Below, piece after piece: positions 1-64,000 of a stretch of 64,000 bases of DNA. A model generated the notes under the pieces. The model had not been told where the DNA came from, made no database searches, and saw only the letters and a list, made by a program, of their open reading frames with translations. Position 1 is the stretch's first letter. The number at the start of each line of letters is the position of its first letter. Made by a program: the position numbers and the translations under genes. Origin of the DNA: Bacillales bacterium UBA3566 (GTDB taxonomy: Bacteria > Bacillota_I > Bacilli_A > Izemoplasmatales > Izemoplasmataceae). Where the stretch lies: the NCBI GenBank assembly GCA_002376065.1, contig DFNN01000135.1, forward strand, positions 1,339 through 65,338. Direction: 5' to 3'.

Positions 1-269
1 TTGTTGTTTAAAAAATCTTCTAACAAGTTTTGTTCTTTTTCTTGTAATTCTGTTTCGGTAATTAAACCCTCATCAAAATCATCATAATACCCTTCGAGGG
101 TATTAAAATATTCAGTTTGGTTTTCTTCATAAATAGTCATTACTCGGTCATAATTGTCTGGTTGTAGCATATTGCTAACAAGTAAACTAAACAATAAACC
201 TAAAATAAAAAGTAATGGTATTGCATCAAGTAAGTAGGACGCAAGTCGTTTAAAAGCACCTATTCTCAT
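1..269 (-). CDS. RDD-family-like membrane protein, N-terminal part only (ORF runs off the window start)
   Basis: Reverse-strand ORF with ATG at 269..267, in an ATGA overlap with the stop of the upstream NfeD-like gene. Translation MRIGAFKRLASYLLDAIPLLFILGLLFSLL... resembles RDD-domain N-termini. No stop codon before position 1. Confidence 0.45.
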   Translation of the reverse strand, partial: MRIGAFKRLASYLLDAIPLLFILGLLFSLLVSNMLQPDNYDRVMTIYEENQTEYFNTLEGYYDDFDEGLITETELQEKEQNLLEDFLNN

Positions 270-709
270 ATAATTTTATTGACGATTAATTTAACACCTT
301 CGATTGCTAAGACTTCTACGCGTTCATCCACATAAATATCTTCATCACCAGGAGTGATGGCCATCCAGTATTTTCCGTCAATCTTCACCTCTCCACGTTC
401 CCCAACTTTGATTTCTTTTGTACAAATTGCAACCTTACCAATTAAACGGTCGGAATTTGTTCCTATTACGTTGGTTTTTAGATAATTTTTTACGATAGGA
501 CGTACACTCAATATCAGTGCAAAAGAAACGATAAAGAATACAATAACTTGAATAATTGGATTTGAACCTACGATTGCTAGCACAAATGCTATTAATGCTC
601 CAACGCTAAACCAAATGCTTGTTAAATCCATTGTGTTCATTTCAATCAATGCAGCAAATATAATAATACTAAACCATACTATGATCCATATTTCTTCAAT
701 ACCTAGCAT
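266..709 (-). CDS. NfeD-family membrane protein
   Basis: 147 aa. Hydrophobic N-terminal helices followed by a C-terminal OB-like barrel (GKVAICTKEIKVGERGEVKIDGKYWMA...VEVLAIEGVKLIV), which is typical of NfeD. Confidence 0.7.
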   Translation of the reverse strand: MLGIEEIWIIVWFSIIIFAALIEMNTMDLTSIWFSVGALIAFVLAIVGSNPIIQVIVFFIVSFALILSVRPIVKNYLKTNVIGTNSDRLIGKVAICTKEIKVGERGEVKIDGKYWMAITPGDEDIYVDERVEVLAIEGVKLIVNKII

Positions 710-713
710 ATAT

Positions 714-1094
714 TTACACCTCCGGATCCTTAAGATCGATAATTAATGCTGCTTCTATTTTACTCCATTTTGCCTTGAATTTAAAGGAATTGTTATCAGA
801 AAAGTCAAGGTCAGAAACTTCTGCTACTTCTAACATAAATTTTTTGTTACAAACTCTAGCGTAACTAGCTCTTACAGTGATTTTGTGTTTTTTCTCTTCG
901 GAGATGGCTCCAAGTTGAAATTCTTCTTTTGTGATAGGTTTTATTGCTATTTTCAAAGAGTCACTGTCTAAACCAAGGAGTACACTGTATGCATGTTCAA
1001 AATGTGAACTAGCTGCTTTGTTCAGGGTTATATTCGAATCGTAAAGGGTGGCTACACCCTCGTTCGGTTTTTTTGATACCCATTCAAACCCCAT
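714..1094 (-). CDS. hypothetical protein (126 aa)
   Basis: Clean ORF 4 nt upstream of the NfeD-like gene with an RBS-like GGAGGTG upstream. I recognise no motif. Confidence 0.5.
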   Translation of the reverse strand: MGFEWVSKKPNEGVATLYDSNITLNKAASSHFEHAYSVLLGLDSDSLKIAIKPITKEEFQLGAISEEKKHKITVRASYARVCNKKFMLEVAEVSDLDFSDNNSFKFKAKWSKIEAALIIDLKDPEV

Positions 1095-1223
1095 ATAATC
1101 ACCTCCAAATATTTTTTATACATTAATTTTACCACTTAATTACCGATAATGCAATATAATTATTTTTAATTATTTTGAATTTTGTATAAGATATTATATA
1201 ATGCTTTAGAAGGTTGTGAGAAA

Positions 1224-2045
1224 ATGGACAGTGAATTTATAAAATCATTTGAAAAGAGTCTAATTAAAACATATCGAAAAGAACTTTGGTCAAAATTTAT
1301 AAAAGGAATAAAAAAGTATAATCTTATTGAAGATGGAGATAAAGTTGGTATTGCCATGAGTGGTGGAAAAGATAGCTTATTGATGGCAAAACTCTTTCAA
1401 GAACTTAAGCGCCATCCTTTAATGAATTTTGAAATAGAGTTTATTTCTATGGATCCAGGATTTAATGAAGATAATTTAGATTTGCATTTTGGTAATTCAG
1501 AAAAGTTAGGAATTCCTTTAAATATTAGTAGATCTGACATATTTGAAATCATTCAAAGAAAAACAGATGGATATCCATGTTATTTATGCGCACGTATGAG
1601 AAGAGGTTTCCTATATAATATGGCAAAAGAAAAAGGCTGTAATAAATTAGCCTTAGGTCATCATTTTGATGATGTAATAGAAACCACATTGATGAATGTT
1701 TTTTATGCTGGAACATTTAAAACAATGTTGCCCAAAGTCAAAAGTGCAAATTTTGAGGGATTAGAGCTAATTAGACCAATGTATCTTATTAAGGAAAAAG
1801 ATATTATTAGAATCATGAATCATCACAATATTGAAACCATGGCTTGTGGTTGTGAAATTTCATCTTGTGATACCGCTAGTAAGAGAACAGAAACAAAAAA
1901 ATTGATTGCCTCTTTAAAAGAAACTTTTAGTGATATCGATAAGAATATATTTAGAGCTGCTGAAAATGTAAATTTAGATAGCATCGCTAGGTATACAAAA
2001 AATGGAAAAGAATATTCGTATTATGATGACTATCAAGAAGATTAG
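1224..2045 (+). CDS. PP-loop ATPase, TtcA/TtuA-like tRNA thiolation enzyme
   Basis: SGGKDS PP-loop (GIAMSGGKDSLL), plus CYLCARMRRG and LGHHFDDVIET motifs. I prefer the ATG at 1224 (MDSEF...) over the track's TTG at 1182, because a TATAAT-like box lies at about 1196. Confidence 0.7.
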   Translation: MDSEFIKSFEKSLIKTYRKELWSKFIKGIKKYNLIEDGDKVGIAMSGGKDSLLMAKLFQELKRHPLMNFEIEFISMDPGFNEDNLDLHFGNSEKLGIPLNISRSDIFEIIQRKTDGYPCYLCARMRRGFLYNMAKEKGCNKLALGHHFDDVIETTLMNVFYAGTFKTMLPKVKSANFEGLELIRPMYLIKEKDIIRIMNHHNIETMACGCEISSCDTASKRTETKKLIASLKETFSDIDKNIFRAAENVNLDSIARYTKNGKEYSYYDDYQED

Positions 2046-2112
2046 ATTTTTTTCATCCTTTATGTTAGAATAAAAATATATTAAAGAAAGCGTTTTATGT
2101 AAAGGAGGAAAT

Positions 2113-2667
2113 ATGCATAAAGAAATTCAACCATCGTCTATTTTAAGCCCAACTCCAGTTGTTTTAGTAGGTGCAATGGTCCATGGAAAAGCAAATTTTT
2201 CAAGCATATCTACGATTGGTAAAGTGGGTGTAAATCCCCCGCTGATTGCAGTTTCACTTAAGAAAGATAGCATTAGTGTGATTGGCATTGATGAATTTAA
2301 AATGTTTAGTGTGAATTTACCATCTAGTGAATTACTAAAAAGAGTTGATGTTTGTCGTATTTTTTCAGGTACAGAAATTGATAAAGAAATGCTTTTTGAT
2401 TTTCGTATAACAGAAAATATACCACATATTACGGATTGCAAAGTCAATTTATTTGTTGACGTAAAACATCGAATTGAAGAAGAAAACGTTGTAATTTATA
2501 TTGGACAAGTAGTTAAAACTTTAGTTGATGAGCAGTTGTTTATGAATGATGCATTATCAATGCAAAATATGCGTGGCATTTTTGAAGGGCCAGACCAAAT
2601 TTATTATACAAGTGGTCGAAGAATTGGCGCAGTTTATCAAGAAGGAAAGCACATTATTCACGAATAA
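2113..2667 (+). CDS. flavin reductase-like (FMN-binding split-barrel) protein
   Basis: 184 aa. N-terminal PTPVVLVGAMVHGKANFSSIS...NPPLIAVSL pattern typical of flavin reductase domain proteins. RBS AAAGGAGG upstream. Confidence 0.6.
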   Translation: MHKEIQPSSILSPTPVVLVGAMVHGKANFSSISTIGKVGVNPPLIAVSLKKDSISVIGIDEFKMFSVNLPSSELLKRVDVCRIFSGTEIDKEMLFDFRITENIPHITDCKVNLFVDVKHRIEEENVVIYIGQVVKTLVDEQLFMNDALSMQNMRGIFEGPDQIYYTSGRRIGAVYQEGKHIIHE

Positions 2668-2688
2668 TGTGCTTTATTTTTAATGTTG

Positions 2689-4038
2689 CTATTTTCCAAG
2701 GCAAAATTTTGAGAAGAGTTCATCAAGTAAGTTTGTAGAGGAATTGGCACCAATGATATCACCAAGTAATGACCAAGCTGTTTTTAAATCGATTTCGACC
2801 ATATCAATTGGCAATTGTTCTTTGATTGCATAGAGGGAATCTTGTAAAGAAGATTTTGCCTCTTTTAATTTGGCAATTTGTCTAGCATTGGACAAGTAAG
2901 TTTCTTCATTTAAATTTACTTCTCCTTTTAAGAACATCGTTTGAATTAATTCTTCTAATTCTTGAATTCCTACATTGTTTCTAGCACTTATTTCAACACT
3001 ATGTTCAAATGATTCCGTTAATTTTTTATGTAAATCACTTTTGTTGATGATGATGATTCTTTTTTTATGTTTAGTGAGTTCAAGCAATTTTTTATCATCT
3101 TCAGTGATTGTCTCAGATTGATCTAGCACAAAAAGAATTAGTTCTGCTTCATTGATGACTTTTTTTGCCTTATCAATACCTATTTTTTCAACAATATCTT
3201 CAGAGTCCCTAATACCTGCGGTGTCTACAAGATTTAAGATGATTCCACCAATATTGATGAATCCTTCAATGGTATCTCTTGTCGTTCCTTGTATTTCAGT
3301 AACAATTGCTTTTTCTTCTTTTAATAAGGCATTAAGCAAACTTGATTTACCAACATTTGGACGACCAATAATGGCAGTTTTTAATCCTTCTTTGATGATT
3401 TTTCCATATTCAGATTTTTTTAATATTTCTTTGATTCTTGATAGTAGGGATTCGACTTTTGGTTTGATTAATTCATTTGATAATGTAATGACATCATCAT
3501 ATTCTGGGTAGTCGATATTTACTTCAATGTGTGCAATCAAGGAAAGAAGTTGATCTCGCAAATCAATAATCAATTGATATATTGCTCCATCAAGTCCTTT
3601 GTTTGCGAGGGTTAAAGACATTTTTGATTGTGCTTCAATAATATCCATGATAGATTCTGCTTGTGTAAGGTCAATTCGACCATTAAGAAATGCACGTTCA
3701 GTAAATTCTCCGTTATTTGCAAGTCTCGCACCTTTTGACAAGAGAAGACTAAGAATCTTTCTTGCAACATAAGTACCACCATGACAATTAATTTCGATGA
3801 TGTCTTGCGTAGTAAATGTTTTAGGTGCTTTAAATACAGTTATTAAGACTTCATCTAATATCATTGAATCTTCTATGATGTGTCCATAATGTACTGTATG
3901 ACTTTTGGCTTTGGTTAAATCTTTTCCACGAAAGACTAAGTTTGCTATATTTATTGCATCGTCACCACTCATTCGGACGATGTTTATGGCGCTTTGCCCT
4001 AATGCTGTTGAAATTGCTGCTATTGTATCTGTTATCAT
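2689..4038 (-). CDS. mnmE: tRNA modification GTPase MnmE
   Basis: MITDTIAAISTALGQSAINIVRMSG N-terminus, G-domain motifs GRPNVGKSSLLN / DTAGIR / NKSD, and a C-terminal CLGK. Start moved to the internal ATG at 4038 (GGTGA RBS). The track's 60-aa extension overlaps the divergent gene. Confidence 0.95.
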   Translation of the reverse strand: MITDTIAAISTALGQSAINIVRMSGDDAINIANLVFRGKDLTKAKSHTVHYGHIIEDSMILDEVLITVFKAPKTFTTQDIIEINCHGGTYVARKILSLLLSKGARLANNGEFTERAFLNGRIDLTQAESIMDIIEAQSKMSLTLANKGLDGAIYQLIIDLRDQLLSLIAHIEVNIDYPEYDDVITLSNELIKPKVESLLSRIKEILKKSEYGKIIKEGLKTAIIGRPNVGKSSLLNALLKEEKAIVTEIQGTTRDTIEGFINIGGIILNLVDTAGIRDSEDIVEKIGIDKAKKVINEAELILFVLDQSETITEDDKKLLELTKHKKRIIIINKSDLHKKLTESFEHSVEISARNNVGIQELEELIQTMFLKGEVNLNEETYLSNARQIAKLKEAKSSLQDSLYAIKEQLPIDMVEIDLKTAWSLLGDIIGANSSTNLLDELFSKFCLGK

Positions 4039-4103
4039 TTTAATCACCCAATTTATTATATCATATTTCGTCATTTTGTAGTATAATACTGCTAGGTGGT
4101 AAA

Positions 4104-4601
4104 ATGAGAGAAGAAAAAACATTACGCTATTATTTGTTTGTCTATCTACTATCATTAGGAGGCCTTTTTGTTTATCTAACATATCAGGCTTGGAGAAATG
4201 ATGGCTATGATGAAACACTGATTTACTCGTTGCTTTGGATACCGATTTTTGTTACACTATTTGTGTTCTTTATTGATAAAATAACGGACCTTTTTAGAGG
4301 TAAAAAAAGTCAAACTGAAGATCAAAAACTAAAAGAATACATTGATTCAATGGCAAAAGCAATCGATGAAGAACTCGATTTACTTGTTGAAGACTATCGA
4401 AAACTGAAAGAAAGTCATCGATTCCAAAAAGGGTTGCATCAAGCATATCACATCGTTCAAAATGGGGAAACAGAAGAACTGAGTTTTGAGTATATTATAA
4501 AAAAATATCCAAAACACTCATTAGAACATAAAGCAATGATGACTGTCATAGAAAAAACAAAAGAGTATATGAAGAACAACCAGCAAACTGAAATTGAGTA
4601 A
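4104..4601 (+). CDS. hypothetical membrane protein
   Basis: 165 aa with two predicted TM helices followed by a charged helical tail. No recognisable motif. Confidence 0.5.
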   Translation: MREEKTLRYYLFVYLLSLGGLFVYLTYQAWRNDGYDETLIYSLLWIPIFVTLFVFFIDKITDLFRGKKSQTEDQKLKEYIDSMAKAIDEELDLLVEDYRKLKESHRFQKGLHQAYHIVQNGETEELSFEYIIKKYPKHSLEHKAMMTVIEKTKEYMKNNQQTEIE

Positions 4602-4615
4602 AGAGGTGAATTGTC

Positions 4616-6643
4616 ATGGCATATAAAGCATTATATCGAACATATAGACCCAGTAATTTTCATGAAATAGCTGGGCAGGAACACATCACAAAAACTTTTC
4701 AAAATGCATTAAAAAACAATAAGATTGCACATGCATATTTATTTAGTGGGCCTCGTGGTACAGGGAAAACTTCCATCGCTAAAATTATCGCAAAAGCAGT
4801 AAATTGTGTAAAAGCACCAACATCAAATCCGTGTAATGAATGTGATATTTGTAAAGGAATTGATCAAAACACAATCAATGATGTGATTGAGATTGATGCT
4901 GCAAGTAATAATGGGGTAGATGAAATTCGTGAAATTCGCGATAAGGTAAAATATTTACCTGGAGTTGGACAATATAAGGTATATATTATAGATGAAGTCC
5001 ACATGTTAAGTACAGGGGCTTTTAATGCATTATTAAAGACATTAGAAGAACCTCCTAAACATGTTATATTCATTTTAGCGACAACAGAACCACATAAGAT
5101 TCCTGCGACAATCCATTCTCGTTGTCAACGTTTTGATTTTAGAGGAATTAGTGTTAAAGAGATTATTAAGCGATTAAATACAATTATCGAAGAAGAACAA
5201 ATAGCGATTGATCATGAAGCTGTAAAAGTGATTGCTGAAAGTGTTGAAGGTGGTATGAGAGATGCGATCAGTTTACTAGATCAGGTTATTTCTTATACTG
5301 AAGATAAAGTAAAAGTTGATGATGTTCATGCAATCAAAGGAACGGTTTCAAACGAAAAGTTACTTGATATAGCATGGTCGATTAAAGAGAACGACTCTAT
5401 TATGGCGATGAAGAAGTTGGATGAATTAATATCACTTGGAAAAGAAGCGCCAAGATTGATTGATAATATGATTCAGTTTTATCGTAATGTATTGATTTAC
5501 AAGAACACAAATGTTGAAGATGATGAACAATTGGTCTATAAAGAGGAAAGATTTAAAGAACTAGCGAGTTCTTTAAGTAATAATGTGGTTTTTTTCTATA
5601 TAGAGGTTCTAAATAAAACATTAAACGATATGAAGTTCTCTAATAACGGGAAATTATTTGCTGAACTTGCACTCATCAAATTGGTTGATCCAATTGAGAA
5701 ACAAGAGCTTGTGATTGAAGATGAAATTTATCTTTTGAAAAAAGAAATTGCGTCTTTGAAAGAAGATATTCACAAAAAATCATTTGAAGCAAAGACAGAA
5801 GAATTTAATTTTGATCAATTTAATGATTTGATAGATGAATCAACAAAATCAAAAGATGAACAAAAAAATATGAACGATGAAGAAGTAACTAGCAAAGAAG
5901 AACAGGATAAAGAAACCACAAAGTTAAATCAAGATATAGATAAAGATATAGACGAAGAAATTGAAGATGAGTCGGTAAAAGAGACAGATAAAGAAAAAGA
6001 ACCGCAAATGGATAAAGAGCAAGAAAGTCTATTTGAATTAGAAGCCCAAGAAGTTGTGGGGGAAAAAGATGAATCTAATCATTTAGATATCGTTGATACA
6101 GAAGAAACAAAACAAGCTACGGATGATAAAAAAGAATATAAAACTTATGATATTCGCTATGTTGAAGATGTTTTAAATAATGCTGATCGAGAAATTAAAA
6201 TACAAATGAATCAAAAATGGTATGATATTGAGCGATTTGCTAGCAATGAACAAATGAACTTTGCTAAGATGATTACAGATGGTAGATTGGTCGCAACTGA
6301 TGGACAAATGATTATTATTGAATATCCATCTGCTTCTCTATGTAATCGTATGATGAAACCTTCAACAAAAAAAGCTGCGACAAAACTTTTGGGTGAGTAT
6401 TACAAACGCGAGATTGATTATCTTGCATTACCAAAGGATGTTTGGGAAGAAAAATCACAAGAATTTATCAAAAAATGGAAAAACAAAGAAACCAATATAA
6501 AGCTTTCTCCTATTAACTACTCGGGACTAAAAGAACTTCCAAAGATTGCTGAAGAAGTAGAAGATTTACAACCGGATAGTGTAAAGGACGCGTTGGATAT
6601 GTTTGGTGATATTGTAAAAGTAAAAAAGGAGAGTAAAAAATGA
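4616..6643 (+). CDS. dnaX: DNA polymerase III subunit gamma/tau
   Basis: YRPSNFHEIAGQEH, Walker A GPRGTGKTS, DEVHML, and a Cys-rich zinc module CNECDIC. Long acidic low-complexity linker. TGA stop overlaps the ybaB ATG. Confidence 0.95.
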   Translation: MAYKALYRTYRPSNFHEIAGQEHITKTFQNALKNNKIAHAYLFSGPRGTGKTSIAKIIAKAVNCVKAPTSNPCNECDICKGIDQNTINDVIEIDAASNNGVDEIREIRDKVKYLPGVGQYKVYIIDEVHMLSTGAFNALLKTLEEPPKHVIFILATTEPHKIPATIHSRCQRFDFRGISVKEIIKRLNTIIEEEQIAIDHEAVKVIAESVEGGMRDAISLLDQVISYTEDKVKVDDVHAIKGTVSNEKLLDIAWSIKENDSIMAMKKLDELISLGKEAPRLIDNMIQFYRNVLIYKNTNVEDDEQLVYKEERFKELASSLSNNVVFFYIEVLNKTLNDMKFSNNGKLFAELALIKLVDPIEKQELVIEDEIYLLKKEIASLKEDIHKKSFEAKTEEFNFDQFNDLIDESTKSKDEQKNMNDEEVTSKEEQDKETTKLNQDIDKDIDEEIEDESVKETDKEKEPQMDKEQESLFELEAQEVVGEKDESNHLDIVDTEETKQATDDKKEYKTYDIRYVEDVLNNADREIKIQMNQKWYDIERFASNEQMNFAKMITDGRLVATDGQMIIIEYPSASLCNRMMKPSTKKAATKLLGEYYKREIDYLALPKDVWEEKSQEFIKKWKNKETNIKLSPINYSGLKELPKIAEEVEDLQPDSVKDALDMFGDIVKVKKESKK

Positions 6644-6945
6644 ATCCAGGTATGATTAAAAAATTACAAAAAATGCAAAAAGAAATGGTGGCAGCACAAA
6701 AAGAATTAGAAGCATCAGTCTTTTATGGTAGTGCTGGTGGGAAAATGGTACAAGTAGAGTTTACTGGGGATAAGAAGATGCAAGATATTACAATTGATAC
6801 TGATGCACTTGAACTTCCTGAAGATATGGATATTTTAAAAGATACTGTGATTGCAGCGGTAAATGATTGTATGAAAAAAATAGATGATGAAACAGAATCT
6901 ACGATGTCAAAATTTACTGGCGGAGGAATGCCAGGATTATTTTAG
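6640..6945 (+). CDS. ybaB: nucleoid-associated protein YbaB/EbfC
   Basis: 101 aa (MIKKLQKMQKEM...VEFTGDKK...) in the conserved dnaX-ybaB-recR order. Confidence 0.9.
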   Translation: MNPGMIKKLQKMQKEMVAAQKELEASVFYGSAGGKMVQVEFTGDKKMQDITIDTDALELPEDMDILKDTVIAAVNDCMKKIDDETESTMSKFTGGGMPGLF

Positions 6946-6957
6946 GGAGTGACTGTT

Positions 6958-7563
6958 GTGAAATACCCAAAAGCATTAGAAGAGTTGATTGAATCTTTAA
7001 GAATGTATCCAGGAGTTGGTAAGAAAACGGCAGAGCGATATGCCCTTTATACATTCAATCGTCTTGATGAAGAACAAATCAATCAAATCATTGAAGCATA
7101 TCAACATATTAAATCTGATATATTTGCCTGCCCAATTTGTGGTAATTTAACCGATACTGATCCATGTTATATATGTAAGGATGAGTCTCGAGATCAACAT
7201 ACTATTATAGTTGTCGAAGATGTCCGTGATGTTATTGCAATGGAAAAGACCAATCATTATCATGGTAAATATCATGTATTAAATGGTGCAATCTCACCTA
7301 GTGATGGAATTGGACCCGAAGACATTAACATTAAAGGGTTGTTAGAGAGATTGCATGATCAGCAAATAAAAGAAGTAATTCTAGCAACAAATCTTAGTAA
7401 TGAAGGTGAAATGACTTCACAATATATTCGAAAACTATTAAGCGATACAGATTTGATTATAAGTCGAATTGCACATGGCCTTCCTGCGGGATCGAACATT
7501 GAATATGCAGATGAAATTACAATTTCAAAAGCATTGGATGGTAGAAAAAAATATGATTCATAA
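6958..7563 (+). CDS. recR: recombination protein RecR
   Basis: YPGVGKKTAERYA helix-hairpin-helix, C4 zinc finger CPICGNLTDTDPCYIC, and a Toprim region. GTG at 6958 has better spacing from the GGGAG RBS than the track start at 6949. Confidence 0.9.
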   Translation: MKYPKALEELIESLRMYPGVGKKTAERYALYTFNRLDEEQINQIIEAYQHIKSDIFACPICGNLTDTDPCYICKDESRDQHTIIVVEDVRDVIAMEKTNHYHGKYHVLNGAISPSDGIGPEDINIKGLLERLHDQQIKEVILATNLSNEGEMTSQYIRKLLSDTDLIISRIAHGLPAGSNIEYADEITISKALDGRKKYDS

Positions 7564-7643
7564 TATTTTTTACGAATATTCATAATATATACACATCTAT
7601 TTTGTTATAATAGGAATAGATGAATATTAAATGAGGTGAAAAA

Positions 7644-7910
7644 ATGTTAGAAAGTTTAGGGTTAGAAGCAATCGTAGATGCATTAGAAGGTTTGTTTGAT
7701 GTGAATCAATACATCGACGCTGGAGCGGCTTTTTTAAGAAATTTAGGGATACTTGAACAGATTGTCGTTGCAATATTGGCAGTAATCATTACTGTTTTAG
7801 GAACATTCGAGTTAATTAAAAAACTTTCAAAAATTGTCATAGTTGTGGCAGTACTTGTTGGACTATACTTACTTTATGATGGTGAAGTATTTAGCAGTAT
7901 TTTAGGCTAA
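7644..7910 (+). CDS. small hypothetical membrane protein (88 aa)
   Basis: ORF with a GAGGTG RBS and two hydrophobic helices. Followed by a terminator. Confidence 0.45.
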   Translation: MLESLGLEAIVDALEGLFDVNQYIDAGAAFLRNLGILEQIVVAILAVIITVLGTFELIKKLSKIVIVVAVLVGLYLLYDGEVFSSILG

Positions 7911-7917
7911 ACAAAGG

Positions 7918-7941
7918 GACGGGATTATCCTGTCTTTTTTT
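7918..7941 (+). terminator. rho-independent terminator
   Basis: GACGGGA-TTA-TCCTGTC hairpin (one G-U pair) followed by T7. Confidence 0.7.
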
Positions 7942-7967
7942 ATGTTTCACGAATTATTTAGAATATT

Positions 7968-8037
7968 TTAACAGTATTTTAACAGAATTAAAAACTTACA
8001 AAATAATGTTTAAAAACGGTTACTTTTATTGTATAAT
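7968..8037 (+). promoter_or_regulatory. candidate Pho-box plus -10 element upstream of the ABC/nuclease operon
   Basis: TTAACA at 7968-7973 and 7979-7984 (11-bp period). Degenerate TTAAAA (7988) and TTACAA (7996) follow. TATAAT at 8032-8037 with no good -35. Confidence 0.45.
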
Positions 8038-8071
8038 GTAGTGTTAATCAAATTAACTTAGGAGAGATAAA

Positions 8072-9136
8072 ATGGAAATTAAATTAGAAATGCTCACTAA
8101 AGTTTTCGACAATAAGGAAAAAGGGTTGACGACTGCGGTAGATAAGTTGGATATTACAATTCCTAGTGGAAAACTCATTGGGTTACTTGGACCAAGTGGA
8201 TGTGGGAAATCAACAACCTTATATATGATTGCAGGGTTGCTTAAACCAACTGAAGGTAAAATCTATTTTGGAGATGAGAATGTAACTGATATTCCACCAG
8301 AAGATCGTGGAATCGGACTTGTGTTCCAAAATTATGCATTATATCCACACATGACTGTTGCACAAAATATCATGTTCCCATTAGAAAATTTGAAGGTTCC
8401 GAAAGCTGAAGCGATTGAGCGTGCTCAAGAAATGGCTGATTTGGTCGGAATTGGAGAATTAATGGATCGTAAACCAAAACAATTATCAGGTGGTCAACAA
8501 CAACGTGTGGCAATTGCGCGCGCGCTTGTTAAGAAACCACGTGTTTTATTGCTTGATGAGCCACTAAGTAATTTAGATGCTAGATTACGTTTAGCGACTC
8601 GTGAGGAAATAAAAAGGATTCAACGTGAAACAGGGATTACAACTGTATTCGTTACGCATGACCAAGAAGAGGCAATGAGTATTAGTGATGAAATCGTATT
8701 GATGGAGCTTGGAATAAAGCAACAAGTTGGAGAACCACAAGATGTATATGATAAACCTGACAATTTATTTGTTGCGAAATTTTTAGGGACACCACCAATT
8801 AACTTGTTTGATGGACATATTAAAGATGGAAAAATAATGATTGGTGATGCAAATATCGGTCAATTGAAAACTGATGATAAAGAAGTCATTGTTGGAATAA
8901 GACCAGAAGGATTTAGTTTAACAGAACGTTCAAGTTTAAAAGTTGAAGTTGATTTGGTTGAAACGATTGGTCGAGATACCACATTAATTATTGAAAATCC
9001 TACTAGAAAAGGGGAAACATTTAGAGCGATTGTCGATGCTGAAAAACGCATCAAACCAGGAGACAAAATCAAACTGAATGTGAAACCAACGAAACTCTTC
9101 GTCTTTGAAAAAGATACTGGAGAATTAGTGAATTAA
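8072..9136 (+). CDS. ABC transporter ATP-binding protein, MalK/UgpC/MsmX type (CUT1 family)
   Basis: Walker [10 protein letters not shown], signature [15 protein letters not shown], Walker B LLLDEPLSNLD, and a C-terminal regulatory OB-like domain. Confidence 0.92.
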   Translation: MEIKLEMLTKVFDNKEKGLTTAVDKLDITIPSGKLIGLLGPSGCGKSTTLYMIAGLLKPTEGKIYFGDENVTDIPPEDRGIGLVFQNYALYPHMTVAQNIMFPLENLKVPKAEAIERAQEMADLVGIGELMDRKPKQLSGGQQQRVAIARALVKKPRVLLLDEPLSNLDARLRLATREEIKRIQRETGITTVFVTHDQEEAMSISDEIVLMELGIKQQVGEPQDVYDKPDNLFVAKFLGTPPINLFDGHIKDGKIMIGDANIGQLKTDDKEVIVGIRPEGFSLTERSSLKVEVDLVETIGRDTTLIIENPTRKGETFRAIVDAEKRIKPGDKIKLNVKPTKLFVFEKDTGELVN

Positions 9137-10048
9137 ATGTTAGAAGAAAAGCATAATATAAAAGCCTGGTTGTATTTAGCACCAGCTATGATTTTATTGT
9201 TGGTGTTTACATTTTATCCTATATTTAATGCATTTTTCTTAGTATTTTTAAGAGATTTTAACTTTTTAGCAGGATCATTTGATGGATTTACTTTAACCGA
9301 GAACTTTGTATATATACTAAATAAACCGGATTTTAAAAAAGCATTATTAAATACATTAATGATTGTGTTTGTATCGGTTCCTGTTTCTGTTATATTGGCA
9401 TTATTGATATCAGCTTGGTTAAACTCTATTAAGAAATTACAAGGATTTTTCCAAACAATATTCTTTTTACCTTATGTAACCAATGCAATTGCGATTGGTA
9501 TGGCATTTGCATTCTTATTCCATCGAAACTATGGGTTGATTAACACCATATTTAATTGGATAGGACTTCCTAGTATCAACTGGGTTGGGTTAGGTGCTGG
9601 ATACTGGAGCTCTATGTTTGCATTACTTGTATTTATTATTTGGAGTGGGTTGGCATTTAAAATTATGGTCTTCTTAAGTGGGCTTCAAAGTATTGATAAA
9701 CAATATTATGATGCTGCTAAAGTAGATTCGACTCCAAGATCTCGTATTTTCACAAAAATAACTGTACCTTTGCTTTCTCCGATGATTGCTTATATTACAA
9801 TCACTTCAATTATTGGAGCATTTAAAGAGTATACCGCCGTAATTGGTATGTTTGGTGTCCGTTTGGGGCCAGCAGGTAATGACGGTGCACTCGTAACGAT
9901 TGTTGCGCTTGTTTATGAAGCGATTAGTCGTTCGGGATCTGATGGTGCTTATAGTGAGGCTGCTGCGGCATCTATAATTCTTTTTGCAATAACACTCGTT
10001 TTTACGCTAATCAATATGCAAGTTAGCAAAAAACGAGTCCATTTCTAG
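9137..10048 (+). CDS. CUT1-family ABC permease (UgpA/MalF-like)
   Basis: 303 aa, six TM helices. Starts 1 nt after the ATPase stop. Confidence 0.85.
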   Translation: MLEEKHNIKAWLYLAPAMILLLVFTFYPIFNAFFLVFLRDFNFLAGSFDGFTLTENFVYILNKPDFKKALLNTLMIVFVSVPVSVILALLISAWLNSIKKLQGFFQTIFFLPYVTNAIAIGMAFAFLFHRNYGLINTIFNWIGLPSINWVGLGAGYWSSMFALLVFIIWSGLAFKIMVFLSGLQSIDKQYYDAAKVDSTPRSRIFTKITVPLLSPMIAYITITSIIGAFKEYTAVIGMFGVRLGPAGNDGALVTIVALVYEAISRSGSDGAYSEAAAASIILFAITLVFTLINMQVSKKRVHF

Positions 10049-10058
10049 GAGTGATAAT

Positions 10059-10964
10059 ATGAGTGAAAATAGAAAACCTACATTATCGAAAAAAGAACAA
10101 GCAGCCAGAAAACAAAAAATTATTCGATTAGTGATTGTATATACGTTGTTAACATTTGTTGCGCTATTCATAGTTACACCGTTTTATTGGATGATTTTGA
10201 CCAGTTTAAAAACAGCACAGCAAATTGATAGAATACCACCGATTTTATTCTTAAAACCGGGAGATTGGCAATTAAGAAACTTTGCGCTTGCATTGCAGGC
10301 GGCACCTTATGCTAGATTTATGATGAATACAGTGATTGTTGCTGCAATTTCAACGTTTGGAACAATCATTACAACTGTACTTGCAGCGTTTGCGTTTGCT
10401 AGAATCAATTTTAAAGGAAGAGATTTTATCTTTATGATTTTGATTTCTAGTATGATGATACCTGGTGAAATGTTTGTCATTACAAACTTTATGACAGTAA
10501 ACACATTAGGATGGATTCGTGATCAATCATTTATTGATGCTTTAGCTGCAATGTCCTTCCCATTTATGACAAGTATTTTCTACTTGTTCTTCTTGAGACA
10601 AACGTTTAAACAAGTACCTGATGAATTATATTTGGCGGCGAAAGTGGATGGGACCTCAGATTTTAAATACTTGTTAAAAGTCATGATACCGATTGCGAAA
10701 CCGACGATTATAACAATTATCATTTTGAACGCAATGGGAACATGGAATGCATACATTTGGCCAAACTTAGTATCGCCACAGAATGAAAATTATCGTTTGG
10801 TATCAAATGGATTAAGAAATGCTTATCGAGATTTATCAGGGCAAGTGGCTTATAATGAACAAATGTCCGCTGCGTTGATTGTTACAATACCATTATTAAT
10901 TGTGTTCTTATTATTGAAAAAACAAATTATGCGAGGAGTTTCTCGTAGTGGAATTAAAGGATAG
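10059..10964 (+). CDS. CUT1-family ABC permease (UgpE/MalG-like)
   Basis: 301 aa with an EAA-like loop (LYLAAKVDGTSDFKYLLKVMIPIAKP). Confidence 0.85.
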   Translation: MSENRKPTLSKKEQAARKQKIIRLVIVYTLLTFVALFIVTPFYWMILTSLKTAQQIDRIPPILFLKPGDWQLRNFALALQAAPYARFMMNTVIVAAISTFGTIITTVLAAFAFARINFKGRDFIFMILISSMMIPGEMFVITNFMTVNTLGWIRDQSFIDALAAMSFPFMTSIFYLFFLRQTFKQVPDELYLAAKVDGTSDFKYLLKVMIPIAKPTIITIIILNAMGTWNAYIWPNLVSPQNENYRLVSNGLRNAYRDLSGQVAYNEQMSAALIVTIPLLIVFLLLKKQIMRGVSRSGIKG

Positions 10965-11038
10965 TATTCAAATATAGTTTGATTGCTGTTATAATAATAA
11001 TAGAGATATATTTATAATAATAAGGAGGAGAAGTTTAG

Positions 11039-12397
11039 ATGAAAAGAATTTTTGTTTTATTATTAAGCTTGACATTAGTATTGGCTTTATCGGGTTGTAT
11101 TTTTGGTGGAGGAAGAGAAGAAACCACTGTTACAATTCCAAATGAATTACCGGATGAAGAAATTGAAATTACATTATGGCATGCATTTGGGGATGCCAAC
11201 CAAGAATTGTTACAAGAGATGTTTGACGAGTTTACTGAAATGTATCCAAATGTAACAATTAATCAAGTAACACAAGGTGGATATGATGAGTTACGTAGTG
11301 CAACAATTAATGCGATCACTGCAGGGACTACACCAACACTTGTTATGGGATATCCTGACCACTTTGTTGAATATTTAAATGGTAATGCTTTGGTACCACT
11401 AGATGAGTATATTGAGCATGAAGAATTCGGTGTAGATCTTGATGATTTTGTACCTGGATTCTTAGCTGAAAATCAACAATATTTAGATGGTAAAATGTAT
11501 TCAATGCCATTTGCAAAATCAACTGAAATGGTTGTTTATAACAAAACAGTGTTTGATTATCATGGAATTGACATTCCAAACGATGAAGCATTAACTTGGA
11601 CAGATTTAGAAGGATTTGCTGATACAATTATTGGTGATGGAGAATATCAATGTGAATTCTTATTCAATGCTGACTCTGCAGCAAACTTCTTCATCAACTC
11701 ATCACGTCAATGGGACGCAGGGTATACTACTACTGAAGGTGATGTATTGATTGATAACCAATCAACTAGAGATATGCTAAATTATTATAAAGATTTAATG
11801 GATCAAGATATCTTAGCATTCCCAATCGAGTGGGATCAAGATTATGGTTCAACAAACTTCTTGCAAGGTGATGTATGTATGACTCAAGGGTCTACTGCAG
11901 GAACTAGATATAATATTCCAGTTGAAGGTCAAGAAGGTAAATTTGGACAGTTTGAAGTTGGAATTACTCCAATTATCCAATTAGAAGATGGAACAGCTTC
12001 AGCAATTCAACAAGGACCAAACATTGCAATGGTTTCTGATGCAACAGAGGCAGAAAGATTAGCAGCTTGGTTACTAATTAAACATATGACAAATACAGAA
12101 AATACAGCATTCTTTGCAATGAACACTGGGTATGTACCTGTTCGTTTATCAGCGTTCAATGATCCAGATTATCAAGCATTCTTAAACACAGATGATCCAG
12201 ATCGTTTGCCATTCTCAATGGCAGCAAATGTTGCTTATGCTCAAGTAGATTATTACCAATATGATCCAGCGTTTGTTGGTAGAATTACTTCTTCTACAGT
12301 TCGACAAGAAGCAGGGTTCATGTTTGAAAGAATTTATTCTGAGACACAAACTGTTGAAGAATCATTAGAACAAATGTTGGAACAATTAGGACAATAA
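11039..12397 (+). CDS. ABC transporter substrate-binding lipoprotein (family-1 SBP)
   Basis: Lipobox LALSGC. EIEITLWHAFGD... and MGYPDH motifs typical of CUT1 solute-binding proteins. Strong AAGGAGGAG RBS. Confidence 0.85.
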   Translation: MKRIFVLLLSLTLVLALSGCIFGGGREETTVTIPNELPDEEIEITLWHAFGDANQELLQEMFDEFTEMYPNVTINQVTQGGYDELRSATINAITAGTTPTLVMGYPDHFVEYLNGNALVPLDEYIEHEEFGVDLDDFVPGFLAENQQYLDGKMYSMPFAKSTEMVVYNKTVFDYHGIDIPNDEALTWTDLEGFADTIIGDGEYQCEFLFNADSAANFFINSSRQWDAGYTTTEGDVLIDNQSTRDMLNYYKDLMDQDILAFPIEWDQDYGSTNFLQGDVCMTQGSTAGTRYNIPVEGQEGKFGQFEVGITPIIQLEDGTASAIQQGPNIAMVSDATEAERLAAWLLIKHMTNTENTAFFAMNTGYVPVRLSAFNDPDYQAFLNTDDPDRLPFSMAANVAYAQVDYYQYDPAFVGRITSSTVRQEAGFMFERIYSETQTVEESLEQMLEQLGQ

Positions 12398-12400
12398 GTT

Positions 12401-13576
12401 TTGAATAAAGTTTTACTAATATCTTTAGGAATTATTTTGAGTTTCACCCTCGTTGCTTGCGGGGGTGAAGACTCAACAAATGAGTATGAGTTAAACACAG
12501 AGTTAACAGATGAGTTAACTTTGGATCGTTCTTATGATGGTACAACATTAGAACAAGATGGTATTGAAGAAGTATCTTTGGTTAGTTGTGAGGATGGAGA
12601 TACTGCTGTTTTTGATACTGTAGATGGAGAAGTAAGAGTGAGGTTTTTAGGGATTGATACCCCGGAAGCCAGTTATAAATATGATCCTTGGGGTCTTGCT
12701 GCAACGCAGTTTACATGTGAAAAACTATATGGAGCCGAAACCTTAGTAGTTGAACAAGATGAAGAGGCCGGGCCGGTTGACAATTATGGACGTCATTTAG
12801 GATATGTATGGTATGATGGTCGTTTGTTAAATCTTGAAGTGATTGAACAAGCATATTCTTTGGCTGTTGGTGTTGAAAAACTGAAATATGGTGAGGAAAT
12901 GCTGGCTGCACAAAATCATGCAAGTTTGACTGAAAAAAGACTTCATGGTGAAGATGATCCTGCATATGATTATAGTACGTCTGGAACAGATATGACAATT
13001 GAAGAAATTGTCAAGAATTACGAAGATAATATATTGAAAAGTGTCAACGTTGAAGGTGTTATTACACGAAAATTAGGGACACATGTATATATCGAACAAG
13101 ATGGCTATGGGATTTACGTATATACAGGTTATGAGACAAGCGCCAAGTTGGTTATTGGTCACGAGGTACGATTTGAAAAAATGCAAGTTATTTATGACTT
13201 AAGAAGACGTGGTGGCCTTCACTTAGCGAGATTCAATGTAAGAACAGTTTCTGTATTAAGTGAAGATAATCCTGTTAATCCTAAAACATTGAGTATTGAT
13301 GAAATAACACCGTTAGATTATGGAGTCTTCAGTAGGTTTGAGGATTTAGAGATTGTTGAAATTGACATGACTAATCAAATTTGGACGATGACTTTAAAGC
13401 AAAACGGTGAAACAATGAAAGTGATTCAGCCATATGGTATTTTAGAAGAAAATATTGTAGATGTAGAACAGTTTATGATTGGACAGGTCATCAATGTTCA
13501 AGGAGTTTTACAGGAAACGATCGATGGTTATCAATTGTTGATATTAAATAGTGATGATGTAACGACGGATGAATAA
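12401..13576 (+). CDS. surface lipoprotein: SNase (thermonuclease) domain plus C-terminal OB-like barrel
   Basis: TTG start 3 nt after the SBP stop. Lipobox TLVACGG. SNase signatures DGDTAVF, RVRFLGIDTPE, NYGRHLGYVWYDGRLLNLEVIEQAYS. C-terminal VNVEGVITRKLGTHVYIEQDGYGIYVY. Confidence 0.85.
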   Translation: MNKVLLISLGIILSFTLVACGGEDSTNEYELNTELTDELTLDRSYDGTTLEQDGIEEVSLVSCEDGDTAVFDTVDGEVRVRFLGIDTPEASYKYDPWGLAATQFTCEKLYGAETLVVEQDEEAGPVDNYGRHLGYVWYDGRLLNLEVIEQAYSLAVGVEKLKYGEEMLAAQNHASLTEKRLHGEDDPAYDYSTSGTDMTIEEIVKNYEDNILKSVNVEGVITRKLGTHVYIEQDGYGIYVYTGYETSAKLVIGHEVRFEKMQVIYDLRRRGGLHLARFNVRTVSVLSEDNPVNPKTLSIDEITPLDYGVFSRFEDLEIVEIDMTNQIWTMTLKQNGETMKVIQPYGILEENIVDVEQFMIGQVINVQGVLQETIDGYQLLILNSDDVTTDE

Positions 13577-13610
13577 TATGTCGTTTGCTAGATAAAAGGA
13601 TTTGATAAAA

Positions 13611-14798
13611 ATGAAGAAATTGTTCACTTTAGGACTGGTAGCAATTAGTATAATCGTTCTTGCTGCTTGTACTGAAAAAGCGCCAGAAGATGAAGAAATA
13701 GATCGCACGTTAACGACTACACTGACTGATAGTCTTGAGTTAGAAACTGATTATGCAGGAATGTCATTTATCCAAGATGGTATTGGAGAAGTTGAGTTGG
13801 TTAGATGTGTCGATGGAGATACTGCTATATTTGCTGAAGGTTCTCAAGAATTTAGTGTACGTTATTTGGGAATTGATACTCCTGAATCTACTTATCGATT
13901 TGATCCTTGGGGAAAAGCGGCAAGTGATCACATGTGTGAGGCGTTAGAAAGTGCATCAACCATCGTACTTGAAGCTGATGAGTATACAGAAAGAAAAGAT
14001 GGCAATGATCGATATTTGGCTTATGTTTGGTTAGATGGTCGAAACATTAATTTAGAAATGATTGAACTTGCGTATACACCAGCTACAGGTGCGACAGATT
14101 TAGAATATGGTGCTTTATTTTCACAAGCATGGTTTAAAGCACAGGCAACGGAACGTCGTATTTGGGGTGAAGATGACCCTAATTTTGATTATTCAAAAGA
14201 AGGAGTCCAAATTACGATTGAAGAACTAGTAACAAATCAAAGTGAATATATCGGGAGAAAAGTGACGATAACTGGAGTGATTTCTAGTAAAGTAGGACGA
14301 CATGGGTATATTCAACAAGGGGATTATGGAGTATATGTATATACTGGGTTTGAATATACGACAAAATTCCAAATAGGAAATGAAGTAACGCTTGATAATG
14401 TAGTGCCAACATATCATCCAGATGAAGAAACTGGTGCATTACAATTAAGTGGATTTAGAGCAAGAAATTTAGAAATATTATCAGAAGGAAATATTGTTGA
14501 ACCAAATCTTGTTACGGTGAGTGAGTTGACAAATGAAATGATTGGGTCTTTGGTAGAGATTCATCAGTTAACAATTGTTGATGTATATGCTGGACAAGAT
14601 GGCGCATTTACTGTTTATACAGAAGATGAGTTTGGGAATTCTTTGGTATTAAGAAAAGATTCTTCGAGCTCAAGTGATATCGAAATCACAGATTATTCTG
14701 TTGGAAAAATTCTCAATATCGTTGGTCCTGTACATGTATATAATAGCGAGATGCAAATTATGATTACGAGTACACAAGACGTAACGTTCATTGAATAA
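13611..14798 (+). CDS. surface lipoprotein: SNase domain plus C-terminal OB-like barrel (paralogue of the previous gene)
   Basis: Lipobox VLAACTE. DGDTAIF, SVRYLGIDTPE, DRYLAYVWLDGRNINLEMIELAYT. C-terminal KVTITGVISSKVGRHGYIQQGDYGVYVY. Start could also be the TTG at 13602. Confidence 0.85.
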   Translation: MKKLFTLGLVAISIIVLAACTEKAPEDEEIDRTLTTTLTDSLELETDYAGMSFIQDGIGEVELVRCVDGDTAIFAEGSQEFSVRYLGIDTPESTYRFDPWGKAASDHMCEALESASTIVLEADEYTERKDGNDRYLAYVWLDGRNINLEMIELAYTPATGATDLEYGALFSQAWFKAQATERRIWGEDDPNFDYSKEGVQITIEELVTNQSEYIGRKVTITGVISSKVGRHGYIQQGDYGVYVYTGFEYTTKFQIGNEVTLDNVVPTYHPDEETGALQLSGFRARNLEILSEGNIVEPNLVTVSELTNEMIGSLVEIHQLTIVDVYAGQDGAFTVYTEDEFGNSLVLRKDSSSSSDIEITDYSVGKILNIVGPVHVYNSEMQIMITSTQDVTFIE

Positions 14799-14824
14799 TA
14801 AAAGAAATGGGAGGAAACAATTAA

Positions 14825-17764
14825 ATGAAGAAAATATTAACATTGGCTTTAATATTAATTGCTTCAATTACACTTGTTGCTTGTGGTGGAACCACCGATG
14901 ATGGTGAATTATCAGATGCAGACAAAGTAGAAGAAGCAAGAGCAGCTTTATTGCTTGGTGGATTAGATCAAGTAAAAGCAAATATGAATTTACCTACTGC
15001 TGGTAGAAATGGGACAACAATTACTTGGGAATCAAGTGATCCTAGTGTTATTTCTAATACTGGTGAAGTTACTCGTCCAGAAGAGGGAGAAGGTAATGTA
15101 GAAGTTACATTAACTGCGACCATTACATTGAATGACGAAAGTGCGACTAGAGAATTTATTGCGGTGGTTATTCAAGAAGAACCTTCTAGTACGTTTGATA
15201 CTATTGCGGAGTTACATACAGCATCAGCTAAAAATGATGTAGTTGAATTCCAAGGGATTGTATCATCTGTATTTAATGGAGGATATTTCTTAACGGATGG
15301 AACTGATGTCATTGGTGTATATGGACAATTGGCTGAAGAAGTAAATGTTGGCGATGAAATCTTTGTCAAAGGATCATATGCTTCTTATTACACATTGTTC
15401 CAAATCTCTGATGTGACAGTTGAAGATATCGTTAGTACTGGAAATCCAGTGAATTTGCCTGTAACTAATACAACGATTGCGGGAATATTAAACGAAGATT
15501 CTTCAGATAAATTAATTCACGGGAAACATTATAGTATAATTGGTACTGTAGAATTGCGTGGAGAATTCAATAATGTTTGGTTATTTACTGGTGATCAAGA
15601 TGTTGTAATTTATTATCAATCTCCTGCTGATTCAATTGCGGCTTTAGAAGCTGTTGTTGGTGAAACAATTGCGATTGATGTTGTATATTATACTGATCAT
15701 CCTGTTGATGGTTTACGTGTTGTATTCCAAGGGGACGCTAGTGATATTACATTAGAAGATGATTTTAGTGATGAGCAAACTACTCGTTTAGCTGCTAGTT
15801 TCTTAAGTTTTGGTGAATTAGAAACAACGACTGATTTTGAACTACCATCTGAAATTGCTGATTATGGTGCAAGTGTTACTTGGGCTACAAGTGATGCAAG
15901 TGTTGTTACTGCTGATGGATTAGTTACAAGAGATGAAGATACTGATTTAGAAGCTACTTTAACAGCGACAGTTACAGTAGGAAGTGAATCATTTGATATT
16001 GATTTCCCTGTTGTAGTCATTAGTTATGCGACTGAATCTGCGACACCTGTGGCAGTTGCTGATGTTCTTGCTGGTACTGTTGGAGATGAATTCTTAGTTG
16101 AAGGTGTTGTATCTGCAATCAACTCTACTTACGGATTCTTTATCCAAGATGCTGATGGAACTGCGATTTATGTTGCTAGTATTTTCGAAGGTGTAGAAGT
16201 TGGAGATCACGTTGTATTACGTGGAGACTTAGGTTTATGGGATAGTTATGGTAACTATCAATTAAAACTAGTTGATTCTTCATTGGTTGAAGATAATGAT
16301 GGTGATCACGATGTGCATATCATTACAGATCAAACTGGTACACAAATTGTTGATACTTTCTTAGAAGATTATAGTAATTCAAGTAAAATTTATACAACTG
16401 ATTTAACATTTAGTCATGTAGATACTTATGGGTATGCATTCTTTGATGCCGGTACTGCTGGTGAGATGAGAATCACATTCAAATATACTGATTACGCTCC
16501 ATTCTTAGAAACTGCTGAAGAAGGATATGTTCTAGAAGATGTTACATTCGTTGTTTATGATGTGAACTATGACAACTTACGTGTTGTTTCAGTTGAAATT
16601 TTAGAAGAAGCAGTTGCGGTTGCTGATGTACTTGCTGGTACTGTTGGTGAAAACTATTATGTTACTGGTGTTGTTTCAGCTGTCAATATGCATTATGGAT
16701 TCTTTATCCAAGATGCTGATGGAACTGCAATTTATGTTAAAGGTTCATTTGCTGGAGTTGAAGAAGGGGACTTAGTTGAAGTCGTTGGAGATTTGGCAAT
16801 TTGGGATCAATATGGAAATAGTCAATTGAGTTTGGAAAATGTTGTATTAAAAGACAATTTCAAAGGAAATGAAAGTATTCATATTATTACCGATCAAACA
16901 GCTGTACAAATCGTTGATACTTTCCAAGCAGATTATAGTAATTCAGGAAAAATATTCACTGCAGACTTAACATTTAGTCATGTAGATACATATGGATATG
17001 CATTCTTCGATATGGGAACTGCGGGAGATATGCAAATTACATTCAAATATACTGATTATGCTCCATTCTTAGAAGACGCTACTGAAGGTGACATTTTAGA
17101 AAACGTAACATTCGTTGTTTATGATGTTAACTATGATAACTTACGCGTTGTTTCAGTAATCTTAGATGAAACTGCACATTATGCTCATTTGGTTGATAAT
17201 GATACTGTAGTTACAGTAACTGGTGTTGTAACATTTGTACAAAACTATGATGGTTCATTCTTCGTAGAAGACGCTGATGGAACAACAATTTATGTAGATG
17301 ATTTTAGCAATTCATTAGAAGCTTGGCCAACAGTAGCTGTTGGTGATGAAGTAACTGTTGTTGGAGACAAAGGGTTCTATCGAGTACCACTTGTTGATAC
17401 AGTAAGTGCTATAACAATTAATTCAAGCGCAAATGCTTTAACAGATACAGTTCACGCTGTTGCTGATGTTGCTACATTCCGTGATGCGCCTAACAGTATG
17501 GACTTCGGACAAAGATTTACATTTACTGATGTTACTGTTGTAGAAGTTGCTGATGGTGAAATTGTATTCTATCAAAACGGTGAAAACCATACAATGTTAA
17601 TTGATTTAGATGAATCTGTTGACTTGAGTTCACTAGCTATCGAAGCTGGAGATGTGATTACATTTACTGCAACATTATATCGTTCATATGATAAGTATGA
17701 TGATATTGATGCAACTTATTACTTTGGTGTAACTGATGCTGCTGATGTAACAGTAGCTGAATAA
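14825..17764 (+). CDS. 979-aa lipoprotein built from Ig-like and OB-fold-like modules, with no recognisable catalytic domain
   Basis: Lipobox TLVACGG. Two TW(E/A)SSDPSV...TLTATI Ig-like modules. At least five G(I/V)V(S/T)...(Y/F)F(L/I/V)(T/Q/E)D(G/A)(T/D)...IYV...VGDE OB-like modules. Contains an internal tandem duplication. Confidence 0.8.
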   Translation: MKKILTLALILIASITLVACGGTTDDGELSDADKVEEARAALLLGGLDQVKANMNLPTAGRNGTTITWESSDPSVISNTGEVTRPEEGEGNVEVTLTATITLNDESATREFIAVVIQEEPSSTFDTIAELHTASAKNDVVEFQGIVSSVFNGGYFLTDGTDVIGVYGQLAEEVNVGDEIFVKGSYASYYTLFQISDVTVEDIVSTGNPVNLPVTNTTIAGILNEDSSDKLIHGKHYSIIGTVELRGEFNNVWLFTGDQDVVIYYQSPADSIAALEAVVGETIAIDVVYYTDHPVDGLRVVFQGDASDITLEDDFSDEQTTRLAASFLSFGELETTTDFELPSEIADYGASVTWATSDASVVTADGLVTRDEDTDLEATLTATVTVGSESFDIDFPVVVISYATESATPVAVADVLAGTVGDEFLVEGVVSAINSTYGFFIQDADGTAIYVASIFEGVEVGDHVVLRGDLGLWDSYGNYQLKLVDSSLVEDNDGDHDVHIITDQTGTQIVDTFLEDYSNSSKIYTTDLTFSHVDTYGYAFFDAGTAGEMRITFKYTDYAPFLETAEEGYVLEDVTFVVYDVNYDNLRVVSVEILEEAVAVADVLAGTVGENYYVTGVVSAVNMHYGFFIQDADGTAIYVKGSFAGVEEGDLVEVVGDLAIWDQYGNSQLSLENVVLKDNFKGNESIHIITDQTAVQIVDTFQADYSNSGKIFTADLTFSHVDTYGYAFFDMGTAGDMQITFKYTDYAPFLEDATEGDILENVTFVVYDVNYDNLRVVSVILDETAHYAHLVDNDTVVTVTGVVTFVQNYDGSFFVEDADGTTIYVDDFSNSLEAWPTVAVGDEVTVVGDKGFYRVPLVDTVSAITINSSANALTDTVHAVADVATFRDAPNSMDFGQRFTFTDVTVVEVADGEIVFYQNGENHTMLIDLDESVDLSSLAIEAGDVITFTATLYRSYDKYDDIDATYYFGVTDAADVTVAE
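16049..17176 (+). repeat. in-frame tandem duplication, 2 x 564 nt (188 aa), inside the 979-aa lipoprotein gene
   Basis: Unit 1 is 16049-16612 and unit 2 is 16613-17176. Identical runs include GGATTCTTTATCCAAGATGCTGATGGAACTGC at 16133 and 16697. Protein units VAVADVLAGTVG...NYDNLRVVSV are clearly alignable. Confidence 0.9.
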
Positions 17765-17786
17765 TAAAACTCTATTTTTCAAGTTA

Positions 17787-17818
17787 AAACACCACTGCTT
17801 TAGTGGTGTTTTTCTTTT
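17787..17818 (+). terminator. rho-independent terminator
   Basis: AAACACCACT / AGTGGTGTTT 10-bp stem followed by a T-run. Confidence 0.85.
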
Positions 17819-17863
17819 GGTTCTATGATACACTTGAAGTGAAGTTATATGCGAGGTGAAAGA

Positions 17864-18769
17864 ATGAAAAAGATGGTGTTTTTCGTATTTATGATGATTG
17901 TATTTGTTTTAGCTGGGTGTGAAAATACAAACCCAGATGAAGTAATATTACCTGACTTGGAAGGTTATCATAAAGATGAAATAGAAGAAGTATTTGAAGA
18001 TCTAGGAGTGGAAATCTATTTTGTATATAATAAGGCAACCGTTATAGAAGAATCAGAAATGTTTATTGGATATGGACAATTTTATTTGGCGGGAGATCAA
18101 TTTAATGTGACTCAAGAACTGCCCATTATTATTTATGATGAATATATTGATTTAAGTGCGTATTTTTTCTATGATGAGATAGACTATGATGGACCTTATT
18201 TGGATATAGAATTATATAATGGGATAGATCCAATTGATCCTAGAGGAGGATACTTTTCTGTGGAAAATCCTATATGCACAGACGGTGATACTGCGGTGTT
18301 CGATTATCCGAATGACATTTACCAGTTGATTACTAGTGGCGCGAAAAGTACAAGATTTTTAAATATGGATACCCCTGAGACTTATCCTGATGGTGAGGAA
18401 GAATGGGGAAAACCAGCGAGTTTGTACACTTGTCTATTGCTAAATGATGCAGAAGATATTATCCTCCAAACAGATCCAGGAGATAATCTAACTGGAAACT
18501 ATGGTCGATTACTTGCTTGGGTATGGGTGAAACTCGATGGAGAAGATCAGTATTTCTTACTCAATTATATGGTTGTCAGACAGGGATTAGGAGAAGTGGC
18601 ATATGAATACGGTGCTGGTGAAACAATATCTTATGGGGCTTATACATATAATGAATGGATGCATTTAGCAGAAGATCGAGCTAGGGCAGACGAGTATGGA
18701 CAATGGGGAAATTTGTTAGATTATTATTGGGATTATGAAGATGATTCCCCGAATGAAAATTGGAATTAA
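17864..18769 (+). CDS. surface lipoprotein: PASTA-like N-terminal module plus SNase domain
   Basis: ATG at 17864 (AGGTGA RBS). Lipobox VLAGCEN. ILPDLEGYHKDEIEEVFEDLGVEIYFVY resembles a PASTA repeat. SNase signatures DGDTAVF, TRFLNMDTPE, NYGRLLAWVWV, LNYMVVRQGLG. Confidence 0.8.
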   Translation: MKKMVFFVFMMIVFVLAGCENTNPDEVILPDLEGYHKDEIEEVFEDLGVEIYFVYNKATVIEESEMFIGYGQFYLAGDQFNVTQELPIIIYDEYIDLSAYFFYDEIDYDGPYLDIELYNGIDPIDPRGGYFSVENPICTDGDTAVFDYPNDIYQLITSGAKSTRFLNMDTPETYPDGEEEWGKPASLYTCLLLNDAEDIILQTDPGDNLTGNYGRLLAWVWVKLDGEDQYFLLNYMVVRQGLGEVAYEYGAGETISYGAYTYNEWMHLAEDRARADEYGQWGNLLDYYWDYEDDSPNENWN

Positions 18770-18773
18770 ATTG

Positions 18774-18810
18774 ACACACAAAAAATAATTTATTTTTTGT
18801 GTGTTTTCTT
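18774..18810 (+). terminator. rho-independent terminator
   Basis: ACACACAAAAAATAA / TTATTTTTTGTGTGT long A/T-rich stem followed by T-rich sequence. Confidence 0.7.
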
Positions 18811-18878
18811 TCTATTTTCAATAGTTTTTTAAGTTGTTGTATGATATAATGTAATGTTATTTTTAAGAGGTGAAATAG

Positions 18879-19823
18879 ATGTTTAAACAAATAAAAACGT
18901 TGATAGAAGAGTATAATCATATTGTGATTCATCGCCATAAAAATCCAGATGGGGATGCATATGGAAGTCAAATGGGATTAAAGCGATTGATTGAGTTGAA
19001 TTATCCAAACAAAAAAGTCGTTGCGGTCGGAGACACCAATGTATTCTCATATATTGGTGAGGTTGATCACGTGGATGATGTGTTTTATGAAAATGCACTT
19101 GCGATTATTTTGGATGTTGCTGTGACACAGCTTGTGAGTGATGATCGTTATCATTTAGCAAAACAAAGATTGGTGATTGATCACCATTTGAATGATTCAA
19201 ATATTGATGGGATGATCATGATTGATTCTAACTATATTTCTTGTGCTGAGTTGATTGCGGATATGGCTTTAACAATGAATTGGAAAATTGATGAGCTGGC
19301 TGCGACTAATTTGATGTTTGGGATTATCACAGATAGTGGAAGGTTTTTATATCCTAATACAAAAGCGAATACCTTTAACATTGCGGCTGCTTTGATGAAT
19401 AAAGGTGCAAAATTACAATACATATATAATCAGTTGTATACAGAATCATTAAATTTTAAAAAGTTAAAAGGGTATTTTATTAATAATTTTAAGACGACAG
19501 ACTATAATGTCGCATATATGAAAAATGATGTTAGTATTAAAGAACAATTTGGAGTATCTACCTTTACAGTTTCACGTGCAATGGTGAATCAAATGAGTGG
19601 AATAGAGAATGTTTCTATATGGGCGAATTTCACCGAAGATGTTGATGGACTTATACAGTGTGAACTTAGAAGTAAAGAAATTCCAATTGTTGATGTGGCC
19701 AAAAAATATGGTGGTGGAGGACATGCACTTGCTTGTGGATGTACTGTTAAATCGTTTGATATGGCCGATGAGATACTTGCAGATTTAGATGCAATCATAG
19801 AAAAGAGTGGAAAACATGGATAA
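18879..19823 (+). CDS. DHH/DHHA1 phosphoesterase (NrnA-like oligoribonuclease / pAp phosphatase)
   Basis: Motifs HRHKNPDGDAYGS, LDVA, IDHH, ITDSGRF, and DHHA1 GGGHALACG. Confidence 0.85.
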   Translation: MFKQIKTLIEEYNHIVIHRHKNPDGDAYGSQMGLKRLIELNYPNKKVVAVGDTNVFSYIGEVDHVDDVFYENALAIILDVAVTQLVSDDRYHLAKQRLVIDHHLNDSNIDGMIMIDSNYISCAELIADMALTMNWKIDELAATNLMFGIITDSGRFLYPNTKANTFNIAAALMNKGAKLQYIYNQLYTESLNFKKLKGYFINNFKTTDYNVAYMKNDVSIKEQFGVSTFTVSRAMVNQMSGIENVSIWANFTEDVDGLIQCELRSKEIPIVDVAKKYGGGGHALACGCTVKSFDMADEILADLDAIIEKSGKHG

Positions 19824-20781
19824 AAAAGCTTTAAGAAGTATTTACAAGAAAATTAAAAGTTATGAGAAAATTGTGATTTTACCACATCAAAGACCTGATG
19901 GGGATTGTATTGGAACAGCGTTTGGATTAAAAGATATGATTGTCGCATCTTTTCCAAATAAAAAAGTGTTTGTCGTTGGTGAAACAAGTGACTTTACAAG
20001 TTTTATCGGTGTTCCTGATGAAGTAGAAGATGAAGTCTTTAAAGATGCACTTGCTATCAGTGTTGACACTGCGGCACGTGATCGCATAGGAGATGACCGA
20101 TATAAAGATGCTGATTTCTTAATTAAGATAGATCATCATATACCTGTCGATGATTTTGGTGATATTAATTATGTGGATATATCTAGACCAGCTGCTGCAC
20201 TGATTATTTTGGATTTATACAAGTTATTCGAGGGTGACTTGAAGATTACACCTGTTGGTGCAAAAGCGTTGTTTATGGGCATTTTGACGGATACTGGTAG
20301 GTTTAAATATTCGGGCGTGAATGCAGATACATTTAGAAATGTAGCAGACTTGTTTGATATCGGGTTTGATGCGAGAAGTGTTTACAATTACTTGGATACA
20401 AGAACAGAGGAATTGACTAGGTTTAGAGGGTTTTTCTTGCAAAATTACCAAAAGACAGAACACGGAGTAGCGTATTTTAAGATTCTTCCTGAACATTTAG
20501 AACAATTCCATGTTACCTTAGAAGAAGCTTCTAGTTTGGTGAATGAACTTGGTGTTTTTGCTGATTGTCCAATTTGGATATTGTTCGCAGAATACGAAGA
20601 ACAAATCGTACGTGCTAGAGTTCGTAGTAAAGGACCTGCTATAAATGAACTTGCGGGAAGATTTGATGGTGGTGGTCACGCAATGGCTAGTGGTGCAAAC
20701 TTGGGTACTTGGGAACGTACAGAGGAATTATTAAAAGAAGCTGATCAATTAGCGAAGGAATACAAAGAGAGTTTATTATAA
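19816..20781 (+). CDS. DHH/DHHA1 phosphoesterase, second tandem paralogue
   Basis: Motifs PHQRPDGDCIGTA, VDTA, IDHH, LTDTGRF, GGGHAMASG. ATG at 19816 overlaps the previous gene by 8 nt (the track start is GTG at 19807). Confidence 0.85.
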   Translation: MDKKALRSIYKKIKSYEKIVILPHQRPDGDCIGTAFGLKDMIVASFPNKKVFVVGETSDFTSFIGVPDEVEDEVFKDALAISVDTAARDRIGDDRYKDADFLIKIDHHIPVDDFGDINYVDISRPAAALIILDLYKLFEGDLKITPVGAKALFMGILTDTGRFKYSGVNADTFRNVADLFDIGFDARSVYNYLDTRTEELTRFRGFFLQNYQKTEHGVAYFKILPEHLEQFHVTLEEASSLVNELGVFADCPIWILFAEYEEQIVRARVRSKGPAINELAGRFDGGGHAMASGANLGTWERTEELLKEADQLAKEYKESLL

Positions 20782-20794
20782 ACTCTCTTTTTTG
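20765..20794 (+). terminator. rho-independent terminator
   Basis: AAGAGAGTTT / AAACTCTCTT stem spanning the stop codon, followed by a T-run. Confidence 0.7.
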
Positions 20795-20822
20795 TTAAGA
20801 TTATGTTAAGATAGAATTAAGA
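20795..20822 (+). promoter_or_regulatory. three direct TTAAGA repeats with 11-bp period (candidate Pho box)
   Basis: TTAAGA at 20795, 20806 and 20817, about 70-100 nt upstream of the Na/Pi transporter start. Confidence 0.45.
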
Positions 20823-20893
20823 AATCGTAAAATTGTTTCAATATCATTAAAATTGTGTTATATTTTCATTGGTGAACTTGAGGAGGTATTGAT

Positions 20894-22570
20894 ATGATTT
20901 TAGCAGTTGATATTGATTGGCAGTGGACAATATTTGCCATTGTTGGTGGATTAGGGATATTCTTATTTGGGATTAATTTGATGGGTGATTCTCTAAAAGC
21001 AATGGCAGGTAACAAGATTAAAATTATTATTGAAAAGTCTACAAATACACCTTTGAAGGGTATTTTGATGGGAATCTTAATTACTGCGTTATTACAATCA
21101 TCATCAGGTACTACAGCTATTACAGTTGGTCTTGTTCGTGCTGGATTGATGACTTTGCCACAGGCAGTAGGAATAATATTAGGTGCGAATATTGGAACGA
21201 CAGTTACTTCTTTTTTACTTGGACTACCGATTAAGGAATATGCATTACCAATCATGGCACTCGGAAGTTTTTTGATTTTCTTCTTTGGTCGCAAGAAAAC
21301 AAAACAGTTCGGAGGAGTTTTATTAGGGTTTGGAATGTTGTTTTACGGATTAGACATTATGGGTGGTGCTTTAAAGCAATTGGTCAATTTACCAGCATTC
21401 GAGCAAGCCTTATTGTCAGTCGCAGAAACACCAATCTTAGGATTGGTTGTAGGCGCTTTATCTACTGCAGTTATTCAATCAAGTAGTGCAACAATAGGGA
21501 TATTACAAGAATTATATACAACAGGGTATATCCCGCTTATTGGTGCAATTGCGATTGTATTTGGAGATAATATAGGGACAACTGTTACTGCAGTTTTAGC
21601 TTCTCTTGGAGGCAGTGTAGCGGCAAAAAGAACAGCAGCAGCACATGTGCTTTTTAATATCATCGGAAGTATCGTATTCATGTTATTCTTAGGGGTATAT
21701 ACAAGACTTATACAAGGAATGGAACTTGCTTTTTTAGATGGTGAAAAGCATAAACTAACGATAAGTTATGCACATATGATTTTTAATATTACAAATACCT
21801 TTATTATGTTTTGGTTTGTGAAACAACTTGTTTGGCTTGTGACAAAAATTATCCGTGGTGAAGATGGGTTAATTGAAGTTGATTTTCAGGCTTTACAAGA
21901 GGATTTGATTGAAGAAGCTCCTGTACTTGCTTTAGAGAGTGCAAAAATTGTTGTGACGAATATGGGGAAACTAACTGAACAAATGTTTGATTCTACAGTG
22001 GAATATTCATTTAGTAATCAAAAGAAACTTTTTGAAAATGGTATGCAGATAGAAGAAATGCTCGATACGATTGACAAAAAAGCTCATGATTATTTGGTGA
22101 AGATTGCTCAAGGCGGGCTTGATTCAGAGTCTTCACAGTTACAAGCTTCTTATGTAGATACAATTCGAGATTTTGAGCGTATTGGGGATCATTGTACAAA
22201 TATTTTACAGTTTTTCGAACATAGGTATGATAATAAAATAGCATTATCAGAAGATGCTGAGAAAGAACTTTCTAGGTTGTATGATATTGTTAAAGAATCA
22301 ATTGGATTAACAATTAAAGCATTCGAACATTATGATAAAGAAGCTGCAATGCAAGTAATAGAGCGAGAAGAAGTCATTGATCGATTGGTGATTAAAAACC
22401 GAAAACGTCATATTATGCGTATCAATCATGCAGATTCTAGTGAGCAAGAAGATGAATTTTATGTTGATATTTTATCAAATATTGAACGTATTGGAGATCA
22501 TTGTAATAACATAGTAATCAATATCTTACAAGAAAACTATTATAATGAAGAATTGGATTATGAATATTAA
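20894..22570 (+). CDS. Na+/phosphate symporter (NptA/YjbB family) with C-terminal PhoU-like repeats
   Basis: Duplicated QSSSGTTAITVGL / QSSSATIGIL Na/Pi-cotransporter motifs. C-terminal ERIGDHCTNI and ERIGDHCNNI PhoU-type repeats. GAGGAGG RBS. Confidence 0.85.
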   Translation: MILAVDIDWQWTIFAIVGGLGIFLFGINLMGDSLKAMAGNKIKIIIEKSTNTPLKGILMGILITALLQSSSGTTAITVGLVRAGLMTLPQAVGIILGANIGTTVTSFLLGLPIKEYALPIMALGSFLIFFFGRKKTKQFGGVLLGFGMLFYGLDIMGGALKQLVNLPAFEQALLSVAETPILGLVVGALSTAVIQSSSATIGILQELYTTGYIPLIGAIAIVFGDNIGTTVTAVLASLGGSVAAKRTAAAHVLFNIIGSIVFMLFLGVYTRLIQGMELAFLDGEKHKLTISYAHMIFNITNTFIMFWFVKQLVWLVTKIIRGEDGLIEVDFQALQEDLIEEAPVLALESAKIVVTNMGKLTEQMFDSTVEYSFSNQKKLFENGMQIEEMLDTIDKKAHDYLVKIAQGGLDSESSQLQASYVDTIRDFERIGDHCTNILQFFEHRYDNKIALSEDAEKELSRLYDIVKESIGLTIKAFEHYDKEAAMQVIEREEVIDRLVIKNRKRHIMRINHADSSEQEDEFYVDILSNIERIGDHCNNIVINILQENYYNEELDYEY

Positions 22571-22650
22571 GATATGATAAATGAGTGTTAAGATTTCATA
22601 AATTGTTAACATTTTAAATTAGAGTTGTGCTATCATAACAGTGGAGTGTG

Positions 22651-23322
22651 ATGAATATGCCAAAGATTTTGATCATTGAAGATGAAAAATCAATTCAACG
22701 TATGATTGCTTATGATTTAAAACAGTTAGGGTATGAAGTTGAAAGTGCAGTTGATGGATTTGAAGGATACAAAAAAGCATCTACTTTTCATTATGATGTT
22801 ATTTTGTTGGATTTGATGTTGCCTAATATGAATGGGATGGACATTTGTAAAAAGCTTCGTGATGAAGGAAATAACTCATATATTATTATGTTGACTGCTG
22901 TTGACGATGAGTTTAATAAAATACAAGGATTTGATGTTGGCGCAGATGATTATGTGACAAAACCTTTTTCTCCAAGGGAGTTAACTGCTCGTATAAGAGC
23001 TGGATTGAGAAGACAAGGTAATTCAGAAAAAGAAGACATCATTTACTATGAAGATTTAAAAATTGTGCAAAGTAGTTATGAAGTATACCAAAATGATGAA
23101 AAGGTTGATTTAACGTTAAAAGAGTTCGAGTTATTGGTCTACTTTATCCTTAATAAAGGGAAAGCTTTATCTCGTGATCAGCTGTTGACAAATCTTTGGG
23201 GATTTAGTTATGATGGTGATTCACGTGTAGTGGATGTCCATGTGTTTAAACTTAGAGAGAAAATTGATCCAAAAGCAAATTGGATTAAGACTGTACGTGG
23301 TATTGGGTATAAGATTGTATAA
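22651..23322 (+). CDS. OmpR-family response regulator, PhoP/PhoB-like
   Basis: Receiver domain (ILIIEDE...DVILLDLMLP...KPF) plus a winged-helix domain (LTLKEFELL...VRGIGYKI). Start is ambiguous between 22651 and 22657. Confidence 0.85.
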   Translation: MNMPKILIIEDEKSIQRMIAYDLKQLGYEVESAVDGFEGYKKASTFHYDVILLDLMLPNMNGMDICKKLRDEGNNSYIIMLTAVDDEFNKIQGFDVGADDYVTKPFSPRELTARIRAGLRRQGNSEKEDIIYYEDLKIVQSSYEVYQNDEKVDLTLKEFELLVYFILNKGKALSRDQLLTNLWGFSYDGDSRVVDVHVFKLREKIDPKANWIKTVRGIGYKIV

Positions 23323-23328
23323 CTAAAT

Positions 23329-23353
23329 AGGATGACTTCGGTCATCCTTTTTT
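23329..23353 (+). terminator. rho-independent terminator
   Basis: AGGATGAC-TTCG-GTCATCCT hairpin followed by a T-run. Confidence 0.9.
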
Positions 23354-23371
23354 AATACTTGTTGATATTTG

Positions 23372-23425
23372 TTAACAGAGAATTAACAATAACGGTATTT
23401 GTATTTAATATTCATTTTATATAAT
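23372..23425 (+). promoter_or_regulatory. candidate Pho box and -10 element of the pstS promoter
   Basis: TTAACA at 23372 and 23383, a degenerate hexamer at 23394, and TTAATA at 23405 (all on an 11-bp period). TATAAT at 23420-23425 with no canonical -35. Confidence 0.55.
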
Positions 23426-23460
23426 CGTAGTGTAGTTCAATTTGAGGAGGAAATAAAAAA

Positions 23461-24393
23461 ATGAAAAAATTATTATTATTAGCATTGGCAATTACATCTG
23501 TAGGAGTCTTGGCTGCCTGCGGTGGAAATAGTGAAGAAGGTTTTGATACAAGTAAAAATATTACTGTTTACACAAGAGACACATCAAGTGGAACACGTGA
23601 TGGATTTATGAATGGTATTGGTTTTGGTGAAGCTTCTGCTGATGATAGTGTATTAGTAGATGGATTTGTAACAAATGATAATACAGCTATCTTAACAGCG
23701 ATGACTACAGATGAATATGGTATTGGGTATATTTCATTGGCTAGTTTGAATAATACTGTTAAAGGCTTAAGTTTTGATGGTGTAGAACCAACGGTACAAA
23801 ACGTAATCAATAATACATATGGGTTAAAAAGACCATTTAATTATGTATTAAGAGCTCCAGGAGATTATGATTCACCTGAAGCGGAAGCAATTGCAAATGC
23901 GTTTGTTGCTTTCTTAAGAACGACAGATGGTTCCGATGTAATTATGGATCAAGGTGCAGTAGCACTTGAATCAAGTGATACTTGGGATGATATCAAAGCT
24001 GATTACGAGATTTGTAATGAAGATAATAGTGGAGTAGTCATTCGTTTTGGTGGATCAGATTCGATTCAAAAAGTTGCAGAAGCATTGAGTGCGGCATTCT
24101 CGCCAAAATGTGGAGACTTTGTTGCTGAACATGACCATACAGGTTCATCAGATGGATTCAAACGTACACAAGGTTCAGAAAAAGATGGAGATAATGCGAA
24201 ACATGTTGGGTTTGCTTCTCGTCCATTCAAAGATACTGAAGCTGGTGTAGAAGGAACACAAGGACAATTGGCTTGGGATGCAATTGTAGCGATCGTGCAT
24301 GTAAACAACGATTTAGATAGTGTTACTGCAGAAGATTTGAAAAAAATCTACTCTGGCGAATATACTACTTGGGAAGATTTACTCTCTGAATAA
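23461..24393 (+). CDS. pstS: phosphate ABC transporter substrate-binding lipoprotein PstS
   Basis: Lipobox VLAACGG. TRDTSSGTRDGF phosphate-binding loop pattern. Located directly upstream of pstCAB. Confidence 0.85.
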   Translation: MKKLLLLALAITSVGVLAACGGNSEEGFDTSKNITVYTRDTSSGTRDGFMNGIGFGEASADDSVLVDGFVTNDNTAILTAMTTDEYGIGYISLASLNNTVKGLSFDGVEPTVQNVINNTYGLKRPFNYVLRAPGDYDSPEAEAIANAFVAFLRTTDGSDVIMDQGAVALESSDTWDDIKADYEICNEDNSGVVIRFGGSDSIQKVAEALSAAFSPKCGDFVAEHDHTGSSDGFKRTQGSEKDGDNAKHVGFASRPFKDTEAGVEGTQGQLAWDAIVAIVHVNNDLDSVTAEDLKKIYSGEYTTWEDLLSE

Positions 24394-24428
24394 ATCATCT
24401 AACAACTGAATATAGTATTAAGTAGATT

Positions 24429-24448
24429 GCCCTTTCTGAGGGCTTTTT
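24429..24448 (+). terminator. weak intra-operon hairpin after pstS (possible partial terminator)
   Basis: GCCCT-TTCTG-AGGGC followed by T5. Confidence 0.4.
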
Positions 24449-24467
24449 ACCATAAAGGAGCATAGAT

Positions 24468-25403
24468 ATGAATACAAACACAAGAAAGAAAAAACGCGTT
24501 GATCAAATTGTTAGAAGCATATTTTTGGCCTCTACACTCCTTTCTGCTTCATTTATTATAATCATTGTTATTTTTATTGTGATGAAAGGAATTACACCTT
24601 TTATCACAGATAATGATGGGTTAGGAGTCGTCAATATTTGGACTTTTTTGACGGGCACAGTATGGTTACAAGGAACTGCATTCCAGTCAAATTTGTATGC
24701 GGTTGGATTTATCATTGTAAACACACTATACATCGCTTTTTTGTCTTTATTATTATCACTTCCAGTAGGAGTATTAACGGCGCTTTTTATTGCGAAAATC
24801 GCACCAAAACGTTTGGCTGAATTTCTACGTACTATCGTTGAACTATTAGCAAGTATACCATCAATCGTTTATGGTTTATTTGGTAGTGGAATCATACTAA
24901 CTTTTGTATATAACCTTGCTGAATTGTTTGGAGTTCAATCAAAAGGGGGAAATAGCGTTTTAGCAACAGTCTTAGTACTTGCTTTAATGACTTTACCTAC
25001 GATTACTGCAGTAAGTGAGGTAGCGATAAGAAGTGTAAGAAAAGATATTGAAGAAGGTTCTTTAGCACTAGGGGCAACTAGAACACAAACAAACTTTAAA
25101 GTTGTACTAGCATCTGCAAAATCTGGTATCTTTGCAGCAGCTATTTTAGGAATAGGTCGATCTTTAGGAGAAGCAACAGCGGTTTCGCTTGTGGCGGGTA
25201 ATGCGAAAAGTGGACCGAATCTAGGACTCTTTGATATTACTACAACTTTAACATCTACAATGTTACAAGGATTAAAAGAAACCACCGGGGTCGATTATGA
25301 TATTCGATTTAGTGTTGGGATTGTATTAATGATTGTTATTTTACTCACAAACTTTATTTTAAACGCTGTGAAGAAGAGAGTAGGTAATGTCAATGTCAAA
25401 TAA
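24468..25403 (+). CDS. pstC: phosphate ABC transporter permease PstC
   Basis: 311 aa, six TM helices. EAA-like loop (EGSLALGATRTQTNFKVVLASAKSGI). Confidence 0.9.
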   Translation: MNTNTRKKKRVDQIVRSIFLASTLLSASFIIIIVIFIVMKGITPFITDNDGLGVVNIWTFLTGTVWLQGTAFQSNLYAVGFIIVNTLYIAFLSLLLSLPVGVLTALFIAKIAPKRLAEFLRTIVELLASIPSIVYGLFGSGIILTFVYNLAELFGVQSKGGNSVLATVLVLALMTLPTITAVSEVAIRSVRKDIEEGSLALGATRTQTNFKVVLASAKSGIFAAAILGIGRSLGEATAVSLVAGNAKSGPNLGLFDITTTLTSTMLQGLKETTGVDYDIRFSVGIVLMIVILLTNFILNAVKKRVGNVNVK

Positions 25404-26589
25404 ACGTAAAGCAATTGATATCGCTTATCAAGCGATAACTTATCTTGCCTCATCTGTTTCGCTTCTGGCATTGTCAATGATTGTCTATTTTGTATGGAGT
25501 AATGGTTCTGGGTTATTAAATATGGATTTACTCACGAAAGATTATCATGCAAAGTATTATAACGGCGAAATGGTTGAAGTTGGAGATTACAGTACAACAT
25601 TAAGACCGAGTGATTTAGATGATGATATCTATTATAGTGAACAATATGGAATTGGATTATCAGACGCAAAAGACCGTGAAGGGAATCCGATTATCTTGGT
25701 TGAGTATATTGCTTCTGACTCACCAATGTTGAAACTAGCTGATAGAAATAGCGAGGATATTATTGCTCTTGAAGAAGGTATGTTAATATCGAAAGTAGCT
25801 TTTTTTGATAAAGCAACAGCGTTGCGTACTTTTGGGGCAGAATACATGGTAAATGAATTAGATTCGGCAACTGATTTTAGAGAGATTGTGTTTACTTCAC
25901 TTGGTGGAGGTATTAGAGGATCAATTATTACAACTTTATACTTAATTGGAATGACAATGGCTATGGCATTACCAATTGGAGTTTTCACAGCAATTTACTT
26001 AAATGAGTTTGCGAAGAAAAATAGAATTACTAGTACTTTACGTACACTAATTGATACCCTTACTGGGGTGCCATCAATTATTTATGGATTAATGGGATTG
26101 GCAGTATTTGTACCGTTAACAATATCTGTGACTCCTGCGACAAGTGGGAACTTAATATCAGGAAGTTTAACTTTAGCGGTTATCTTGTTACCGGTGATTA
26201 TTAAGTCGACAGAGGAGTCTTTAAAAGTTGTACCTGATGGATTAAGACAAGCATCACTTGCCTTAGGTGCAAATGAAACACAAACAACATTTAAAGTAGT
26301 TTTACCATCCTCAATACCAGGGATTTTAACAGCGTCATTATTAGGAATTGGACGTGTGATTGGGGAATCAGCTGCATTGATTTTTGCGATTGGAACTGCT
26401 GTAAAAGATGATATTTCGATTTTTGGGAAGTCGACATCACTCGCAGTTCATATATGGTCGATGATGACGGATGAACCAGCGAACATTGAATTATCAAGTA
26501 CAATAGCGATTATTATATTAATGATTGTGCTTGTATTAAATATTACGGTGAAATTATTGTCAAAAAAATTCATGAAACCGATGCAATAA
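25387..26589 (+). CDS. pstA: phosphate ABC transporter permease PstA, with an enlarged extracytoplasmic loop
   Basis: 400 aa. QASLALGANETQTTFKVVLPSSIPGI loop. About 130 hydrophilic residues lie between TM1 and TM2. Confidence 0.88.
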   Translation: MSMSNKRKAIDIAYQAITYLASSVSLLALSMIVYFVWSNGSGLLNMDLLTKDYHAKYYNGEMVEVGDYSTTLRPSDLDDDIYYSEQYGIGLSDAKDREGNPIILVEYIASDSPMLKLADRNSEDIIALEEGMLISKVAFFDKATALRTFGAEYMVNELDSATDFREIVFTSLGGGIRGSIITTLYLIGMTMAMALPIGVFTAIYLNEFAKKNRITSTLRTLIDTLTGVPSIIYGLMGLAVFVPLTISVTPATSGNLISGSLTLAVILLPVIIKSTEESLKVVPDGLRQASLALGANETQTTFKVVLPSSIPGILTASLLGIGRVIGESAALIFAIGTAVKDDISIFGKSTSLAVHIWSMMTDEPANIELSSTIAIIILMIVLVLNITVKLLSKKFMKPMQ

Positions 26590-26601
26590 AGGAGAATATA
26601 T

Positions 26602-27360
26602 ATGGATAAACAAGTGTTTAATATTAAAAATTTGGATTTATATTATGGTAAATTTCAAGCGTTAAAAAACATTAATTTAACGATTGAAAAAAATAAGGTA
26701 ACCGCATTGATAGGTCCTTCTGGTTGTGGAAAATCTACATTTATTAGAGTGTTGAATAGAATGAATGACTTGATTGAAGAATGTCGTATTGTTGGAGATG
26801 TCCATTTTCATCAAGACGATATTTACCATGAGAAATTTGATGTGATTGATTTAAGGACTCGCGTGGGTATGGTGTTTCAAAAACCAAATCCATTTCCGAT
26901 GAGTATCTATGATAATGTTGCATACGGACCAAGATGTCAAGGAATTAAAGATAAGGCAGAATTAGATGAAATCGTTGATAAAGCATTAAAATCTGCGGCT
27001 TTGTATGAAGAAGTAAATGAGCGTATGAAAGAAAGTGCCATGGATTTAAGTGGTGGGCAGCAACAACGTCTTTGTATCGCAAGAGCGATTGCGATGAACC
27101 CTGAAGTGATTCTAATGGATGAGCCAACAAGTGCATTAGATCCGATTGCGACGTTAAAAATAGAAGAACTTATTAATGATTTAAAAGAACAATATACAAT
27201 CGTTATCGTTACACATTCAATGCAGCAAGCAGCTCGAATAAGTGATACAACTGCATTTTTCTTAATGGGAGAGTTGATTGAAACAGATAATACTGATAAA
27301 ATATTTACACAACCAAAAATGAAAGAAACAGAAGACTATATAACTGGTCGTTTCGGATAG
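26602..27360 (+). CDS. pstB: phosphate ABC transporter ATP-binding protein PstB
   Basis: [35 protein letters not shown]-terminal [10 protein letters not shown] is characteristic of PstB. Confidence 0.95.
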
Positions 27361-27366
27361 GAGTGT

Positions 27367-28029
27367 ATGATGACAAACAATCGAAAACATTTTATTGATG
27401 AATTAAATAGCTTATACGGTAAAGTACACAACATGGGATTAGAAGTCCTAGAAGGTTATTATAAAATACTGAAAGCCTGTGAACAAAAATCAAATGAAAT
27501 CGCAGAGGATATTATTGATAATGATAAAATGATTAATGATATCGAAATTTCTATTAATGTGGATGCCTATTTGTTAATCGCCAAACAATGTCCAGTTGCG
27601 GGAGATTTGAGAAGAATCATAACAGCTGTCAAAGTAGCGACAGATTTGGAACGTATTGGAGATTATGCGGTGAATATGGCAAAATATTTGATTCACACAA
27701 AAAATGAAAATCAAGATCATTTAGATGCAATTATTGCACTTTCTAAACATTTGGTTAAAATGATGGAAGGTATTATGGAAGCATTTATCAAAGAAGATAT
27801 TAAGTTGGCCTTAGAGGTTAATGAGATGGATGAAGTGCTTGATGAAGAATATAAAACAAGGGTGAAGAAACTTATTAAAGTCGGAAAAGAAAAAACAGAT
27901 GCGGAAGCTGAGGAAGCAATGCGTGCGATTCTTGTAGTTAAACAAATTGAGCGCGCAGGAGATCACATCACAAATATAGCTGAAAATATTGTCTATTTGG
28001 TTAATGGTAAAAGAGTCGAATTAAATTAA
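27367..28029 (+). CDS. phoU: phosphate signalling regulator PhoU
   Basis: 220 aa. Two PhoU repeats with E(R)IGDYAVN and ERAGDHITNI. Confidence 0.9.
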   Translation: MMTNNRKHFIDELNSLYGKVHNMGLEVLEGYYKILKACEQKSNEIAEDIIDNDKMINDIEISINVDAYLLIAKQCPVAGDLRRIITAVKVATDLERIGDYAVNMAKYLIHTKNENQDHLDAIIALSKHLVKMMEGIMEAFIKEDIKLALEVNEMDEVLDEEYKTRVKKLIKVGKEKTDAEAEEAMRAILVVKQIERAGDHITNIAENIVYLVNGKRVELN

Positions 28030-28071
28030 TTAGTGTGGTATGATATAGCTGTAGAAAGGGTGTGTTGCTAA

Positions 28072-29295
28072 ATGCATAAAACGTATGTTTGGATTATCAT
28101 TTCTTATGTATTTGTTTTAATATATTTTTTGGTTGTCGGCGATAAAATTGTTGGTGCGCTATTTTTAATTGCACTCATGATTTATCATGCTGCTGAATTA
28201 TATAACGAAAGAGAAAAGCAACACGCTGATACGGAAACAAAGATGACGATGATGCAACACAAACTTTCACAAACAGAAAAGCAAAAAGAAGAAACTTATC
28301 AACAATTCATATCTTTATCTACGACACTTGGAAGTGGTGTGTTGCTTGTAAACGCTGAGGGGAAAATTGCTTTTGCGAATAAGGATTTTAATCACTATTT
28401 CGGTATTGAAGCATCGGATAAGGATTATCAGACATTAATAAATGTGAAACCATTGTATAAATTTGTGAACGAAGCCTATTTACTCGAAGTTCCTAAAAGA
28501 GAACAAATTCATTTTAAAGAACATTTTTATGATCTTGTAAGTACACCGATTTTTGAAGATGAATTATTTCAAGGTTGTATTGTTGTCGTGCATGATATTT
28601 CTCTCATCAAAACTGCCGAACGTTTTCAAAAACAATTTACCGCAGATGTTTCTCATGAGTTGAAAACACCACTATCAACAATCAAAGGTTTTTCAGAAAT
28701 ATTATCAAGAGGAACAAAAGTTTCAGAAGAAGACAAGAAAGAGTTCGTAGAAATTATACAAAAAGAAGTTACTAGAATGGAGACAATTATTAGTGACTTG
28801 TTGATTATATCTAAAATGGACAGGGTAGATTATGAACTTGAATATACAAAAAACAATATTCAAGCAACAATAGAAGATGCTGTAGCTTTATTGAAACATG
28901 ATATTCATAATAAAAACTTAACGTTGTATCAAAACGTTGAAGCGAAATCATTTATGTTTGACTATACAAAGATGCATCATGTCATGCTAAACTTAATTAA
29001 GAATGCAATTAACTATACTGATGAGGGACACATAGAGATAAAAGGTTATGTAGACAAAGGGCTATATATTATTGAAGTATCCGATACTGGAATTGGAATA
29101 CCTGAAAATGAAATGGAAATGATTTTTAAGAGATTTTATCGAGTTGATACTGCTAGAAGTAGAGATACTGGGGGAAGTGGACTTGGTCTTTCGATTATTA
29201 AGAATGTTGTAAAAAAACATGATGGACATATTGAAGTTTCTTCAGAAGAAGGAAAAGGGACAACCTTTAAAATCTTTTTACCGATGAAAAAATAA
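28072..29295 (+). CDS. sensor histidine kinase, PhoR-like
   Basis: Two N-terminal TM helices, a PAS-like segment, H-box SHELKTPL, N-box LIKNAINYT, G-boxes DTGIGI / GGSGLGLSI. Confidence 0.85.
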   Translation: MHKTYVWIIISYVFVLIYFLVVGDKIVGALFLIALMIYHAAELYNEREKQHADTETKMTMMQHKLSQTEKQKEETYQQFISLSTTLGSGVLLVNAEGKIAFANKDFNHYFGIEASDKDYQTLINVKPLYKFVNEAYLLEVPKREQIHFKEHFYDLVSTPIFEDELFQGCIVVVHDISLIKTAERFQKQFTADVSHELKTPLSTIKGFSEILSRGTKVSEEDKKEFVEIIQKEVTRMETIISDLLIISKMDRVDYELEYTKNNIQATIEDAVALLKHDIHNKNLTLYQNVEAKSFMFDYTKMHHVMLNLIKNAINYTDEGHIEIKGYVDKGLYIIEVSDTGIGIPENEMEMIFKRFYRVDTARSRDTGGSGLGLSIIKNVVKKHDGHIEVSSEEGKGTTFKIFLPMKK

Positions 29296-29322
29296 GAGGA
29301 ATGAAATTTTTCCTCTTTTTTC
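29295..29322 (+). terminator. rho-independent terminator
   Basis: AGAGGAA...TTCCTCT hairpin followed by a T-run. Confidence 0.8.
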
Positions 29323-29411
29323 TTGCATGAAAGAGTTCTATCATATATAATATGTTCGCATATTAATATATTTTAATACAGATATGATATAATACTATTT
29401 GGTGGGATATA

Positions 29412-29798
29412 ATGAAGAAAAAACACATCGATTTTTTGATGGTTCGGGACAAACAAGAAACATTTTTTGAAACAGTCGGAGTATTTGATAATAATCAACT
29501 GACTTTTATTGATCACGAAAATCAGAAAAATAGTATTTTATTAAAACCAAATAAGGTAGAATATATTAAAATGGGCGATCAATTTATGCATTATTCTTTT
29601 GTTGAGAACGAAACAACAAAGGGCATATATCGAGTAGATCAGTTTGAATTTATTTTTCAGATTCAGACAACATATTTACAATCGACAAAAGAACGATTAA
29701 ACATTAATTTTACCTTACAACAAGATGATGAAATTATAGGACATCATCAGTTGACATTAGTGTATAAAGATGATGAGGAGGATTTAGATGGATTATAA
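29412..29798 (+). CDS. hypothetical protein, possibly a DUF1934/YwiB-like beta-barrel
   Basis: 128 aa with alternating beta-strand-like pattern. Overlaps the rpoE start by 11 nt. The family assignment is only a weak recollection. Confidence 0.4.
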   Translation: MKKKHIDFLMVRDKQETFFETVGVFDNNQLTFIDHENQKNSILLKPNKVEYIKMGDQFMHYSFVENETTKGIYRVDQFEFIFQIQTTYLQSTKERLNINFTLQQDDEIIGHHQLTLVYKDDEEDLDGL

Positions 29799-30306
29799 AG
29801 AGTGGGCATTGGTTGATACAGCGGAAGTCATTTTAAAAAAATCAAAAGAACCAATTAATATTTATGACTTATTTGACATTGTTGCTGGAGAAAAAGGGTT
29901 ATCTGCGGAAGAAAAAGACGTATATTTAACACATTTCTATTCAGATATTACAATTTCAGGACGTTTTGTTTATACAGGTGATAATACTTGGGATTTAAAG
30001 GCAAAGCAAAAAATTGAATTATGGGAAAAAGATGGGTCTTTTTATAACGAATATACTGACGTGGAAGATTTACAACCTGAAGTTGAAGAACCGAAAGTGA
30101 AAGAAGAAGTTGTTGAGGTTGTGCAACCAAAAGTTGAAAAAGAACCAGTTGAAGTTAAAACTGATGAAGAAGTCATCATCAAAGATAATGAGACTTTGAA
30201 TCAAGATGCAGAAAATATTTTTGATGATTTCGAAGAAGAAGACGACTTTGATGAAGAAGAATATAATAAATACATGGATACATATGAAGAAAAGTATGAT
30301 GAGTAA
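29788..30306 (+). CDS. rpoE: DNA-directed RNA polymerase delta subunit
   Basis: N-terminal HARE-HTH-like domain (LVDTAEVILKK...INIYDLFDIV...FYSDITISGRFVY...WDLK) followed by a long D/E-rich tail. Confidence 0.85.
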   Translation: MDYKEWALVDTAEVILKKSKEPINIYDLFDIVAGEKGLSAEEKDVYLTHFYSDITISGRFVYTGDNTWDLKAKQKIELWEKDGSFYNEYTDVEDLQPEVEEPKVKEEVVEVVQPKVEKEPVEVKTDEEVIIKDNETLNQDAENIFDDFEEEDDFDEEEYNKYMDTYEEKYDE

Positions 30307-30320
30307 TCTTTGAAAAGTTA

Positions 30321-30349
30321 TTGATTATTCTCATCCCTTTTGATATAAT
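30321..30349 (+). promoter_or_regulatory. sigma-A type promoter of pyrG
   Basis: TTGATT (30321-30326), 17-nt spacer, TATAAT (30344-30349). GGGC at 30356-30359 is the likely initially transcribed sequence. Confidence 0.65.
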
Positions 30350-30374
30350 TTTAAAGGGCACACAAAAATGCATT

Positions 30375-30400
30375 GTTCTCCTATTTAGGAGAACTTTTTT
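30375..30400 (+). terminator. pyrG leader attenuator (intrinsic terminator)
   Basis: GTTCTCCT-ATTT-AGGAGAAC followed by T6, located between the promoter and the pyrG RBS. Confidence 0.75.
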
Positions 30401-30418
30401 ATTATACGTTGTGAATAA

Positions 30419-32047
<1,629 letters not shown>

Positions 32048-32069
32048 ATTGTGCATTGCGTAAATTCGG

Positions 32070-32133
32070 AGATAAATGGCTTATTTAGTGGATATTCTAT
32101 GGAATATGACTAAGTGTCATTTATCTTCTTTTT
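32070..32133 (+). terminator. long imperfect hairpin terminator after pyrG
   Basis: AGATAAATG (32070) pairs with CATTTATCT (32118), with an inner TTAGT..ATATTC / GAATAT..ACTAA helix. Followed by TCTTTTT. Confidence 0.55.
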
Positions 32134-32190
32134 CATTTATTTATATGATATAATGTCACTTAGGAAACACTACATTTAAGGAGGAATAGT

Positions 32191-33585
32191 ATGTTAGAAC
32201 GCAAGTTGATTACCAAAGTTTTAGAAGAAGCACTCACAACAAATGCAGACTTTTCTGAAATTTTTATTGAAGACAGATCACAAGCATCTGCATCAATGTT
32301 ATCAAGTAAAGTTGAACGTGTTCATAATTCTAGAACTTTTGGAATCGGTATTCGTGTTGCAAAAGGGTTCCATTCGGTTTATGGATACACCAATAGTAAT
32401 ACGGAAGAGGACTTGTTGAAACTTGCCAACGATTTGGCACAATCTTTTCCTGGTTCACAAGAGAAGAAGAATATTGTGTTGGGTGAACTGAAGGTTGGAA
32501 CGAGTCATAAAAGTAGAATTTTACCATCTACTGTGGAAATGAAAGATAAAATTACTTTATTAAAACGTGCAGACAAAGCAGCTCGTGAATATAGTGAAGT
32601 TATTAATCAAGTAATGGTGAACTATCAAGATTATGAGCAAAAAGTATGGATTGCAAATAGTGAGGGGAATTATGTCCACGATGTCCGTGTACGTACAAGA
32701 ATCGCTATTGGATCAGTGGCTGCTAATGAGAAAAGCAAACAACAAGGATTTAACGGTCCAGGAGGAACACACGGGTTTGAGTTCTATACTGAGATGATTA
32801 ATGTTGAAGAAGAAGCGAAAGAAGCATCAAGAATTGCGACAGTGATGTTAACTGCTGATCATGCACCTAGTGGGAAAATGCCAGTCGTAATCGATAATGG
32901 ATTTGGTGGGGTTATTTTTCACGAAGCATGTGGCCATAGTTTAGAAGCAACGAGTGTTGCGCCTGGTATGAGTGTATTTAGTGGCAAAAAAGGCGAGAAA
33001 ATCGCTAGTCCACTTGTGACGGCTATTGATGACGGAACAATTGAAAATGCCTGGGGAAGCGCAAACTTTGACGATGAAGGGCATCCTCAAAAACGTAGAG
33101 TGTTGATCAAAGATGGAGTGTTAAATTCATACATGATTGATAAACTAAACGCCATCCGAATGAATGATGAAATGACCAATTCTGGACGTCGTGAGTCTTA
33201 TCGATATGCACCAACTTCTCGAATGACAAATACATATATAGATAATGGCGAATCAACATTTGATGAAATAATTTCTGCAACTGAGTACGGATTATATGCT
33301 AAAAAAATGGGTGGGGGATCAGTTAATCCTGCTACTGGAGATTTTAATTTCTCTGTAAGTGAAGCATATTTGATTCGTGATGGTAAAATTGCAGAACCTG
33401 TAAAAGGTGCTACATTGATTGGTACAGGGGCAGATGCATTGTTAAAAGTAGATATGGTAGGAAATAATTTATTGACTGCGCAAGGTATGTGTGGAAGTGC
33501 CTCAGGAAGTATTCCTACTGATGTAGGACAACCAACAATCAGGGTATCTGAAATCACTGTTGGTGGAAGAAAGGCGGCGAATTAG
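32191..33585 (+). CDS. tldD: metalloprotease TldD
   Basis: 464 aa. HEACGHSLE zinc motif and a GxC...GQP C-terminal pattern. Followed directly by pmbA. Confidence 0.9.
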   Translation: MLERKLITKVLEEALTTNADFSEIFIEDRSQASASMLSSKVERVHNSRTFGIGIRVAKGFHSVYGYTNSNTEEDLLKLANDLAQSFPGSQEKKNIVLGELKVGTSHKSRILPSTVEMKDKITLLKRADKAAREYSEVINQVMVNYQDYEQKVWIANSEGNYVHDVRVRTRIAIGSVAANEKSKQQGFNGPGGTHGFEFYTEMINVEEEAKEASRIATVMLTADHAPSGKMPVVIDNGFGGVIFHEACGHSLEATSVAPGMSVFSGKKGEKIASPLVTAIDDGTIENAWGSANFDDEGHPQKRRVLIKDGVLNSYMIDKLNAIRMNDEMTNSGRRESYRYAPTSRMTNTYIDNGESTFDEIISATEYGLYAKKMGGGSVNPATGDFNFSVSEAYLIRDGKIAEPVKGATLIGTGADALLKVDMVGNNLLTAQGMCGSASGSIPTDVGQPTIRVSEITVGGRKAAN

Positions 33586-34902
33586 ATGAATTTCGAAAAA
33601 TTATTTGAGCGAGCAAAAGAAAAGAACATTGAAGATATTCAAGTTCATTATGTTGCCGATACGAAATTAGATATTGAAGTCTTAAAAGGTGAACTGGAAA
33701 ACTATACGATTGCTGATACCAAAGGATTAAGTGTAAAAGGGATTTTTGATGGTAAAATGGGAACCGTATCAACAGAAGTCATTAATGATGATGTTATTGA
33801 TTTTATTGTCGATAGTGTTATTGCATCGGCAAACAATATAGATTCAGAAGATGAAGTATTTATCTATGGTGGAGATAGTATTTACCAAGATGTTGATGAT
33901 TTATACAATAAAGAATTAGAAGAAGTAGATGCGAAAACAAAAATTGATTTGGCGTTTGATTTAGAAAAGGAAACACTAAAATTAGATGAAAAAATCAAAA
34001 TGGTACAAGCATTTTATTCAGAGGTAAAACATCAAGTTCGTATTTTAAATAGTAAAGGGCTAGACCTATCAAAGGTTGTAAATAGTGCAACTGCAGGGGT
34101 ATATGTCATTGCGAGTGACGGTAAAGATCAAAGAACCGGTATTGAGTATGTTCAAAGCAACGTGTATGAGGATTTTGACATTGAGAACATTGCAAAAGAA
34201 GGCGCAAAAAGAGCAGTAGATGCATTGGGTGCTAAATCAATAAAATCTGGAGACTATGAAGTAATTTTAGAAAACAAAGCTAGCGCTAGTTTATTGGCAG
34301 CTCATGTTTCAATGTTTTCAGCTGAGAGTGTTCAAAAAGATGTTTCTTTGTTAAAAGGAAAAATTGGTGAAAAAATTAGCAAAGAACTCATTTCAATCGT
34401 TGATGATCCATTTATGAAAAAGTCACCGAGATCTGGGTCATTTGATGATGAAGGAGTTGCGACTAAATACAAAGAATTGGTTTCATCTGGAAAACTTACT
34501 GGATACTTATACAATTTAAAAACAGCCAAAAAGGATGAAGTAGGTTCGACAGGAAATGGTTTTAGAAATGGTATTTCCCCAACAAACTTCTATATTCAAC
34601 CAGGGAAAACATCATTTGATTTATCTGTTCAATCAATGAAAAAAGGTTTGATCATATCCGATTTACAAGGAACTCATTCTGGTACAAGCTCTGTAAGTGG
34701 AGATTTTAGTTTGCAGGCTTCAGGATACCTTGTTGAAGAAGGAAAAATAGTTAGACCAATATCATTGATTACCGTTGCTGGTAACTACCTCGAAGTATTA
34801 CAAGATGTGACGGAAGTATGTAATGATTTAAAAATGAATTTCGGATATATAGGTAGTCCATCTATAAAAATAAAAGCTCTTGCAATTGCTGGAGATGAAT
34901 AA
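33586..34902 (+). CDS. pmbA: TldD partner protein PmbA/TldE
   Basis: 438 aa paralogue lacking HExxxH. Starts 1 nt after the tldD stop. Confidence 0.85.
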   Translation: MNFEKLFERAKEKNIEDIQVHYVADTKLDIEVLKGELENYTIADTKGLSVKGIFDGKMGTVSTEVINDDVIDFIVDSVIASANNIDSEDEVFIYGGDSIYQDVDDLYNKELEEVDAKTKIDLAFDLEKETLKLDEKIKMVQAFYSEVKHQVRILNSKGLDLSKVVNSATAGVYVIASDGKDQRTGIEYVQSNVYEDFDIENIAKEGAKRAVDALGAKSIKSGDYEVILENKASASLLAAHVSMFSAESVQKDVSLLKGKIGEKISKELISIVDDPFMKKSPRSGSFDDEGVATKYKELVSSGKLTGYLYNLKTAKKDEVGSTGNGFRNGISPTNFYIQPGKTSFDLSVQSMKKGLIISDLQGTHSGTSSVSGDFSLQASGYLVEEGKIVRPISLITVAGNYLEVLQDVTEVCNDLKMNFGYIGSPSIKIKALAIAGDE

Positions 34903-34908
34903 AAATTG

Positions 34909-34935
34909 AAAGCCACAAATTTTGTGGCTTTTTTT
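34909..34935 (+). terminator. rho-independent terminator
   Basis: AAAGCCACAAA / TTTGTGGCTTT stem followed by a T-run. Confidence 0.85.
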
Positions 34936-34969
34936 GAAAGCATTTTCATAACGTACATTTGCTGATTGG

Positions 34970-34998
34970 TTTACAATAAGAACCCTTTAAGGTATAAT
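34970..34998 (+). promoter_or_regulatory. sigma-A type promoter of fba
   Basis: TTTACA (34970-34975), 17-nt spacer, TATAAT (34993-34998). Confidence 0.6.
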
Positions 34999-35031
34999 AA
35001 ATGTGATTTTAAATAATAGGAGGAATTAAAA

Positions 35032-35898
35032 ATGGGACTTGTTTCTGCGAAAGAAATGTTAGAAACTGCACGCAAAGAAGGATATGCTGTAGGGCAATTT
35101 AACATCAATAATCTTGAATGGACAAAAGCAATTTTACAAGCAGCTGAGGATGCAAAATCACCTGTTATTCTAGGTGTTTCTGAGGGAGCAGCTAAGTATA
35201 TGACTGGGTTTTCAACAGTTGTTGGTATGGTTAAAGGAATGATTGAAAACTTAAATATTTCTGTGCCTGTAGCAATTCACTTAGATCATGGAACATATGA
35301 AGGCGCAAAAAAATGTATTGAAGCTGGATTTAGTAGTGTAATGTTTGATGGATCACATTATGATATTGAAGAAAATATCGCTAAAACTAAAGACATTGTT
35401 GCATATGCAAAAGAACGAGGAATCAGTGTTGAAGCCGAAGTAGGATCAATTGGTGGAGAAGAAGACGGTGTTGTCGGTGCTGGTGAAGTTGCAGATCCTA
35501 AAGAATGTAAAATGATTGCTGATTTAGGTGTGACTATGCTTGCGGCAGGTATCGGTAATATCCATGGTGCTTATCCTGATAACTGGCAAGGATTACGTTT
35601 AGATGTATTAAAAGAAATCCAAGATATTACTGGTAAAATGCCACTTGTACTTCATGGTGGAACAGGAATCCCTGATCAAATGGTTAGAGACGCAATTACA
35701 CTTGGTGTTTCTAAAATCAATGTAAATACAGAATGTCAATGGGTGTTTGCTGAAAAAACTCGTGAATATATCGAAGCTGGAAAAGACAAAGTTGGTAAGG
35801 GATTCGACCCTCGTAAATTGTTAGCTCCAGGGACAAAAGCAGTATACGATAAAACAATTGAAAAAATGACTTTGTTTGGATCAGTAAACAAAGCATAA
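35032..35898 (+). CDS. fba: class II fructose-1,6-bisphosphate aldolase
   Basis: AVGQFNINNLEW, HLDHG, and GNIHG motifs. 288 aa. Confidence 0.93.
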   Translation: MGLVSAKEMLETARKEGYAVGQFNINNLEWTKAILQAAEDAKSPVILGVSEGAAKYMTGFSTVVGMVKGMIENLNISVPVAIHLDHGTYEGAKKCIEAGFSSVMFDGSHYDIEENIAKTKDIVAYAKERGISVEAEVGSIGGEEDGVVGAGEVADPKECKMIADLGVTMLAAGIGNIHGAYPDNWQGLRLDVLKEIQDITGKMPLVLHGGTGIPDQMVRDAITLGVSKINVNTECQWVFAEKTREYIEAGKDKVGKGFDPRKLLAPGTKAVYDKTIEKMTLFGSVNKA

Positions 35899-35931
35899 TA
35901 ATTTAATTTTCAGTAAAAAGGGTGTTGCGAT

Positions 35932-36513
35932 TTGGATAATCTATTATTAAAAGATTTTGCTGCTTGGAAGATGGAAAACGATCAAATTTTTGAAACGTTT
36001 CATGAAAATAACAGCGTCATTTATGAGCGGTTAGAACCTGTATATAGTGTCCTTAATCACCTATACAATAATGTTTGTGAAGGTGGAGTATTAGATGAAG
36101 ATACTGAAACAATTTTCCAAGTAGGATTTAACTATCTACATTCACAATTTGAAGTAATTAAAATTTATTATGAGACGTTGTTTCAATCTTCTTGTGATGA
36201 TTTTATAGGGTATAGTGAAATGTTGTTGTTCTTACTTTATATTTTTGATATCAAAAATGACTTAGAGAATCATGGATATGATTCTGAAATTGATGAACTC
36301 AATGAATTAGAAGAGTCTATTGAAAATATGATTGTCGAAAGACGAAGAGATGACTTATTGATTAAAGAACAGATGAATACAGTTTTAGAAAAAGTATTTA
36401 AAGACGTCGATTATGAATATGTATCTATTATTGATATTTTTGTTGAAATTGCAGAGTCATTTGGCATCTTCTTATATGAAGAAAATGAATTAGTGATTGG
36501 AAAAGAAATATAG
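35932..36513 (+). CDS. hypothetical acidic protein
   Basis: 193-aa ORF (TTG start in the track; the start is uncertain). No motif recognised. Confidence 0.4.
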   Translation: MDNLLLKDFAAWKMENDQIFETFHENNSVIYERLEPVYSVLNHLYNNVCEGGVLDEDTETIFQVGFNYLHSQFEVIKIYYETLFQSSCDDFIGYSEMLLFLLYIFDIKNDLENHGYDSEIDELNELEESIENMIVERRRDDLLIKEQMNTVLEKVFKDVDYEYVSIIDIFVEIAESFGIFLYEENELVIGKEI

Positions 36514-36514
36514 A

Positions 36515-36542
36515 TTATAGGGTGCTTTTAGCACCCTATAAT
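36515..36542. terminator. hairpin after the hypothetical gene (weak terminator, no clear T-run)
   Basis: TTATAGGGTGC / GCACCCTATAA 11-bp stem. Confidence 0.45.
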
Positions 36543-36621
36543 TATGAGTATATTACTTATCATATATCAATATTTATTGTATAATGAAGTGCTTTAAACT
36601 GTAAAAGTAAAGGTGATATAA

Positions 36622-37170
36622 ATGAGCATATTTAAAGATATAAAATCAATTAAAGAAAAAGATCCTGCAGCTAGACATATATTGGATATTTTGTTGACTT
36701 CCCAAGGATTACATGCAATATGGATTTATAGAATAGCACATTTTCTTTGGAAGATAAAAATGAAAATGATTGCAAGAGTTCTAAGTGGATTTGCAAGATT
36801 TTTAACAGGTATAGAAATACATCCTGGAGCTACTATTGGAAAAAGATTCATGATTGACCATGGAAGTGGTGTTGTCATTGGAGAAACGACCGTCATTGGT
36901 GACGATGTATTAATATACCATCAAGTAACTCTAGGTGGAACTGGGAATGATTCTGGTTCGAAAAGACATCCATCAATATGTGATCATGTTATGATTGCTG
37001 CTGGTGCAAAAGTATTAGGGAACATCAAAGTAGGTTTAGGAGCTAAGATAGGAGCAAATGCTGTTGTTTTAAAGGATGTACCTCCATATACTACTGCCGT
37101 AGGGTTACCAGCTAGATTTATTCAAAACGAAGTTTTAAGTAAAGATGATTGCAGTTTAACAAACAAATAA
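36622..37170 (+). CDS. cysE: serine O-acetyltransferase
   Basis: Hexapeptide-repeat left-handed beta-helix with [44 protein letters not shown]. Confidence 0.9.
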
Positions 37171-37198
37171 TATGCTCTTATTATTTGTTTGTTTTTTT
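37158..37198 (+). terminator. rho-independent terminator overlapping the cysE stop
   Basis: AACAAACAAATAA / TTATTTGTTTGTT 13-bp stem followed by a T-run. Confidence 0.7.
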
Positions 37199-37236
37199 AT
37201 TCGTGTATAATAGAAGTATGTAGGGAAGTGATCAAT

Positions 37237-38481
37237 ATGTTTCAAGGAAAATACAAATCTGCTTTAAGAGTTGCTTTTGTGTATTTTTTATTCAGTAGTA
37301 TTTGGATTTTTTCATCAGATACTTTTTTAACTATGGTCATTGAAGATATTGAAGATTTCCGAAATTTTAGCTCCATAAAAGGAATTTTCTTTGTTTTAAT
37401 CTCATCTACAATTGTCTATTATTTAATTAAACACGAGATTAATCTATCAGATAAAGCGAAAAAGGATATTGATATTTTAGCGAACTACGATTCCTTAACA
37501 AAATTATACACGCGAAAAAAATACGAGATAAAGCTTAATGATTTACAGAAAGAAAAAAAGCAATGTGGTATTATTCTAACAGATATTAATGGTCTTCGCG
37601 TTTATAATGAAGCCTTTTCCTATAAAGCAGGTGATGATATCATTACTTTATATTCTGATATTTTAAAAGAAATTTTCCCTGAAGAGTTCATTGCTAGATT
37701 AGGGGGAGATGAATTTGTGATTCTATTTGAAGATGTTGAAGTAGATATACTTTATACTAATATGGATGAGTTACAATTACGAGTAGAACAATTTTCATAT
37801 CAAGGATTGCCGATTGAAGTATCAGTTGGATTCGCATACATTACAGATGTAAACGAGGATATAAATGAATTAACTTCCTTAGCAGAAGCTAGAATGAATA
37901 AAAATAAATTATTACAAGCGCACAGTTCTAGTAATTCACTTATTACGTCACTTCAAACAACACTTTTTGAAAGAAGTGATGAAACAGAACAGCATGCTCA
38001 AAGGATGCAAGATATGTGTGAAAGAATGGGTAATAAATTGGGATTTAGTAGTGCTCAAACAAATGATTTGAAATTATTGGCTTTATTGCACGATATAGGA
38101 AAAATAGGAATAGATGATGCGATATTAAAAAAACCAGATAAACTAACTTCTAGTGAAATGGAAGAAATGAAACAGCATCCAATGATTGGCTTTAGAATTG
38201 CTAGTACTATCCCCCAATTAGAAGCAATATCTTATGATATCTTAACGCATCATGAATGGGTGAATGGAGAAGGGTATCCTAAAAAATTAAAGGGTGGAGA
38301 TATTCCATTAAATGCACGAATATTGTCGATAGTAGATGCGTTTGACGCTATGACAAACGATCGTATTTATCGTAAAAAAATTAGTAAGGATGAAGCAATT
38401 GAGGAGTTATTTCGATTTAAAGATATTCAATTTGATGCAGATTTAGTTGACGCATTTATTGATGAATTTTCAAAAAATTAA
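37237..38481 (+). CDS. membrane-anchored GGDEF (diguanylate cyclase) plus HD-GYP (c-di-GMP phosphodiesterase) protein
   Basis: ATG at 37237 (GGGAAG RBS). Two N-terminal TM helices. RLGGDEFVILF is an intact GGDEF motif. HD-GYP motifs are LLALLHDIGKIGI and HHEWVNGEGYPKKL. Confidence 0.85.
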   Translation: MFQGKYKSALRVAFVYFLFSSIWIFSSDTFLTMVIEDIEDFRNFSSIKGIFFVLISSTIVYYLIKHEINLSDKAKKDIDILANYDSLTKLYTRKKYEIKLNDLQKEKKQCGIILTDINGLRVYNEAFSYKAGDDIITLYSDILKEIFPEEFIARLGGDEFVILFEDVEVDILYTNMDELQLRVEQFSYQGLPIEVSVGFAYITDVNEDINELTSLAEARMNKNKLLQAHSSSNSLITSLQTTLFERSDETEQHAQRMQDMCERMGNKLGFSSAQTNDLKLLALLHDIGKIGIDDAILKKPDKLTSSEMEEMKQHPMIGFRIASTIPQLEAISYDILTHHEWVNGEGYPKKLKGGDIPLNARILSIVDAFDAMTNDRIYRKKISKDEAIEELFRFKDIQFDADLVDAFIDEFSKN

Positions 38482-38518
38482 AGTGTACAATCAATTTCAA
38501 TTGATTGTACACTTTTTT
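38481..38518. terminator. bidirectional terminator between convergent genes
   Basis: AAGTGTACAATCAAT / ATTGATTGTACACTT 15-bp stem flanked by an A-run and a T-run. Confidence 0.9.
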
Positions 38519-39428
38519 AGTCATTAAAAAGTTCTGTTGATAGATATCGTTCACCGTTACTAGGTGAAACCGTGAGGATAGATTTTCCTGCACCTACTTT
38601 TTTAGCTAAATCTAAGGCTGCATAAACATTTGCTCCTGTAGAAATACCAGCAAATATCCCTAATGTTCTAGCAAGTATTCTTGCAGTTGAAAATGCTTCT
38701 TCATCAGTAACTGTTAAAACTTCATCATAGACTGATGTGTTGAGTATTTTTGGAATAAATCCTGCACCGATTCCTTGGATTTTGTGAGGACCAGGCTCTT
38801 TTCCACTTAGTACAGCTGATGTTTTTGGTTCGACTGCTTTTATGGATATATTTGGAATCTTATCTTTGAGAATAGTTCCTACACCAGTGATTGTTCCACC
38901 TGTGCCTACACCGGCAATAAAGTAATCTAAATCTGGTAAATCTTCATAGATTTCTAAAGCTGTATGGAGCATGTGTGCTTTTGGATTATTTAAGTTTTCA
39001 AACTGCATTGGCATAAAGAAATCATTTTCTATTGCCAATTCTTGTGCTACTCTAATAGACTCTTTTATTCCTTTTTCTGCAGGTGTTAAGATTAATTTTG
39101 CACCATATCCTTTTAATATTTTTCTTCTTTCAATACTTAAACTATCAGGCATTGTTAGAATAATTGGGTATTGTTTTGAAGCTGCTACCATTGCAAGACC
39201 AATACCGGTGTTTCCACTTGTTGGTTCAATGATTGTCTGTCCTTTTTTTAATAATCCTTGATTTTCAGCAGCATCGATCATTTGAATAGCAATCCGATCC
39301 TTCACACTTCCTCCAGGATTATACCATTCTAATTTTAAGTAGACATCAGCCATATTTTCATCGCATAAGCCGTCCAATTTTATGATGGGTGTATCACCAA
39401 TTAATTCATATATATTATTTACGATCAT
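38517..39428 (-). CDS. cysK: cysteine synthase A (O-acetylserine sulfhydrylase)
   Basis: PLP-lysine motif NPGGSVKDRIA, plus TSGNTGIGLA and GTGGTITG. Confidence 0.95.
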   Translation of the reverse strand: MIVNNIYELIGDTPIIKLDGLCDENMADVYLKLEWYNPGGSVKDRIAIQMIDAAENQGLLKKGQTIIEPTSGNTGIGLAMVAASKQYPIILTMPDSLSIERRKILKGYGAKLILTPAEKGIKESIRVAQELAIENDFFMPMQFENLNNPKAHMLHTALEIYEDLPDLDYFIAGVGTGGTITGVGTILKDKIPNISIKAVEPKTSAVLSGKEPGPHKIQGIGAGFIPKILNTSVYDEVLTVTDEEAFSTARILARTLGIFAGISTGANVYAALDLAKKVGAGKSILTVSPSNGERYLSTELFND

Positions 39429-39489
39429 TTTATCACTCCTTTGTAGTATCTATTATAACGATTTAAGGAACTATTTCATAATATAATGG

Positions 39490-39518
39490 AAAAAAAAAGA
39501 ACCAATCATTGATTGGTT

Positions 39519-39520
<2 letters not shown>
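39490..39520 (-). terminator. rho-independent terminator of lysS
   Basis: AGAACCAATC / GATTGGTTCT stem. The plus-strand A9 run gives a U-run on the minus-strand transcript. Confidence 0.85.
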
Positions 39521-41021
<1,501 letters not shown>

Positions 41022-41040
41022 TTAATCGCTATATTATAAC

Positions 41041-41079
41041 ACAAATAAAACAAAATAGTACAGTGTTGTACTATTTTGT
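41041..41079 (-). terminator. rho-independent terminator of the ZnuA-like gene
   Basis: CAAAATAGTACA / TGTACTATTTTG 12-bp stem overlapping the stop codon. T-rich tail on the minus strand. Confidence 0.7.
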
Positions 41080-42051
41080 TGCGGATTCTAATACTTCTAG
41101 ATTTTGGTACATAATTGACATATATGTTTTTCCACTATCTCGCTCTTCTATAGATATATTTCCTAATCCATAGATAAATAGTTTATCAGCTGATTCCATA
41201 TTTTCTTGTAATGCTTCTAACAATTGTTCTCCTGCTGGAGAATTTGTATTCGATTCGAACAAGATATATTGAATTTCATGGAACTGTGCTTCTTCAACGA
41301 ATTCGATGATATCACCTGGAATGTCTTCAGTAGAATGAGCACTCATAGATAGTGATAATATTTCAATTTCATAACGAGCATGCCAATACATGAACAACAT
41401 AGATGTTGTAATGATAGGTTTCACAGCTTGATCAGCCATGCTTTGATAGTCTTCATGGAGTTTTTCAAGTGCAGCACTTAAAACAGTAAAGTTCGTATTA
41501 TACAACTCACTATTTTCAGGAAAAGTAACAAGCAATTTATCTCGAACGAGTTCTGCAGCTTCAAGCATACGAACAGGGTCTAACCAAAAATGAGGATCAT
41601 CCGATAATGCATTTGGATCACATACTTCAGATTCCTCATCAGAATGTTCTTCCTCTTCATGGTCATGAGTGTGTGTGTAGCAAACTTGATTGTAAGTGAT
41701 TGTTTTAGAAACATCAATTAATTCAACATCTGCATCTTTAAAAGTAGTATCTGCGTTGTTTGGAATATAAGTATCCACACCAGCATTTACATAAAATAGC
41801 AAATCAGCGTTTATCATATCAATGATTTCCTTTGCACTCCAATCGATTGAATCGCTGTGAGTGTTTGATCCTGGCACTCTTTGGACATCAACAGTATCAC
41901 CTGCGATTTGTTTAACCAAATATTCCATAGGATATACAGTTACATAAACAACATTTTCCGAAGTAGTTTCATTGTCTTCACCGCATGCAGCGAGTGTAAA
42001 TACTGCAAGGAAAAATAAAAGTAGTATGATTGTTTTTTTCATTTTTATCAC
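41071..42051 (-). CDS. metal (Zn/Mn) ABC transporter substrate-binding lipoprotein, ZnuA/AdcA/TroA family
   Basis: Lipobox TLAACGE. His/acidic loop THTHDHEEEEHSDEESEV. DPHFWLDP motif. Confidence 0.8.
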   Translation of the reverse strand: MIKMKKTIILLLFFLAVFTLAACGEDNETTSENVVYVTVYPMEYLVKQIAGDTVDVQRVPGSNTHSDSIDWSAKEIIDMINADLLFYVNAGVDTYIPNNADTTFKDADVELIDVSKTITYNQVCYTHTHDHEEEEHSDEESEVCDPNALSDDPHFWLDPVRMLEAAELVRDKLLVTFPENSELYNTNFTVLSAALEKLHEDYQSMADQAVKPIITTSMLFMYWHARYEIEILSLSMSAHSTEDIPGDIIEFVEEAQFHEIQYILFESNTNSPAGEQLLEALQENMESADKLFIYGLGNISIEERDSGKTYMSIMYQNLEVLESATK

Positions 42052-42093
42052 CTTTTCATTGATTATATAAGAATTTTTTTAAAAATGCAATCA

Positions 42094-42348
42094 CTAAATA
42101 CGCTTTTCTTCGATGATTTCAAACATATTTTGAGCATCTTCTTTTTTTGTTGAACTATTTAATTCTAGGACTTTTACAACAAGAAGCTTATTTCCAAATT
42201 GAATTGAAACAATATCGCCTTCTTCAAGATTTGTGCTTGCTTTTGCAAGAGAATTATTCACTTCGATTCGACCATTATCTGCGATTTCTTTTGCAATTGT
42301 TCGTCTTTTTATAATTCTTGATACTTTTAAAAATTTATCTAGTCTCAT
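42094..42348 (-). CDS. S4-domain RNA-binding protein (YabO/Hsp15-like)
   Basis: 84 aa. [21 protein letters not shown]...GRIEVNN S4 signature. Confidence 0.8.
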
Positions 42349-42365
42349 TTTGTACTCCTATTTGC

Positions 42366-42391
42366 ATAAAAAGGGGAATAATCCCCTTTTT
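42366..42391 (-). terminator. hairpin terminator after ftsH
   Basis: AAAAAGGGGA-ATAA-TCCCCTTTTT, symmetric A/T flanks. Confidence 0.8.
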
Positions 42392-44366
42392 ATTCTTCAT
42401 CTTTTTTGTTTTCTTCAGGTTCTTTGGGTGTTACGATATTTGGAGGTGACTCATTATCATCTCGCGAATTATCTCTTGGTTCGTTTGCAGCTTCTTGCTT
42501 CGCTTTTTTCTTTTCCCACCAACCAAGTTGAGTAGTATCAACGATTTCATAAATATCTTCTTTCGTTAATGTTTCGACTTCTAAAAGATATTTTGCGATT
42601 CGTTTAACCAAATCAATGTTTTCAGTTAAAATGTTTTTAGCATTAGTATAACACTCATCAATAATTTTACGAACTTCAGTATCAATTTCTAATGCCACTT
42701 GATCACTGAAAGTTTTATCCACAGCATAATCTCTACCTAGAAATACAGAACCACGACGTTTTTCATATTGGATTGGTCCTAGTGAACTCATTCCGTACTC
42801 TGTCACCATTGCTCTTGCTATTTCAGTTGCTTTTTGGAAGTCGTTATGTGCGCCGGTAGATACTTCATTGAATATAATCTCTTCACTAACACGACCACCT
42901 AAAAGTCCAGTTATTTGGTCTATTAAACTATTTCGTGTCATTAAGAATGATTCTTCTTCTTCAGGAAGCATTAATGCATAACCACCAGCTTCACCTCGAG
43001 GAATGATTGTTACTTTATGAACAATATTTGCGTTATCTAATTTAATCCCCAATACTGCGTGTCCAGCTTCGTGGTGGGCAATAAAATTACGCTCACGTTT
43101 TGTAAATACGCGTGACTTTTTCGCAGGACCCATCATTACACGGTCTACTGCTTCATCAATATGATAAATCTTGATGAATGGCTTATTTTCTCTAGCTGCA
43201 AGTAACGCGGCTTCATTTAATAAGTTTTCTAAATCAGCTCCAGTAAATCCTGGAGTTCTTCTAGCAATTTCTTGGAAAGTAATTTTTGGATCGATTTTTT
43301 TATTTTTTGCATGTACTTTTAAAATAGCTTGGCGACCTTTGATGTCAGGACGTCCAATTGTTATTTGACGGTCAAAACGACCAGGTCTTAATAACGCAGG
43401 GTCTAAAACGTCAGCACGGTTTGTAGCAGCCATAACGATGATTCCTGAATTTGTTCCAAAACCGTCCATTTCAACAAGTAACTGGTTTAGGGTTTGTTCA
43501 CGTTCGTCATGACCTCCACCAACACCTGTACCTCTTTGGCGACCTACAGCATCAATTTCATCGATGAAAACGATACATGGTGAGTTTTGCTTCGCTGTTT
43601 TGAACATATCACGGACACGGCTTGCACCAACTCCGACAAACATTTCAACAAAATCAGAACCACTAATCGAATAGAATGGAACATCTGCTTCTCCAGCAAC
43701 TGCTCTAGCAAGCAATGTTTTCCCTGTTCCTGGAGGACCTACTAATAGTATACCAGTGGGTATTCTTGCACCCAACGCCATATATTTTTTTGGGTTTTTC
43801 AAGAAATCAATTATTTCTGCCATTTCTTCTTTTTCTTCATCTACACCTGCAACATTTGCAAATGTTGTTGTTTTTCCCTTATTTAAGCGAGCTTTATTTT
43901 TACCGAAATCAAACGCTTGTTTGTTTCCGCCTCCACTACGCATAAAGAACCCAACAATGACGAGTAAAATAATGATTGGTAAAATAATCACAATAATATT
44001 TAAGAAACCATAAGTAGCTCCTGGTTCATGAGTGTAATCAACATTGTTATCTTTCGCAAGTTGAATGACATTTTGCAAAGAATCTTGTGTCGGTAAGACT
44101 ACGGTATAACTTGCTCCGTTGTTAAGTTGTCCAACTAATTCATAAGCCCCAGCATTAATATCTCCTGGTGTAGGAGTAGATTCAATTGTAGAAACTTCTC
44201 CGTTTTCAATTTTTGTTACAAAATCAGTATAATTATAGGTAATTACTTCCTCACTAGTACCAGTAAATCGAAATACAATAGCTACAATGAAAGCTAAGAT
44301 AATCCCCATAACAATGAGGTTTCCGAATCGGCTTTGAGGAGGTTTTATTTGTTTTTTGTCAGCCAT
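42390..44366 (-). CDS. ftsH: ATP-dependent zinc metalloprotease FtsH
   Basis: Two TM helices. AAA+ Walker [12 protein letters not shown], Walker [10 protein letters not shown], second region of homology (SRH). Zn motif HEAGHA. Confidence 0.97.
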
Positions 44367-44377
44367 AGTTTCACTCC

Positions 44378-44917
44378 TTATTTATATACGCTTTGCTTTA
44401 ATACTCCGACATATGGCAAATTGCGATATTTTTCATTAAAATCTAAGCCAAATCCAACAACAAACTCTTTTGGAATGACTTTTCCAACATATTCAGGAGA
44501 AAGTTCTACGACTCTTCCTGCAGGTTTATCTAGTAACGTTGCTATTTTTACACTTTTTGCACCACGATATTTTAGCAGTTCTGTGATGACTTTGATGGTT
44601 CTTCCTGTATCTACGATATCTTCAGCTATGATAATATCTCTTCCAGAAACTGAAATATCTAAGTCTTTTGATATCTTTACGTCCCCTGAAGATTCAATTC
44701 CACCATGATAACTAGAGACATCCATAAATGCTAGTTCTACGTGAATATCCATTTCAGTTACGAGCATTCCCATAAATGGAACACACCCTTTTAACAATCC
44801 AATGACTAATGGAAATTGTCCACGATAGTCATCAGATAACTGTTTACCCATTTTTTCAGCAATCTCTTTAATCTCTTCTGCGCTTACTAATACTTTTTCA
44901 ATATCATTATCTAACAT
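44378..44917 (-). CDS. hpt: hypoxanthine phosphoribosyltransferase
   Basis: 179 aa. PRPP-binding IIAEDIVDTGRT. Lies in the tilS-hpt-ftsH order. Confidence 0.93.
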   Translation of the reverse strand: MLDNDIEKVLVSAEEIKEIAEKMGKQLSDDYRGQFPLVIGLLKGCVPFMGMLVTEMDIHVELAFMDVSSYHGGIESSGDVKISKDLDISVSGRDIIIAEDIVDTGRTIKVITELLKYRGAKSVKIATLLDKPAGRVVELSPEYVGKVIPKEFVVGFGLDFNEKYRNLPYVGVLKQSVYK

Positions 44918-46236
44918 TCGTTCACCTCGTATATATATAGTTTATTTGGTTTGTTTTGTTGGTATCCTTTTTTGACATCAACAATCCAATGTACAATTTC
45001 TTGATCTGATAAAAGGATTAATTTATCTCTTCTTGATAGTGGTATTTTTTGATCAATTAATACATCTTTTATTTTTTTTGTACCCTCTTTTAGCTTTATT
45101 CTATCACCGTTTTTACGGTTTCTTAGGTAAAGCGGAAATACTTTATCATTATAACATAGTTCAAAATAATTTCTATGATTATGTTCTAATTTTTCAAAGC
45201 TAAAGATGAAACTACGATTATCATCTACAAAATATTCTCCTACTTGATGAATCTCTATATCTATAGGACAATGGTTTTGTATTTTTTCGATGTAAAAAAC
45301 CTCGTATTCTTTAATCCACTCATAAGTTTTGCCTAGAGAATAAAATTGATTTGGTTGATCAGATTTTGCAAGATCAATAAGCTTTTGATACTGTTTATAA
45401 GAAACCTCAACGGTATCATTTGATGCTTTATTGATGACGCGTTCTAATACTTTGATTTGAATCATTTTATCTAGTTTATTAAAAGCTTTTATGGGGATTG
45501 TGGCATAGATATAATGTTCTTTCATAAATAAATTACAGGCGTGATTTAATATATCATCTGTATCTTCCATATACTGAGTAAATTGAATCATTTTCTCATA
45601 GAAGGACGGGTTTTCTTCTTTTAACAATGGGAGTATTTGATTCCTGAATCTATTTCTAGTATAAGTATTTTCTATATTGCTCTTATCTTCAAAAAAGAGC
45701 AAATCATGTTGAAGTGCGTAGGCATATAATTGCTCTTTCGGAATATCTAGAAAGGGTCGGATTATTTCAATGTTTCGGTTTTTTATATGGCTTTTCATGC
45801 CAGCATAACCAGAAAAAGAAGAACCTCTTGTGATGCGCATAAAAACTGTTTCGATTTGATCGTCTAAATGGTGTGCTGTAAGAATTTTCTTAGCATTATA
45901 CTTCATTGCTAAACCGTGAAAAAATTGGTAACGAGCTTTTCTTGATTCTGCTTGAAAATTGTTTTTACCTTGATGATGATAAGTGTACCCTTCAAAAGGG
46001 TATTTATATTTGATAGCAACTTCTTTGATTGCTTTGTATTCTTGATCAGACTCGATTCTTTGCTTATGATTTACGTGTGCAATAATAATAGGGTTAGATT
46101 TGTAGGCTTTTGATATGACGTCTAAAAGAACCATTGAGTCAACGCCGCCGCTAACCGCAATGATGATTGGTTCATTTTTATCAAATAAATGTTTCTTCTT
46201 GATTGATGTTATTAGTTGACTATTCATAGGAATCAC
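44911..46236 (-). CDS. tilS: tRNA(Ile)-lysidine synthase
   Basis: PP-loop AVSGGVDSMVLL, HHLDDQIET, and a C-terminal TilS substrate-binding domain. Confidence 0.92.
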   Translation of the reverse strand: MIPMNSQLITSIKKKHLFDKNEPIIIAVSGGVDSMVLLDVISKAYKSNPIIIAHVNHKQRIESDQEYKAIKEVAIKYKYPFEGYTYHHQGKNNFQAESRKARYQFFHGLAMKYNAKKILTAHHLDDQIETVFMRITRGSSFSGYAGMKSHIKNRNIEIIRPFLDIPKEQLYAYALQHDLLFFEDKSNIENTYTRNRFRNQILPLLKEENPSFYEKMIQFTQYMEDTDDILNHACNLFMKEHYIYATIPIKAFNKLDKMIQIKVLERVINKASNDTVEVSYKQYQKLIDLAKSDQPNQFYSLGKTYEWIKEYEVFYIEKIQNHCPIDIEIHQVGEYFVDDNRSFIFSFEKLEHNHRNYFELCYNDKVFPLYLRNRKNGDRIKLKEGTKKIKDVLIDQKIPLSRRDKLILLSDQEIVHWIVDVKKGYQQNKPNKLYIYEVNEC

Positions 46237-46365
46237 CTTTCATATATTATACCATATGTTAAATATTTTGTGTGTAAGTCGTATTTTTGATTAACAAATA
46301 TTAACGTGAGAATTGTTTTTATTGTGATATAATATAATCAATATACTTAAGAATGGAGAAAGACT

Positions 46366-47685
46366 ATGTTTAAACTAAAAGGATTAAGCAAGAAAGAACG
46401 AGCATGGGTATTATATGATATAGCGAATTCGGCATTTGTTTTAACAGTAATCACAGTATTATTTCCAATTCTTTATGAGGGCGTTTATATGGCGGATCAT
46501 GTTGCTTCAGGCATTGATGCAGGTACAACACAATATCAGTCATTGTGGCAAAATGGATCTCGAATATTTAAGTATCTTACAAGTGCGATAGCTTTAACTG
46601 TTGCAGTGTTAAGCCCTATTATGGGTGCTTGGTCAAATTATCGTGGAAATAAAAAGAAATTCTTTAAAATATTTTTGTTTATGGGTATTATTGGAGGATT
46701 TGGTATAGCGATTCCGGGCTTGGACTGGTTACTTTTGTTGGTGATTTTTACAATCTCTAGTATCGGGTATAATTTAACCAATGTTATTTATGATGCTTTC
46801 TTGGTTGATGTAGCGGATGAAGAAAGATTAGATTTAATAAGTTCTACAGGATTTGCTTGGGGATATATTGGAAGTTTGATTCCGTTCTTCATTGGAATTA
46901 TCCCTTATGCTTTGGTTACTTTTGGTATGTTAGATGAAAGTTTAGGCCATATTGCCATTAGTTTTGCATTTATTGTGGCTGTTGTATGGTGGTTAATATA
47001 TTCTATTCCGATTATTAAAAATGTTGATCAAATGTACAATATTGAACAAACACCAAAATCATTAGGTAAATCTTTAAAAAGATTGGGTAAAACGTTTGTT
47101 GAGATTCGTGCATATAAATACATCTTTTTGTTTTTGATTGCTTATTTATTATATATAGATGTTGTTAACTCAGTTATTCGATTGGCTACTAACATTGGAT
47201 CTGATTTAGGTATTGGAAGCGCAACGATGCTTGGTGTAATTGTGATGGTTCAATTAATCGCCTTTCCTTCTGCAATCATCTATGGTAGATTAACAGCTAA
47301 ATTTGGTGGTAAAAACATGATATACTATGGTATATTTATGTACGCAATTAGTGTTATTTTTGTATTTTTAATCCGTGATGATACGAAATATTTAATGTGG
47401 GTCGTGGGTGCGTTGATTGGTACAGCACAAGGTGGTATACAGTCTGTTAGTAGAAGCTATTTTGCCCGTATGCTGCCAATTGAGAAAGCCAATGATTTCT
47501 TTGGGTTCTTTAGTGTATTTGGGCGCTTTGGTGGTATCTTCTCACCATTTATTATCGCATCATTCCAAAAATCTTTGGGAATCAATACAGCAGTATTATT
47601 GTTGCTTGTTCCATTAGCGATAGCGGTCGTATTATTATTGTTTGTAAAAGATGAAAAAGTAAGAAAGGATATTGAATTTGAATAA
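46366..47685 (+). CDS. MFS transporter (UMF1/Atg22-like family)
   Basis: 439 aa, about 12 TM helices. N-terminal ERAWVLYDIANSAF pattern. Confidence 0.65.
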   Translation: MFKLKGLSKKERAWVLYDIANSAFVLTVITVLFPILYEGVYMADHVASGIDAGTTQYQSLWQNGSRIFKYLTSAIALTVAVLSPIMGAWSNYRGNKKKFFKIFLFMGIIGGFGIAIPGLDWLLLLVIFTISSIGYNLTNVIYDAFLVDVADEERLDLISSTGFAWGYIGSLIPFFIGIIPYALVTFGMLDESLGHIAISFAFIVAVVWWLIYSIPIIKNVDQMYNIEQTPKSLGKSLKRLGKTFVEIRAYKYIFLFLIAYLLYIDVVNSVIRLATNIGSDLGIGSATMLGVIVMVQLIAFPSAIIYGRLTAKFGGKNMIYYGIFMYAISVIFVFLIRDDTKYLMWVVGALIGTAQGGIQSVSRSYFARMLPIEKANDFFGFFSVFGRFGGIFSPFIIASFQKSLGINTAVLLLLVPLAIAVVLLLFVKDEKVRKDIEFE

Positions 47686-48238
47686 AATTGTATTAGCTAG
47701 TCAATCACCAAGAAGAAAAGAATTAATGGCATTATTGGAACACGATTTTATTGTTGCGAAAAGCGATGTTGAAGAAATTTTTGATCATCATCTTGAAGTT
47801 CATGATATGGCAATGGATTTGGCACTTCAAAAGGCAAAAGATGTGGCAAAGGACTATGAGAATTCATTGGTATTAGGATTTGATACGATTGTGGTTTATC
47901 AAGAATATGTGCTTGGAAAACCGAAAGATGATCAAGATGCAAAAGAAATGCTTAAGTTGCTTTCTGGAAATAAACATCAGGTCATTACTGGCGTTGCTAT
48001 CATTCACAACAGCCAAAAAGAAATCTTTTATGCAACGACAGATGTTGTATTTCGAGATATTGACGATGATGAAATTGACACATATATTCGGTTTAAGGAA
48101 CACCTAGATAAAGCTGGGGCTTACGCTATTCAAGGGAAAGCAGCGAAATTTGTAAAAGAAATTTCTGGTGATTTTTATAATGTAATGGGGTTACCAGTAT
48201 CAATGTTATATCAGGCGTTAAAAAAATATGAAAAATAG
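47672..48238 (+). CDS. maf: Maf-family nucleoside-triphosphate pyrophosphatase
   Basis: ILASQSPRRKELM, GFDTIV, and AGAYAIQG motifs. TTG start overlaps the MFS gene end. Confidence 0.9.
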   Translation: MNLNKIVLASQSPRRKELMALLEHDFIVAKSDVEEIFDHHLEVHDMAMDLALQKAKDVAKDYENSLVLGFDTIVVYQEYVLGKPKDDQDAKEMLKLLSGNKHQVITGVAIIHNSQKEIFYATTDVVFRDIDDDEIDTYIRFKEHLDKAGAYAIQGKAAKFVKEISGDFYNVMGLPVSMLYQALKKYEK

Positions 48239-48258
48239 GGGAATCCCTATTTTTTTTC
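48235..48258 (+). terminator. rho-independent terminator
   Basis: ATAGGG-GAAT-CCCTAT followed by T8. Confidence 0.75.
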
Positions 48259-48362
48259 TTCTTTTCTGCAATTTGTTGTACAATATATGTAGGATAGAGA
48301 AATACCATAGACAGCTGTTTTTCTTTATGATACATTGGAGTTGTCTTTAAAGGAGTGGTGGT

Positions 48363-48884
48363 ATGTTTCAAGTCAAGATGCGTCATTTGAATGAAAAAGA
48401 AGTAAAAGAGAAATTACATATTTCTTCTTCAAAATCATACAAGTATGTATTGACAGATGACAAAGATCTTACAGAAGATGGCAAGATATCAATTGTGTTT
48501 CAAGAACATCATATGACAGAAATCAATAAACTAATTGATTACTTAGTCTTAGGCGAAGAGGTTTTTATAACCGGCTACAATGAGCATGGAGAAAAACGTG
48601 TGGATACACGTAATATTTTGTATTTTATCATTATAGGTGATGATTTACACGCTGTGCTTTTGCAGACCAGACTTATAGTAAGATATAAGTTATATGAGTT
48701 AGAGGAATTGCTTGAACAAAAAGGATTTATAAGAACAAGTAAACACGCAATTGTTAATATTACAAAAATAAACTATATTAAGCCTGCCATCAATTCAAAA
48801 ATCGAACTTGAAATGATCAACAAAGACATCATTGAAGTGAATCGAAGTTATTTAAAATCCTTTAAAGAATCTTTGAAAAAATAA
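48363..48884 (+). CDS. LytTR-domain DNA-binding protein (no receiver domain)
   Basis: C-terminal LytTR pattern: ILYFIIIGDDLHAVLLQTRLIVRYKLYELEELL...FIRTSKHAIVNITKI...IEVNRSY. Confidence 0.7.
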   Translation: MFQVKMRHLNEKEVKEKLHISSSKSYKYVLTDDKDLTEDGKISIVFQEHHMTEINKLIDYLVLGEEVFITGYNEHGEKRVDTRNILYFIIIGDDLHAVLLQTRLIVRYKLYELEELLEQKGFIRTSKHAIVNITKINYIKPAINSKIELEMINKDIIEVNRSYLKSFKESLKK

Positions 48885-48897
48885 AGGAGGTTTTTCT

Positions 48898-50946
48898 ATG
48901 CTATTTCTTTTTAATAACCCGTTGTTATTGATTGGATTATTATTGATTTTGACGTTGATGTTTTTACTAGGAAAGCAAATGGTAAAAGAGATACATTATA
49001 ACCATCTGCTGGCACATAAAAAAAGAGCTTTACGATATTATGATGGAGAAGTACCAACCAATAAAAGGTTATATATGATTGGAAGTCTAGCGCTTGCTCC
49101 TGTACTTGTTATAGGTTTGTTTTTGGGGATTAGATTATCAGCGGATGATGCGTTTGTTGATGATCAATTTTTACAGATTTCAAACGGACAACAAATTGTC
49201 GAATTACAAAAAGATTTCCGTGAGAAATATTTAACAAGCTATCGTAATTATCTATTTGGTTTTGCTATGATGGAAGACGATTTTACTGCTGTACCAGAAA
49301 CCGATGCATCTGAAGATGCAGGAGGAGAGGGCAGTGATGATTACTCTGATACCAACAATCAAGTTGAAGGTGTAGATGAGATGGATAACGTTGTGACTGA
49401 TGGGAAGTTTATTTATACTATTCAACAGAATAAAATTGTTATTACATTGGCTTATACTTTAGAAGACGAATATGATGTGTTAGGGCACTACAAAACAATC
49501 ACTTATGAAGATAGTTTTAACCCTACAGGACTCTATATTGATGATGATTATCTTGTTGTTATTGGATATGATTATATGCAATATGATGAGAAACAAAATG
49601 ATGACGTGGGTTTACCAGAAGGTGATTATTACTACGGATATTACTATCAAAGTCAAGTTGGAGTTAAAGTATATGATGTGAAAAATGATTATACAATAGA
49701 TCATTCTTACCTTTTTGAAGGTAATATGATTGGGACTAGAAAAATAGAAGATCAGTTGATTATCATTACATCTAATTATTTACCTTATTCAGAAGAAGAG
49801 GAAATAAATATGGATGAATACTTGCCAACTTACTATGTGGATGAACAAGAGTTTGTTGCTGATTATGAAGATGTTCGTTACATAGAAGGTAGTAATCCAA
49901 ATGTATTTTTAACGTTCTATAGTTTGAATCTAGGAACCAAAGAAGTGGATCAAAATATTTTATTGGGAGACTCTGCTTATAACTTATATGTCTCTAATGA
50001 CAATATTTATTTGGTCGGAAGTGTTTATATGTTTTCTCCTTTGGCGGATGTTGTAAATTTAGAAGATCCGATAACAGAAACAAAAACAGCGATTATAAAA
50101 TTATCAATTGATGAATATGATTTGACATTTAGAAATCTTGCTCATATTGAGGGATTTACCTTAAATCAGTTTTCAATGGATGAATATCAAGGGTATTTAA
50201 GAATCACAACAACGACCAGTAGATGGCGTTTTGGTGATGGTGAAATCAATAATAGGTTGTACATTTTAGATGAAGAATTAAACATTGTAAGTGAACTTGA
50301 AAACCTCGGGAAACCAGGAGAAACGATCCAATCTACGAGATTTGTTGGAGAGTATGCGTATTTGGTCACATTTGAACAAACAGATCCATTTTACGTTATT
50401 AATGTTGCTGATCCAGAAAATCCATTCGTAGAAGGTGAATTAGAAATACCTGGATTTAGTGCCTATTTACAACCATTCGGGCAAGACTTTATGCTTGGGA
50501 TAGGGTTTGGAGATTCCAAAGGTGGAACACAAGGTGTGAAGATATCACTTTATGATATTCGTGATAAAACTAACCCATTAGTTCATGATGAAATTATTTT
50601 TGAGTATAGTGAATTTGGTTTTGCTTATACAAGTGTTACATATAATCATAAAGATTTGTTGTTGAGTTATGCGAAAGGTTTAATCGCGTTGCCGTTTACT
50701 TCATATGATTATTCTAGTGAAAGTGGCCAATACTATAATAGTGGGATCATGGTATTTCATATAGATGATGAAGGAATGTTTTCATTTGGTGGATTTGTGC
50801 AACACGAGGAAGATTCGGAAGAAAATATCTATGTGTATAAGAGTAAGTTTATCGATCAATATCTATATACAGTAAGCAATAAATATATCAAAGTATCAAC
50901 GATTGAAGATCCATTAGGTATACTTAACAGTACAGAAATAGAGTAA
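48898..50946 (+). CDS. membrane-anchored beta-propeller domain protein (COG4880 / Beta_propel family)
   Basis: N-terminal TM helices. TNNQVEGVDEMDNVVTDGKFIYT and RFVGEYAYLVTFEQTDPFYVINVADPENPFVEGELEIPGFSAYLQP match the family signature as I remember it. Confidence 0.75.
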   Translation: MLFLFNNPLLLIGLLLILTLMFLLGKQMVKEIHYNHLLAHKKRALRYYDGEVPTNKRLYMIGSLALAPVLVIGLFLGIRLSADDAFVDDQFLQISNGQQIVELQKDFREKYLTSYRNYLFGFAMMEDDFTAVPETDASEDAGGEGSDDYSDTNNQVEGVDEMDNVVTDGKFIYTIQQNKIVITLAYTLEDEYDVLGHYKTITYEDSFNPTGLYIDDDYLVVIGYDYMQYDEKQNDDVGLPEGDYYYGYYYQSQVGVKVYDVKNDYTIDHSYLFEGNMIGTRKIEDQLIIITSNYLPYSEEEEINMDEYLPTYYVDEQEFVADYEDVRYIEGSNPNVFLTFYSLNLGTKEVDQNILLGDSAYNLYVSNDNIYLVGSVYMFSPLADVVNLEDPITETKTAIIKLSIDEYDLTFRNLAHIEGFTLNQFSMDEYQGYLRITTTTSRWRFGDGEINNRLYILDEELNIVSELENLGKPGETIQSTRFVGEYAYLVTFEQTDPFYVINVADPENPFVEGELEIPGFSAYLQPFGQDFMLGIGFGDSKGGTQGVKISLYDIRDKTNPLVHDEIIFEYSEFGFAYTSVTYNHKDLLLSYAKGLIALPFTSYDYSSESGQYYNSGIMVFHIDDEGMFSFGGFVQHEEDSEENIYVYKSKFIDQYLYTVSNKYIKVSTIEDPLGILNSTEIE

Positions 50947-50954
50947 ACAAAAAA

Positions 50955-50988
50955 AAGGACACACTTTTTATAAGTGATGTCCTTTTTG
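50955..50988. terminator. bidirectional hairpin terminator between convergent genes
   Basis: AAAGGACACACTT...AAGTGATGTCCTTT imperfect stem flanked by an A-run and a T-run. Confidence 0.65.
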
Positions 50989-51072
50989 ATATCATTAAAA
51001 GGCAACTTTTTATCTGTTTTGATACCTTTCCTGACTATTTTTGATAAAATAATTGAAAATCTAATATAGTTT

Positions 51073-51591
51073 TTATAAGCGATCTTTGAACAAATTATGT
51101 CCATGAACATCATATGCAACAAAGCAAGGGAAATCTTCTACCTCTAACTGATAGATCGCCTCAGCACCTAAATCTTCATAAGCAATTAATTTACTTGATT
51201 TAATTCTACTGCTTAGTAGAGCACCTGCTCCACCAGTCGCAATTAAATACACAGCATTATTTTTCATCATTTCATGACGAAATTCTTCACTTCTATCACC
51301 TTTACCAATCATGATTTTTAATCCTTTTTCCATAAGGGGTACAGCCATTTCATCCATACGATAACTTGATGTTGGACCACTCGCACCAATAGCAAATCCT
51401 TCTTTTTTTGGTGTCGGTCCAACATAGTAAATGATACTTCCTTCAATCGGAAATGGTAGATTTTTTTCATTTAACAATCGTATGTGTGCTTGATCTCTAG
51501 CAGTATATATGGTACCAGTAATTAGTACTTTGTCACCACTTTTTAGGTTATTGATGTCGTGATTACTAATAGGTGAGCTTAATCGTATCAT
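51073..51591 (-). CDS. class I Fe-S hydro-lyase beta subunit (fumarate hydratase / L-tartrate dehydratase type)
   Basis: MIRLSSPISN...GTIYTARDQAHIRL...GPTSSYRMD...KGDRS. ATGA overlap with the alpha-subunit stop at 51588-51591. GGTGA RBS. Confidence 0.88.
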   Translation of the reverse strand: MIRLSSPISNHDINNLKSGDKVLITGTIYTARDQAHIRLLNEKNLPFPIEGSIIYYVGPTPKKEGFAIGASGPTSSYRMDEMAVPLMEKGLKIMIGKGDRSEEFRHEMMKNNAVYLIATGGAGALLSSRIKSSKLIAYEDLGAEAIYQLEVEDFPCFVAYDVHGHNLFKDRL

Positions 51592-52427
51592 AAAATCACC
51601 TCGATGTGTCTTGCAGAGTGACATTGAATGTTGATTGCTACTGGTAAACTAGCGATATGCATTGGAAGATAATTTATTTTTACCGCAAGACAAGTAGTGT
51701 CACCACCGACGCCCATAGGACCGACGCCTAATTTGTTGATTTCATCATAAAGCTCATCTTCTAATCTAGCTATAATAGGATCATCACTTTTATCTCCTAA
51801 TGGTCTTAACAATGATTCTTTGGCGATGATTGCACTTTTTTCAAAATTTCCACCTAGACCAATACCGACAATAATTGGTGGACATGGTTTTCCTCCTGCT
51901 TGAAAAACAGTGTCAAGCACGAGTTTTTTAACGCCATCAATACCAGCTGCGGGCGTGAGCATTTTTACTGTGCTCATATTTTCACTTCCGCCTCCTTTTG
52001 AGGCGATTTTCAAAGTAAGTTTATCACCCTTTACATAAGAAAGGTGGATCATAGCTGGTGTATTGTCTTTTGTGTTTACTCTTTCAAATGGATGATTAAC
52101 CATAGACTTTCTGAGATATCCTTCGCTGTATCCTTGTCTAACTCCTTCATTGATAGCATCGTAGATATTTCCATCTATATGAACATCAAATCCAACTTCA
52201 GCAAAAACAACAACAACACCCGTGTCTTGGCATAATGGAACATTACCTTCTTTAGCTATTTCACTATTTTCGATGATGTCATCAAGTATAGAAGAAGCGA
52301 TATTTGAACGTTCTTTCTTTTTCGCTTTTTGAATTAAAGAGATTAACGAATCATCTAGTTCATAGTTTATTTTTATTACCGAATCTTTTATAGCCTCGGT
52401 AATGATTGATGGATCAATAAAACGCAT
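51588..52427 (-). CDS. class I Fe-S hydro-lyase alpha subunit (fumarate hydratase / L-tartrate dehydratase type)
   Basis: 279 aa. PLCQDTGVVVVF and the cysteine pattern of the 4Fe-4S hydro-lyase family. Confidence 0.88.
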   Translation of the reverse strand: MRFIDPSIITEAIKDSVIKINYELDDSLISLIQKAKKKERSNIASSILDDIIENSEIAKEGNVPLCQDTGVVVVFAEVGFDVHIDGNIYDAINEGVRQGYSEGYLRKSMVNHPFERVNTKDNTPAMIHLSYVKGDKLTLKIASKGGGSENMSTVKMLTPAAGIDGVKKLVLDTVFQAGGKPCPPIIVGIGLGGNFEKSAIIAKESLLRPLGDKSDDPIIARLEDELYDEINKLGVGPMGVGGDTTCLAVKINYLPMHIASLPVAINIQCHSARHIEVIL

Positions 52428-52519
52428 ATAATGATCAACTCCTTCTTCGTTATTATAGCATATTATAATATATGAAAGTATATTGATATTGAAAAATAGA
52501 AAAATAGTTGTGAAAACAC

Positions 52520-52548
52520 TTGATTAATACATGTACCTTTGTTATAAT
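52520..52548 (+). promoter_or_regulatory. sigma-A type promoter of rpmE
   Basis: TTGATT (52520-52525), 17-nt spacer, TATAAT (52543-52548). Confidence 0.6.
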
Positions 52549-52603
52549 TTATTAGCAATTAAAACTTACTATGGCATAGGCCATGGCGGAAGGAGCAATT
52601 CAT

Positions 52604-52831
52604 ATGAAAAAAGGAATTCACCCAGATTATAAAACGGTGACCATTACTTGTACAACATGTGGAAATACTTTTGAAGGTGGAAGCGTATTAAATGAAGTAC
52701 GTGTTGACACTTGTTCAAACTGTCATCCATTTTATACAGGAAAACAAAAATTTGGTCAAGCTGCTGGTCGTGTTGAACGATTCAACAAACGTTATAACCG
52801 TCAGTCTGATAATGATACTGAAGAAGAATAA
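52604..52831 (+). CDS. rpmE: 50S ribosomal protein L31 (Zn-ribbon type A)
   Basis: MKKGIHPDY...CTTCGNT...[16 protein letters not shown] at 52604 follows the GGAAGGAG RBS. Confidence 0.95.
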
Positions 52832-52841
52832 AAATAAATAT

Positions 52842-52868
52842 GAGCCCATTTGGGCTCTTTTATTTTTT
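52842..52868 (+). terminator. rho-independent terminator of rpmE
   Basis: GAGCCCA / TGGGCTC stem followed by T-rich sequence. Confidence 0.8.
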
Positions 52869-52880
52869 AAAAAATAGATT

Positions 52881-52917
52881 TAAAAATACGGCAAACAATT
52901 GGATTATTGTTTGCCGT
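52881..52917 (-). terminator. terminator of the hyd-like operon
   Basis: ACGGCAAACAAT / ATTGTTTGCCGT 12-bp stem. T-rich tail on the minus strand. Confidence 0.8.
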
Positions 52918-52926
52918 TTAATTTTG

Positions 52927-54684
52927 TTAATCTTTGTAGTATTTTCTTGGAGAATATTGAATATGTAGTAAATCTTGTGCAAGTTCAGAACCAATATGTT
53001 TGAAGAAGTCATTATAGATATTTGATGCTTCTTCAGAATAACAATTATAACGAATTTCTTTATCATTAACTGAGTCGTTTAAAGCTTCTGCACGTAAGCC
53101 AATGACGTTAAATCCATCTTGTACTTTTGATGGTTGAATTGGACTTCCACCACCTACAACGTTGCTATTTTGTGATGATGCCATTTCGACATAATCATAC
53201 GTCTTATTAACCGCTTTTAATACTCTAAAGAATTCTTTTATAGATTTCACATGACTGATTCTTGCGATAGATATTTTTTTACCATTTAGATGATAGCTAG
53301 CCTCTTCAATTTTTTCGTTCTCTTTTGAAGGTGTAAAAGTCATTTCCTGTACATCTTCTTGCAATAACTGAGAAGCAGTCTTGAAAGTAGCTTCAGCAAA
53401 TCCAATATTAGGATGTAATACATCTTCCTTGAATACCTTGCTTGCAAGTTCTCCATGAGGTTTGCTTGATGGAGCAAGAGCTAATAAATCAATTCCTTGA
53501 CGTTTTAGTAGTCTTGCAAATTCACTAGTTGTAATAACATGATCAACATCTGCTAATCCACGATAACTATTTCCAGAACGTTTTGCATCATGTTTACGAT
53601 CAATTCTAGGTACAACTGCTACAACAATTGTGTCTGCTTTGTTGTAACCTAATTTTTCTGCAAAATAGTGTTTAACAAGAGCACCTGCAACTAGCTCAGC
53701 CGGTTTTGCACTTGTAACGTTTGACAAATAATCTGCTTCGTATTGTTCGATGTATTGCATCCATCCAGGTGCATTTGAAGACAAAAATGGAGTAGATTCA
53801 TCTTTAGAAAGACGATCAATTAACTCATTACTTTCCTCGATGATTGATAAATCCTTACCTAATGAATAATTCATTACATCGTCAAATCCTAACAATTGAT
53901 AAGCTTCGTTTAATTGACCTTCAACGTTTGCTCCTAATTTCGCTCCAAAATCTTCAGCAACTGTAACAGCAACACTTGGAGAAGGAATGATAATTACTTT
54001 TTTAGTTTCATCTTCTAGTGCGGATAACACATTATCTACTTCAGGTTTAGGTTTGATTGCAGCGACAGGACAAACTTCGATACATTTTCCACACTCAATA
54101 CAACCACTATCAGCCATACTATGAAATAAAGCTGGACCAACATAAGTTTCATTTCCACGTTCATTAAAATCTAAAATATTTAATTCGGTGAACTGCTTAC
54201 AAGCACTAACGCAGCGACCACATAAAATACATTTTCCACTATCTAATAAAATCGAGTCAGAAGTGTCATTTATTTGGCGGTCTTTTTTAAAGAAATCTCG
54301 CAAGTTTTCTCCGAAAACATTATCAACGTCATAACGACGCATTAAATTAAGTAGTTCACAACTTGTTTCGCGGTCACATGCCCAGCATTCAAACACATGA
54401 TTACTCGCAAGTAATTGCAAGTTTTGTATAATAGAATCACGAATTTCTTTTGAATCAGTTTCAATTTCCATTCCATCTTGTAATGCAAGTGTACATGAGT
54501 TTTTTAATCCTCGCATATTTTTTACATTTACAACACATAAACGACATGCACTTGTTTCGTTAATATCTTTTAGAAAGCATAGTCTAGGGATATTATAACC
54601 CATTTCTTCTGCTGCGCGCATTGCTGTATAGTTTTCAGGGACAGTGGTTTCAATACCGTTGATTGTAATTTTCACATTTTTCAT
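52927..54684 (-). CDS. HydA-like [FeFe]-hydrogenase-family subunit with intact accessory Fe-S motifs but a degenerate (Cys-less) H-cluster site
   Basis: N-terminal 2Fe-2S motif (C..CRLC..C), HxxxCxxCxxxxxC, and two CxxCxxCxxxC ferredoxin motifs are present. The H-domain aligns throughout with clostridial HydA. However, TSCCPGW reads SSNAPGW, MPCxxKxxE reads VPRIDRKHD, and MACxGGCxxGGGQP reads ASSQNSNVVGGGSP. Confidence 0.85.
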   Translation of the reverse strand: MKNVKITINGIETTVPENYTAMRAAEEMGYNIPRLCFLKDINETSACRLCVVNVKNMRGLKNSCTLALQDGMEIETDSKEIRDSIIQNLQLLASNHVFECWACDRETSCELLNLMRRYDVDNVFGENLRDFFKKDRQINDTSDSILLDSGKCILCGRCVSACKQFTELNILDFNERGNETYVGPALFHSMADSGCIECGKCIEVCPVAAIKPKPEVDNVLSALEDETKKVIIIPSPSVAVTVAEDFGAKLGANVEGQLNEAYQLLGFDDVMNYSLGKDLSIIEESNELIDRLSKDESTPFLSSNAPGWMQYIEQYEADYLSNVTSAKPAELVAGALVKHYFAEKLGYNKADTIVVAVVPRIDRKHDAKRSGNSYRGLADVDHVITTSEFARLLKRQGIDLLALAPSSKPHGELASKVFKEDVLHPNIGFAEATFKTASQLLQEDVQEMTFTPSKENEKIEEASYHLNGKKISIARISHVKSIKEFFRVLKAVNKTYDYVEMASSQNSNVVGGGSPIQPSKVQDGFNVIGLRAEALNDSVNDKEIRYNCYSEEASNIYNDFFKHIGSELAQDLLHIQYSPRKYYKD

Positions 54685-54695
54685 TGTTCAACCTC

Positions 54696-56486
54696 CTACG
54701 TTGTAATGATCGCATCAACTGGACAAACGTTTTGACATGCGCCACATTTGATACAAGCCGATTGATCAATCGTATGTAATTGTTTAATGGTTCCTGAAAT
54801 ACAGTCAACAGGACAGTTTTGAGCACATTTTGTACATCCGATACATTTATCAGTGATAAAGAAATTGATTAGCGCTTTACAAACTCCACCAGGACATGTT
54901 TTATCAACTACATGAGCTTCAAATTCATCTCTAAAATGATCTAGCATAGATAGAATTGGGTTAGGGGCAGCTTGTCCAAGACCACAAAGTGAAGAACTTT
55001 TAACCATTTTTGCTAAAGTTTCAAGTTGATCAATTGTTTCTAGTGTTCCATGTCCTGAAGAAATGATGTTTAGCATTTCAAGCATTTTCTTTGTACCTTC
55101 ACGACAAGGAGTACATTTACCGCAAGATTCGTCAACAGTGAAGTCTAAATAGAATCGGCAAATATCGACCATACAGCTGTCTTCATCGATGACAACCATA
55201 CCTCCAGACCCCATCATAGAACCTGCATCAATTAATGTTTCATATTCAATCGGAATATCAAGTAAGTGTTCAGGAATAGCACCACCTGAAGGTCCTCCTG
55301 TTTGAACCGCTTTTAAAGCTTTATTGTTTGGAATTCCTCCACCAATATCATAAATAACATCGCGTAAAGTTGTTCCAAGTGGAACTTCCACGAGTCCAGC
55401 ATTTACGATGTTTCCACCTAAACTGAACACTTTAGTTCCTTTGTTTTTATCAGTTCCAACACGGCCAAACCATTCTGCGCCATTAAACATGATGGCAGGA
55501 ATGTTTGCTAACGTTTCTACGTTGTTGATGATTGTAGGTTTTCCCCATAATCCTTTAGCTGCTGGGAATGGTGGTTTATTACGAGACATACCACGTTCAC
55601 CTTCAATAGAAGCGATTAATGCAGTTTCTTCTCCACATACAAATGCTCCTGCACCTAAACGAATTTCAATATCAAAACTAAAATCTGTTCCAAAGATATT
55701 ATTACCAATCAAACCAAGTTCTTTTGCTTGTTTGATTGCATTTTTCAATTTCTCAATTGCAGTTGGATACTCAATTCTTACATAAATATAACCTTTACTT
55801 GCACCAATTGCATATCCGGCAATCATTAGACCTTCCAATATACTGTGAGGATCTCCTTCTAAAATGGCACGATCCATAAATGCCCCTGGGTCACCCTCAT
55901 CAGCGTTACAAATAACGTACTTTTGATCGCTATCGTTGTTATAAGCAAAGCCCCATTTGACACCAGTAGGGAATCCTCCCCCACCTCGACCACGTAAACC
56001 TGATTCAGTCATTTCATCAATAACTTCTTTAGGAGTCATGTCAAGTAATGCTTTACCTAAACCACGGTAACCATCTTTTGCGATATACTCTTCTATATCA
56101 TCAGGATTGATAAATCCACAGTTACGCATTGCAATTTTATATTGTTTTTTGTAGAAACGAACTTCATCTAATGCAAGAACTTCTTTGGTTTCTGTTAATG
56201 CATCATTAAAAACAAGCTTTTCTACTATACGACCTTTGTATAGATGTTCTTCACAAATTTCTTTTATATGTTTTGGTTTGATTTGTGCATAAAAAACACC
56301 CTCAGGATATACGATAACAAAAGGTCCTTGCTCACATAACCCAACGCACCCTGTATTTACCAATTTTATTTCACTTCTTATGTCTAGTCTGTCTAAATGT
56401 TCTTCAAACTCATCACGCAACGTTTTCGCACCACGTGAGACACAGTTAGAACCACTACAGATTAGAACGTGTGCTCTTTCTAACAT
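54696..56486 (-). CDS. HydB/NuoF-like NADH- and FMN-binding Fe-S subunit
   Basis: N-terminal thioredoxin-like 2Fe-2S domain, FMN site GRGGGGFPTG, CGKCTPCREG 4Fe-4S motif, and two C-terminal CxxCxxCxxxCP ferredoxin motifs. Confidence 0.92.
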   Translation of the reverse strand: MLERAHVLICSGSNCVSRGAKTLRDEFEEHLDRLDIRSEIKLVNTGCVGLCEQGPFVIVYPEGVFYAQIKPKHIKEICEEHLYKGRIVEKLVFNDALTETKEVLALDEVRFYKKQYKIAMRNCGFINPDDIEEYIAKDGYRGLGKALLDMTPKEVIDEMTESGLRGRGGGGFPTGVKWGFAYNNDSDQKYVICNADEGDPGAFMDRAILEGDPHSILEGLMIAGYAIGASKGYIYVRIEYPTAIEKLKNAIKQAKELGLIGNNIFGTDFSFDIEIRLGAGAFVCGEETALIASIEGERGMSRNKPPFPAAKGLWGKPTIINNVETLANIPAIMFNGAEWFGRVGTDKNKGTKVFSLGGNIVNAGLVEVPLGTTLRDVIYDIGGGIPNNKALKAVQTGGPSGGAIPEHLLDIPIEYETLIDAGSMMGSGGMVVIDEDSCMVDICRFYLDFTVDESCGKCTPCREGTKKMLEMLNIISSGHGTLETIDQLETLAKMVKSSSLCGLGQAAPNPILSMLDHFRDEFEAHVVDKTCPGGVCKALINFFITDKCIGCTKCAQNCPVDCISGTIKQLHTIDQSACIKCGACQNVCPVDAIITT

Positions 56487-56497
56487 CTTCTCACCAC

Positions 56498-56863
56498 CTA
56501 TATTCTATATTTACCAATGACATAATCATCTACAACTTTGCCACCAATAATATGTTCTTTTATGATACGATCTACTCCATCAACATCAACCTTGCAGTAA
56601 GTCGTTCTTTTGTCGTCAATTAGTACCTCAACGATTGGTTCAATAGCACACTCACCGATACACCCTACAGGTGTAATCGTAACGTTTTCTAGATCTTGTT
56701 TATCAACTATTTCAACAAACCTATTCATTACTGGACGTGCACCAGCACTGATTCCACAAGTAGCCATACCAACAAGAACACGAATACCATCGTTTTTCCC
56801 GCGCATTGTTACTTTCTTCTGTGCATTATCTCGAATCTTTTTTAAATCATCTAAAGATTTCAT
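56498..56863 (-). CDS. thioredoxin-like [2Fe-2S] ferredoxin
   Basis: 121 aa. GMATCGISAGA and GCIGECAIEP motifs typical of the small ferredoxin encoded in HydABC operons. Confidence 0.8.
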   Translation of the reverse strand: MKSLDDLKKIRDNAQKKVTMRGKNDGIRVLVGMATCGISAGARPVMNRFVEIVDKQDLENVTITPVGCIGECAIEPIVEVLIDDKRTTYCKVDVDGVDRIIKEHIIGGKVVDDYVIGKYRI

Positions 56864-57417
56864 TTTGTTTCCTCCTTATGTATATTGTTAAGTCCTTCTC
56901 TTATATATTCTTTCATCCATTGCGTTACTCCGTGCGCAGTGAATGGTGTATCCTCTAATATTTCTCGAATTTTTCTAGTATCAAATTCGAATCTATTTTC
57001 ATTATATTGGTGACTATAAAATATATCAATGAATTTATCATTTAAAGCTAATATAACTAATGTATCTTCGATATCTCCAAGCGGAGCCAAATCAATATGA
57101 TCTAACTCAAATGTCGCTTTAATTTTTGTACCTATTTGTTCTTTTGATTCAATCTTTAGTGTACCGTTGGTCGCTTCTGCTGACATTTTGAATAAGGAAA
57201 TACCCAGACCAACTTTTCTTGTTGTTCTAGTGGTATAAAAAGGATCGGATACATGAGATAAAGTTTCTTCATTCATACCATGTCCATCATCAATAATTTC
57301 AATAGATAAACTATTTTTTTCGGTGTTTTCCACTATGAAAATTTGGATTAATGAGGCATTTGCATTGATAGAGTTTTGGCAAACATCTAATATATGAAGA
57401 GACAATTCTTCCATCAT
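56860..57417 (-). CDS. stand-alone GHKL (HATPase_c) ATP-binding protein
   Basis: 185 aa. N-box LDVCQNSINA, G1 DDGHGM, G2 GLGISL. No HisKA or phospho-acceptor His region. Confidence 0.7.
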   Translation of the reverse strand: MMEELSLHILDVCQNSINANASLIQIFIVENTEKNSLSIEIIDDGHGMNEETLSHVSDPFYTTRTTRKVGLGISLFKMSAEATNGTLKIESKEQIGTKIKATFELDHIDLAPLGDIEDTLVILALNDKFIDIFYSHQYNENRFEFDTRKIREILEDTPFTAHGVTQWMKEYIREGLNNIHKEETK

Positions 57418-58115
57418 TTTTCACCTCTTAAATAATCGAAAAATGCATCAATCGTTTTTTCCTTTAAATCAATATAATTGGTTTTTTCTGAAATCATTGG
57501 TAAAGAATGTGCATCAGAATTATGAAAGATTTTATATTGGGTTAAAGAAGGATATTTTTTTAAGAAGGGATCGATGTTTTGACTTTGCAATTCTACGCCA
57601 TCAAATTCAAGTTCTTCTAAAGAGTAAGTATCTAAAGGTGTCTGACTAGGCCTATCAATATGAGCTAATATGATTGCACCATCAAGTTTTCTAACCTTGG
57701 TTATTAAGTCTTTATAAGCGATACTAGTATGTGTCAGTGGTCTTTCTACAGTATCTATTTCAGTATCATAAACATCTGTAATTACTTGATCACTTTCAGA
57801 AAAATTCTTCCATTCTCCATCGAGATGGACTTGTAAAAATTGATCAAATGTTGCTGCATCTTCGTATGTACGAAAATAGCATAGTGCATCAAAATTTTCA
57901 TTTACAGTCACTTCAACAGCTGGAATATATAAGAAATCATAAGAATCTTCTAACTGTCTAATTGTAGGTAGTTGTCTAGTTGAATTGTGGTCTGTAATTG
58001 CAACAATATCAAGACCTTTTAACATTGCCATGTTTAGAACATTATTGGGGGTCATAAGTTCATCTGCGCAAGGGGATAAAATGGAATGGATGTGCAAATC
58101 ATAAAAGAGTTTCAT
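57414..58115 (-). CDS. PHP-domain phosphoesterase
   Basis: YDLHIHSILSPCAD, ITDHNS, and HNSDAH metal-binding histidine motifs. Confidence 0.75.
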   Translation of the reverse strand: MKLFYDLHIHSILSPCADELMTPNNVLNMAMLKGLDIVAITDHNSTRQLPTIRQLEDSYDFLYIPAVEVTVNENFDALCYFRTYEDAATFDQFLQVHLDGEWKNFSESDQVITDVYDTEIDTVERPLTHTSIAYKDLITKVRKLDGAIILAHIDRPSQTPLDTYSLEELEFDGVELQSQNIDPFLKKYPSLTQYKIFHNSDAHSLPMISEKTNYIDLKEKTIDAFFDYLRGEK

Positions 58116-58447
58116 TTTCCATCCAACTTTGCAAGCGCAATAATTGCATCAACGGTTGAGAAAGTAGTTGTAAATAGTGGGATATTTAACTCGTTTGCTT
58201 TATCAATCAGTTCTTTTTTTACAGTAATTCCTTGTGTAAAAACAATACAAGAAAGATCGTTTAAACTAGCGACACCGATAACGTTAATATTATTGAGCAT
58301 TGTAATTAAACAATCATTTTCTTCAGTTTGTCCCATTACATTGCTCAATAAATCTGATGCGAATAGTTTGTTGACGGTTTTTGTTAAATCGTGAACTGAA
58401 TTAATAAGTGTGAAAGTCTCATGATTGGCAATATCATTTGTGGTCAT
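58112..58447 (-). CDS. DRTGG-domain-like protein
   Basis: 111 aa. LITMLNNINVIGVASLNDLSCIVFTQG...ELIDKANELNIPLFTT resembles the DRTGG fold pattern. Confidence 0.5.
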   Translation of the reverse strand: MTTNDIANHETFTLINSVHDLTKTVNKLFASDLLSNVMGQTEENDCLITMLNNINVIGVASLNDLSCIVFTQGITVKKELIDKANELNIPLFTTTFSTVDAIIALAKLDGK

Positions 58448-58471
58448 GAATATACACTTCCCATACTTTTT

Positions 58472-58894
58472 TTATTGTTGTGTGTAAAATTTCATAAACA
58501 GTTGGGTTCCTTCTTCATTTGATTCTAATGTCATTTCATCTGAAACAGCTTTGATATTTGGTAATCCCATTCCAGCACCAAATCCATTTTCAATTGCATA
58601 TGGACTAGCAGTGGAAAATCCAGCTTGCATTGCGTTTTCAATGTTAGGTATACCTGGTCCTCGATCGCAAAAAGTGATTTCGCATAAATCATCACCAATA
58701 TGAATTCTCGCATTACCACCATAGGAGTGGATAACAACATTAATCTCAGCTTCATACACACCGATGGTTACACGCTTGATAAATTGGGGACTAAATCCTC
58801 GTTTTTTTAACTCTCGCTTAGTCAAACTTGCAATGGTCCCAGCGTTTCCAATATCATTACGTTCAATTGGATACTCTTCTAAGTAATCACTCAA
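58472..58894 (-). CDS. RsbW/SpoIIAB-like GHKL ATPase (anti-sigma-factor-type Ser kinase fold)
   Basis: 140 aa. EAEINVVIH N-box, DRGPGIPN G1, GFGAGMGLPN G2. Confidence 0.7.
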   Translation of the reverse strand: MSDYLEEYPIERNDIGNAGTIASLTKRELKKRGFSPQFIKRVTIGVYEAEINVVIHSYGGNARIHIGDDLCEITFCDRGPGIPNIENAMQAGFSTASPYAIENGFGAGMGLPNIKAVSDEMTLESNEEGTQLFMKFYTQQ

Positions 58895-59283
58895 GAATTT
58901 TCTTCCTCGAGAACAGACTCGTAGCTCTTAACGCCGTTCATAAATAATAAACCACTTGTTCGATACATTGTTAAAGCAGTACCAATCAAAGTAATGCCGA
59001 TTTCATCAGCTAAATCAATAACTGATTGTGAGGGAGTTTTTCCTCGAACGAAGATTATTGTTTCTAAATCTAGTATTTCTGCTGTACGCAAAGCTTGATT
59101 TGTCACCAAACCAGTAACAAGTGCACCATGAGCTCCAATATGGCTAGGCATTTTTTTGAGTAACATAAGAGCATCACTCATCAAATCACAAACAAAAGCA
59201 TAATTGATTTCTTTGACACATTGTGGACATTCCAAATTAAATTGTTTTGCTTCTAAAAGAGTTAAAACGTCATTTAATTCCAT
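58891..59283 (-). CDS. DRTGG-domain-like protein
   Basis: 130 aa. GALVTGLVTNQALRTAEILDLETIIFVRGKTP...VIDLADEIGITLIGT. Confidence 0.5.
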   Translation of the reverse strand: MELNDVLTLLEAKQFNLECPQCVKEINYAFVCDLMSDALMLLKKMPSHIGAHGALVTGLVTNQALRTAEILDLETIIFVRGKTPSQSVIDLADEIGITLIGTALTMYRTSGLLFMNGVKSYESVLEEENS

Positions 59284-59768
59284 TATTTTTTCCTATATTC
59301 TTTGATCAATTTTTTTGCTTTTGTGATTGTCATTTCACCATGTACATCTTCGTCAAAACTCATTACTGGAGCCATTCCACATGTACCAATACAACGTATT
59401 GCTTCTAAAGTATAATAACCATCTTCCGTTGTCTCACCAACTTCAAGTCCTAATTCTTTTTTTACAGCATCTAAGATTACTTGTGCTCCACGAACGTAAC
59501 ATGGAGTACCCAAACATGCGGCAATTGTGTGTTCCCCTTTTGGGATCATTGTAAAACTTGAATAAAAGGTGACTACACCGTTGATTTCAGCAATGGTTAC
59601 ACCCGTTGCTTCTGAGACGATTTTTTGCACCTCTAAAGGAATACATCCAAAAATTCTTTGTGCTGAATGCAGTATTGGCATTAGCGGTCCAGGGTTTTTG
59701 AGATGTTCATCTATCTCTTGAAGTAATTCTTGTTTTTTGTCTTCGGATATTTCAAAATTCTTACCCAT
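59283..59768 (-). CDS. HydC/NuoE-like [2Fe-2S] subunit
   Basis: 161 aa. CLGTPC (Cx4C) and CIGTC (Cx3C) thioredoxin-like 2Fe-2S motifs. Confidence 0.9.
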   Translation of the reverse strand: MGKNFEISEDKKQELLQEIDEHLKNPGPLMPILHSAQRIFGCIPLEVQKIVSEATGVTIAEINGVVTFYSSFTMIPKGEHTIAACLGTPCYVRGAQVILDAVKKELGLEVGETTEDGYYTLEAIRCIGTCGMAPVMSFDEDVHGEMTITKAKKLIKEYRKK

Positions 59769-60062
59769 AATCTTCTCCTTACTGAAATATTATTTTAGAT
59801 TCCAAACAATTATAACATAATTGTAATTTTTTATAAAGTCTATGAGAAGAAAATTCCAGTTAATTTTTAAACTTTATAAATAAAAATAAAGGCTTTTGTA
59901 AGGCCATTTAAAGAATCAAAAAAGAAGAATTTCGCCTTTACAATTATGAACAAAATATAATATATAATAATTCTTAATAATAATTATGAGATTTTTCAAT
60001 TCATAGTTGAGTTTTCTTGGAGTGTATTGTATGATAAGAATATCAAAAATGAGGTGAATCTG

Positions 60063-60665
60063 ATGTATCTAAATCAAAAGGATGGGTGGATAGAGGTCAT
60101 AAGTGGACCGATGTTTGCTGGGAAAACAGAAGAATTATTAAGACGTGTAAAAAGACTTGAGTATGCACGTAAAAATATTGTTGTATTTAAACCCCTAATC
60201 GACAATCGATTTAGTGAGGGAGAAGTAGTATCGCATAATAATAATCGAACAAAATCTGTCAATATATCAAAAGCAATTGATATATTTAAGTATGTAGATA
60301 AAACAACAGATGTTGTTGCGATTGACGAAGTACAGTTTTTGGATGAAGAAGCTGTTTCAATAATTGAATATTTAGCAAATCAAAAAAAACGAGTAATTGT
60401 GAGCGGATTAGATCGTGATTTTCGTGGAGAGCCATTTAGCTTTATGCCGAAGTTGTTGTCGATTGCTGAATATGTTACTAAACTGACAGCAATTTGTGTC
60501 AAATGTGGTTCTCCTGCAACTAGAACTCAAAGAATGGTCAATGGGAAACCAGCCAAGTATAATGATCCAATTGTTTTAATTGGAGCAGAAGAATCATACG
60601 AGGCTAGATGTAGAAGCTGTCATAAAGTTTATAAGAAACCACGTCCATATAAGGATGTGTTGTAA
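60063..60665 (+). CDS. tdk: thymidine kinase
   Basis: GPMFAGKTEELLRR P-loop, IDEVQF, and zinc ribbon CVKCGSPA...CRSCH. ATG at 60063 follows the GAGGTG RBS. Confidence 0.95.
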   Translation: MYLNQKDGWIEVISGPMFAGKTEELLRRVKRLEYARKNIVVFKPLIDNRFSEGEVVSHNNNRTKSVNISKAIDIFKYVDKTTDVVAIDEVQFLDEEAVSIIEYLANQKKRVIVSGLDRDFRGEPFSFMPKLLSIAEYVTKLTAICVKCGSPATRTQRMVNGKPAKYNDPIVLIGAEESYEARCRSCHKVYKKPRPYKDVL

Positions 60666-61111
60666 TGAATCATGAGAAATTCATGAAAATTGCTTTAAAA
60701 GAAGCGAAAAAAGCAGCAAAAAAAAAGGAAGTCCCAATCGGTGCAGTAATTGTAAAAAATGATAAAGTAATTGCAAAAGCCCATAATTTACGCGAAAAGT
60801 CAAATTTGGCTACAGGCCATGCTGAGTTATTAGCAATCCAAAAGGCTAATAAAAAGTTAAAGAGTTGGAGACTTGACAGGTGTACACTTTATGTTACAAT
60901 TGAACCGTGCCCAATGTGTGCAGGCGCAATTATTCAATCAAGAATAGGTAAACTTGTTTATGGTGCACAAGATTTAAAATCAGGAACTCATCAAAGTGTG
61001 GTAAATTTATTTGATAAAACATTTAATCACAAAGTAGATGTGGAATATGGTATTATGGAAGAAGAATGCGGACAAGTTGTCACAGAATTTTTCCGTAAAA
61101 TACGTAAATAA
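60665..61111 (+). CDS. tadA: tRNA adenosine(34) deaminase
   Basis: HAELLAI and PCPMCAGA CDA zinc motifs. 148 aa. Confidence 0.93.
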   Translation: MNHEKFMKIALKEAKKAAKKKEVPIGAVIVKNDKVIAKAHNLREKSNLATGHAELLAIQKANKKLKSWRLDRCTLYVTIEPCPMCAGAIIQSRIGKLVYGAQDLKSGTHQSVVNLFDKTFNHKVDVEYGIMEEECGQVVTEFFRKIRK

Positions 61112-61117
61112 CAATGG

Positions 61118-61232
61118 ATATCTCTTATCAATCATCCTCATCCAATAGGTCGTAATGAATCAGGTCAGATCGGGAACGAAGCAGCCTTAAGTTTTCTATC
61201 TATGTGGGTGGGGATGCTTGATAAGAGATGTT
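61118..61232 (+). ncRNA. ffs: signal recognition particle RNA, short (4.5S-type) form
   Basis: 5' ATCTCTTATCAA (61120) pairs with 3' TTGATAAGAGAT (61218). The conserved domain IV sequence CAGGTCAGATCG-GGAA-CGAAGCAGCC carries a GGAA tetraloop. T8 terminator directly follows. Lies downstream of tadA, as in Bacillus. Confidence 0.85.
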
Positions 61233-61298
61233 TTTTTTGACTTTTACATTATTATATAGTAATATTATTTAATAATAATATAAAAGGGAGAGTTGATT

Positions 61299-61562
61299 GT
61301 GGATAAAAGAGATATTTTGGCGACTATATCCAATAAAAACAGATATAAAATCATTCATGCTTTGTTAGAGTATGAACAGTTAAATGTATCTGAAATCATT
61401 GCTTTGACGAAACTAAAGCAAGCAAATACATCAAGACATTTAAAAATACTAACTGATAAAAAGATTATCAAAGGGTTTCAAAAGAAACACTTTGTTTTTT
61501 ATCGTATTCGAAAAGAGTTCTTATCGACTCATTATCAATTAATCAAGTATTTGATGATTTAA
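61299..61562 (+). CDS. ArsR/SmtB-family transcriptional regulator
   Basis: Winged HTH: NRYKIIHALLEYEQLNVSEIIALTKLKQANTSRHLKILTD. GTG at 61299 is better spaced from the GGGAG RBS than the track TTG at 61293. Confidence 0.65.
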   Translation: MDKRDILATISNKNRYKIIHALLEYEQLNVSEIIALTKLKQANTSRHLKILTDKKIIKGFQKKHFVFYRIRKEFLSTHYQLIKYLMI

Positions 61563-61619
61563 AATAGTTGATAATTTTGGGAAGAGGACGTATTATATAG
61601 TTTGGAGATGAGGTTAATA

Positions 61620-62399
61620 ATGAATAAAAAATATATATTTTTAGATTTGGATGGAACTTTAATTGATCATGAATCAAACGATATTCCAAAATCAACGGAA
61701 GAAGCGATAGAAAAGGCGCAAGCTGAAGGACATGAACTCTTTATTTGCACAGGACGGATTCCAGCTCTTTTTAAGGGGATTGAGAAGAGACTTAACATTC
61801 ATAATTATATTGCCGCAAATGGTAAATTGGTAGTGTTGCATGACAACATAATCCGTAATGAGTTCATGAATGAGGATTATGTTGATGAGTTTGTACAATA
61901 TATCTATCAAAAGAAAATTGATGTTGCTTTTGAGACGCCAGAAGCATATGTATTAAATTCTCATTTTAGTAGCATCACAGACAAATTTTTAGATACATTT
62001 CATCTAGGTATCACCAAAGTTCAAAAAGATTATCACAAAAAACATAAAGTCTATCAAATGAATTTAATGTATATAGGAGATTACTCAGATTTAGAAGATA
62101 AGTTTCCATATTTTCATTTCAGTCAAGCTAATGAATTTGGTTTAGATGTTGTGCAAGGAAATGGAATGAAAGAACAAGGTGTGAGAGCGGTGGTGGATCA
62201 ATTAAAGATAAATCTTGAAGATACTATTGCTTTTGGTGATGGGTATAACGATATTTCAATGATTGAATATGTTCATACTGGTGTCGCAATGGGAAATGCG
62301 AATGATGCATTAAAAGAGAAAGCAGACTTTGTTACGGATGATGTAACAAATGATGGTATATTCAATGCTTTTGTAAAATTAGGGTTAATAAAAAAATGA
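61620..62399 (+). CDS. Cof-type HAD-IIB phosphatase
   Basis: IFLDLDGTLI motif I, CTGR motif II, FGDGYNDISM motif IV. Confidence 0.85.
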   Translation: MNKKYIFLDLDGTLIDHESNDIPKSTEEAIEKAQAEGHELFICTGRIPALFKGIEKRLNIHNYIAANGKLVVLHDNIIRNEFMNEDYVDEFVQYIYQKKIDVAFETPEAYVLNSHFSSITDKFLDTFHLGITKVQKDYHKKHKVYQMNLMYIGDYSDLEDKFPYFHFSQANEFGLDVVQGNGMKEQGVRAVVDQLKINLEDTIAFGDGYNDISMIEYVHTGVAMGNANDALKEKADFVTDDVTNDGIFNAFVKLGLIKK

Positions 62400-62427
62400 T
62401 TCTTAAGTATCTAAAGAATCATTTTTT
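62391..62427. terminator. bidirectional terminator spanning both convergent stop codons
   Basis: AAAAAATGATTCTT / AAGAATCATTTTTT 14-bp stem with a 9-nt loop. Confidence 0.75.
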
Positions 62428-64000
62428 ATTGTGAAAGTAAAATATGCTCGAACAGCATTGTTGACATTATTGATGCCAAAATCGGCTTTATGGGCTTTTA
62501 AAATTTCTTTGACAAGATATAGCCCGATTCCACTTCCGATTTGTTTGTTGTCAGCATAATTCGTCTGTGTTCCACGATAGAATGGTAACCAAATATTATT
62601 GATTTCTTTGTTGTGAATGTTTACACCATAGTTTAAAATTTCGAAAGTAAATTCATTGGATGTTTTTGACAAATTTATTTGAATTTTTTCACCTTTTGGG
62701 GTGTATCTTACGGCGTTTGTGATAAAGTTTGAGATAACCCTCCTCACCAATTTTACATCCGCATCAATGTAGATATCCTCGCCAAAGAATTCAATAATCA
62801 AATCCTGCTTTTTGATGATTTGATCAAAATCATTGAGAAGACGTTTCACTTCGCTTGTTATATTGAATTCTGATATATCTAATAACGTTTCTGAGTCATC
62901 TAATCGATAAATTTGTAACATATCTTGAATCATCATTGATGACTTATTTATTTCTGATAAAACAGTAGACAGTTCTTCTTTCATATCCTTTTCATCAATG
63001 ACACCATCAGAAATACCTTGTATAATGACTTGGATAATCATTAATGGGGTTTTTAGCTCGTGAGATATTGATGAAACAAGGCGTTTCTTTAATTCTACTT
63101 GTTTTGATTGTTCTTCATATAGTTGAGTCAATTCTTCATTTTTATTATTTAAAGTATCTAGTGCGTTCTTTAAGTTTTTCGATATTAAGTTGATACTATT
63201 TGATAAAGAGGCATTTTCTTTGTTGTTGTATTCATTCGCCGTGACATCGAATTTTAAATTTGCAATGTCTTTTGCGACTGTTTCAATATTTTGAATTGGT
63301 TTTGATATAATCGAAGACAATCGGAAACTCCATAAAAAGATGATTGCGATGGCTGTTAAATATACGTAATAGTTATATTGGGATACGATGTTAATAATAG
63401 ATCCTGTATCTTCAATTGGGACAATTGTGATGATGTAATCCCAGTTCTTTAGTTCGTGAATAAAGACCAAAGTATCAATCGCATTATCTGTTGATTTATA
63501 CCAATATCCATCAGAATATTGATGTTCTGAAAAATCAATATAACCATTGGCTAGTTTTGAAAGTTCGGTTTGCACAATGGTATTATCTGAAAATTGATAG
63601 TTCAGATTATTCGGTCGACTTATTTCAGTAACTACTCCGGTAATTTCCAAACAGGAGTTATCGAGACAAGGAGTACTGTTTTGATAAACAAATATACCGT
63701 TACGTTGAATCTCGTAAGGATAATAATACTCTTCGTTATAAAGTGATAACTCGATTGAAAGAGTTTCTTCAAGGTTAAATTCTAATGTATTATTAGGTAT
63801 TAGTAGGGTATATTCAACATCGTTATTTGCCGTGATGTTTATGGTATAGTCTGTGTAAGAAGATTCGAGAATTCGAAATGTTTTTGTTGTGATAATTGAG
63901 TAAACATTTTTTGAAGTGACAAAGCCATACATCTCTTCAAAATAGTCATTATCCGATTTGTTCATTTGTTCAACATAAGTTAAGATTGATTCATTGACAT
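62403..64000 (-). CDS. sensor histidine kinase, 5' end probably beyond the window
   Basis: HAMP-like segment, H-box SHELKTPL, N-box ISNFITNAVRYT, G2 GSGIGLYL. The track starts at ATG 63965, but the frame stays open to position 64000 and no N-terminal TM helix is present. The real start is therefore probably upstream of the window. Confidence 0.8.
   Translation of the reverse strand, partial: VNESILTYVEQMNKSDNDYFEEMYGFVTSKNVYSIITTKTFRILESSYTDYTINITANNDVEYTLLIPNNTLEFNLEETLSIELSLYNEEYYYPYEIQRNGIFVYQNSTPCLDNSCLEITGVVTEISRPNNLNYQFSDNTIVQTELSKLANGYIDFSEHQYSDGYWYKSTDNAIDTLVFIHELKNWDYIITIVPIEDTGSIINIVSQYNYYVYLTAIAIIFLWSFRLSSIISKPIQNIETVAKDIANLKFDVTANEYNNKENASLSNSINLISKNLKNALDTLNNKNEELTQLYEEQSKQVELKKRLVSSISHELKTPLMIIQVIIQGISDGVIDEKDMKEELSTVLSEINKSSMMIQDMLQIYRLDDSETLLDISEFNITSEVKRLLNDFDQIIKKQDLIIEFFGEDIYIDADVKLVRRVISNFITNAVRYTPKGEKIQINLSKTSNEFTFEILNYGVNIHNKEINNIWLPFYRGTQTNYADNKQIGSGIGLYLVKEILKAHKADFGINNVNNAVRAYFTFTIKNDSLDT

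Follow-up and report, generated by a model that had tools for sequence, protein, structure and literature searches.

Candidate Pho boxes and a cre-like box at the promoter of an ABC/nuclease operon in the Izemoplasmataceae

The DNA-degradation and phosphate gene block

The window, by which we mean the whole 64,000-nucleotide stretch of DNA analysed here, comes from an uncultured, wall-less marine bacterium of the Izemoplasmataceae and contains an operon encoding an ABC importer and surface nucleases, which is followed downstream by the genes of phosphate uptake and phosphate sensing (Table 1). The order of this block, running from the ABC genes through the nucleases, the DHH enzymes, the Na/Pi symporter, the regulator, the pst genes and phoU to the kinase, shows family-wide synteny. 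Terminators at 17786, 18773 and 20764 divide the block into separate transcription units, and the promoter at 8032 therefore serves the genes between 8072 and 17764. Wasmund et al. 2021 (PMC8289736, Fig. 6) have presented the same cluster as the ‘DNA-degradation locus’ of Ca. Izemoplasmatales, and Zheng et al. 2021 (PMC8397711) and Zheng et al. 2023 (PMC10470597) report it again from their isolates. Both the gene cluster and its phosphate-transporter neighbourhood are the same in the published locus as here. Searches by term in these three papers gave nothing on promoters, Pho boxes, two-component regulators or cre sites, and the regulatory reading developed below is the sole new part relative to the published locus.

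Directly upstream of the ABC operon lie ybaB, recR and the gene for a small membrane protein (6640-7910). For the isolate of Zheng et al. 2023 (PMC10470597), an approximately 27-fold induction by DNA/RNA is reported for two proteins of the corresponding locus, RecR and a hypothetical protein; this hints at co-regulation or read-through in that organism.

Table 1. Genes and regulatory features of the block, in window coordinates; the roles given for DNA sites are predictions
Feature	Position	Strand	Details
Intrinsic terminator of the small membrane-protein gene (7644-7910)	7913-7939	+	12-bp stem, then T run; start of the regulatory region
Weak hexamers TTCACG (7946) and TTTAGA (7957)	7946-7962	+	Exact 11-bp phase with the consensus pair; possible low-affinity boxes
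Consensus Pho-box dimer TTAACA-GTATT-TTAACA	7968-7984	+	Hexamers at 7968-7973 and 7979-7984, period 11 bp; probable (predicted) site for one dimer of the PhoP-like regulator
TTAAAA (7988-7993) and TTACAA (7996-8001)	7988-8001	+	Hexamer-like; steps of 9 and 8 bp, out of 11-bp phase; function doubtful
-35-like hexamer TTTAAA (4/6)	8009-8014	+	17 bp from the -10
cre-like box TAAAAACGGTTACT	8011-8024	.	Two mismatches to TGWAANCGNTNWCA; counterpart of the conserved GAAAACGCTT of relatives; probable CcpA-type operator
-10 TATAAT (8032-8037), then conserved GTAGTGTTAA (8038-8047)	8032-8047	+	TGTTAA at 8042-8047
AGGAGAG	8060-8066		Between the promoter and the ATG at 8072
Transcription unit of the promoter at 8032	8072-17764	+	Ends at terminator 17786-17812
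UgpC-like ABC ATPase, two permeases, solute-binding lipoprotein (weakly UgpB-like)	8072-12397	+	Pfam/NCBIfam
Two SNase lipoproteins	starts 12401, 13602	+	Pfam/NCBIfam
979-aa Ig/OB-fold lipoprotein	start 14825	+	Pfam/NCBIfam
Third SNase	start 17849		Pfam/NCBIfam
Two DHH/DHHA1 enzymes	starts 18879, 19807		Pfam/NCBIfam
Na/Pi symporter boxes, four, 11-bp-phased, inverted	20793-20831	-	On the + strand TGTTAA, TGTTAA, AATTAA, CGTAAA
Na/Pi cotransporter (symporter) with PhoU domains	20894-22570		Pfam/NCBIfam
Weaker regulator-gene boxes	22575-22611	-	TGTTAAG (22585); palindromic TGTTAACA (22604)
OmpR-family response regulator, PhoB/PhoP-like	22648-23322	+
pstS promoter hexamers TTAATA (23352), TTGATA (23362), TTAACA (23372-23377), TTAACA (23383-23388)	23352-23425	+	Phase continued by GGTATT (23394) and TTAATA (23405), then TATAAT (23420-23425); pstS ATG at 23461
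pstS-pstC-pstA-pstB-phoU	23461-28029	+
Sensor histidine kinase, PnpS/PhoR type	28072-29295	+

The elements of the ABC promoter on which an earlier, sequence-only reading of this DNA had drawn are exactly where it placed them, with TTAACA at 7968 and 7979, TTAAAA at 7988, TTACAA at 7996 and TATAAT at 8032-8037. Its statement that the -10 has no credible -35 was too strong, because a 4/6 TTTAAA lies at the right spacing from TATAAT, overlapped by the conserved cre-like box. The promoter has two consensus and two weak hexamers (5/6 and 4/6), the consensus pair lying 64 and 53 bp before the -10. This corresponds to about -76 to -60, outside the classic core position of Pho boxes at -60 to -20.

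Two further details of the leader may be recorded here. Between the -10 and the ribosome-binding site, 8042-8058 forms a perfect 6-bp inverted repeat (GTTAAT-CAA-ATTAAC), which is not conserved in most relatives, and TGTTAA directly after the -10 is kept in most of them. The longer word TATAATGTA(A/G)TGTTA, comprising the -10 and nine conserved bases, is common to the ABC (8032-8047) and DHH (18845-18859) promoters and a few others; it also occurs on G000 contigs C122:49, C50:11132 and C61:29963, and pstS has the similar TATAATCGTAGTGTAG. The word after the -10 could be start-site context or another operator. An Rfam scan of 7500-30500 returned no RNA family at E up to 0.1, which argues against a riboswitch or leader explanation, and a search for small repeats within 7900-8080 gave weak inverted pairs only.

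Rarity and conservation of the TTAACA boxes

The exact TTAACA-N5-TTAACA dyad is rare, with four copies on both strands of the 1,776,106-bp genome. Three of these lie in the 157 kb of intergenic DNA, as against expectations of 0.10 under independence and 0.21 in Markov-1 simulations, and three intergenic copies were reached in none of 300 simulations. The three, at 7968 (+), 20793-20809 (-) and 23372 (+), all fall inside one 16-kb phosphate block, where they precede the ABC/nuclease operon, the Na/Pi symporter (inverted) and pstS, respectively. The sequence-only reading had already noted the second dyad before pstS (23372/23383), and the intergenic enrichment that it proposed as a test is borne out: at four copies in 1.78 Mb, the word does not recur at a similar frequency throughout the genome. 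The fourth exact copy, on contig C7, stands before a flavodoxin-like gene; a single copy by chance is expected over the whole genome, and this may be it. Within any one 160-bp region, the expectation is 2e-4. When up to one mismatch was allowed, the window held six matches against 2.0 expected.

We compared the block with its counterparts in 20 genomes from the family and order and in five named records, and found the motif to be conserved at the phosphate transporters. Dimers of TT(A/T/C)AC(A/G) hexamers precede pstS in six genomes, all of them gene-oriented (+) and 83-91 nt from the ATG, and precede the symporter in six genomes, all of them inverted and 90-115 nt from the ATG. A weaker site lies before the regulator gene in five genomes. 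The pstS, symporter and regulator-gene sites are all significant against shuffles of their own composition; upstream of the third SNase gene, the DHH pair and the kinase gene the search gave no boxes. The TTAAGA repeats that can be read at the inverted symporter and regulator-gene boxes are an overlapping reverse-strand reading of cTTAACA. TTCACG, one of the two weak hexamers of the ABC promoter, and TTTACG are variants that are also found in the conserved pstS sites of relatives.

The position and orientation of the pstS and symporter sites, conserved in 5-6 other Izemoplasmataceae genomes, together with the weaker site before the regulator gene, argue for a real Pho box, and we take the motif, as predicted from these comparisons, to be the Bacillus-type Pho box of the lineage's PhoP/PnpS-like two-component pair. 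The symporter and the regulator gene, which also carry the motif, had not been connected with it by the sequence-only reading; through its own boxes, the regulator gene is probably autoregulated. Repression of the symporter, which might be read from the inversion of its boxes, was considered and rejected because the boxes of the Lacticaseibacillus paracasei phnD promoter are inverted and that promoter is nevertheless reported to be PhoP-activated (PMC11870197).

The proteins that such a motif calls for are present. A PhoP/PhoR-like pair had been proposed to be encoded downstream of the ABC operon, and our searches agree with this, identifying a PhoB/PhoP-like regulator and a PnpS/PhoR-like kinase. 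The regulator scores 212 bits against PhoB and 213 bits against YycF; among its solved relatives the best is RegX3, which responds to phosphate, and the receiver domain of B. subtilis PhoP ranks slightly above that of YycF. The kinase scores 334 bits against PnpS, 243 bits against PhoR and 248 bits against WalK. No clear WalR/WalK was found among the five OmpR-type regulators of this 85%-complete genome, three of the other four having been scored. A second OmpR-type regulator and a 596-aa kinase lie at the end of the window (62403-64000 and beyond; C31:63741-66207, minus strand), that kinase being WalK-like in its catalytic core only and that regulator scoring 199 bits against PhoB and 166 bits against YycF.

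The ABC/nuclease operon and the Pho regulon

In B. subtilis, the core binding site of PhoP is reported to comprise four hexamers of the TT(A/T/C)ACA type, repeated every 11 bp (Eder et al. 1999 via PMC11870197). The hexamer consensus, the direct repeats and the 11-bp period are the same here, an OmpR/PhoB-family regulator is again encoded with a kinase gene nearby, and the genome's own pstS promoter matches the B. subtilis arrangement, its phased hexamers spanning about -60 to -22 with a poor -35. The ABC promoter, in contrast, lacks a PHO core at -60 to -20 in place of the -35. It has only two consensus hexamers, about 16 bp upstream of the core position, and carries a usable -35 and the cre-like box where the proximal boxes would sit. 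Compared with the boxes of pstS, those of the ABC promoter are displaced by about 16 bp away from the -10, which leaves them half a helical turn out of register and on the other face of the helix.

The ABC promoter nevertheless stands out from the rest of the genome. When upstream regions were scored with a matrix built solely from the pstS and symporter sites, it fell within the top ~1% of 655-899, the background gene calls being our own crude ORF calls. It is fourth among the genome's 11-bp-phased matrix hits, after the symporter, pstS and one unrelated gene, and four of the best five such hits lie in this block. When further members of the regulon were sought, the top matches outside the block were mostly unrelated genes (for a GGDEF protein, a hemerythrin-like protein, an MFS transporter, a GntR regulator and ribosomal protein L15), an LtaS-like gene and an arsR operon standing apart from these.

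Evidence from relatives is more divided. The ABC-promoter dimer rises above the 5% own-composition shuffle level in 8 of 25 genomes, with 1.25 expected (Fisher 3e-6, for kin that are not independent). In several of those eight relatives it lies too far upstream or inside the leader, the sole comparably placed sites being those of L035 and L032 at 58/48 bp before the -10 (64/53 here). A rigid 11-bp matrix gave marginal enrichment on the relatives' ABC promoters (p=0.04), and a flexible 10-12 bp model gave stronger enrichment with scattered positions; in these matrix tests the background regions came from this genome only, composition being corrected by per-region shuffles. Before the ABC operon of most relatives the dimer is absent, including the two nearest, L056 and L058 (76-81% ATPase identity), and the ABC promoter of the single-contig genome L038 has TTTACATTAACA only. 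A metagenome search for close relatives found none nearer than this 76-81% ATPase identity, which makes fine-scale footprinting impossible.

Taken together, we consider that the ABC/nuclease operon probably, though by no means certainly, belongs to the Pho regulon, with the TTAACA pair as candidate operator of the PhoP-like regulator. This was the central proposal of the sequence-only reading, and it is favoured by a rare dyad shared with pstS, the symporter and the regulator gene, and weakened by a non-core position and by absence from most relatives. Membership of the ABC operon is accordingly less secure than that of the pstS and symporter motif sites. We infer regulator binding, the sign of regulation and the transcription start site.

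In the model that we propose, the dyad at 7968-7984 would act as an operator for the response regulator encoded at 22648-23322, with the kinase at 28072-29295 as its partner. When phosphate is scarce, the phosphorylated regulator would bind the 11-bp-phased hexamers as a head-to-tail dimer, and the TATAAT promoter at 8032 would become more active. This would bring the genes for the importer, both surface nucleases and the DNA-binding OB-fold lipoprotein into a small Pho regulon, alongside pstSCAB-phoU, the Na/Pi symporter gene and the gene of the regulator. Through the cre-like box over the -35 region the operon would probably also be shut down by preferred carbon sources, such that DNA foraging would be switched on by a lack of phosphate, of better carbon, or of both.

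The coupling of nucleases to phosphate starvation has precedents. The Xds and Dns nucleases of Vibrio cholerae, together with phosphatases, are reported to supply phosphate from DNA under Pho control (PMC4714964), and Pho-regulated extracellular nucleases are reported in Shewanella (Pinchuk et al. 2008, cited in PMC8289736). The logic of extracellular DNA as a phosphorus source is the same in those systems as in our model, in which the control is a prediction. The machinery differs: here, on a wall-less cell, it consists of SNase lipoproteins accompanied by an OB-fold lipoprotein, with the nucleases in one operon with a Ugp-like ABC importer and adjoining the pst genes.

The cre-like box, carbon control and competing readings

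When the orthologous ABC promoters were aligned on the -10, the best-conserved element was not the Pho box but (G/A)AAAACGCTT, which lies over the -35/spacer and fits the cre consensus TGWAANCGNTNWCA. It is seen at the same promoter position among L031-L054, TAAAAACGGTTACT being the copy in the window. A cre-like element occupies this fixed place in 15 of the 23 orthologous promoters, and 10 of the 23 have at most two mismatches to the consensus, compared with 7% of background regions; strict cre matches are approximately 4-fold enriched in intergenic DNA. The genome also encodes HprK (219 bits), four HPr-type genes and seven LacI-family regulators, among them a CcpA-like protein that scores 303 bits to the ccpA model, under the curated cut-off of 442 and far above any other family. 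The likeness to the CcpA/cre system of Bacillota extends to the 14-bp pseudo-palindrome with its central CG, to its placement over the -35/spacer like that of repressing cre sites, and to the presence of the CcpA-like, HprK and HPr genes. The two mismatches of the window copy and the sub-threshold score of the CcpA-like protein set it apart, and another LacI-family regulator could be the binder of the box.

The conservation of this element points to catabolite repression of the DNA-foraging operon, in which case the promoter probably answers to carbon status too, and the cre-like box is probably an added and more general control of the locus. The further claim of the sequence-only reading, that extracellular nucleic acid is harvested primarily as a phosphorus source, is unsupported for three reasons. 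The cre-like box shares the promoter, and DNA would therefore not be harvested for phosphorus alone. Izemoplasmataceae are reported to be labelled by 13C-DNA in stable-isotope probing (PMC8289736). Finally, in both cultured relatives DNA (DNA/RNA) is reported to induce the locus in a phosphate-replete medium with 0.5 g/L KH2PO4, or 3.7 mM phosphate (PMC8397711, PMC10470597). Dual control by phosphorus and carbon is more likely than a harvest directed primarily at phosphorus.

These same observations give weight to the competing reading that survives best, in which the regulator binds but represses or modulates, or the site is weak and inert, and the main control lies in cre-like catabolite repression and substrate induction. 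The frequency of the cre-like element at its fixed place, its intergenic enrichment and the presence of CcpA-like, HprK and HPr genes would all fit such an arrangement, as would the non-canonical position of the boxes and the DNA induction seen at 3.7 mM phosphate. Activated promoters in Bacillus carry their Pho boxes in the pstS-like (+) orientation, however, and the ABC site is oriented in the same way. Two perfect hexamers are also unlikely to persist unselected in a 160-bp spacer, and the cre-like box of the window is itself weak. Although Fitzgerald et al. 2023 (cited in PMC11870197) report many inert PhoB sites in E. coli, we regard this explanation as unlikely for the site before the ABC operon.

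It is quite improbable that the second TTAACA (7979) is instead the -35 of a second sigma-A promoter, with a spacing of 17 bp to AATAAT at 8002-8007, the first copy being coincidental and no response regulator being involved. TTAACA is one base from TTGACA and the arrangement at 7979-8007 scores 10/12 in a promoter scan, but that scan gives no excess of promoter-like sites over shuffles (71 vs 78), and the conserved promoter of the family is the one with TATAAT at 8032. An identical hexamer exactly 11 bp upstream, and the same 17-mer skeleton at pstS and the symporter, would also go unexplained.

A functionless chance occurrence of the dyad in an AT-rich spacer would account for the fourth exact copy before the unrelated flavodoxin-like gene, for several high matrix scores before genes without a phosphate link, and for the missing site in the nearest relatives. 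We judge it very improbable in view of the low expectation for the region and of the fact that three of the four copies fall in one phosphate gene block.

The consensus of WalR is TGTWAH-N5-TGTWAH, which the reverse complement of the dyad, TGTTAA-N5-TGTTAA, fits; the near-equal YycF and PhoB scores of the regulator and a pair in ‘WalR orientation’ before an LtaS-like gene on contig C28 point the same way. That the boxes serve a WalR(YycF)-like and not a phosphate function is nonetheless the least probable of these readings, since the kinase type (PnpS/PhoR-like, not WalK-like) and the targets (the best-conserved sites being at pstS and the Na/Pi symporter, both phosphate transporters) make a phosphate role much more likely, the regulator gene lies inside the pst cluster, and the organism belongs to a group reported to be wall-less (PMC8397711).

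Returning to Pho control of the ABC/nuclease operon, a broader arrangement can be offered tentatively, as a possibility that we think rather less likely than that control itself. A single PhoP/WalR-like regulator and CcpA could form a two-input nutrient gate on the DNA-degradation locus, permitting harvest when phosphorus or good carbon runs out, and the boxes in inverted orientation before the Na/Pi symporter and LtaS-like genes could represent a second, oppositely oriented class of targets.

Seafloor microbes meet much of their phosphorus demand from extracellular DNA, and Izemoplasmatales have been named among the organisms that degrade it. To our knowledge, nothing has been said so far about when they turn on the DNA-foraging locus. 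The predicted Pho and cre boxes provide a testable answer, in which the timing would depend on phosphate and carbon status, and the motif can be used for reading Pho regulons in metagenome-assembled genomes of the Izemoplasmatales group. As the switch itself is textbook biology, the gain is in annotation and ecology and not in a new mechanism.

Some minor observations concern sites elsewhere. At G000 contig C28:7888, the inverted pair TGTTAAG-N4-TGTAATA lies approximately 40 bp before the -10 of the LtaS-like gene, which encodes a 666-aa membrane protein and adjoins a glycosyltransferase gene; it may be a Pho-controlled gene for membrane-lipid or glycolipid remodelling in a wall-less cell. An arsenic-resistance operon that opens with arsR (ArsR, permease, ArsC-like, ACR3-like) has a box-like dimer, TTAACAGAAAAATAACA, 108 nt upstream, at G000 contig C33:5485. 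Although arsenate is an analogue of phosphate, the dimer may be a chance match. In the ABC promoters of L038, L039 and L042 the cre-like word is absent and a palindrome, (A)TTTTCGAAAA(T), lies approximately 45 bp before the -10, with the look of a separate operator used by this sub-lineage. The upstream region of L039 additionally carries a direct repeat of roughly 25 bp (TTTTTAAATATAAAGTAT...).

What the first reader, a model, noticed from the sequence alone, without database searches (positions are those of the whole stretch)
8072..20781. ABC importer, three surface SNase nucleases, an OB-fold array and two NrnA-like DHH enzymes: a candidate extracellular nucleic-acid harvesting system
Seen in sequence: one same-strand block with minimal gaps.
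- A MalK/UgpC-type ATPase (8072), two CUT1 permeases and a lipoprotein SBP (11039).
- After a 3-nt gap, two SNase lipoproteins, each with a C-terminal OB-like barrel (12401, 13611).
- A 979-aa lipoprotein made of Ig-like and OB-like modules with no catalytic motif I can recognise (14825), then a terminator.
- A third SNase lipoprotein (17864), then a terminator.
- Two overlapping DHH/DHHA1 phosphoesterases (18879, 19816).
All five exported proteins carry lipoboxes (LSGC, LVAC, LAAC, LVAC, LAGC). The SNase Ca/catalytic signatures (DGDT ... R-[FY]-L-x-[IM]-DTPE ... R-x-L-[AG]-[YW]-VW) are intact in all three.
Established knowledge (from memory, to be verified): in Mycoplasma, SNase-type surface lipoprotein nucleases (M. 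hyopneumoniae Mhp379, M. pneumoniae MPN133, M. genitalium MG_186) sit beside a Ugp-like ABC transporter whose substrate has never been shown. A DHH nanoRNase homologue (mgpA / MPN140) lies a few genes downstream.
Inference: this locus is a greatly expanded version of that minimal module. It suggests a pipeline of capture (OB array), cleavage (three SNases), import (CUT1 ABC) and intracellular trimming to mononucleotides (two NrnA-like enzymes). A sugar-family (CUT1) transporter dedicated to nucleic-acid breakdown products would be a new substrate class for that family.
Basis: partly seen in the sequence, partly recalled or inferred. Interest (0 to 1): 0.85.

Follow-up and report, generated by a model that had tools for sequence, protein, structure and literature searches.

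The report
Izemoplasma extracellular DNA-foraging gene cluster
This is a real, intact gene cluster that lets a wall-less marine bacterium (Candidatus Izemoplasmataceae) cut up and import extracellular DNA/RNA, but the same cluster has already been published for this group, so this is a well-read rediscovery and not a new system.

Summary
These are a MalK/UgpC-type ABC importer, three lipoprotein SNases with intact catalytic residues, a 979-aa lipoprotein built from Ig-like and OB modules, and two NrnA-like DHH enzymes.

The window comes from a Candidatus Izemoplasmataceae MAG. The block is syntenic, gene for gene, with the published "DNA-degradation locus" of Izemoplasmatales (Wasmund 2021; Zheng 2021, 2023). 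In cultured relatives that locus is induced by added DNA or RNA. The nuclease-feeds-ABC-importer model was already proposed for Mycoplasma in 2013.

In 63 of 64 species-level relatives the binding-protein gene is followed by the SNase and/or OB-array genes.

New details found here:
- The binding protein sits in the UgpB clade. Its closest solved relative binds the dinucleotide UpG. The phosphate-contacting Tyr/Ser/Tyr are kept and the glycerol Trp clamp is lost.
- The SNase C-terminal domains and the OB-array modules are the DUF5689 / HIN-like dsDNA-binding fold, also used in Bacteroides DNA-utilisation loci.
- Pho-box-like repeats lie upstream of the ABC operon, the Na/Pi transporter and pstS.
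- The functional neighbourhood extends to about 29.3 kb (pstSCAB-phoU plus a PhoPR-like pair).

The transported substrate is still unproven. Verdict: new member of a known kind, modest interest.

The parts
7957..7985 (+). Pho-box-like direct repeats (TTTAGA-N5-TTAACA-N5-TTAACA) upstream of the ABC operon promoter
   Evidence: The exact pattern TTAASA-N5-TTAASA occurs 5 times in 64 kb against 0.23 expected. All hits fall in three promoter regions of this locus. This box is degenerate in the closest relatives and absent upstream of the ABC genes in 65 other species.
8009..8057 (+). Promoter-like site (extended -10 TTGTATAAT at 8029-8037) followed by the palindrome GTTAATcaaATTAAC (8043-8057)
   Evidence: Found in the consensus scan. 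The core AAACGNTT..TTGTATAATGTAGTGTTA is conserved upstream of the ATPase gene in many relatives.
8072..9136 (+). ABC ATPase, MalK/UgpC type, with a C-terminal TOBE/OB regulatory domain
   Evidence: Pfam ABC_tran, TOBE_2 and OB_MalK. NCBIfam UgpC scores 369 bits, below the 432 cutoff.
9137..10048 (+). ABC permease 1 (UgpA/MalF-like)
   Evidence: BPD_transp_1; best NCBIfam hit is UgpA.
10059..10964 (+). ABC permease 2 (UgpE/MalG-like)
   Evidence: BPD_transp_1; best NCBIfam hit is UgpE.
11039..12397 (+). Lipoprotein substrate-binding protein of the UgpB / GPC / UpG-binding clade of CUT1
   Evidence: SBP_bac_8/1. The closest solved structure is 7C0F at E 4e-22, then M. tuberculosis UgpB at 3e-19. 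Y82, S161 and Y365 are invariant with UgpB and 7C0F, and the Trp clamp is absent.
12401..13576 (+). SNase lipoprotein 1 with a C-terminal tandem beta-barrel (DUF5689-like) domain
   Evidence: Pfam SNase. It is 38% identical to SN2 over its full length. Catalytic residues are intact.
13611..14798 (+). SNase lipoprotein 2 with a C-terminal DUF5689 tandem beta-barrel domain
   Evidence: Pfam SNase + DUF5689. The AF2 model has pLDDT 87.9, with the SNase fold plus two barrels at 218-291 and 314-394. Foldseek matches SNase.
14825..17764 (+). 979-aa lipoprotein: aBig_2, tandem-OB module A, aBig_2, OB modules B1 and B2 (72% identical duplicates), module C. No catalytic domain detected.
   Evidence: Pfam. 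Internal repeats. AF2 model and Foldseek matches to HIN-dsDNA, CST, S1 and YgiW OB folds. hhalign to the SNase C-terminal domain family gives prob 98.3. It is the ortholog of the X. coldseepsis 1146-aa protein and of Wasmund's 1049-aa protein, but lacks the lamin-tail domain.
17786..17812 (+). Terminator-like hairpin ending the ABC-SNase-OB operon
17864..18769 (+). SNase lipoprotein 3: conserved N-terminal domain of unknown function plus a C-terminal SNase
   Evidence: Pfam SNase at residues 164-281. Catalytic residues are intact. The N-terminal domain is conserved in relatives; a PASTA hit is not significant.
18773..18805 (+). Terminator-like hairpin after SNase 3
18879..19823 (+). NrnA-like DHH/DHHA1 phosphoesterase 1 (cytoplasmic)
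   Evidence: Pfam DHH + DHHA1. NCBIfam NrnA scores 260 bits, below the 350 cutoff. The DHH and GGGH motifs can be read in the translation.
19807..20781 (+). NrnA-like DHH/DHHA1 phosphoesterase 2; it overlaps the previous gene (alternative ATG at 19816)
   Evidence: Pfam DHH + DHHA1. NCBIfam NrnA scores 233 bits. It is 35% identical to paralog 1.
20764..20790 (+). Terminator-like hairpin after the DHH pair
20795..20822 (+). Pho-box-like repeats (three TTAAGA hexamers with 11-bp phasing) upstream of the Na/Pi transporter
   Evidence: The strict pattern is also present upstream of the Na/Pi gene in 8 of 15 relatives.
20894..22570 (+). Na/Pi cotransporter fused to PhoU domains
   Evidence: Pfam Na_Pi_cotrans + PhoU; NCBIfam Na/Pi symporter.
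22648..23322 (+). OmpR/PhoB-family response regulator
   Evidence: Pfam Response_reg + Trans_reg_C. PhoB is among the best NCBIfam hits but below its cutoff.
23362..23388 (+). Pho-box-like repeats upstream of pstS
23461..28029 (+). pstS (lipoprotein), pstC, pstA, pstB and phoU
   Evidence: NCBIfam PstC, PstA, PstB and PhoU all score above their cutoffs; the PstS-family hit is below its cutoff.
28072..29295 (+). PhoR/PnpS-like sensor histidine kinase
   Evidence: Pfam HisKA + HATPase_c. NCBIfam PnpS scores 334 bits, below its cutoff, and PhoR 243 bits.

Best explanation
This is the Izemoplasmatales extracellular nucleic-acid foraging locus.

Shown here:
- The genes, their domains, the intact catalytic residues and the lipoprotein signals.
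- Conserved synteny with the published loci, which are induced by DNA/RNA in cultured relatives.

Inferred mechanism:
1. Three membrane-anchored Ca-dependent SNase nucleases cut extracellular DNA/RNA into 3'-phosphorylated mono-, di- and oligonucleotides. Two of them carry a DUF5689/HIN-like tandem-OB module.
2. A nuclease-less lipoprotein built from the same OB modules holds the polymer at the cell surface.
3. A UgpB-clade CUT1 ABC importer, co-transcribed with two of the nucleases and the OB array, takes up small phosphodiester- or phosphate-bearing products. Di- or oligonucleotides or nucleotides are most likely. My estimate for this step is about 0.45.
4. Two cytoplasmic NrnA-like DHH enzymes trim the products to mononucleotides and remove 3'-phosphates.
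5. Phosphate uptake genes (Na/Pi, pstSCAB) and a PhoPR-like two-component system lie next door. In this genome they share Pho-box-like repeats with the ABC operon. This suggests phosphate limitation is one of the inducing signals.
For: Identity of the locus:
- The genes sit in the same order as in X. coldseepsis zrk13 (dnaX-ybaB-recR-small ORF-ATPase-permease-permease-SBP-SNase-big lipoprotein-SNase-DHH-DHH-Na/Pi-RR). They also match Ca. I. acidinucleici MAG-BB-5, including its 1049-aa protein.
- These are the loci described in PMC8289736 and PMC8397711. They are up-regulated by DNA or DNA+RNA in culture.

Linkage:
- 63 of 64 species-level loci with at least 1.5 kb downstream of the binding-protein gene carry SNase and/or the OB-array gene.
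- 27 of 33 loci with at least 9 kb downstream carry two NrnA-like genes.
- In 10 Acholeplasmataceae-like loci the cluster has moved away from recR, yet all 10 keep the big-lipoprotein gene after the ABC genes. The 7 with about 10 kb downstream also keep an SNase, and 4 of them show both DHH genes within the flank.

Nucleases: catalytic and Ca-binding residues are intact and the SNase fold is predicted.

DNA-binding modules:
- DUF5689 is detected.
- hhalign links the SNase C-terminal domain to module A of the OB array.
- Foldseek matches HIN-dsDNA complexes and other OB-fold nucleic-acid binders.
- DUF5689 is the proposed DNA-binding subunit DdbD in Bacteroides DNA-utilisation loci, and a DUF5689 protein is essential for Riemerella transformation.

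Transporter ligand:
- The closest solved binding protein is the UpG-binding 7C0F.
- Phosphate-contacting Y82, S161 and Y365 are conserved, and the G3P Trp clamp is absent.
- No UgpQ-type glycerophosphodiesterase is present in the window or in any flank.

Regulation: the Pho-box pattern is found only at three promoters of this locus.
Against: - No ligand has been shown for this binding protein or for any ortholog.
- Sequence distance to the UpG binder (E 4e-22) is barely smaller than to the glycerophosphocholine-binding M. tuberculosis UgpB (E 3e-19).
- Wasmund et al. read the transporter as a nucleoside or nucleobase importer.
- The DHH pair is a separate transcription unit behind two terminators.
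- A tandem DHH pair in M. bovis has a housekeeping role in c-di-AMP and nanoRNA turnover.
- Most of the relatives compared belong to one clade in which dnaX-recR is also syntenic, so part of the gene-order conservation is inheritance and not selection.
- The Pho box upstream of the ABC operon is degenerate in 94%-identical relatives and absent in 65 other species.
- No DNA-binding assay exists for DUF5689 or for the OB array.
Confidence: 0.7

Rival explanations
1. The locus forages DNA, but the ABC importer carries dephosphorylated products (nucleosides, nucleobases or deoxyribose), as Wasmund et al. proposed. The phosphate released outside the cell enters through the neighbouring Pst and Na/Pi systems.
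For: This is the published interpretation. CUT1 is mainly a sugar family. Phosphate transporters lie directly downstream.
Against: - No extracellular nucleotidase or phosphatase is encoded in the locus.
- Two oligonucleotide- and pAp-processing DHH enzymes stay linked to the cluster.
Confidence: 0.2
2. The ABC system is a conventional Ugp-type importer of glycerophosphodiesters or glycerol phosphate within a phosphate-starvation supercluster. The nucleases are only co-regulated phosphate scavengers and do not supply the transporter.
For: The best NCBIfam hits are UgpC/A/E/B. M. tuberculosis UgpB (GPC-binding) is nearly as close as 7C0F. Pho-box-like repeats and pst/phoU/PhoR-like genes are adjacent. 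In E. coli, ugp is a Pho-regulon operon (established knowledge; locus seen).
Against: - All Ugp equivalog cutoffs are missed by a wide margin (SBP 78 vs 411 bits).
- The Trp clamp that holds glycerol is missing.
- No UgpQ/GlpQ homolog is found in the window or in about 80 related loci.
- The binding-protein gene is separated from the first SNase gene by 3 nt, and it is followed by nuclease or OB-array genes in 63 of 64 species.
Confidence: 0.12
3. The two NrnA-like genes are housekeeping enzymes for nanoRNA, pAp and c-di-AMP turnover. They sit next to the foraging genes only by inherited gene order and are not a dedicated last step of the pipeline.
For: They form their own transcription unit behind two terminators. 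The M. bovis tandem DHH pair Mbov_0328/0327 has these general roles. dnaX-ybaB-recR is equally syntenic in 48 of 58 loci, and nobody would call that part of DNA foraging.
Against: Where the cluster has left the dnaX-recR neighbourhood, the DHH pair has travelled with it in the loci whose flank reaches far enough. NrnA is listed in the induced locus of H. nucleasis. In M. bovis the pair is needed for nucleotide supply in cell culture, which is itself a salvage role.
Confidence: 0.3
4. The surface nucleases serve mainly for protection or remodelling (clearing DNA matrices, competence, defence) and not for nutrition.
For: Mycoplasma SNase homologs degrade neutrophil extracellular traps. A DUF5689 protein is needed for natural transformation in Riemerella.
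Against: Free-living sediment Izemoplasmatales incorporated 13C from DNA. X. coldseepsis grows better with DNA, and the locus is induced. The nuclease genes are fused into an importer operon.
Confidence: 0.05

Closest known systems
Putative 'DNA-degradation locus' of Ca. Izemoplasmatales (Wasmund et al. 2021, Nat Microbiol, Fig. 6; Zheng et al. 2021, ISME J, Fig. 4A for X. coldseepsis zrk13; Zheng et al. 2023, mBio for Hujiaoplasma nucleasis)
   Same: Same clade, same gene order and same components: ABC importer with an orthologous binding protein (47-52% identity), SNase lipoproteins, a large aBig_2/OB lipoprotein, two DHH phosphohydrolases, Na/Pi and Pst phosphate transporters, and a location downstream of dnaX-ybaB-recR.
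   Different: The SNase-DUF5689 gene is duplicated in tandem; this is also seen in Liberiplasma polymorphum and three MAGs. The large lipoprotein is 979 aa, lacks the lamin-tail domain and carries a recent 72%-identical module duplication. Exact Pho-box repeats lie upstream of the ABC operon.
Mycoplasma SNase lipoprotein + P80 binding protein + sugar-type ABC operon (M. agalactiae MAG_5030-5070; mhp379, MPN133 and MHO_0730 contexts)
   Same: A surface SNase lipoprotein is co-transcribed with a binding-protein-dependent sugar-family ABC importer. The model of a nuclease feeding the importer is the same, and the substrate is likewise unproven.
   Different: Gene order differs (SBP-SNase-ATPase-permeases there). 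There is only one nuclease, no OB-array protein, and the genetic code differs. Orthology of the transporters was not established here; the only signal is a weak P68-lipoprotein family hit on the binding protein.
Thermus thermophilus dinucleotide (UpG)-binding CUT1 substrate-binding protein, PDB 7C0F (Chandravanshi et al. 2021, FEBS J), within the UgpB / GPC-binding clade
   Same: It is the closest solved relative by sequence (E 4e-22, about 29% identity). It shares the phosphate-contacting Tyr, Ser and Tyr and lacks the UgpB glycerol Trp clamp (PMC12718374).
   Different: The relationship is distant, and one mutated binding-site Asn in 7C0F is Asp here. Whether the Thermus protein has any link to nucleases was not examined here. 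No ligand data exist for the Izemoplasma protein.
Bacteroides thetaiotaomicron ddbABCDEF DNA-utilisation locus and the Riemerella transformation genes (DUF5689 protein DdbD / RA0C_RS04920)
   Same: Secreted or surface nucleases are combined with a DUF5689 module whose predicted fold resembles HIN dsDNA-binding domains and with a dedicated importer. The logic matches a polymer-utilisation locus.
   Different: [quoted passage not shown] Here there is no outer membrane, the module is fused to SNase or arrayed in a lipoprotein, and uptake is by an ABC importer.
E. coli ugpBAECQ (Pho-regulon glycerol-3-phosphate / glycerophosphodiester importer)
   Same: Same ABC subfamily architecture, and the best-scoring NCBIfam models for all four components are the Ugp ones. 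It is also associated with phosphate-starvation genes.
   Different: All equivalog cutoffs are missed, the Trp clamp is absent, there is no UgpQ, and the operon is fused to nuclease genes.

Membership tests
Staphylococcal nuclease (SNase / thermonuclease) family | SNase OB-like fold | tested here: met
   Pfam SNase scores above the cutoff in all three proteins. The SN2 AF2 model superposes on S. aureus nuclease with TMt 0.81-0.88.
Staphylococcal nuclease (SNase / thermonuclease) family | Ca-binding D21, D40 and T41, and catalytic R35, E43 and R87 | tested here: met
   All are invariant in SN1, SN2, SN3 and the X. coldseepsis ortholog.
Staphylococcal nuclease (SNase / thermonuclease) family | Ca-dependent hydrolysis of DNA and RNA giving 3'-phosphate products | not testable with these tools
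   This needs an enzyme assay.
CUT1 (TC 3.A.1.1) binding-protein-dependent ABC importer | MalK-type ATPase with a C-terminal regulatory TOBE/OB domain, two BPD_transp_1 permeases and an SBP_bac_1/8 binding protein | tested here: met
UgpBAEC glycerol-3-phosphate importer (equivalog) | Scores above the NCBIfam equivalog cutoffs | tested here: not met
   UgpC 369 vs 432, UgpA 75 vs 335, UgpE 105 vs 297 and UgpB 78 vs 411 bits.
UgpBAEC glycerol-3-phosphate importer (equivalog) | Trp-Trp clamp holding the glycerol moiety (E. coli GWQGW) | tested here: not met
   The aligned positions are Cys and Leu in QCEFLF.
UgpB / GPC / UpG phosphodiester-binding clade of CUT1 binding proteins | Conserved Tyr, Ser, Ser and Tyr that orient the phosphate oxygens (PMC12718374) | tested here: met
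   Y82, S161 and Y365 are invariant with E. coli UgpB and 7C0F. The second Ser position lies in GSTAG (S321/T322), so its exact register is less certain.
UgpB / GPC / UpG phosphodiester-binding clade of CUT1 binding proteins | Binding of a phosphate-containing ligand | not testable with these tools
   This needs ITC or DSF, or a structure.
NrnA (bifunctional oligoribonuclease / pAp phosphatase) | DHH and DHHA1 domains with the DGD, DHH and GGGH motifs | tested here: met
   Pfam DHH + DHHA1 in both proteins. The motifs can be read in the translations.
NrnA (bifunctional oligoribonuclease / pAp phosphatase) | Score above the NCBIfam NrnA equivalog cutoff | tested here: not met
   260 and 233 bits against a cutoff of 350. 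They are therefore called 'NrnA-like'.
Izemoplasmatales DNA-degradation locus (Wasmund 2021; Zheng 2021) | Several predicted extracellular nucleases co-localised with an ABC importer, DHH phosphohydrolases and phosphate transporters | tested here: met
.
Izemoplasmatales DNA-degradation locus (Wasmund 2021; Zheng 2021) | Orthology and synteny with the published loci (X. coldseepsis zrk13; Ca. I. acidinucleici MAG-BB-5) | tested here: met
   Gene-for-gene order matches in L001 and L044. The binding proteins are 52% and 47% identical.
Izemoplasmatales DNA-degradation locus (Wasmund 2021; Zheng 2021) | [quoted passage not shown] | tested here: inconclusive
   An ortholog is present (33-35% identity) but lacks the lamin-tail domain. 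No nuclease domain is detectable by Pfam in this protein or in the published 1049-aa and 1146-aa proteins.
Izemoplasmatales DNA-degradation locus (Wasmund 2021; Zheng 2021) | Induction by nucleic acid and growth benefit from DNA | not testable with these tools
   This is shown only for cultured relatives.
Mycoplasma SNase-ABC operon (MAG_5030-5070 type) | SNase lipoprotein gene in one operon with a sugar-type ABC importer | tested here: met
   The gaps are 3 to 34 nt with no terminator before 17786.
Mycoplasma SNase-ABC operon (MAG_5030-5070 type) | Orthology of the binding protein and permeases with P80 / MAG_5050-5070 or MPN134-136 | tested here: inconclusive
   There is only a partial hit to the P68 lipoprotein family (E 1e-9, residues 71-174). 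No Mycoplasma sequences were retrieved by the one genome scan available.
Bacteroidota Ddb DNA-utilisation / transformation loci | [quoted passage not shown] | tested here: not met
   DUF5689 is present, but no TonB-dependent transporter is. Only the DNA-binding module is shared.
Pho regulon (PhoPR-type control) | Phased TT(A/T/C)ACA-like direct repeats in promoters, plus a PhoPR-like two-component system | tested here: inconclusive
   Exact repeats occur at three promoters against 0.23 expected, and a PhoB/PnpS-like pair is present but below cutoffs. The repeats are conserved upstream of Na/Pi in 8 of 15 relatives but not upstream of the ABC operon. Binding was not tested.

The most novel reading that the evidence does not exclude
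The UgpB-clade binding protein and its ABC importer take up the direct products of the surface SNases, namely 3'-phosphorylated di- or oligonucleotides. The two NrnA-like enzymes then finish the digestion inside the cell. If so, this would be the first physiologically assigned bacterial importer of oligonucleotides as food. It would also suggest what the long-unassigned 'Ugp-like' transporter next to Mycoplasma surface nucleases carries. In the same reading, the DUF5689/HIN-like tandem-OB unit would be a general extracellular dsDNA receptor module shared by Bacteroidota and Mycoplasmatota DNA-uptake systems.
Probability: 0.35. Interest if true: 0.65.

Novelty: new member of a known kind. Interest (0 to 1): 0.3.

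Why it matters
Extracellular DNA is a major pool of phosphorus, nitrogen and carbon in sediments, and Izemoplasmatales are among its specialised consumers. The locus itself is already in the literature, so this window adds another well-preserved instance with small variations.

Two points remain unresolved: what the importer actually carries, and whether the DUF5689/OB modules bind DNA. The sequence evidence gathered here narrows the ligand question. The binding protein keeps a phosphate-binding site, has no glycerol clamp, and its nearest solved relative binds a dinucleotide. This gives a concrete ligand panel to test in a cultivable relative. The result would also bear on the unassigned nuclease-linked ABC transporter of pathogenic mycoplasmas.

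Tried and rejected
- Riboswitch or other RNA element upstream of the operon: Rfam found only an SRP RNA elsewhere in the window.
- tRNA genes: none.
- Pho box as a conserved regulator of the ABC operon: rejected as a general feature. The strict pattern occurs 0 of 65 times and a relaxed one 3 of 65 times upstream of the ATPase gene in relatives, against 1 of 48 in a control region. It is degenerate even in the closest relatives sampled (SBP 94% identical). It stands only for this genome and, across relatives, for the Na/Pi promoter.
- UgpQ-type glycerophosphodiesterase in the window or flanks: none, using a single-sequence phmmer search of limited sensitivity.
- PASTA domain at the N-terminus of SNase 3: E 0.037, not significant.
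- Foldseek of the SN2 model to identify the C-terminal domain: the output was swamped by hundreds of SNase variants. The question was answered instead by hhalign against the OB-array family and by Foldseek of the 979-aa model.
- A hidden catalytic domain in the 979-aa protein: none by Pfam, NCBIfam, PDB sequence search or Foldseek. Two stretches (489-593 and 784-874) are modelled with low confidence, so a small unrecognised domain cannot be excluded.
- Reading the FEBS J paper on 7C0F: it is not held. The identity of 7C0F as the UpG binder was confirmed from the supplement of PMC12718374.
- Retrieving Mycoplasma loci: the single genome-collection scan used Izemoplasma-specific peptide patterns and did not reach them.

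Full report
**1. Observation**

Profile searches confirm each assignment:
- a MalK/UgpC-type ATPase with a TOBE/OB tail (8072-9136);
- two BPD_transp_1 permeases (9137-10048 and 10059-10964);
- an SBP_bac_1/8 lipoprotein (11039-12397);
- SNase domains in 12401-13576, 13611-14798 and 17864-18769;
- two aBig_2 domains and a marginal tRNA_anti_2 OB hit in the 979-aa protein (14825-17764);
- DHH + DHHA1 in the two overlapping genes 18879-19823 and 19807-20781.

The five lipoboxes are readable in the translations.

When aligned with S. aureus nuclease, D19, G20, D21, T22, R35, D40, T41, P42, E43 and R87 are invariant in all three SNases. An AlphaFold model of SN2 (pLDDT 87.9) superposes on SNase with TM about 0.88.

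Terminator-like hairpins lie at 7913-7939, 17786-17812, 18773-18805 and 20764-20790. The units are therefore ABC + SN1 + SN2 + 979-aa protein, then SN3, then the DHH pair.

No riboswitch or tRNA is present.

**2. Where the window comes from, and what was already known**

The binding protein's homologs are almost all from Candidatus Izemoplasmataceae/Izimaplasma MAGs and from Xianfuyuplasma coldseepsis. Exact-sequence look-up places the window's proteins in an NCBI Ca. Izemoplasmataceae MAG.

Three papers describe this very locus.
- Wasmund et al. 2021 (PMC8289736) report "conspicuous genomic loci" in Izemoplasmatales. [quoted passage not shown] The authors note that homologs of the binding protein also have nuclease neighbours.
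- Zheng et al. 2021 (PMC8397711) find the locus in the first cultured member. They show DNA degradation, growth stimulation by DNA and induction of the locus genes.
- Zheng et al. 2023 (PMC10470597) report the same for Hujiaoplasma nucleasis. The locus there includes NrnA, ABC transporters, RecR and a nucleoid-associated protein, with up to 27-fold induction by DNA+RNA.

For Mycoplasma, Cacciotto et al. 2013 (PMC3585158) showed co-transcription of the SNase MAG_5040 with the P80 binding protein and a sugar-type ABC transporter. They proposed that the nuclease supplies nucleotide precursors to the transporter. A 2022 review repeats this for mhp379, MPN133 and MHO_0730.

**3. Direct test of identity**

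The X. coldseepsis chromosome carries this order: dnaX, ybaB, recR, a small ORF, ATPase, two permeases, binding protein, SNase+DUF5689, a 1146-aa aBig_2/LTD protein, SNase, DHH, DHH, Na/Pi-PhoU, response regulator. This is the window's order.

A scan of one genome per species with a binding-protein alignment returned 79 distinct loci. They come from Izemoplasmatales, family UBA5603, Acholeplasmataceae/Mariniplasma, Liberiplasma polymorphum and others. Wasmund's Ca. I. acidinucleici MAG-BB-5 is among them.

I searched their six-frame ORFs with the window's proteins.
- 63 of 64 loci with at least 1.5 kb downstream of the binding-protein gene carry an SNase and/or the big OB protein on the same strand (58 SNase, 63 big protein).
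- 27 of 33 loci with at least 9 kb downstream carry two NrnA-like genes.
- The only exception is a second, isolated binding-protein copy in MAG-BB-5.

Most of these loci also keep dnaX-recR upstream, so gene order alone could be inheritance. In 10 Acholeplasmataceae-like loci, however, the cluster is no longer next to recR. All 10 still keep the big-lipoprotein gene after the ABC genes. The 7 with about 10 kb downstream also keep an SNase, and 4 of them show both DHH genes within the flank. This argues for selection on the cluster itself.

Wasmund's 1,049-aa protein is the ortholog of the window's 979-aa protein. Pfam finds no nuclease domain in the 979-aa, 1,049-aa or 1,146-aa versions.

**4. 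How this instance differs**

- The SNase+DUF5689 gene is duplicated in tandem (SN1 and SN2 are 38% identical). The same duplication occurs in L. polymorphum and three MAGs.
- The big lipoprotein lacks the lamin-tail domain.
- It also contains a 72%-identical tandem duplication of a roughly 190-aa module.
- Relatives whose binding protein is 94% identical have the same 979-aa architecture.

**5. The non-catalytic modules**

The SN2 model shows two consecutive five- to six-stranded barrels after the SNase domain. Pfam calls this region DUF5689.

A profile-profile comparison aligns it with module A (residues about 124-300) of the 979-aa protein, with probability 98.3 and E 1e-14. The big protein is therefore an array of the same module without the nuclease.

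The AlphaFold model of the big protein has pLDDT 73.7, with two low-confidence stretches. Its Foldseek matches include the p204 HINab-dsDNA complex, the AIM2/IFI16/p202 HIN domains, CST, S1 domains, Dis3L2 and YgiW. All of these are OB-fold proteins, most of them nucleic-acid binders.

DUF5689 is also the domain of DdbD. That protein is the proposed DNA-binding partner of the TonB-dependent transporter in the Bacteroides thetaiotaomicron ddbABCDEF DNA-utilisation locus, and its model was likewise compared to p202. A Riemerella DUF5689 protein is essential for natural transformation.

No binding assay exists.

**6. What the importer carries**

By sequence, the closest solved structures are the T. 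thermophilus 7C0F series (E 4e-22), then M. tuberculosis UgpB (3e-19), then E. coli UgpB (1e-14).

7C0F is the uridylyl-3'-5'-phosphoguanosine (UpG) binding protein (PMC12718374 text and Table S5). That paper states that two Tyr and two Ser orient the phosphate in the UgpB, GPC- and UpG-binding proteins. A Trp pair, which that paper says emerged on the way to UgpB, clamps glycerol.

In my alignment Y82, S161 and Y365 are invariant across the Izemoplasma family, E. coli UgpB and 7C0F. The second Ser falls in GSTAG. The Trp pair is replaced by Cys and Leu. Two of the 7C0F point mutants deposited in the PDB (Tyr to Phe, Ser to Ala) hit exactly the conserved Tyr and Ser.

No UgpQ-type diesterase occurs in the window or the flanks.

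This favours a ligand that carries a phosphate or phosphodiester and is larger than G3P. That fits SNase products and the downstream NrnA-like enzymes. Glycerophosphodiesters are not excluded, and Wasmund's nucleoside reading is not formally refuted.

A CUT1 protein that binds a dinucleotide already exists, so "a new substrate class" is too strong.

**7. Regulation and extent**

Downstream of 20781 lie a Na/Pi-PhoU transporter, an OmpR/PhoB-family regulator, pstS, pstC, pstA, pstB, phoU and a PnpS/PhoR-like kinase.

The pattern TTAASA-N5-TTAASA occurs five times in the 64-kb window against 0.23 expected. None of 100 shuffles reached five matches. All hits lie in three promoter regions: upstream of the ABC operon (7968), of the Na/Pi gene (20795 and 20806) and of pstS (23372).

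Across relatives the box is found upstream of Na/Pi in 8 of 15 loci. It is not found upstream of the ABC operon, and it is degenerate there even in the closest relatives. Phosphate control of the nuclease-importer operon is therefore a reasonable hypothesis for this genome only.

A different promoter core (AAACGNTT..TTGTATAATGTAGTGTTA) is conserved upstream of the ATPase gene in many species. It is unexplained.

**8. The DHH pair**

Both proteins have the DGD, DHH and GGGH motifs and score best against NrnA, though below the equivalog cutoff.

In M. bovis a tandem DHH pair provides c-di-NMP phosphodiesterase and nanoRNase/pAp-phosphatase activities and is needed for nucleotide supply in cell culture. 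This fits a salvage end-step. It equally fits a general housekeeping role, and the pair has its own terminator-bounded unit.

**9. Verdict**

The "new substrate class" claim is overstated, and homology to the Mycoplasma module is untested.

Three things are added here:
- a sharper, testable ligand hypothesis;
- the DUF5689/HIN-like identity of the binding modules, which links this locus to Bacteroidota DNA-uptake systems;
- a genome-specific Pho-box signature.

Novelty is rated as a new member of a known kind, with interest 0.3.

Noticed in passing
window 7957-7985, 20795-20822, 23362-23388: Phased TTAACA/TTAAGA direct repeats (Pho-box-like) occur only in three promoter regions of this locus: 5 exact matches against 0.23 expected. 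They are conserved upstream of the Na/Pi gene in 8 of 15 relatives but not upstream of the ABC operon.
   Followed up: partly
window 8012-8057 and the equivalent upstream regions of L001, L005, L010, L013, L014, L022, L027, L028, L037: A promoter core (AAACGNTTTTATT..TTGTATAAT GTAGTGTTA) is conserved upstream of the ABC ATPase gene across species. In the window it is followed by the perfect palindrome GTTAATcaaATTAAC (8043-8057). This could be an operator or a 5'-UTR element for an unknown regulator.
   Followed up: partly
window 16022-16609 vs 16592-17179: There is a 72%-identical tandem duplication of a roughly 190-aa OB-containing module inside the 979-aa lipoprotein. AlphaFold models the second copy confidently, but the back half of the first copy (residues 489-593) has pLDDT below 50.
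   Followed up: partly
window 17924-18268 (SNase 3, residues about 21-135): The N-terminal domain of the third SNase is conserved in many relatives but has no significant family match. The only hint is a PASTA-like hit at E 0.037.
   Followed up: partly
window 7644-7910: An 88-aa predicted membrane protein lies between recR and the ABC operon. It is conserved at this position in most Izemoplasmatales loci, has no family match, and is followed by a terminator.
   Followed up: no
L062-L077, L082 (Acholeplasmataceae / Mariniplasma / MO-XQ loci): In these relatives the open reading frames (stop to stop) of the orthologous binding proteins are much longer (about 625-850 codons against 452 aa here) and the second permease is about 470 codons. 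This is reminiscent of the large Mycoplasma P68/P80 lipoproteins and could bridge the two systems.
   Followed up: no
L024, L026, L029-L031, L034-L036, L044, L045 and others: In many Izemoplasma genomes the first SNase carries an extra N-terminal aBig_2 domain (about 485 aa). Some have an additional small aBig_2-only gene before the big lipoprotein, so the modules are shuffled freely within the locus.
   Followed up: no
L048 (Ca. Izemoplasma acidinucleici MAG-BB-5, scaffold_71): This is a second, isolated copy of the binding-protein gene with no nuclease, OB-array or ABC genes nearby. It is the only exception to the linkage among 64 loci.
   Followed up: no
P0156 (Haloplasma contractile, 978 aa): This is a homolog of the 979-aa OB-array lipoprotein (33% identity, 77% coverage) outside Izemoplasmatales. 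UniRef names it 'Extracellular nuclease protein' although only aBig_2 is recorded by Pfam.
   Followed up: no
window 37189-38481; 52927-56486; 61130-61222: Other features in the window are a GGDEF + HD-GYP protein, an [FeFe]-hydrogenase large subunit with a NuoF-like partner (a bifurcating-type hydrogenase, consistent with a fermentative lifestyle), and the small SRP RNA.
   Followed up: no

Follow-up and report, generated by a model that had tools for sequence, protein, structure and literature searches.

The window analysed here, 64,000 nucleotides of the genome of a member of the Izemoplasmatales, a wall-less marine fermenter, encodes a direct orthologue of the catalytic subunit of the electron-bifurcating [FeFe]-hydrogenases (HydABC, Bfu family) in which no ligand of the catalytic H cluster is left. 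We term this protein HydA*. Its Cys-less condition is a recurrent state of a single locus across the Izemoplasmatales, Ca. Izimaplasma HR1 included. To judge from the sequence, the operon containing hydA* probably lacks hydrogenase activity and no longer handles hydrogen.

The gene is an uninterrupted ORF (52927..54684, minus strand) whose 585-aa product is a full-length HydA. In phmmer searches against the PDB, residues 1-580 align with A. woodii HydA1 (7q4v_A, E 2e-97), and the T. kivui HydA1 (8a6t_A, E 1e-90) and CpI (E ~1e-83) likewise match from end to end. Pfam recovers Fer2_4, NADH-G_4Fe-4S_3, two Fer4, Fe_hyd_lg_C (E 8e-47) and Fe_hyd_SSU (1e-7) domains in HydA* and no catalytic domain other than the H-domain. 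Against TIGR02512, the curated NCBIfam model for group A [FeFe]-hydrogenases, the protein scores 273.7 bits, under the cut-off of 405.95, and its canonical sister P0006 scores 422.7 bits, above it. The N-terminal accessory module (residues 1-215; 54040..54684, minus strand) preserves the NuoG-like Fe-S chain of a BfuA subunit, namely a [2Fe-2S] site (C36/47/50/64), a His-ligated [4Fe-4S] site (H96/C100/103/109) and two ferredoxin-type [4Fe-4S] sites (C152/155/158/162 and C195/198/201/205). All 16 of these ligands are present and invariant in an alignment of 34 sequences.

The H-domain (residues 216-585; 52930..54039, minus strand) keeps its fold and has lost its catalytic site. The appropriate reference for this loss is not a uniform set of cysteines. 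We compared the ligands of 121 sequences, the window protein and its 120 closest database proteins, of which 84 have complete H-cluster ligands and 37 are degenerate. The position of CpI C300 is Ser in 81 of the 84 canonical relatives within this HydA subfamily, and the equivalent Ser301 is a cubane ligand in the active A. woodii HydA (Katsyv 2023, PMC10021017). Thus, the functional reference state is C-S-C-C-C. HydA* descends from functional proteins that already had Ser at the C300 position, and it matches this reference at none of the five positions. The L1 remnant, SSNAPGW (residues 302-308; 53761..53781, minus strand; canonical TSC(C/S)PGW), has N304 for the relay Cys and A305, at the CpI C300/A. 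woodii Ser301 position, for the cubane Cys/Ser ligand. In the L2 remnant, VPRIDRKHD (residues 358-366; 53587..53613, minus strand), MPCxxKK has become VPRIDRK (358-364), with R360 for the cubane Cys and Arg363 for the CN-binding Lys (CpI K358). The L3 remnant, EMASSQNSNVVGGGSP (residues 500-515; 53140..53187, minus strand; canonical E.MACxGGCxxGGGQP), carries S504 and N508 in place of the cubane and bridging Cys. CpI C299, C300, C355, C499 and C503 are therefore N304, A305, R360, S504 and N508.

These are the replacements that the sequence-only reading of this DNA had proposed. Its full-length alignment with [FeFe]-hydrogenases, its inventory of retained N-terminal Fe-S motifs and its L1 and L2 remnants with their coordinates are all borne out by residue-by-residue alignment. 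Its L3 motif is degenerate as claimed, but the end given for it, 53190, is one codon too far. The substitutions hold in the alignments to the PDB chains of CpI and the A. woodii and T. kivui HydA, with no ligand cysteines appearing. Misalignment masking cysteines is ruled out, as HMMER pairwise alignments, a 121-sequence MAFFT alignment and hmmalign are concordant, and none of them places a Cys near L1, L2 or L3. Chance can also be set aside, since 84 of the 121 sequences have all ligands and the exact state of HydA* is found again in orthologues with 79-99% identity. With no residue left to hold the [4Fe-4S]H cubane or to bridge the di-iron site, HydA* would be unable to make or split H2.

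The loss of the ligands did not entail the loss of the domain. Both Fe_hyd_lg_C and the small-subunit-like C-terminus are present, and the AF2 model has a pLDDT of about 90 across the H-domain and matches HydA 7q4w_A and CpI with a TM of about 0.7 (Foldseek), so that the hydrogenase fold is modelled with confidence; the L3 loop of the model is of low confidence. Among the 37 degenerate sequences, no new Cys/His pattern is seen in the vacated pocket, and Asp has been recurrently acquired at the equivalents of CpI A230 and S357 (17 of 37 in each case). The replacement residues themselves vary between lineages (NARSN, KAT-L, SATNC, CAA-C, NESSI, DEKSW) and hence do not define a common new motif.

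The protein is encoded within an intact operon of nine genes on the minus strand, running from hydC to hydA*. A promoter-like site 5' of hydC (TTTATA-17-TATAAT with TG; 59809..59837, minus strand; a consensus match only), an AGGAGG ribosome-binding site 7 nt 5' of the hydA* ATG that overlaps the hydB stop codon (54692..54697, minus strand) and a bidirectional terminator-like hairpin with a 12-bp stem between hydA* and rpmE (52888..52917) accompany it. The partner subunits are intact, as had been claimed from the sequence. The hydC product (59283..59768, 161 aa) is a NuoE-like [2Fe-2S] subunit of the BfuC type (Pfam 2Fe-2S_thioredx, PF01257, E 6e-45). HydB (54696..56486, 596 aa) is a Bfu-type flavoprotein with the N-terminal [2Fe-2S], FMN/NADH site, N3-type [4Fe-4S] and two C-terminal [4Fe-4S] clusters of BfuB (Pfam); it aligns with A. 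woodii HydB (7q4v_B, E 2e-254) with the Cys-containing cluster motifs visibly in register, and with A. mobile HydB (7t2r_B, E 7e-251). Between the two lie genes for a 130-aa protein of no family (58891..59283; no Pfam or NCBIfam match), whose conservation exceeds that of every other protein of the operon (91% identity with Izimaplasma HR1); an anti-sigma-kinase-like HATPase_c_2 protein (58472..58894, 140 aa; Pfam E 5e-11); a DRTGG-domain protein (58112..58447, 111 aa; Pfam E 3e-9); a PHP-domain-like protein (57414..58115, 233 aa; weak Pfam PHP match under cut-off and equally weak in NCBIfam); a HATPase_c protein (56860..57417, 185 aa; Pfam E 6e-15); and a HydD-like, thioredoxin-like [2Fe-2S] ferredoxin-like protein (56498..56863, 121 aa; weak NCBIfam 2Fe-2S ferredoxin matches under cut-off), whose gene is conserved at every orthologous locus. 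No third-substrate module, whether as a BfuA domain or as extra subunits, is found in HydA*, the operon or its flanks, and neither the operon nor the 10 kb around it has an fdhF or molybdopterin gene. A screen of 37 ORFs that lie in the window outside the operon and are 150 aa or longer found no CX3CX2C radical-SAM motif.

Comparison of loci shows how this state is distributed. Synteny links the window to Ca. Izimaplasma HR1, and the protein published from that genome as an “iron hydrogenase” is likewise Cys-less. The flanks common to these loci (tdk and a deaminase gene; rpmE, fumarase, LytTR, maf, MFS, tilS, hpt and ftsH) enclose a canonical HydA in the Izemoplasma MAGs L009 and L011 and, in the window, in HR1 and at six further loci, a HydA that is Cys-less. 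Among the matches listed from a contig scan were at least four Izemoplasmatales loci, all of which keep the cysteines of L2 and L3; of these, L009 has an L1 variant and the L1 of L012 is unreadable. The HydB tree contains 4-5 independent all-degenerate clades in 200/200 bootstraps and thus requires at least four independent losses of the H cluster; a tree of the N-terminus only contains 10-16 such clades. When the H-domain was compared with a representative library, Cys-less full-length forms were essentially restricted to the Izemoplasmatales clade, with the 50% identity clusters of that library limiting the power of the comparison. The L090 lineage has also lost five accessory genes, and its HydB lacks the N-terminal domain; it retains hydC-fdx-hydB-hydA*. 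As for the maturase genes hydE and hydG, they adjoin hydA only in Natroniella among the loci examined.

Several lines of evidence indicate that the degenerate gene is maintained. Sequencing or assembly error as the source of the Cys-less state is ruled out by six independent, concordant assemblies (SRR11888059, SRR28220601, GCA_964655335.1, SRR12337186, SRR12337188 and SRR13270110). No stop or frameshift is seen in any operon gene at nine loci spanning ~50% HydA divergence, and neutral evolution is not observed: dN/dS (Nei-Gojobori) is far below 1 in all genes of the operon, with 0.03-0.05 for HydB, about 0.02 for HydC, 0.024-0.05 for the HydA* N-terminus, 0.125-0.14 for its H-domain and 0.085-0.12 for the whole gene, the absolute values being approximate because dS is saturated (about 1.5). 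The H-domain is therefore relaxed yet still constrained. At HydB identities of 0.83-0.89, H-domain identity is 0.70 in the canonical pair versus 0.41-0.52 in degenerate pairs, and the N-terminal identity of HydA at equal HydB identity is unchanged between the two kinds of pair; the relaxation is limited to the H-domain. The view of hydA* as a maintained pseudo-hydrogenase rather than a decaying pseudogene, with a Cys-less state conserved among orthologues under purifying selection, is upheld by these data together with the intact HydBC and the predicted fold.

Of the closest known systems, the HydABC(D) complexes of group A3/A6 (A. woodii, T. kivui, T. maritima; 7q4v, 8a6t, 7p5h) have the same subunits and gene order as the window, with HydB ~70% identical in a by-eye estimate from the alignment, and their HydA has the same length, fold, four accessory clusters and accessory genes; a canonical orthologue even occupies the identical chromosomal locus in sister species. 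HydA* differs from them in that the [4Fe-4S]H ligands, the bridging Cys and the relay Cys are all missing and the CN-binding Lys is replaced. The sequence-only reading knew of no characterised HydABC complex that keeps a Cys-less H-domain, and here it calls for qualification. In the bifurcating formate dehydrogenase HylABC-FdhF2 of Gottschalkia (Clostridium) acidurici, HylA (“Hyl” for hydrogenase-like), like HydA*, lacks L1, L2 and L3 and is thought to serve electron transfer only (PMC6085437, PMC5861303), and the HydA of the A. mobile NiFe-HydABCSL lacks an H cluster (PMC9304861). The BfuA of the latter also lacks the H-domain. HylA is described as consisting of Fe-S domains only (PMC5736913) and may lack the H-domain fold that HydA* keeps; the formate dehydrogenase subunit encoded in the hylCBA-fdhF2 cluster has no counterpart in the hydA* operon or the 10 kb around it. 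NiFe-HydABCSL and the Stn/Nfn-Bfu enzymes (S. ovata, T. sibiricus) share the BfuBC core with the window. Their BfuA has no H-domain at all, as the sequence-only reading had rightly stated for Stn, and they use NiFe SL subunits and a GltD-like NADPH domain, respectively; HydA* retains the H-domain with nothing in its place, and Pfam finds no GltD-like FAD/NADPH domain in it. Consistent with this, the NfnA-/StnC-type chains 9n5u_A, 8oh5_C and 9bov_A (963-1178 aa) align only to the N-terminal ~215 of its 585 residues. A further parallel is offered by the eukaryotic Nar1/NARF/CIAO3 proteins, an H-domain fold without hydrogenase activity (PMC12621388), as is proposed for HydA*. In contrast to HydA*, Nar1 keeps the Cys sites for [4Fe-4S] clusters and functions as a stand-alone protein in cytosolic Fe-S assembly with no HydBC complex.

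We consider it somewhat probable that the complex is an NAD(H)/ferredoxin flavoprotein working independently of H2, with HydA* as its Fe-S wire and scaffold. As the clusters and the HydBC core are kept and the H-site is gone, electrons most likely still move among NAD(H), ferredoxin and the HydA* chain without H2. The four accessory clusters would form an electron wire on an unchanged HydB-HydC core (FMN, NADH site, ferredoxin-side clusters), and the former catalytic domain would persist as a folded scaffold, its empty pocket predicted to be filled by polar and charged side chains. The simplest reaction we infer would be ferredoxin:NAD+ oxidoreduction; alternatively, another redox partner may take or give electrons at the HydA* chain. 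True Bfu enzymes are tightly coupled, with the ferredoxin-to-NAD+ short circuit suppressed (PMC9304861, PMC10021017), so that a complex without a third site might show almost no activity if its gating were unaltered. Rnf complexes have been reported in Izimaplasma genomes (PMC6256511), and beside them a soluble ferredoxin:NAD+ oxidoreductase, being wasteful, would be of less obvious benefit. More tentatively, the HydBC core with the HydA chain could have a selectable H2-independent activity of its own, such that repeated loss of the H cluster gave rise to a new Bfu-derived class of enzymes without a third-substrate site, working either as an uncoupled ferredoxin:NAD+ oxidoreductase or as a bifurcating enzyme with an unrecognised acceptor at the remodelled pocket or the exposed clusters.

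The core and the accessory chain are constrained as in canonical relatives, and characterised Bfu enzymes with an H-cluster-less BfuA employ extra subunits (PMC9304861, PMC6085437), so one might expect HydA*BC to be a Bfu core that, like HylABC-FdhF2 or NiFe-HydABCSL, has a catalytic partner, here one whose gene lies elsewhere; this partner would bring in a third substrate other than H2 and feed the HydA* chain, and bifurcation would continue. This appears unlikely: none of nine Cys-less loci has a gene for a candidate catalytic partner, either inside the operon or in the surrounding 10 kb, their neighbouring genes match those of canonical loci, and at least four independent lineages would each have had to recruit a partner. 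Slow decay of a relic operon after loss of hydrogenase function, for example through loss of hydEFG, would account for an H-domain evolving 2-5x faster than the rest, for ligand loss having happened many times and for the further reduction of L090. We nonetheless regard it as improbable in view of the open frames and low dN/dS (0.02-0.14) at nine loci, the invariant Fe-S ligands and FMN/NADH motifs, and the retention of hydC-fdx-hydB-hydA* even in L090.

No more credence is due to a new catalytic activity based on a cofactor or small substrate newly accommodated in the remodelled pocket, beside the proximal [4Fe-4S] cluster. In the clade of the window, the replaced motif regions are 62-80% invariant versus 53% for the H-domain on average, and the ligands of FS4A, the cluster proximal to the old H-site, are kept in 37/37 degenerate sequences, a conservation that would also agree with electrons still being passed to some target inside the old pocket or close to it; yet the lineage-specific replacements share no motif, and the L3 loop is poorly modelled. 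A regulatory or sensory HydA* acting with the operon's HATPase, DRTGG and PHP proteins seems more doubtful still. Five putative signalling genes do lie within the operon under purifying selection, but canonical loci, L009 among them, carry these genes too, L090 dropped them and kept HydA*, and, to our knowledge, the known sensory HydS proteins retain their cluster ligands. Finally, error, or an active hydrogenase with unconventional ligation, is barely credible: nothing was found in its favour, the six assemblies agree, five separate sites carry in-frame substitutions, the cubane cannot be ligated by the Asn, Ala, Arg and Asn now present, and the bridging Cys is missing.

The loss of the H-cluster ligands bears on how these organisms are understood. 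JGI and older NCBI annotations call the Cys-less proteins “iron hydrogenase”, and genome-based metabolic models take the Izemoplasmatales genes, including that of HR1, as hydrogenases and predict H2 production from them (PMC6256511, PMC8397711), which is probably wrong for HR1, the organism of the window and many relatives. Hydrogenase surveys routinely drop sequences without the L1-L3 motifs (PMC6085437), and a conserved, recurrent Cys-less lineage would consequently be screened out rather than studied. HydA* is also a clean case of pseudoenzyme evolution, in which relaxation is domain specific and measurable and the loss is convergent. More generally, the Izemoplasmatales clade represents a natural experiment on the Bfu mechanism: the same BfuBC core and chain occur with and without a third-substrate site, at one locus, in sister species, making coupling, gating and physiological role directly comparable.

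The HydA homologue of the window, HydA*, is encoded by an uninterrupted minus-strand ORF of 585 aa (52927..54684) and aligns end to end with HydA of A. woodii (7q4v_A, E 2e-97), HydA of T. kivui (8a6t_A, E 1e-90), and C. pasteurianum CpI. Its Pfam matches give the full HydA architecture, namely Fer2_4, the His-ligated 4Fe-4S region, two ferredoxin-type 4Fe-4S domains, Fe_hyd_lg_C (E 8e-47), and Fe_hyd_SSU; the full-length, clostridial-type relationship claimed in the sequence-only reading is thus borne out. Each of the four accessory clusters keeps its full ligand set, 16 residues in all, and these are invariant in a 34-sequence alignment. In residue-level alignments, the H-cluster signature motifs read SSNAPGW (L1), VPRIDRK (L2), and EMASSQNSNVVGGGSP (L3), and CpI C299/C300/C355/C499/C503 correspond to N304/A305/R360/S504/N508, the same five replacements read from the sequence alone. 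HydA* matches none of the [FeFe]-hydrogenase L1, L2, and L3 motifs and scores 273.7 bits against NCBIfam TIGR02512, short of the cut-off of 405.95, whereas its canonical sister P0006 passes with 422.7 bits. The earlier account of the ligand loss stands in that none of the five remains, but its reference state requires refinement. In a sample of 121 HydA sequences (the window protein and its 120 nearest proteins), Ser is usual at the C300 position in canonical relatives of the A. woodii-type subfamily (81/84), and Ser301 of the active A. woodii HydA has been described as a substitute for the cubane Cys ligand (PMC10021017); hence, the functional state of this subfamily is C-S-C-C-C, of which HydA* has zero of five residues. 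This Ser-for-Cys exchange looks widespread in the subfamily. CpI K358, the Lys that hydrogen bonds a CN ligand, is likewise replaced, by Arg363. The aligned residues show that HydA* is unable to ligate an H-cluster.

The same substitutions occur in the nearest database proteins (79-99% identity) from six independent assemblies (SRR11888059, SRR28220601, GCA_964655335.1, SRR12337186, SRR12337188, and SRR13270110), which all but rules out a sequencing or assembly artefact. From the 34-sequence alignment, AlphaFold2 predicts a model (mean pLDDT 79) that retains the hydrogenase fold, with an H-domain pLDDT of about 90 outside the L3 loop (residues 501-520, pLDDT 54-65), and Foldseek gives a TM of about 0.7 for its superposition on CpI and on the HydA of A. 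woodii and of T. kivui. The low-pLDDT N-terminal stretches are the cluster-binding loops, which we regard as probably unreliable because the model carries no clusters.

The hydA* gene is the last of a nine-gene minus-strand operon with the order hydC (NuoE-like), a 130-aa protein, HATPase_c_2, DRTGG, PHP-like, HATPase_c, a 121-aa thioredoxin-like 2Fe-2S protein, hydB, and hydA*. HydB aligns with A. woodii HydB (E 2e-254) across the N-terminal [2Fe-2S], the FMN/NADH motifs, the N3-type cluster, and both C-terminal [4Fe-4S] motifs, and is nearly as close to HydB of the A. mobile NiFe-HydABCSL (E 7e-251), which marks it as a genuine B subunit of the Bfu family of HydABC-type bifurcating flavoprotein complexes. 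The complex has the cofactor sites expected of BfuA, BfuB, and BfuC, and HydB and HydC are intact, as had been proposed; no third-substrate module was found in it. A promoter-like site lies upstream of hydC and an AGGAGG site upstream of the hydA* ATG. Two palindromic hairpins with 6-bp and 12-bp stems (52842-52917), the latter past the hydA* stop, lie between hydA* and the convergent rpmE and could be bidirectional terminators. A screen of 37 ORFs outside the operon, each of 150 aa or more, turned up no radical-SAM (hydE/hydG-like) motif in the 64 kb, and no second hydA came to notice there. The 130-aa protein (58891-59283, minus strand), which has no Pfam or NCBIfam match, is the most conserved in the operon (91% identity between the window and Ca. 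Izimaplasma bacterium HR1 vs 83% for HydB; dN/dS 0.01-0.05); on visual inspection, it looks like another DRTGG-like domain.

The window is gene-for-gene collinear with HR1 (CP009415), the common order being tdk, deaminase, the nine-gene operon, rpmE, two fumarase subunits, LytTR, maf, MFS, tilS, hpt, and ftsH; this collinearity places the source organism in the Izemoplasmatales. The HydA of HR1 bears the deposited name 'Iron hydrogenase 1' and is Cys-less as well (TSKAPGW / MPTISSK / YMG---SLLDGGGSP). In HR1, L006, and L089, the fumarase genes are succeeded by a malic-enzyme gene; this gene is missing from the window (48898-52427, compared with L002, L006, and L089) and locus L007, where a 682-aa beta-propeller gene comes immediately after that for the fumarase beta subunit.

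For the window compared with three orthologues of 79-81% identity, Nei-Gojobori dN/dS values, approximate because dS is saturated at about 1.5, are 0.03-0.05 for HydB, about 0.02 for HydC, 0.024-0.05 for residues 1-215 of HydA*, and 0.125-0.14 for its H-domain, whose dN is five times that of the N terminus. At equal HydB identity (0.83-0.89), H-domain identity is 0.70 in the canonical pair L009-L011 vs 0.41-0.52 in Cys-less pairs, while N-terminal HydA identity is alike in both (0.72-0.80); the same trend is present over all pairs of the 121 sequences. The H-domain is therefore relaxed yet far from neutral, and the remainder of the complex is constrained as in real hydrogenases. Within the window's clade, conservation is higher where the motifs used to be (62-80% invariant) than over the H-domain on average (53%). 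The view of a maintained rather than decaying protein in an intact operon thus agrees with the low dN/dS, the six assemblies, and the otherwise intact complex, and the orthologues of 79-99% identity share the Cys-less state.

At least one ligand is missing in 37 of the 121 HydA sequences, and the replacements at the five CpI positions vary by lineage (NARSN, KAT-L, SATNC, CAA-C, NESSI, DEKSW, and others). The flanking genes of the window recur at every Cys-less locus examined (L001, L002, L004, L006, L007, L089, L090, and L091) and also in the Izemoplasma MAGs L009 and L011, whose HydA keeps the L2 and L3 cysteines. In a tree of HydB, a HydA-independent marker, rooted on eight loci with canonical HydA, the window clade lies outside a mixed clade of HR1, L091, L089, and the canonical L009 and L011 (99/100 bootstraps), and four to five separate all-degenerate clades are required in 200/200 bootstraps. 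A tree of the HydA N terminus only gives 10-16 such clades, and a neighbour-joining HydA tree with motif columns masked likewise intersperses degenerate and canonical sequences. All three trees are distance based and do not fix how often the H-cluster was lost, but that it was lost more than once is robust. The most divergent Cys-less lineage, L090 (GCA_021736205.1, JAIPGF010000007.1, 7323-11728; HydA P0086, DEKSW), has a reduced operon at the same locus: five accessory genes (HATPase, DRTGG, PHP, unknown) are lost and HydB, at 491 aa, lacks the 2Fe-2S domain of its N terminus, but hydB itself, hydA*, hydC, and the gene for the 121-aa ferredoxin-like protein are kept. HydA of L009 (Ca. Izemoplasma sp. 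GMC6, JAOZSP010000001.1, 9995-11749) is canonical except for L1, TSGCPGW, in which Gly stands in for the relay Cys and is followed by Cys rather than the usual Ser; it may represent a proton-relay-less or sensor-like intermediate state. An H-domain-only search of 1.84 billion representative proteins recovered 1862 relatives, and among the best 150 the fully Cys-less proteins are apparently confined to the window's lineage, a test weakened by the 50%-identity clustering; one of these matches is HR1-like by ligand pattern, and the other, P0260, and the short fragment P0169 are putative members judging by length and ligand pattern. P0121, a predicted protein of 4122 aa, has seven distinct regions that match the H-domain (E 6e-174) and may be a giant fusion of several hydrogenases, or else a mis-assembly.

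The complex is shown to be otherwise intact, under strong purifying selection, and directly descended from a bifurcating hydrogenase, HydABC, like which it would work. Electrons in HydABC leave the H-cluster, run along the HydA clusters, and reach the HydB FMN, where they are split between NAD+ and the HydC/HydB C-terminal ferredoxin-reducing branch (PMC10021017). Loss of the H-cluster would leave the NADH site, the ferredoxin branch, and the chain of HydA clusters in place. We favour, with moderate confidence, an H2-independent NAD(H)/ferredoxin enzyme to which HydA* contributes an Fe-S wire and a scaffold. An uncoupled ferredoxin:NAD+ oxidoreductase, the simple form of this reading, faces the objections that Bfu enzymes normally suppress exactly such a short circuit (PMC9304861, PMC10021017) and that Rnf is reported in Izimaplasma genomes (PMC6256511). 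It is nonetheless somewhat more likely than a complex working with a partner encoded elsewhere, since none of the independent losses comes with a partner gene in the operon or within 10 kb; the partner alternative we consider unlikely.

Slow decay of the operon is improbable given the constraint on the H-domain and the remaining subunits. A new ligand in the vacated pocket is about as improbable: residues lining the di-iron site recurrently become Asp (CpI A230 and CpI S357, each in 17/37 degenerate sequences), the former CN-binding Lys position is no longer conserved next to an invariant K364, and no shared Cys/His pattern was found in the degenerate sequences; a filled, salt-bridged pocket would fit better than a new metal site. 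A regulatory role for HydA* is fainter still as a prospect, and an artefact or residual hydrogenase activity is barely credible.

The claim of novelty holds in part. A subunits without an H-cluster are already known in the Bfu family, but the characterised ones all bring another catalytic module, which the HydA* complex lacks. HylA of HylABC-FdhF2 is described as lacking L1-L3, like HydA* (PMC6085437), and that system has a formate dehydrogenase gene inside its cluster (PMC6085437, PMC5861303). NiFe-HydABCSL has a different catalytic module alongside its H-cluster-less A subunit (PMC9304861). Stn/Nfn-Bfu has a GltD-like domain and no H-domain, as had been stated for Stn-type transhydrogenases, whereas HydA* keeps the H-domain. 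Nar1, which has the H-domain fold without hydrogenase activity (PMC12621388), keeps its cluster cysteines and acts alone, unlike HydA*, which lacks the H-cluster ligands and would work with HydBC. The literature search found no published note of missing cysteines in Izemoplasmatales hydrogenases; the Izimaplasma papers treat the corresponding genes as hydrogenases (PMC8397711, PMC6256511), and one Tenericutes survey mentions unusual active-site residues in some gut-lineage hydrogenases.

The locus thus encodes a Bfu/HydABC complex with a fossilised catalytic domain; the original observation is confirmed, and its core interpretation supported and extended. Its significance is tempered by the H-cluster-less A subunits already known in the family and by the still putative function of the complex. 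The Cys-less state is conserved and evolved repeatedly at a single locus. It undermines published predictions of H2 production in Izemoplasmatales, and the matched natural pairs with and without an H-cluster offer material for studying bifurcation.

Follow-up and report, generated by a model that had tools for sequence, protein, structure and literature searches.

A putative sensor-less copy of the HydS accessory cassette inside a HydABC-type operon

Five genes at positions 56860-59283 of the window, the whole 64,000-nucleotide stretch analysed here, match the conserved cassette of accessory genes usually found around HydS, the putative sensory [FeFe] hydrogenase of group D (M2e), in a copy without the sensor itself. 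This identity is well supported by sequence comparison. As a whole, the best explanation, to which we give a probability of about 0.6, is that a HydS cassette without its sensor was spliced into the operon as an accessory ATP-driven switch. The cassette would be expressed along with the rest of the nine-gene operon and would be dispensable, an accessory rather than a structural component of the enzyme.

Operon layout and the position of HydS

The nine genes of the operon lie on the minus strand, with the five-gene cassette between hydC and a 2Fe-2S ferredoxin gene. A promoter-like site (TTTATA-17-TATAAT with TG, 59809..59837, minus strand, a consensus match only) is found 5' of the first gene, hydC (59283..59768), which encodes a NuoE-like 2Fe-2S subunit (PF01257, 153 bits). 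The cassette then encodes DRT1 (58891..59283), a divergent DRTGG-fold protein of 130 aa; GHKLa (58472..58894), a SpoIIAB/RsbW-like GHKL ATPase of 140 aa with a TTG start; DRT2 (58112..58447), a DRTGG-domain protein of 111 aa; PHP (57414..58115), a predicted PHP-family metal-dependent phosphoesterase of 233 aa; and GHKLb (56860..57417), a histidine kinase (HK)-type GHKL ATPase of 185 aa without HisKA. All five open reading frames are where the preliminary description had placed them, packed between hydC and the ferredoxin gene. The hyd core continues with a HydD-type thioredoxin-like 2Fe-2S ferredoxin (Fdx, 56498..56863), assigned by domain matches and present in cassette-free orthologous operons, the NuoF-like flavoprotein subunit HydB (54696..56486, domain matches) and a HydA homologue (52927..54684). 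The HydA had been described as lacking an H-cluster, and every H-cluster cysteine is indeed missing from it (SNAPGW, VPRIDRK). A terminator-like hairpin (52888..52917, minus strand) is located 3' of hydA. The host of the window is a wall-less marine bacterium, and an ArsR-type HTH gene, syntenic in relatives, is located at 61293-61562.

The junctions within the operon are tight. One nucleotide is shared by hydC and DRT1, 4-nt overlaps occur at DRT1/GHKLa, DRT2/PHP, PHP/GHKLb and GHKLb/Fdx, and the 3' end of GHKLb holds the invariant ribosome-binding site of the Fdx gene (AAGGAGGAA). These overlaps, including that of DRT1 and GHKLa, which resembles the spoIIAA-spoIIAB overlap, suggest translational coupling. 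The sole gap of the cassette is a 24-nt spacer (58448..58471) between GHKLa and DRT2. Another promoter-like site, inside GHKLb (57029-57001, 11/12 matches), is retained in the closest relative alone and was judged to be a chance match.

The M2e genes have been described as lying five genes upstream of hydABC and "near protein kinases" (PMC3561251), and an HK-like ATPase flanks TamHydS of Thermoanaerobacter mathranii (PMC8163306). Further HydS genes (TTE0887, Cthe_0335, Csac_1857 and Athe_1292) are found upstream of TR(M3) hydABC. The corresponding accessory genes of Clostridium thermocellum lie directly upstream of Cthe_0335 and between it and Cthe_0340-0342, and those of Caldicellulosiruptor bescii lie around Athe_1292, as far as Athe_1297. 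In Clostridia and Erysipelotrichaceae, the HydS-type cassette reads DRTGG, SpoIIAB-like ATPase, HydS, DRTGG, PHP and HK-like ATPase. The window shares with these neighbourhoods the five accessory proteins, their order and the linkage to a hydC-(GHKL)-Fdx-hydB-hydA operon (PMC3561251, PMC8163306, PMC5037454), and the orthology is backed by a concatenated cassette tree, which is unrooted and compatible with either loss or gain of HydS. Three features set the window apart: the HydS gene is replaced by the 24-nt spacer, the cassette sits within the operon, flanked by hydC and Fdx, and not upstream of it, and the linked HydA lacks the H-cluster ligands.

An M2e-type HydS was absent between GHKLa and DRT2 in the window. 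The spacer marks the position at which HydS is encoded in 16 related loci (L054, L056, L059, L060, L065-L067, L069-L073 and L076-L079), where it shows the M2e architecture of two Fer4 domains, an H-domain with SSACP, PF04060 and a Cx2Cx4Cx16C motif. Four Erysipelotrichaceae loci match the window gene order save for HydS, and a fifth, L078, is truncated at PHP. Among at least 8000 HydS homologues, the 120 best matches were all unfused proteins of about 435 aa. That the five genes are the HydS cassette minus its sensor had not been recognised in the preliminary description.

Domain identities of the five proteins

The five domain assignments proposed earlier held, that of DRT1 by way of hhalign and the AF2 model and that of PHP, more tentatively, by way of its ligands and TM0559. 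GHKLa matched HATPase_c_2 (PF13581) with 43 bits against a cut-off of 27.4. Its best NCBIfam matches were SpoIIAB and RsbW, both under the equivalog cut-offs (42 bits against 135 bits for SpoIIAB), and its best PDB matches were SpoIIAB structures (1til/1l0o, E 8e-6). The N, G1 and G2 boxes are intact, with E48/N52/H56, D77xGPG and G104FGAGMGL at least 95% conserved. GHKLb matched HATPase_c (PF02518) with 56 bits from residue 9 onwards; no HisKA domain was found with Pfam and no DHp hairpin in the AF2 model (pLDDT 90.6), which has a conserved alpha/beta C-terminal domain. The protein matched the CA domains of histidine kinases (KinB 3d36, E 6e-10; WalK 3sl2), and its model superposed in Foldseek over 165-200 columns on N-terminal fragments of MutL, PMS2 and Topo VI-B (E about 1e-5). 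Judged from the predicted structure, GHKLb thus resembles both HK CA domains and MutL-type clamp ATPases.

DRT2 matched DRTGG (PF07085) with 37.1 bits against a cut-off of 25.2, and carries an invariant DLxS. DRT1 had no Pfam match, and its DRTGG fold was assigned from its relationship to DRT2, of which it is a paralogue (hhalign probability 99.4%, E 1e-21), from HMM matches to 3l2b and 2ioj, and from the match of its AF2 model (pLDDT 87.8) to the DRTGG structure 2ioj (Foldseek E 3e-7, TM 0.71). Two members of the DRT1 family, P0166 and P0252, exceed the Pfam DRTGG cut-off. DRT1 is the best-conserved member of the cassette, with invariant DxMSD, TGL, RTAE and VRGK. The fold is that of the DRTGG domains in CBS-pyrophosphatases, the N-terminus of phosphotransacetylase and the N-terminal domain of HPr kinase; unlike those domains, DRT1 and DRT2 stand alone at about 110-130 aa, and in DRT1 the name-giving TGG is an invariant RGK. 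Searched against 1.84 billion representatives, the DRT1 profile matched 952 clusters at E <= 1e-10. Almost all of these are unfused proteins of 114-130 aa, and no informative domain fusion emerged; the single long match seems to be a gene-calling artefact that joins the domain to a SPOR protein. The retrieved papers that mention DRTGG deal with CBS-pyrophosphatases, Pta and the like. In the open literature, nothing relevant was found on DRTGG together with hydrogenase or PHP, nor any paper on the DRTGG and PHP components of the cassette, and searches by locus tag returned transcript-level mentions only. The earlier remark that no function has been assigned to the set agrees with the literature searched.

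PHP scored 20.7 bits against PF02811, under the cut-off of 26.4. Its HxH, DH, E, H and DxH ligands (H8/H10, D42H43, E68, H152 and D201xH203) are conserved in 79 homologues, homologues at 53-62% identity have precomputed PF02811 matches, and the profile of the family matches the PHP protein TM0559 (E 9e-8). Across the cassette, ATP-binding and metal-ligand motifs show conservation of at least 95%. Among named proteins, PHP comes closest to a 3',5'-nucleoside bisphosphate phosphatase, RNase RNM and an RNase AM-like exoribonuclease. Since these act on nucleotides and RNA, the cassette could be a nucleotide second-messenger module, with PHP breaking down a signalling nucleotide and the DRTGG proteins as its receptors, and DRTGG domains do occur within nucleotide-regulated inserts of CBS-pyrophosphatases (PDB 3l2b). 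We consider this quite improbable: all such PHP matches are far under the family cut-offs, nucleotides bind CBS-pyrophosphatases at the CBS domains, and the cassette encodes no nucleotide cyclase or synthetase. A reading as a defence system was also rejected, with no PADLOC matches and with the TrlF and Ppl matches of PHP far under their cut-offs.

Linkage, distribution and selection

The preliminary description expected the set to accompany HydABC-type operons. hydB adjoins the cassette in 63 of the 66 assessable related loci, and the order-level census placed the cassette with a HydABC-type operon in 33 of 42 genomes, the remaining 9 being broken at contig ends. Two related loci have the cassette upstream of rnf, and two cassettes (L054, L065) are isolated, without a neighbouring redox complex. 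The sensor-less form was found in 42 of 151 genomes and 15 of 33 genera sampled, and Paracholeplasma vituli (L050) is a cultured carrier of the sensor-less operon. Within the order, orthologous operons with shared flanks show the five genes as one indel between hydC and Fdx; the cassette-free operons read hydC-Fdx-hydB-hydA, with HydB and HydA 71-76% identical. The organism itself is not H2-free, as its genome carries three other HydABC clusters, cassette-free and with intact H-cluster motifs, together with HydF and HydG.

This distribution bears on whether the five proteins serve as factors for the assembly or quality control of the flavin/Fe-S complex, with the GHKL proteins as chaperone or clamp, PHP as a nucleotide or pyrophosphate hydrolase, and no signalling at all. 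The superposition of GHKLb on MutL-type fragments and the tight translational coupling to hydC and Fdx would fit such factors. They are improbable in view of the closely similar orthologous operons and the three HydABC clusters of the same genome that do without the five genes, of the cassettes that stand alone, and of GHKLa being closest to anti-sigma kinases.

All five genes are under purifying selection in three genomes sharing the H-cluster-less HydA (dN/dS 0.01-0.14), most strongly DRT1 (dN/dS 0.01-0.05), which is 95-98% identical between genomes with dS of about 1 or more. The loss of both H2-reactive parts from the operon and the lack of the whole cassette in related genera might suggest a functionless relic left after loss of HydS and the H-cluster. 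This reading was rejected because of the dN/dS values and is very improbable; all catalytic motifs are also intact, and the sensor-less form is kept across the genera given above. Retention under purifying selection without sensor or H-cluster, together with the joint absence of the five genes in sister genera, argues that they form one functional unit. The same natural dissection argues that the enzyme needs no cassette and that the function of the cassette is independent of H2 sensing.

Sensory hydrogenases are usually assumed to set the expression of the hyd operon. The cassette could likewise act early in a signalling chain, controlling a DNA-binding regulator encoded elsewhere that sets this expression. 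It lacks an output domain, the ArsR-type HTH gene is syntenic in relatives, and Land et al. (PMC8163306) noted an AraC-type regulator beside TamHydS and proposed a regulatory role. Such a transcriptional output is nevertheless unlikely, as the cassette lies inside the very operon to be regulated and is translationally coupled to its structural genes, no regulator gene co-travels with it across 80 loci, and its position is kept beside different targets (hydABC and rnf).

A proposed switch acting on the redox complex

The preferred reading, an ATP-driven switch acting on the redox complex, resembles a partner-switching module built from different parts. As in SpoIIAB-SpoIIAA-SpoIIE and RsbW-RsbV-RsbU, the gene for a small SpoIIAB/RsbW-like GHKL ATPase follows and overlaps that for a small alpha/beta protein, and a phosphoesterase gene lies within the same unit. 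The small protein, however, has a DRTGG and not a STAS fold, and the phosphoesterase is of the PHP and not the PP2C type. Profile searches gave no STAS match in any operon protein, and PP2C phosphatase and sigma factor are absent from the operon. Of the likeness to partner switching drawn in the preliminary description, the SpoIIAB-like ATPase is therefore the part that stands, while its STAS, PP2C and sigma-factor counterparts are missing. Compared with two-component systems, GHKLb has an ATP-binding domain most like the CA domains of HKs, whereas HisKA/DHp, the phospho-acceptor histidine region, a sensor domain and a response regulator are all lacking.

In the proposed mechanism, GHKLa would bind the DRTGG partner that is encoded upstream and coupled to it in translation, and would probably phosphorylate this partner at the invariant DL(M/L)S site; PHP would reset the state of the DRTGG protein. 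DRT2 and GHKLb, the latter always coupled to the ferredoxin gene, may relay this state to the HydC/Fdx/HydB/HydA-type flavin/Fe-S complex and, in other genomes, to Rnf. The sensor would give H2 or redox input in lineages with HydS, and in the sensor-less lineage the input would have to be a different one, for example ATP/ADP or the complex's own redox state. Here we infer three points: the phosphorylation of the DRTGG proteins, the substrate of PHP and the redox complex as the target. Candidate sites for bench work are Ser36 of DRT1, Ser35 of DRT2, the ATP-binding boxes of both ATPases and the metal site of PHP.

Several observations weigh against the switch: the action of the nearest characterised PHP relatives on nucleotides and RNA, the resemblance of GHKLb to MutL-type clamp ATPases, the two cassettes without a redox complex nearby, the lack of STAS protein, PP2C phosphatase and sigma factor, and the lack of informative fusions for DRT1 or among the best 120 HydS homologues. 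The unrooted tree, moreover, leaves the direction, HydS loss or gain, unfixed.

How the [FeFe] hydrogenases of groups C and D, putative sensors, relay their signal is an open question; a TamHydS study of 2026 still stated that little is known of the complex in which TamHydS functions or of its interaction partners in its native host (PMC13104023). The five proteins consistently accompany the group D sensor, and the lineage studied here offers a natural dissection of the HydS system. With sensor and H-cluster absent and the helpers kept, the job of the cassette is probably not hydrogen sensing as such. The earlier suggestion of a role not tied to H2 chemistry is strengthened by these two absences, by purifying selection and by the rnf-linked copies. 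Tentatively, the cassette may regulate ferredoxin/NADH-linked redox machines (HydABC-type, Rnf) as a self-contained unit independent of H2, through a novel sort of partner switch with DRTGG proteins in place of STAS as the phospho-switch, PHP in place of PP2C and HydS as an optional input only. If so, the sensor-less, H-cluster-less operon would be the minimal natural form in which such a regulator could be studied.

Relation to the HydS cassette family

An alignment of homologues of PHP, the predicted phosphoesterase of the five-gene cassette, was used to gather 80 loci of named genomes, onto which the nine window proteins were mapped. The exact nine-gene order of the window was found in 46 of them, belonging to Izemoplasmatales, Acholeplasmataceae, Anaeroplasma and some Bacilli MAGs. 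An additional gene, 390-443 aa long, separates GHKLa (SpoIIAB-like ATPase) from DRT2 (DRTGG-fold protein) in Oscillospiraceae, Christensenellaceae, Caloramator, Acetivibrionales, Tissierellia and Erysipelotrichaceae; it encodes two Fer4 motifs, Fe_hyd_lg_C with SSACP replacing TSCCP, PF04060 and a C-terminal Cx2Cx4Cx16C. This is the architecture of the M2e, or group D, putative sensory hydrogenase (Land et al., PMC8163306), named here HydS. For six model thermophiles and clostridia, M2e genes have been listed at a position five genes ahead of TR(M3) hydABC, with a remark on their 'proximity to protein kinases' (Carere et al., PMC3561251), and HydDB includes a sensory class 'histidine kinase-linked (putative)', [FeFe] group C1 (PMC5037454). 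The window order plus HydS, ten genes, occurs in four Erysipelotrichaceae loci; a fifth (L078) has the same order, cut at PHP. Because relatives carry HydS between GHKLa and DRT2, the window set is, judged from sequence, a HydS cassette minus HydS, the 24-nt spacer marking the sensor position, and it is a member of that family in every respect but HydS. In a concatenated five-protein tree, the 57 sensor-less Mycoplasmatota-type rows shared one side of a branch with full support, and HydS presence and absence required at least three state changes. Loss of HydS is likelier than gain, yet unproven since the tree is unrooted.

Operon layout and domain identities

The row at 52927-59768 (- strand) packs nine genes between a promoter-like site (59837-59809, - strand) and a hairpin terminator (52917-52888, - strand): hydC (NuoE-like subunit, 59283-59768), the cassette genes DRT1 (58891-59283), GHKLa (58472-58894), DRT2 (58112-58447), PHP (57414-58115) and GHKLb (56860-57417), then the 2Fe-2S ferredoxin gene (56498-56863), hydB (NuoF-like subunit, 54696-56486) and hydA (hydrogenase-like subunit, 52927-54684). 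Four of the five overlapping junctions around the cassette share 4 nt and one shares 1 nt, the sole gap within it being the 24 nt from GHKLa to DRT2. The ferredoxin Shine-Dalgarno sequence AAGGAGGAA sits within the last GHKLb codons and is unchanged across five genomes. This arrangement shows the cassette genes to be, by prediction, tightly coupled in translation. The region's closest match to a promoter (57001-57029, - strand, TTGATA-17-TATAAT), in GHKLb upstream of the ferredoxin gene, is probably due to chance, as the metagenome relative L089 keeps it and L090, L001 and L020 do not. A small ArsR/HTH_5-type regulator gene (61293-61562, + strand) lies 1.5 kb upstream on the opposite strand, its synteny kept in L089 and L090.

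Profile searches upheld most domain calls of the preliminary description. GHKLa scored above the Pfam HATPase_c_2 cut-off, and its top family and PDB matches, SpoIIAB and RsbW, are anti-sigma kinases, with scores well under their equivalog cut-offs; DRT2 scored above the DRTGG cut-off. GHKLb has an HK-type ATP-binding domain from residue 9, with no HisKA found by domain search, and a C-terminal part modelled confidently as an alpha/beta domain (pLDDT 90.6); its Foldseek matches include HK CA domains as well as MutL-type N-terminal fragments. The ATP-binding boxes of GHKLa and GHKLb are at least 95% conserved (72-79 homologues), and both proteins were shown to be competent, in these predicted sites, for ATP binding. 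The Pfam search gave no match for DRT1. It is assigned to the DRTGG fold because it is paralogous to DRT2 (hhalign 99.4%, E 1e-21), its profile matches the DRTGG structures 3l2b and 2ioj, and its AF2 model, of pLDDT 87.8, can be superposed on the 2ioj structure (E 3e-7, TM 0.71), with the HPr kinase N-domain as next match. The PHP call held only in part: the score was under the Pfam cut-off, but the ligand set HxH, DH, E, H, DxH is retained across 79 homologues and the profile matches the PHP protein TM0559. PHP was thus shown to be competent at its predicted metal site.

DRT1 and DRT2 share a single invariant motif, DL(M/L)S, where the first strand ends. Further invariant residues in the DRT1 model are TGL after strand 2, RGK (in place of the family's TGG) after strand 3 and a Thr after strand 4, positions at which a Rossmann-like fold would bind phosphate.

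Linkage to hydABC and loss of the H-cluster

Co-occurrence with hydABC, claimed earlier, was borne out: hydB adjoins the cassette in 63 of 66 assessable loci. In a 151-genome sample of the window's order, DRT1 was present in 42 genomes, representing 15 of the 33 genera, and HydB was present in 131. Of the 42, 33 have hydB on the contig that bears DRT1, at a distance of 2.7-4.2 kb, and in the remaining nine a contig end cuts the cassette. Cassettes L054 and L065 stand alone, and two lie directly upstream of an rnfCDGEAB-like operon in place of hydABC, in a Tissierellia MAG (L066:252-9557, with HydS) and a Clostridiaceae MAG (L075:33-6853, cut at DRT2). Cassette-free genomes read hydC-Fdx-hydB-hydA between the same flanking genes, with 76% (HydB) and 71-75% (HydA) identity to a cassette-bearing relative. 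From these orthologous operons, the five genes are, on genomic comparison, gained or lost as one block, and the cassette is shown to be a presumptive accessory that the enzyme does not need. That it serves as an assembly factor is a less likely rival reading.

The window's MAG (85% complete, 0.8% contamination) contains three more hydC-(Fdx)-hydB-hydA clusters (C5:2020-6444, C6:10372-14549, C1:766-4204), in which neither the cassette nor GHKLb was found; one cassette was found in this MAG. Full H-cluster motifs are present in the hydA of C5 (TSCSPGW) and C1 (TSCCPGW), that of C6 shows TSCCPAW and MPCVAKK and is truncated by the contig end before the third motif, and HydG and HydF scored above family cut-offs (C43:27573-30122). 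By its gene content the organism still makes H2-active enzymes, and the predicted H2-reactive site is missing, within this genome, from the window operon alone. At C70:4577-12281 a 566-aa HydA-like gene stands head to tail with apparent rnf genes; MPCTSKK was its only motif found by pattern search.

H-cluster cysteines are lost only in the window, L019 and L022, whereas other Mycoplasmatota loci retain TSCSPGW, MPC and CxGGC. The two other Izemoplasmatales loci read TSKAPGW/MPNISSK (L019:13435-15138) and SSSAAGW/APGIDRK (L022:13374-15179). Loss probably happened more than once among cassette-bearing operons, because L017, the nearest relative of L019 on the cassette tree, keeps the cysteines. 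Almost all HydA proteins linked to the cassette (e.g. L001:12537-14285) have TSCSPGW as their first motif in place of TSCCPxW, and L014:13428-15182 has TSGCPGW.

The metagenome relatives L089 and L090 share the degenerate HydA motifs of the window, with synteny through both flanks. Among these three genomes dN/dS was 0.01-0.05 for DRT1, about 0.07 for GHKLa, about 0.09 for DRT2, 0.06-0.10 for PHP, 0.09-0.14 for GHKLb, 0.04-0.05 for HydB and 0.08-0.11 for HydA, ratios that are rough because dS is near or above 1. These ratios speak against the rival view that the cassette is a relic. In the close relative L088 (JGI sample 3300000499, 9630-11192), hydB is called in three pieces (263, 194 and 48 aa); in L089, whose contig is near-identical, it is intact (596 aa), and the split probably represents frameshift errors of an old assembly and no decay.

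A possible switch

The partner-switching likeness proposed earlier stood as to the presumed way of working, which most resembles such a module, and fell as to membership, the cassette lacking three of the four features that define the family. Because the DRT1-GHKLa pair mirrors spoIIAA-spoIIAB, with a small alpha/beta protein first and an overlapping kinase-like gene second, GHKLa may, by analogy, bind and phosphorylate DRT1, perhaps DRT2, at the DL(M/L)S serine, and PHP would reverse this phosphorylation. GHKLb always precedes the ferredoxin gene if hydABC is present and otherwise follows PHP; together with DRT2 it may link the switch to the flavin/Fe-S complex. The output might instead be transcription via an unlinked regulator; less probably, the cassette would be a nucleotide-messenger module.

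No description of the DRTGG and PHP components or of the sensor-less form was found in the open literature searched. New here are a clean indel of five genes that distinguishes orthologous operons, the intact cassette-free paralogues within the same genome, and the pairing, under purifying selection, of a sensor-less cassette with a HydA that lacks the H-cluster.
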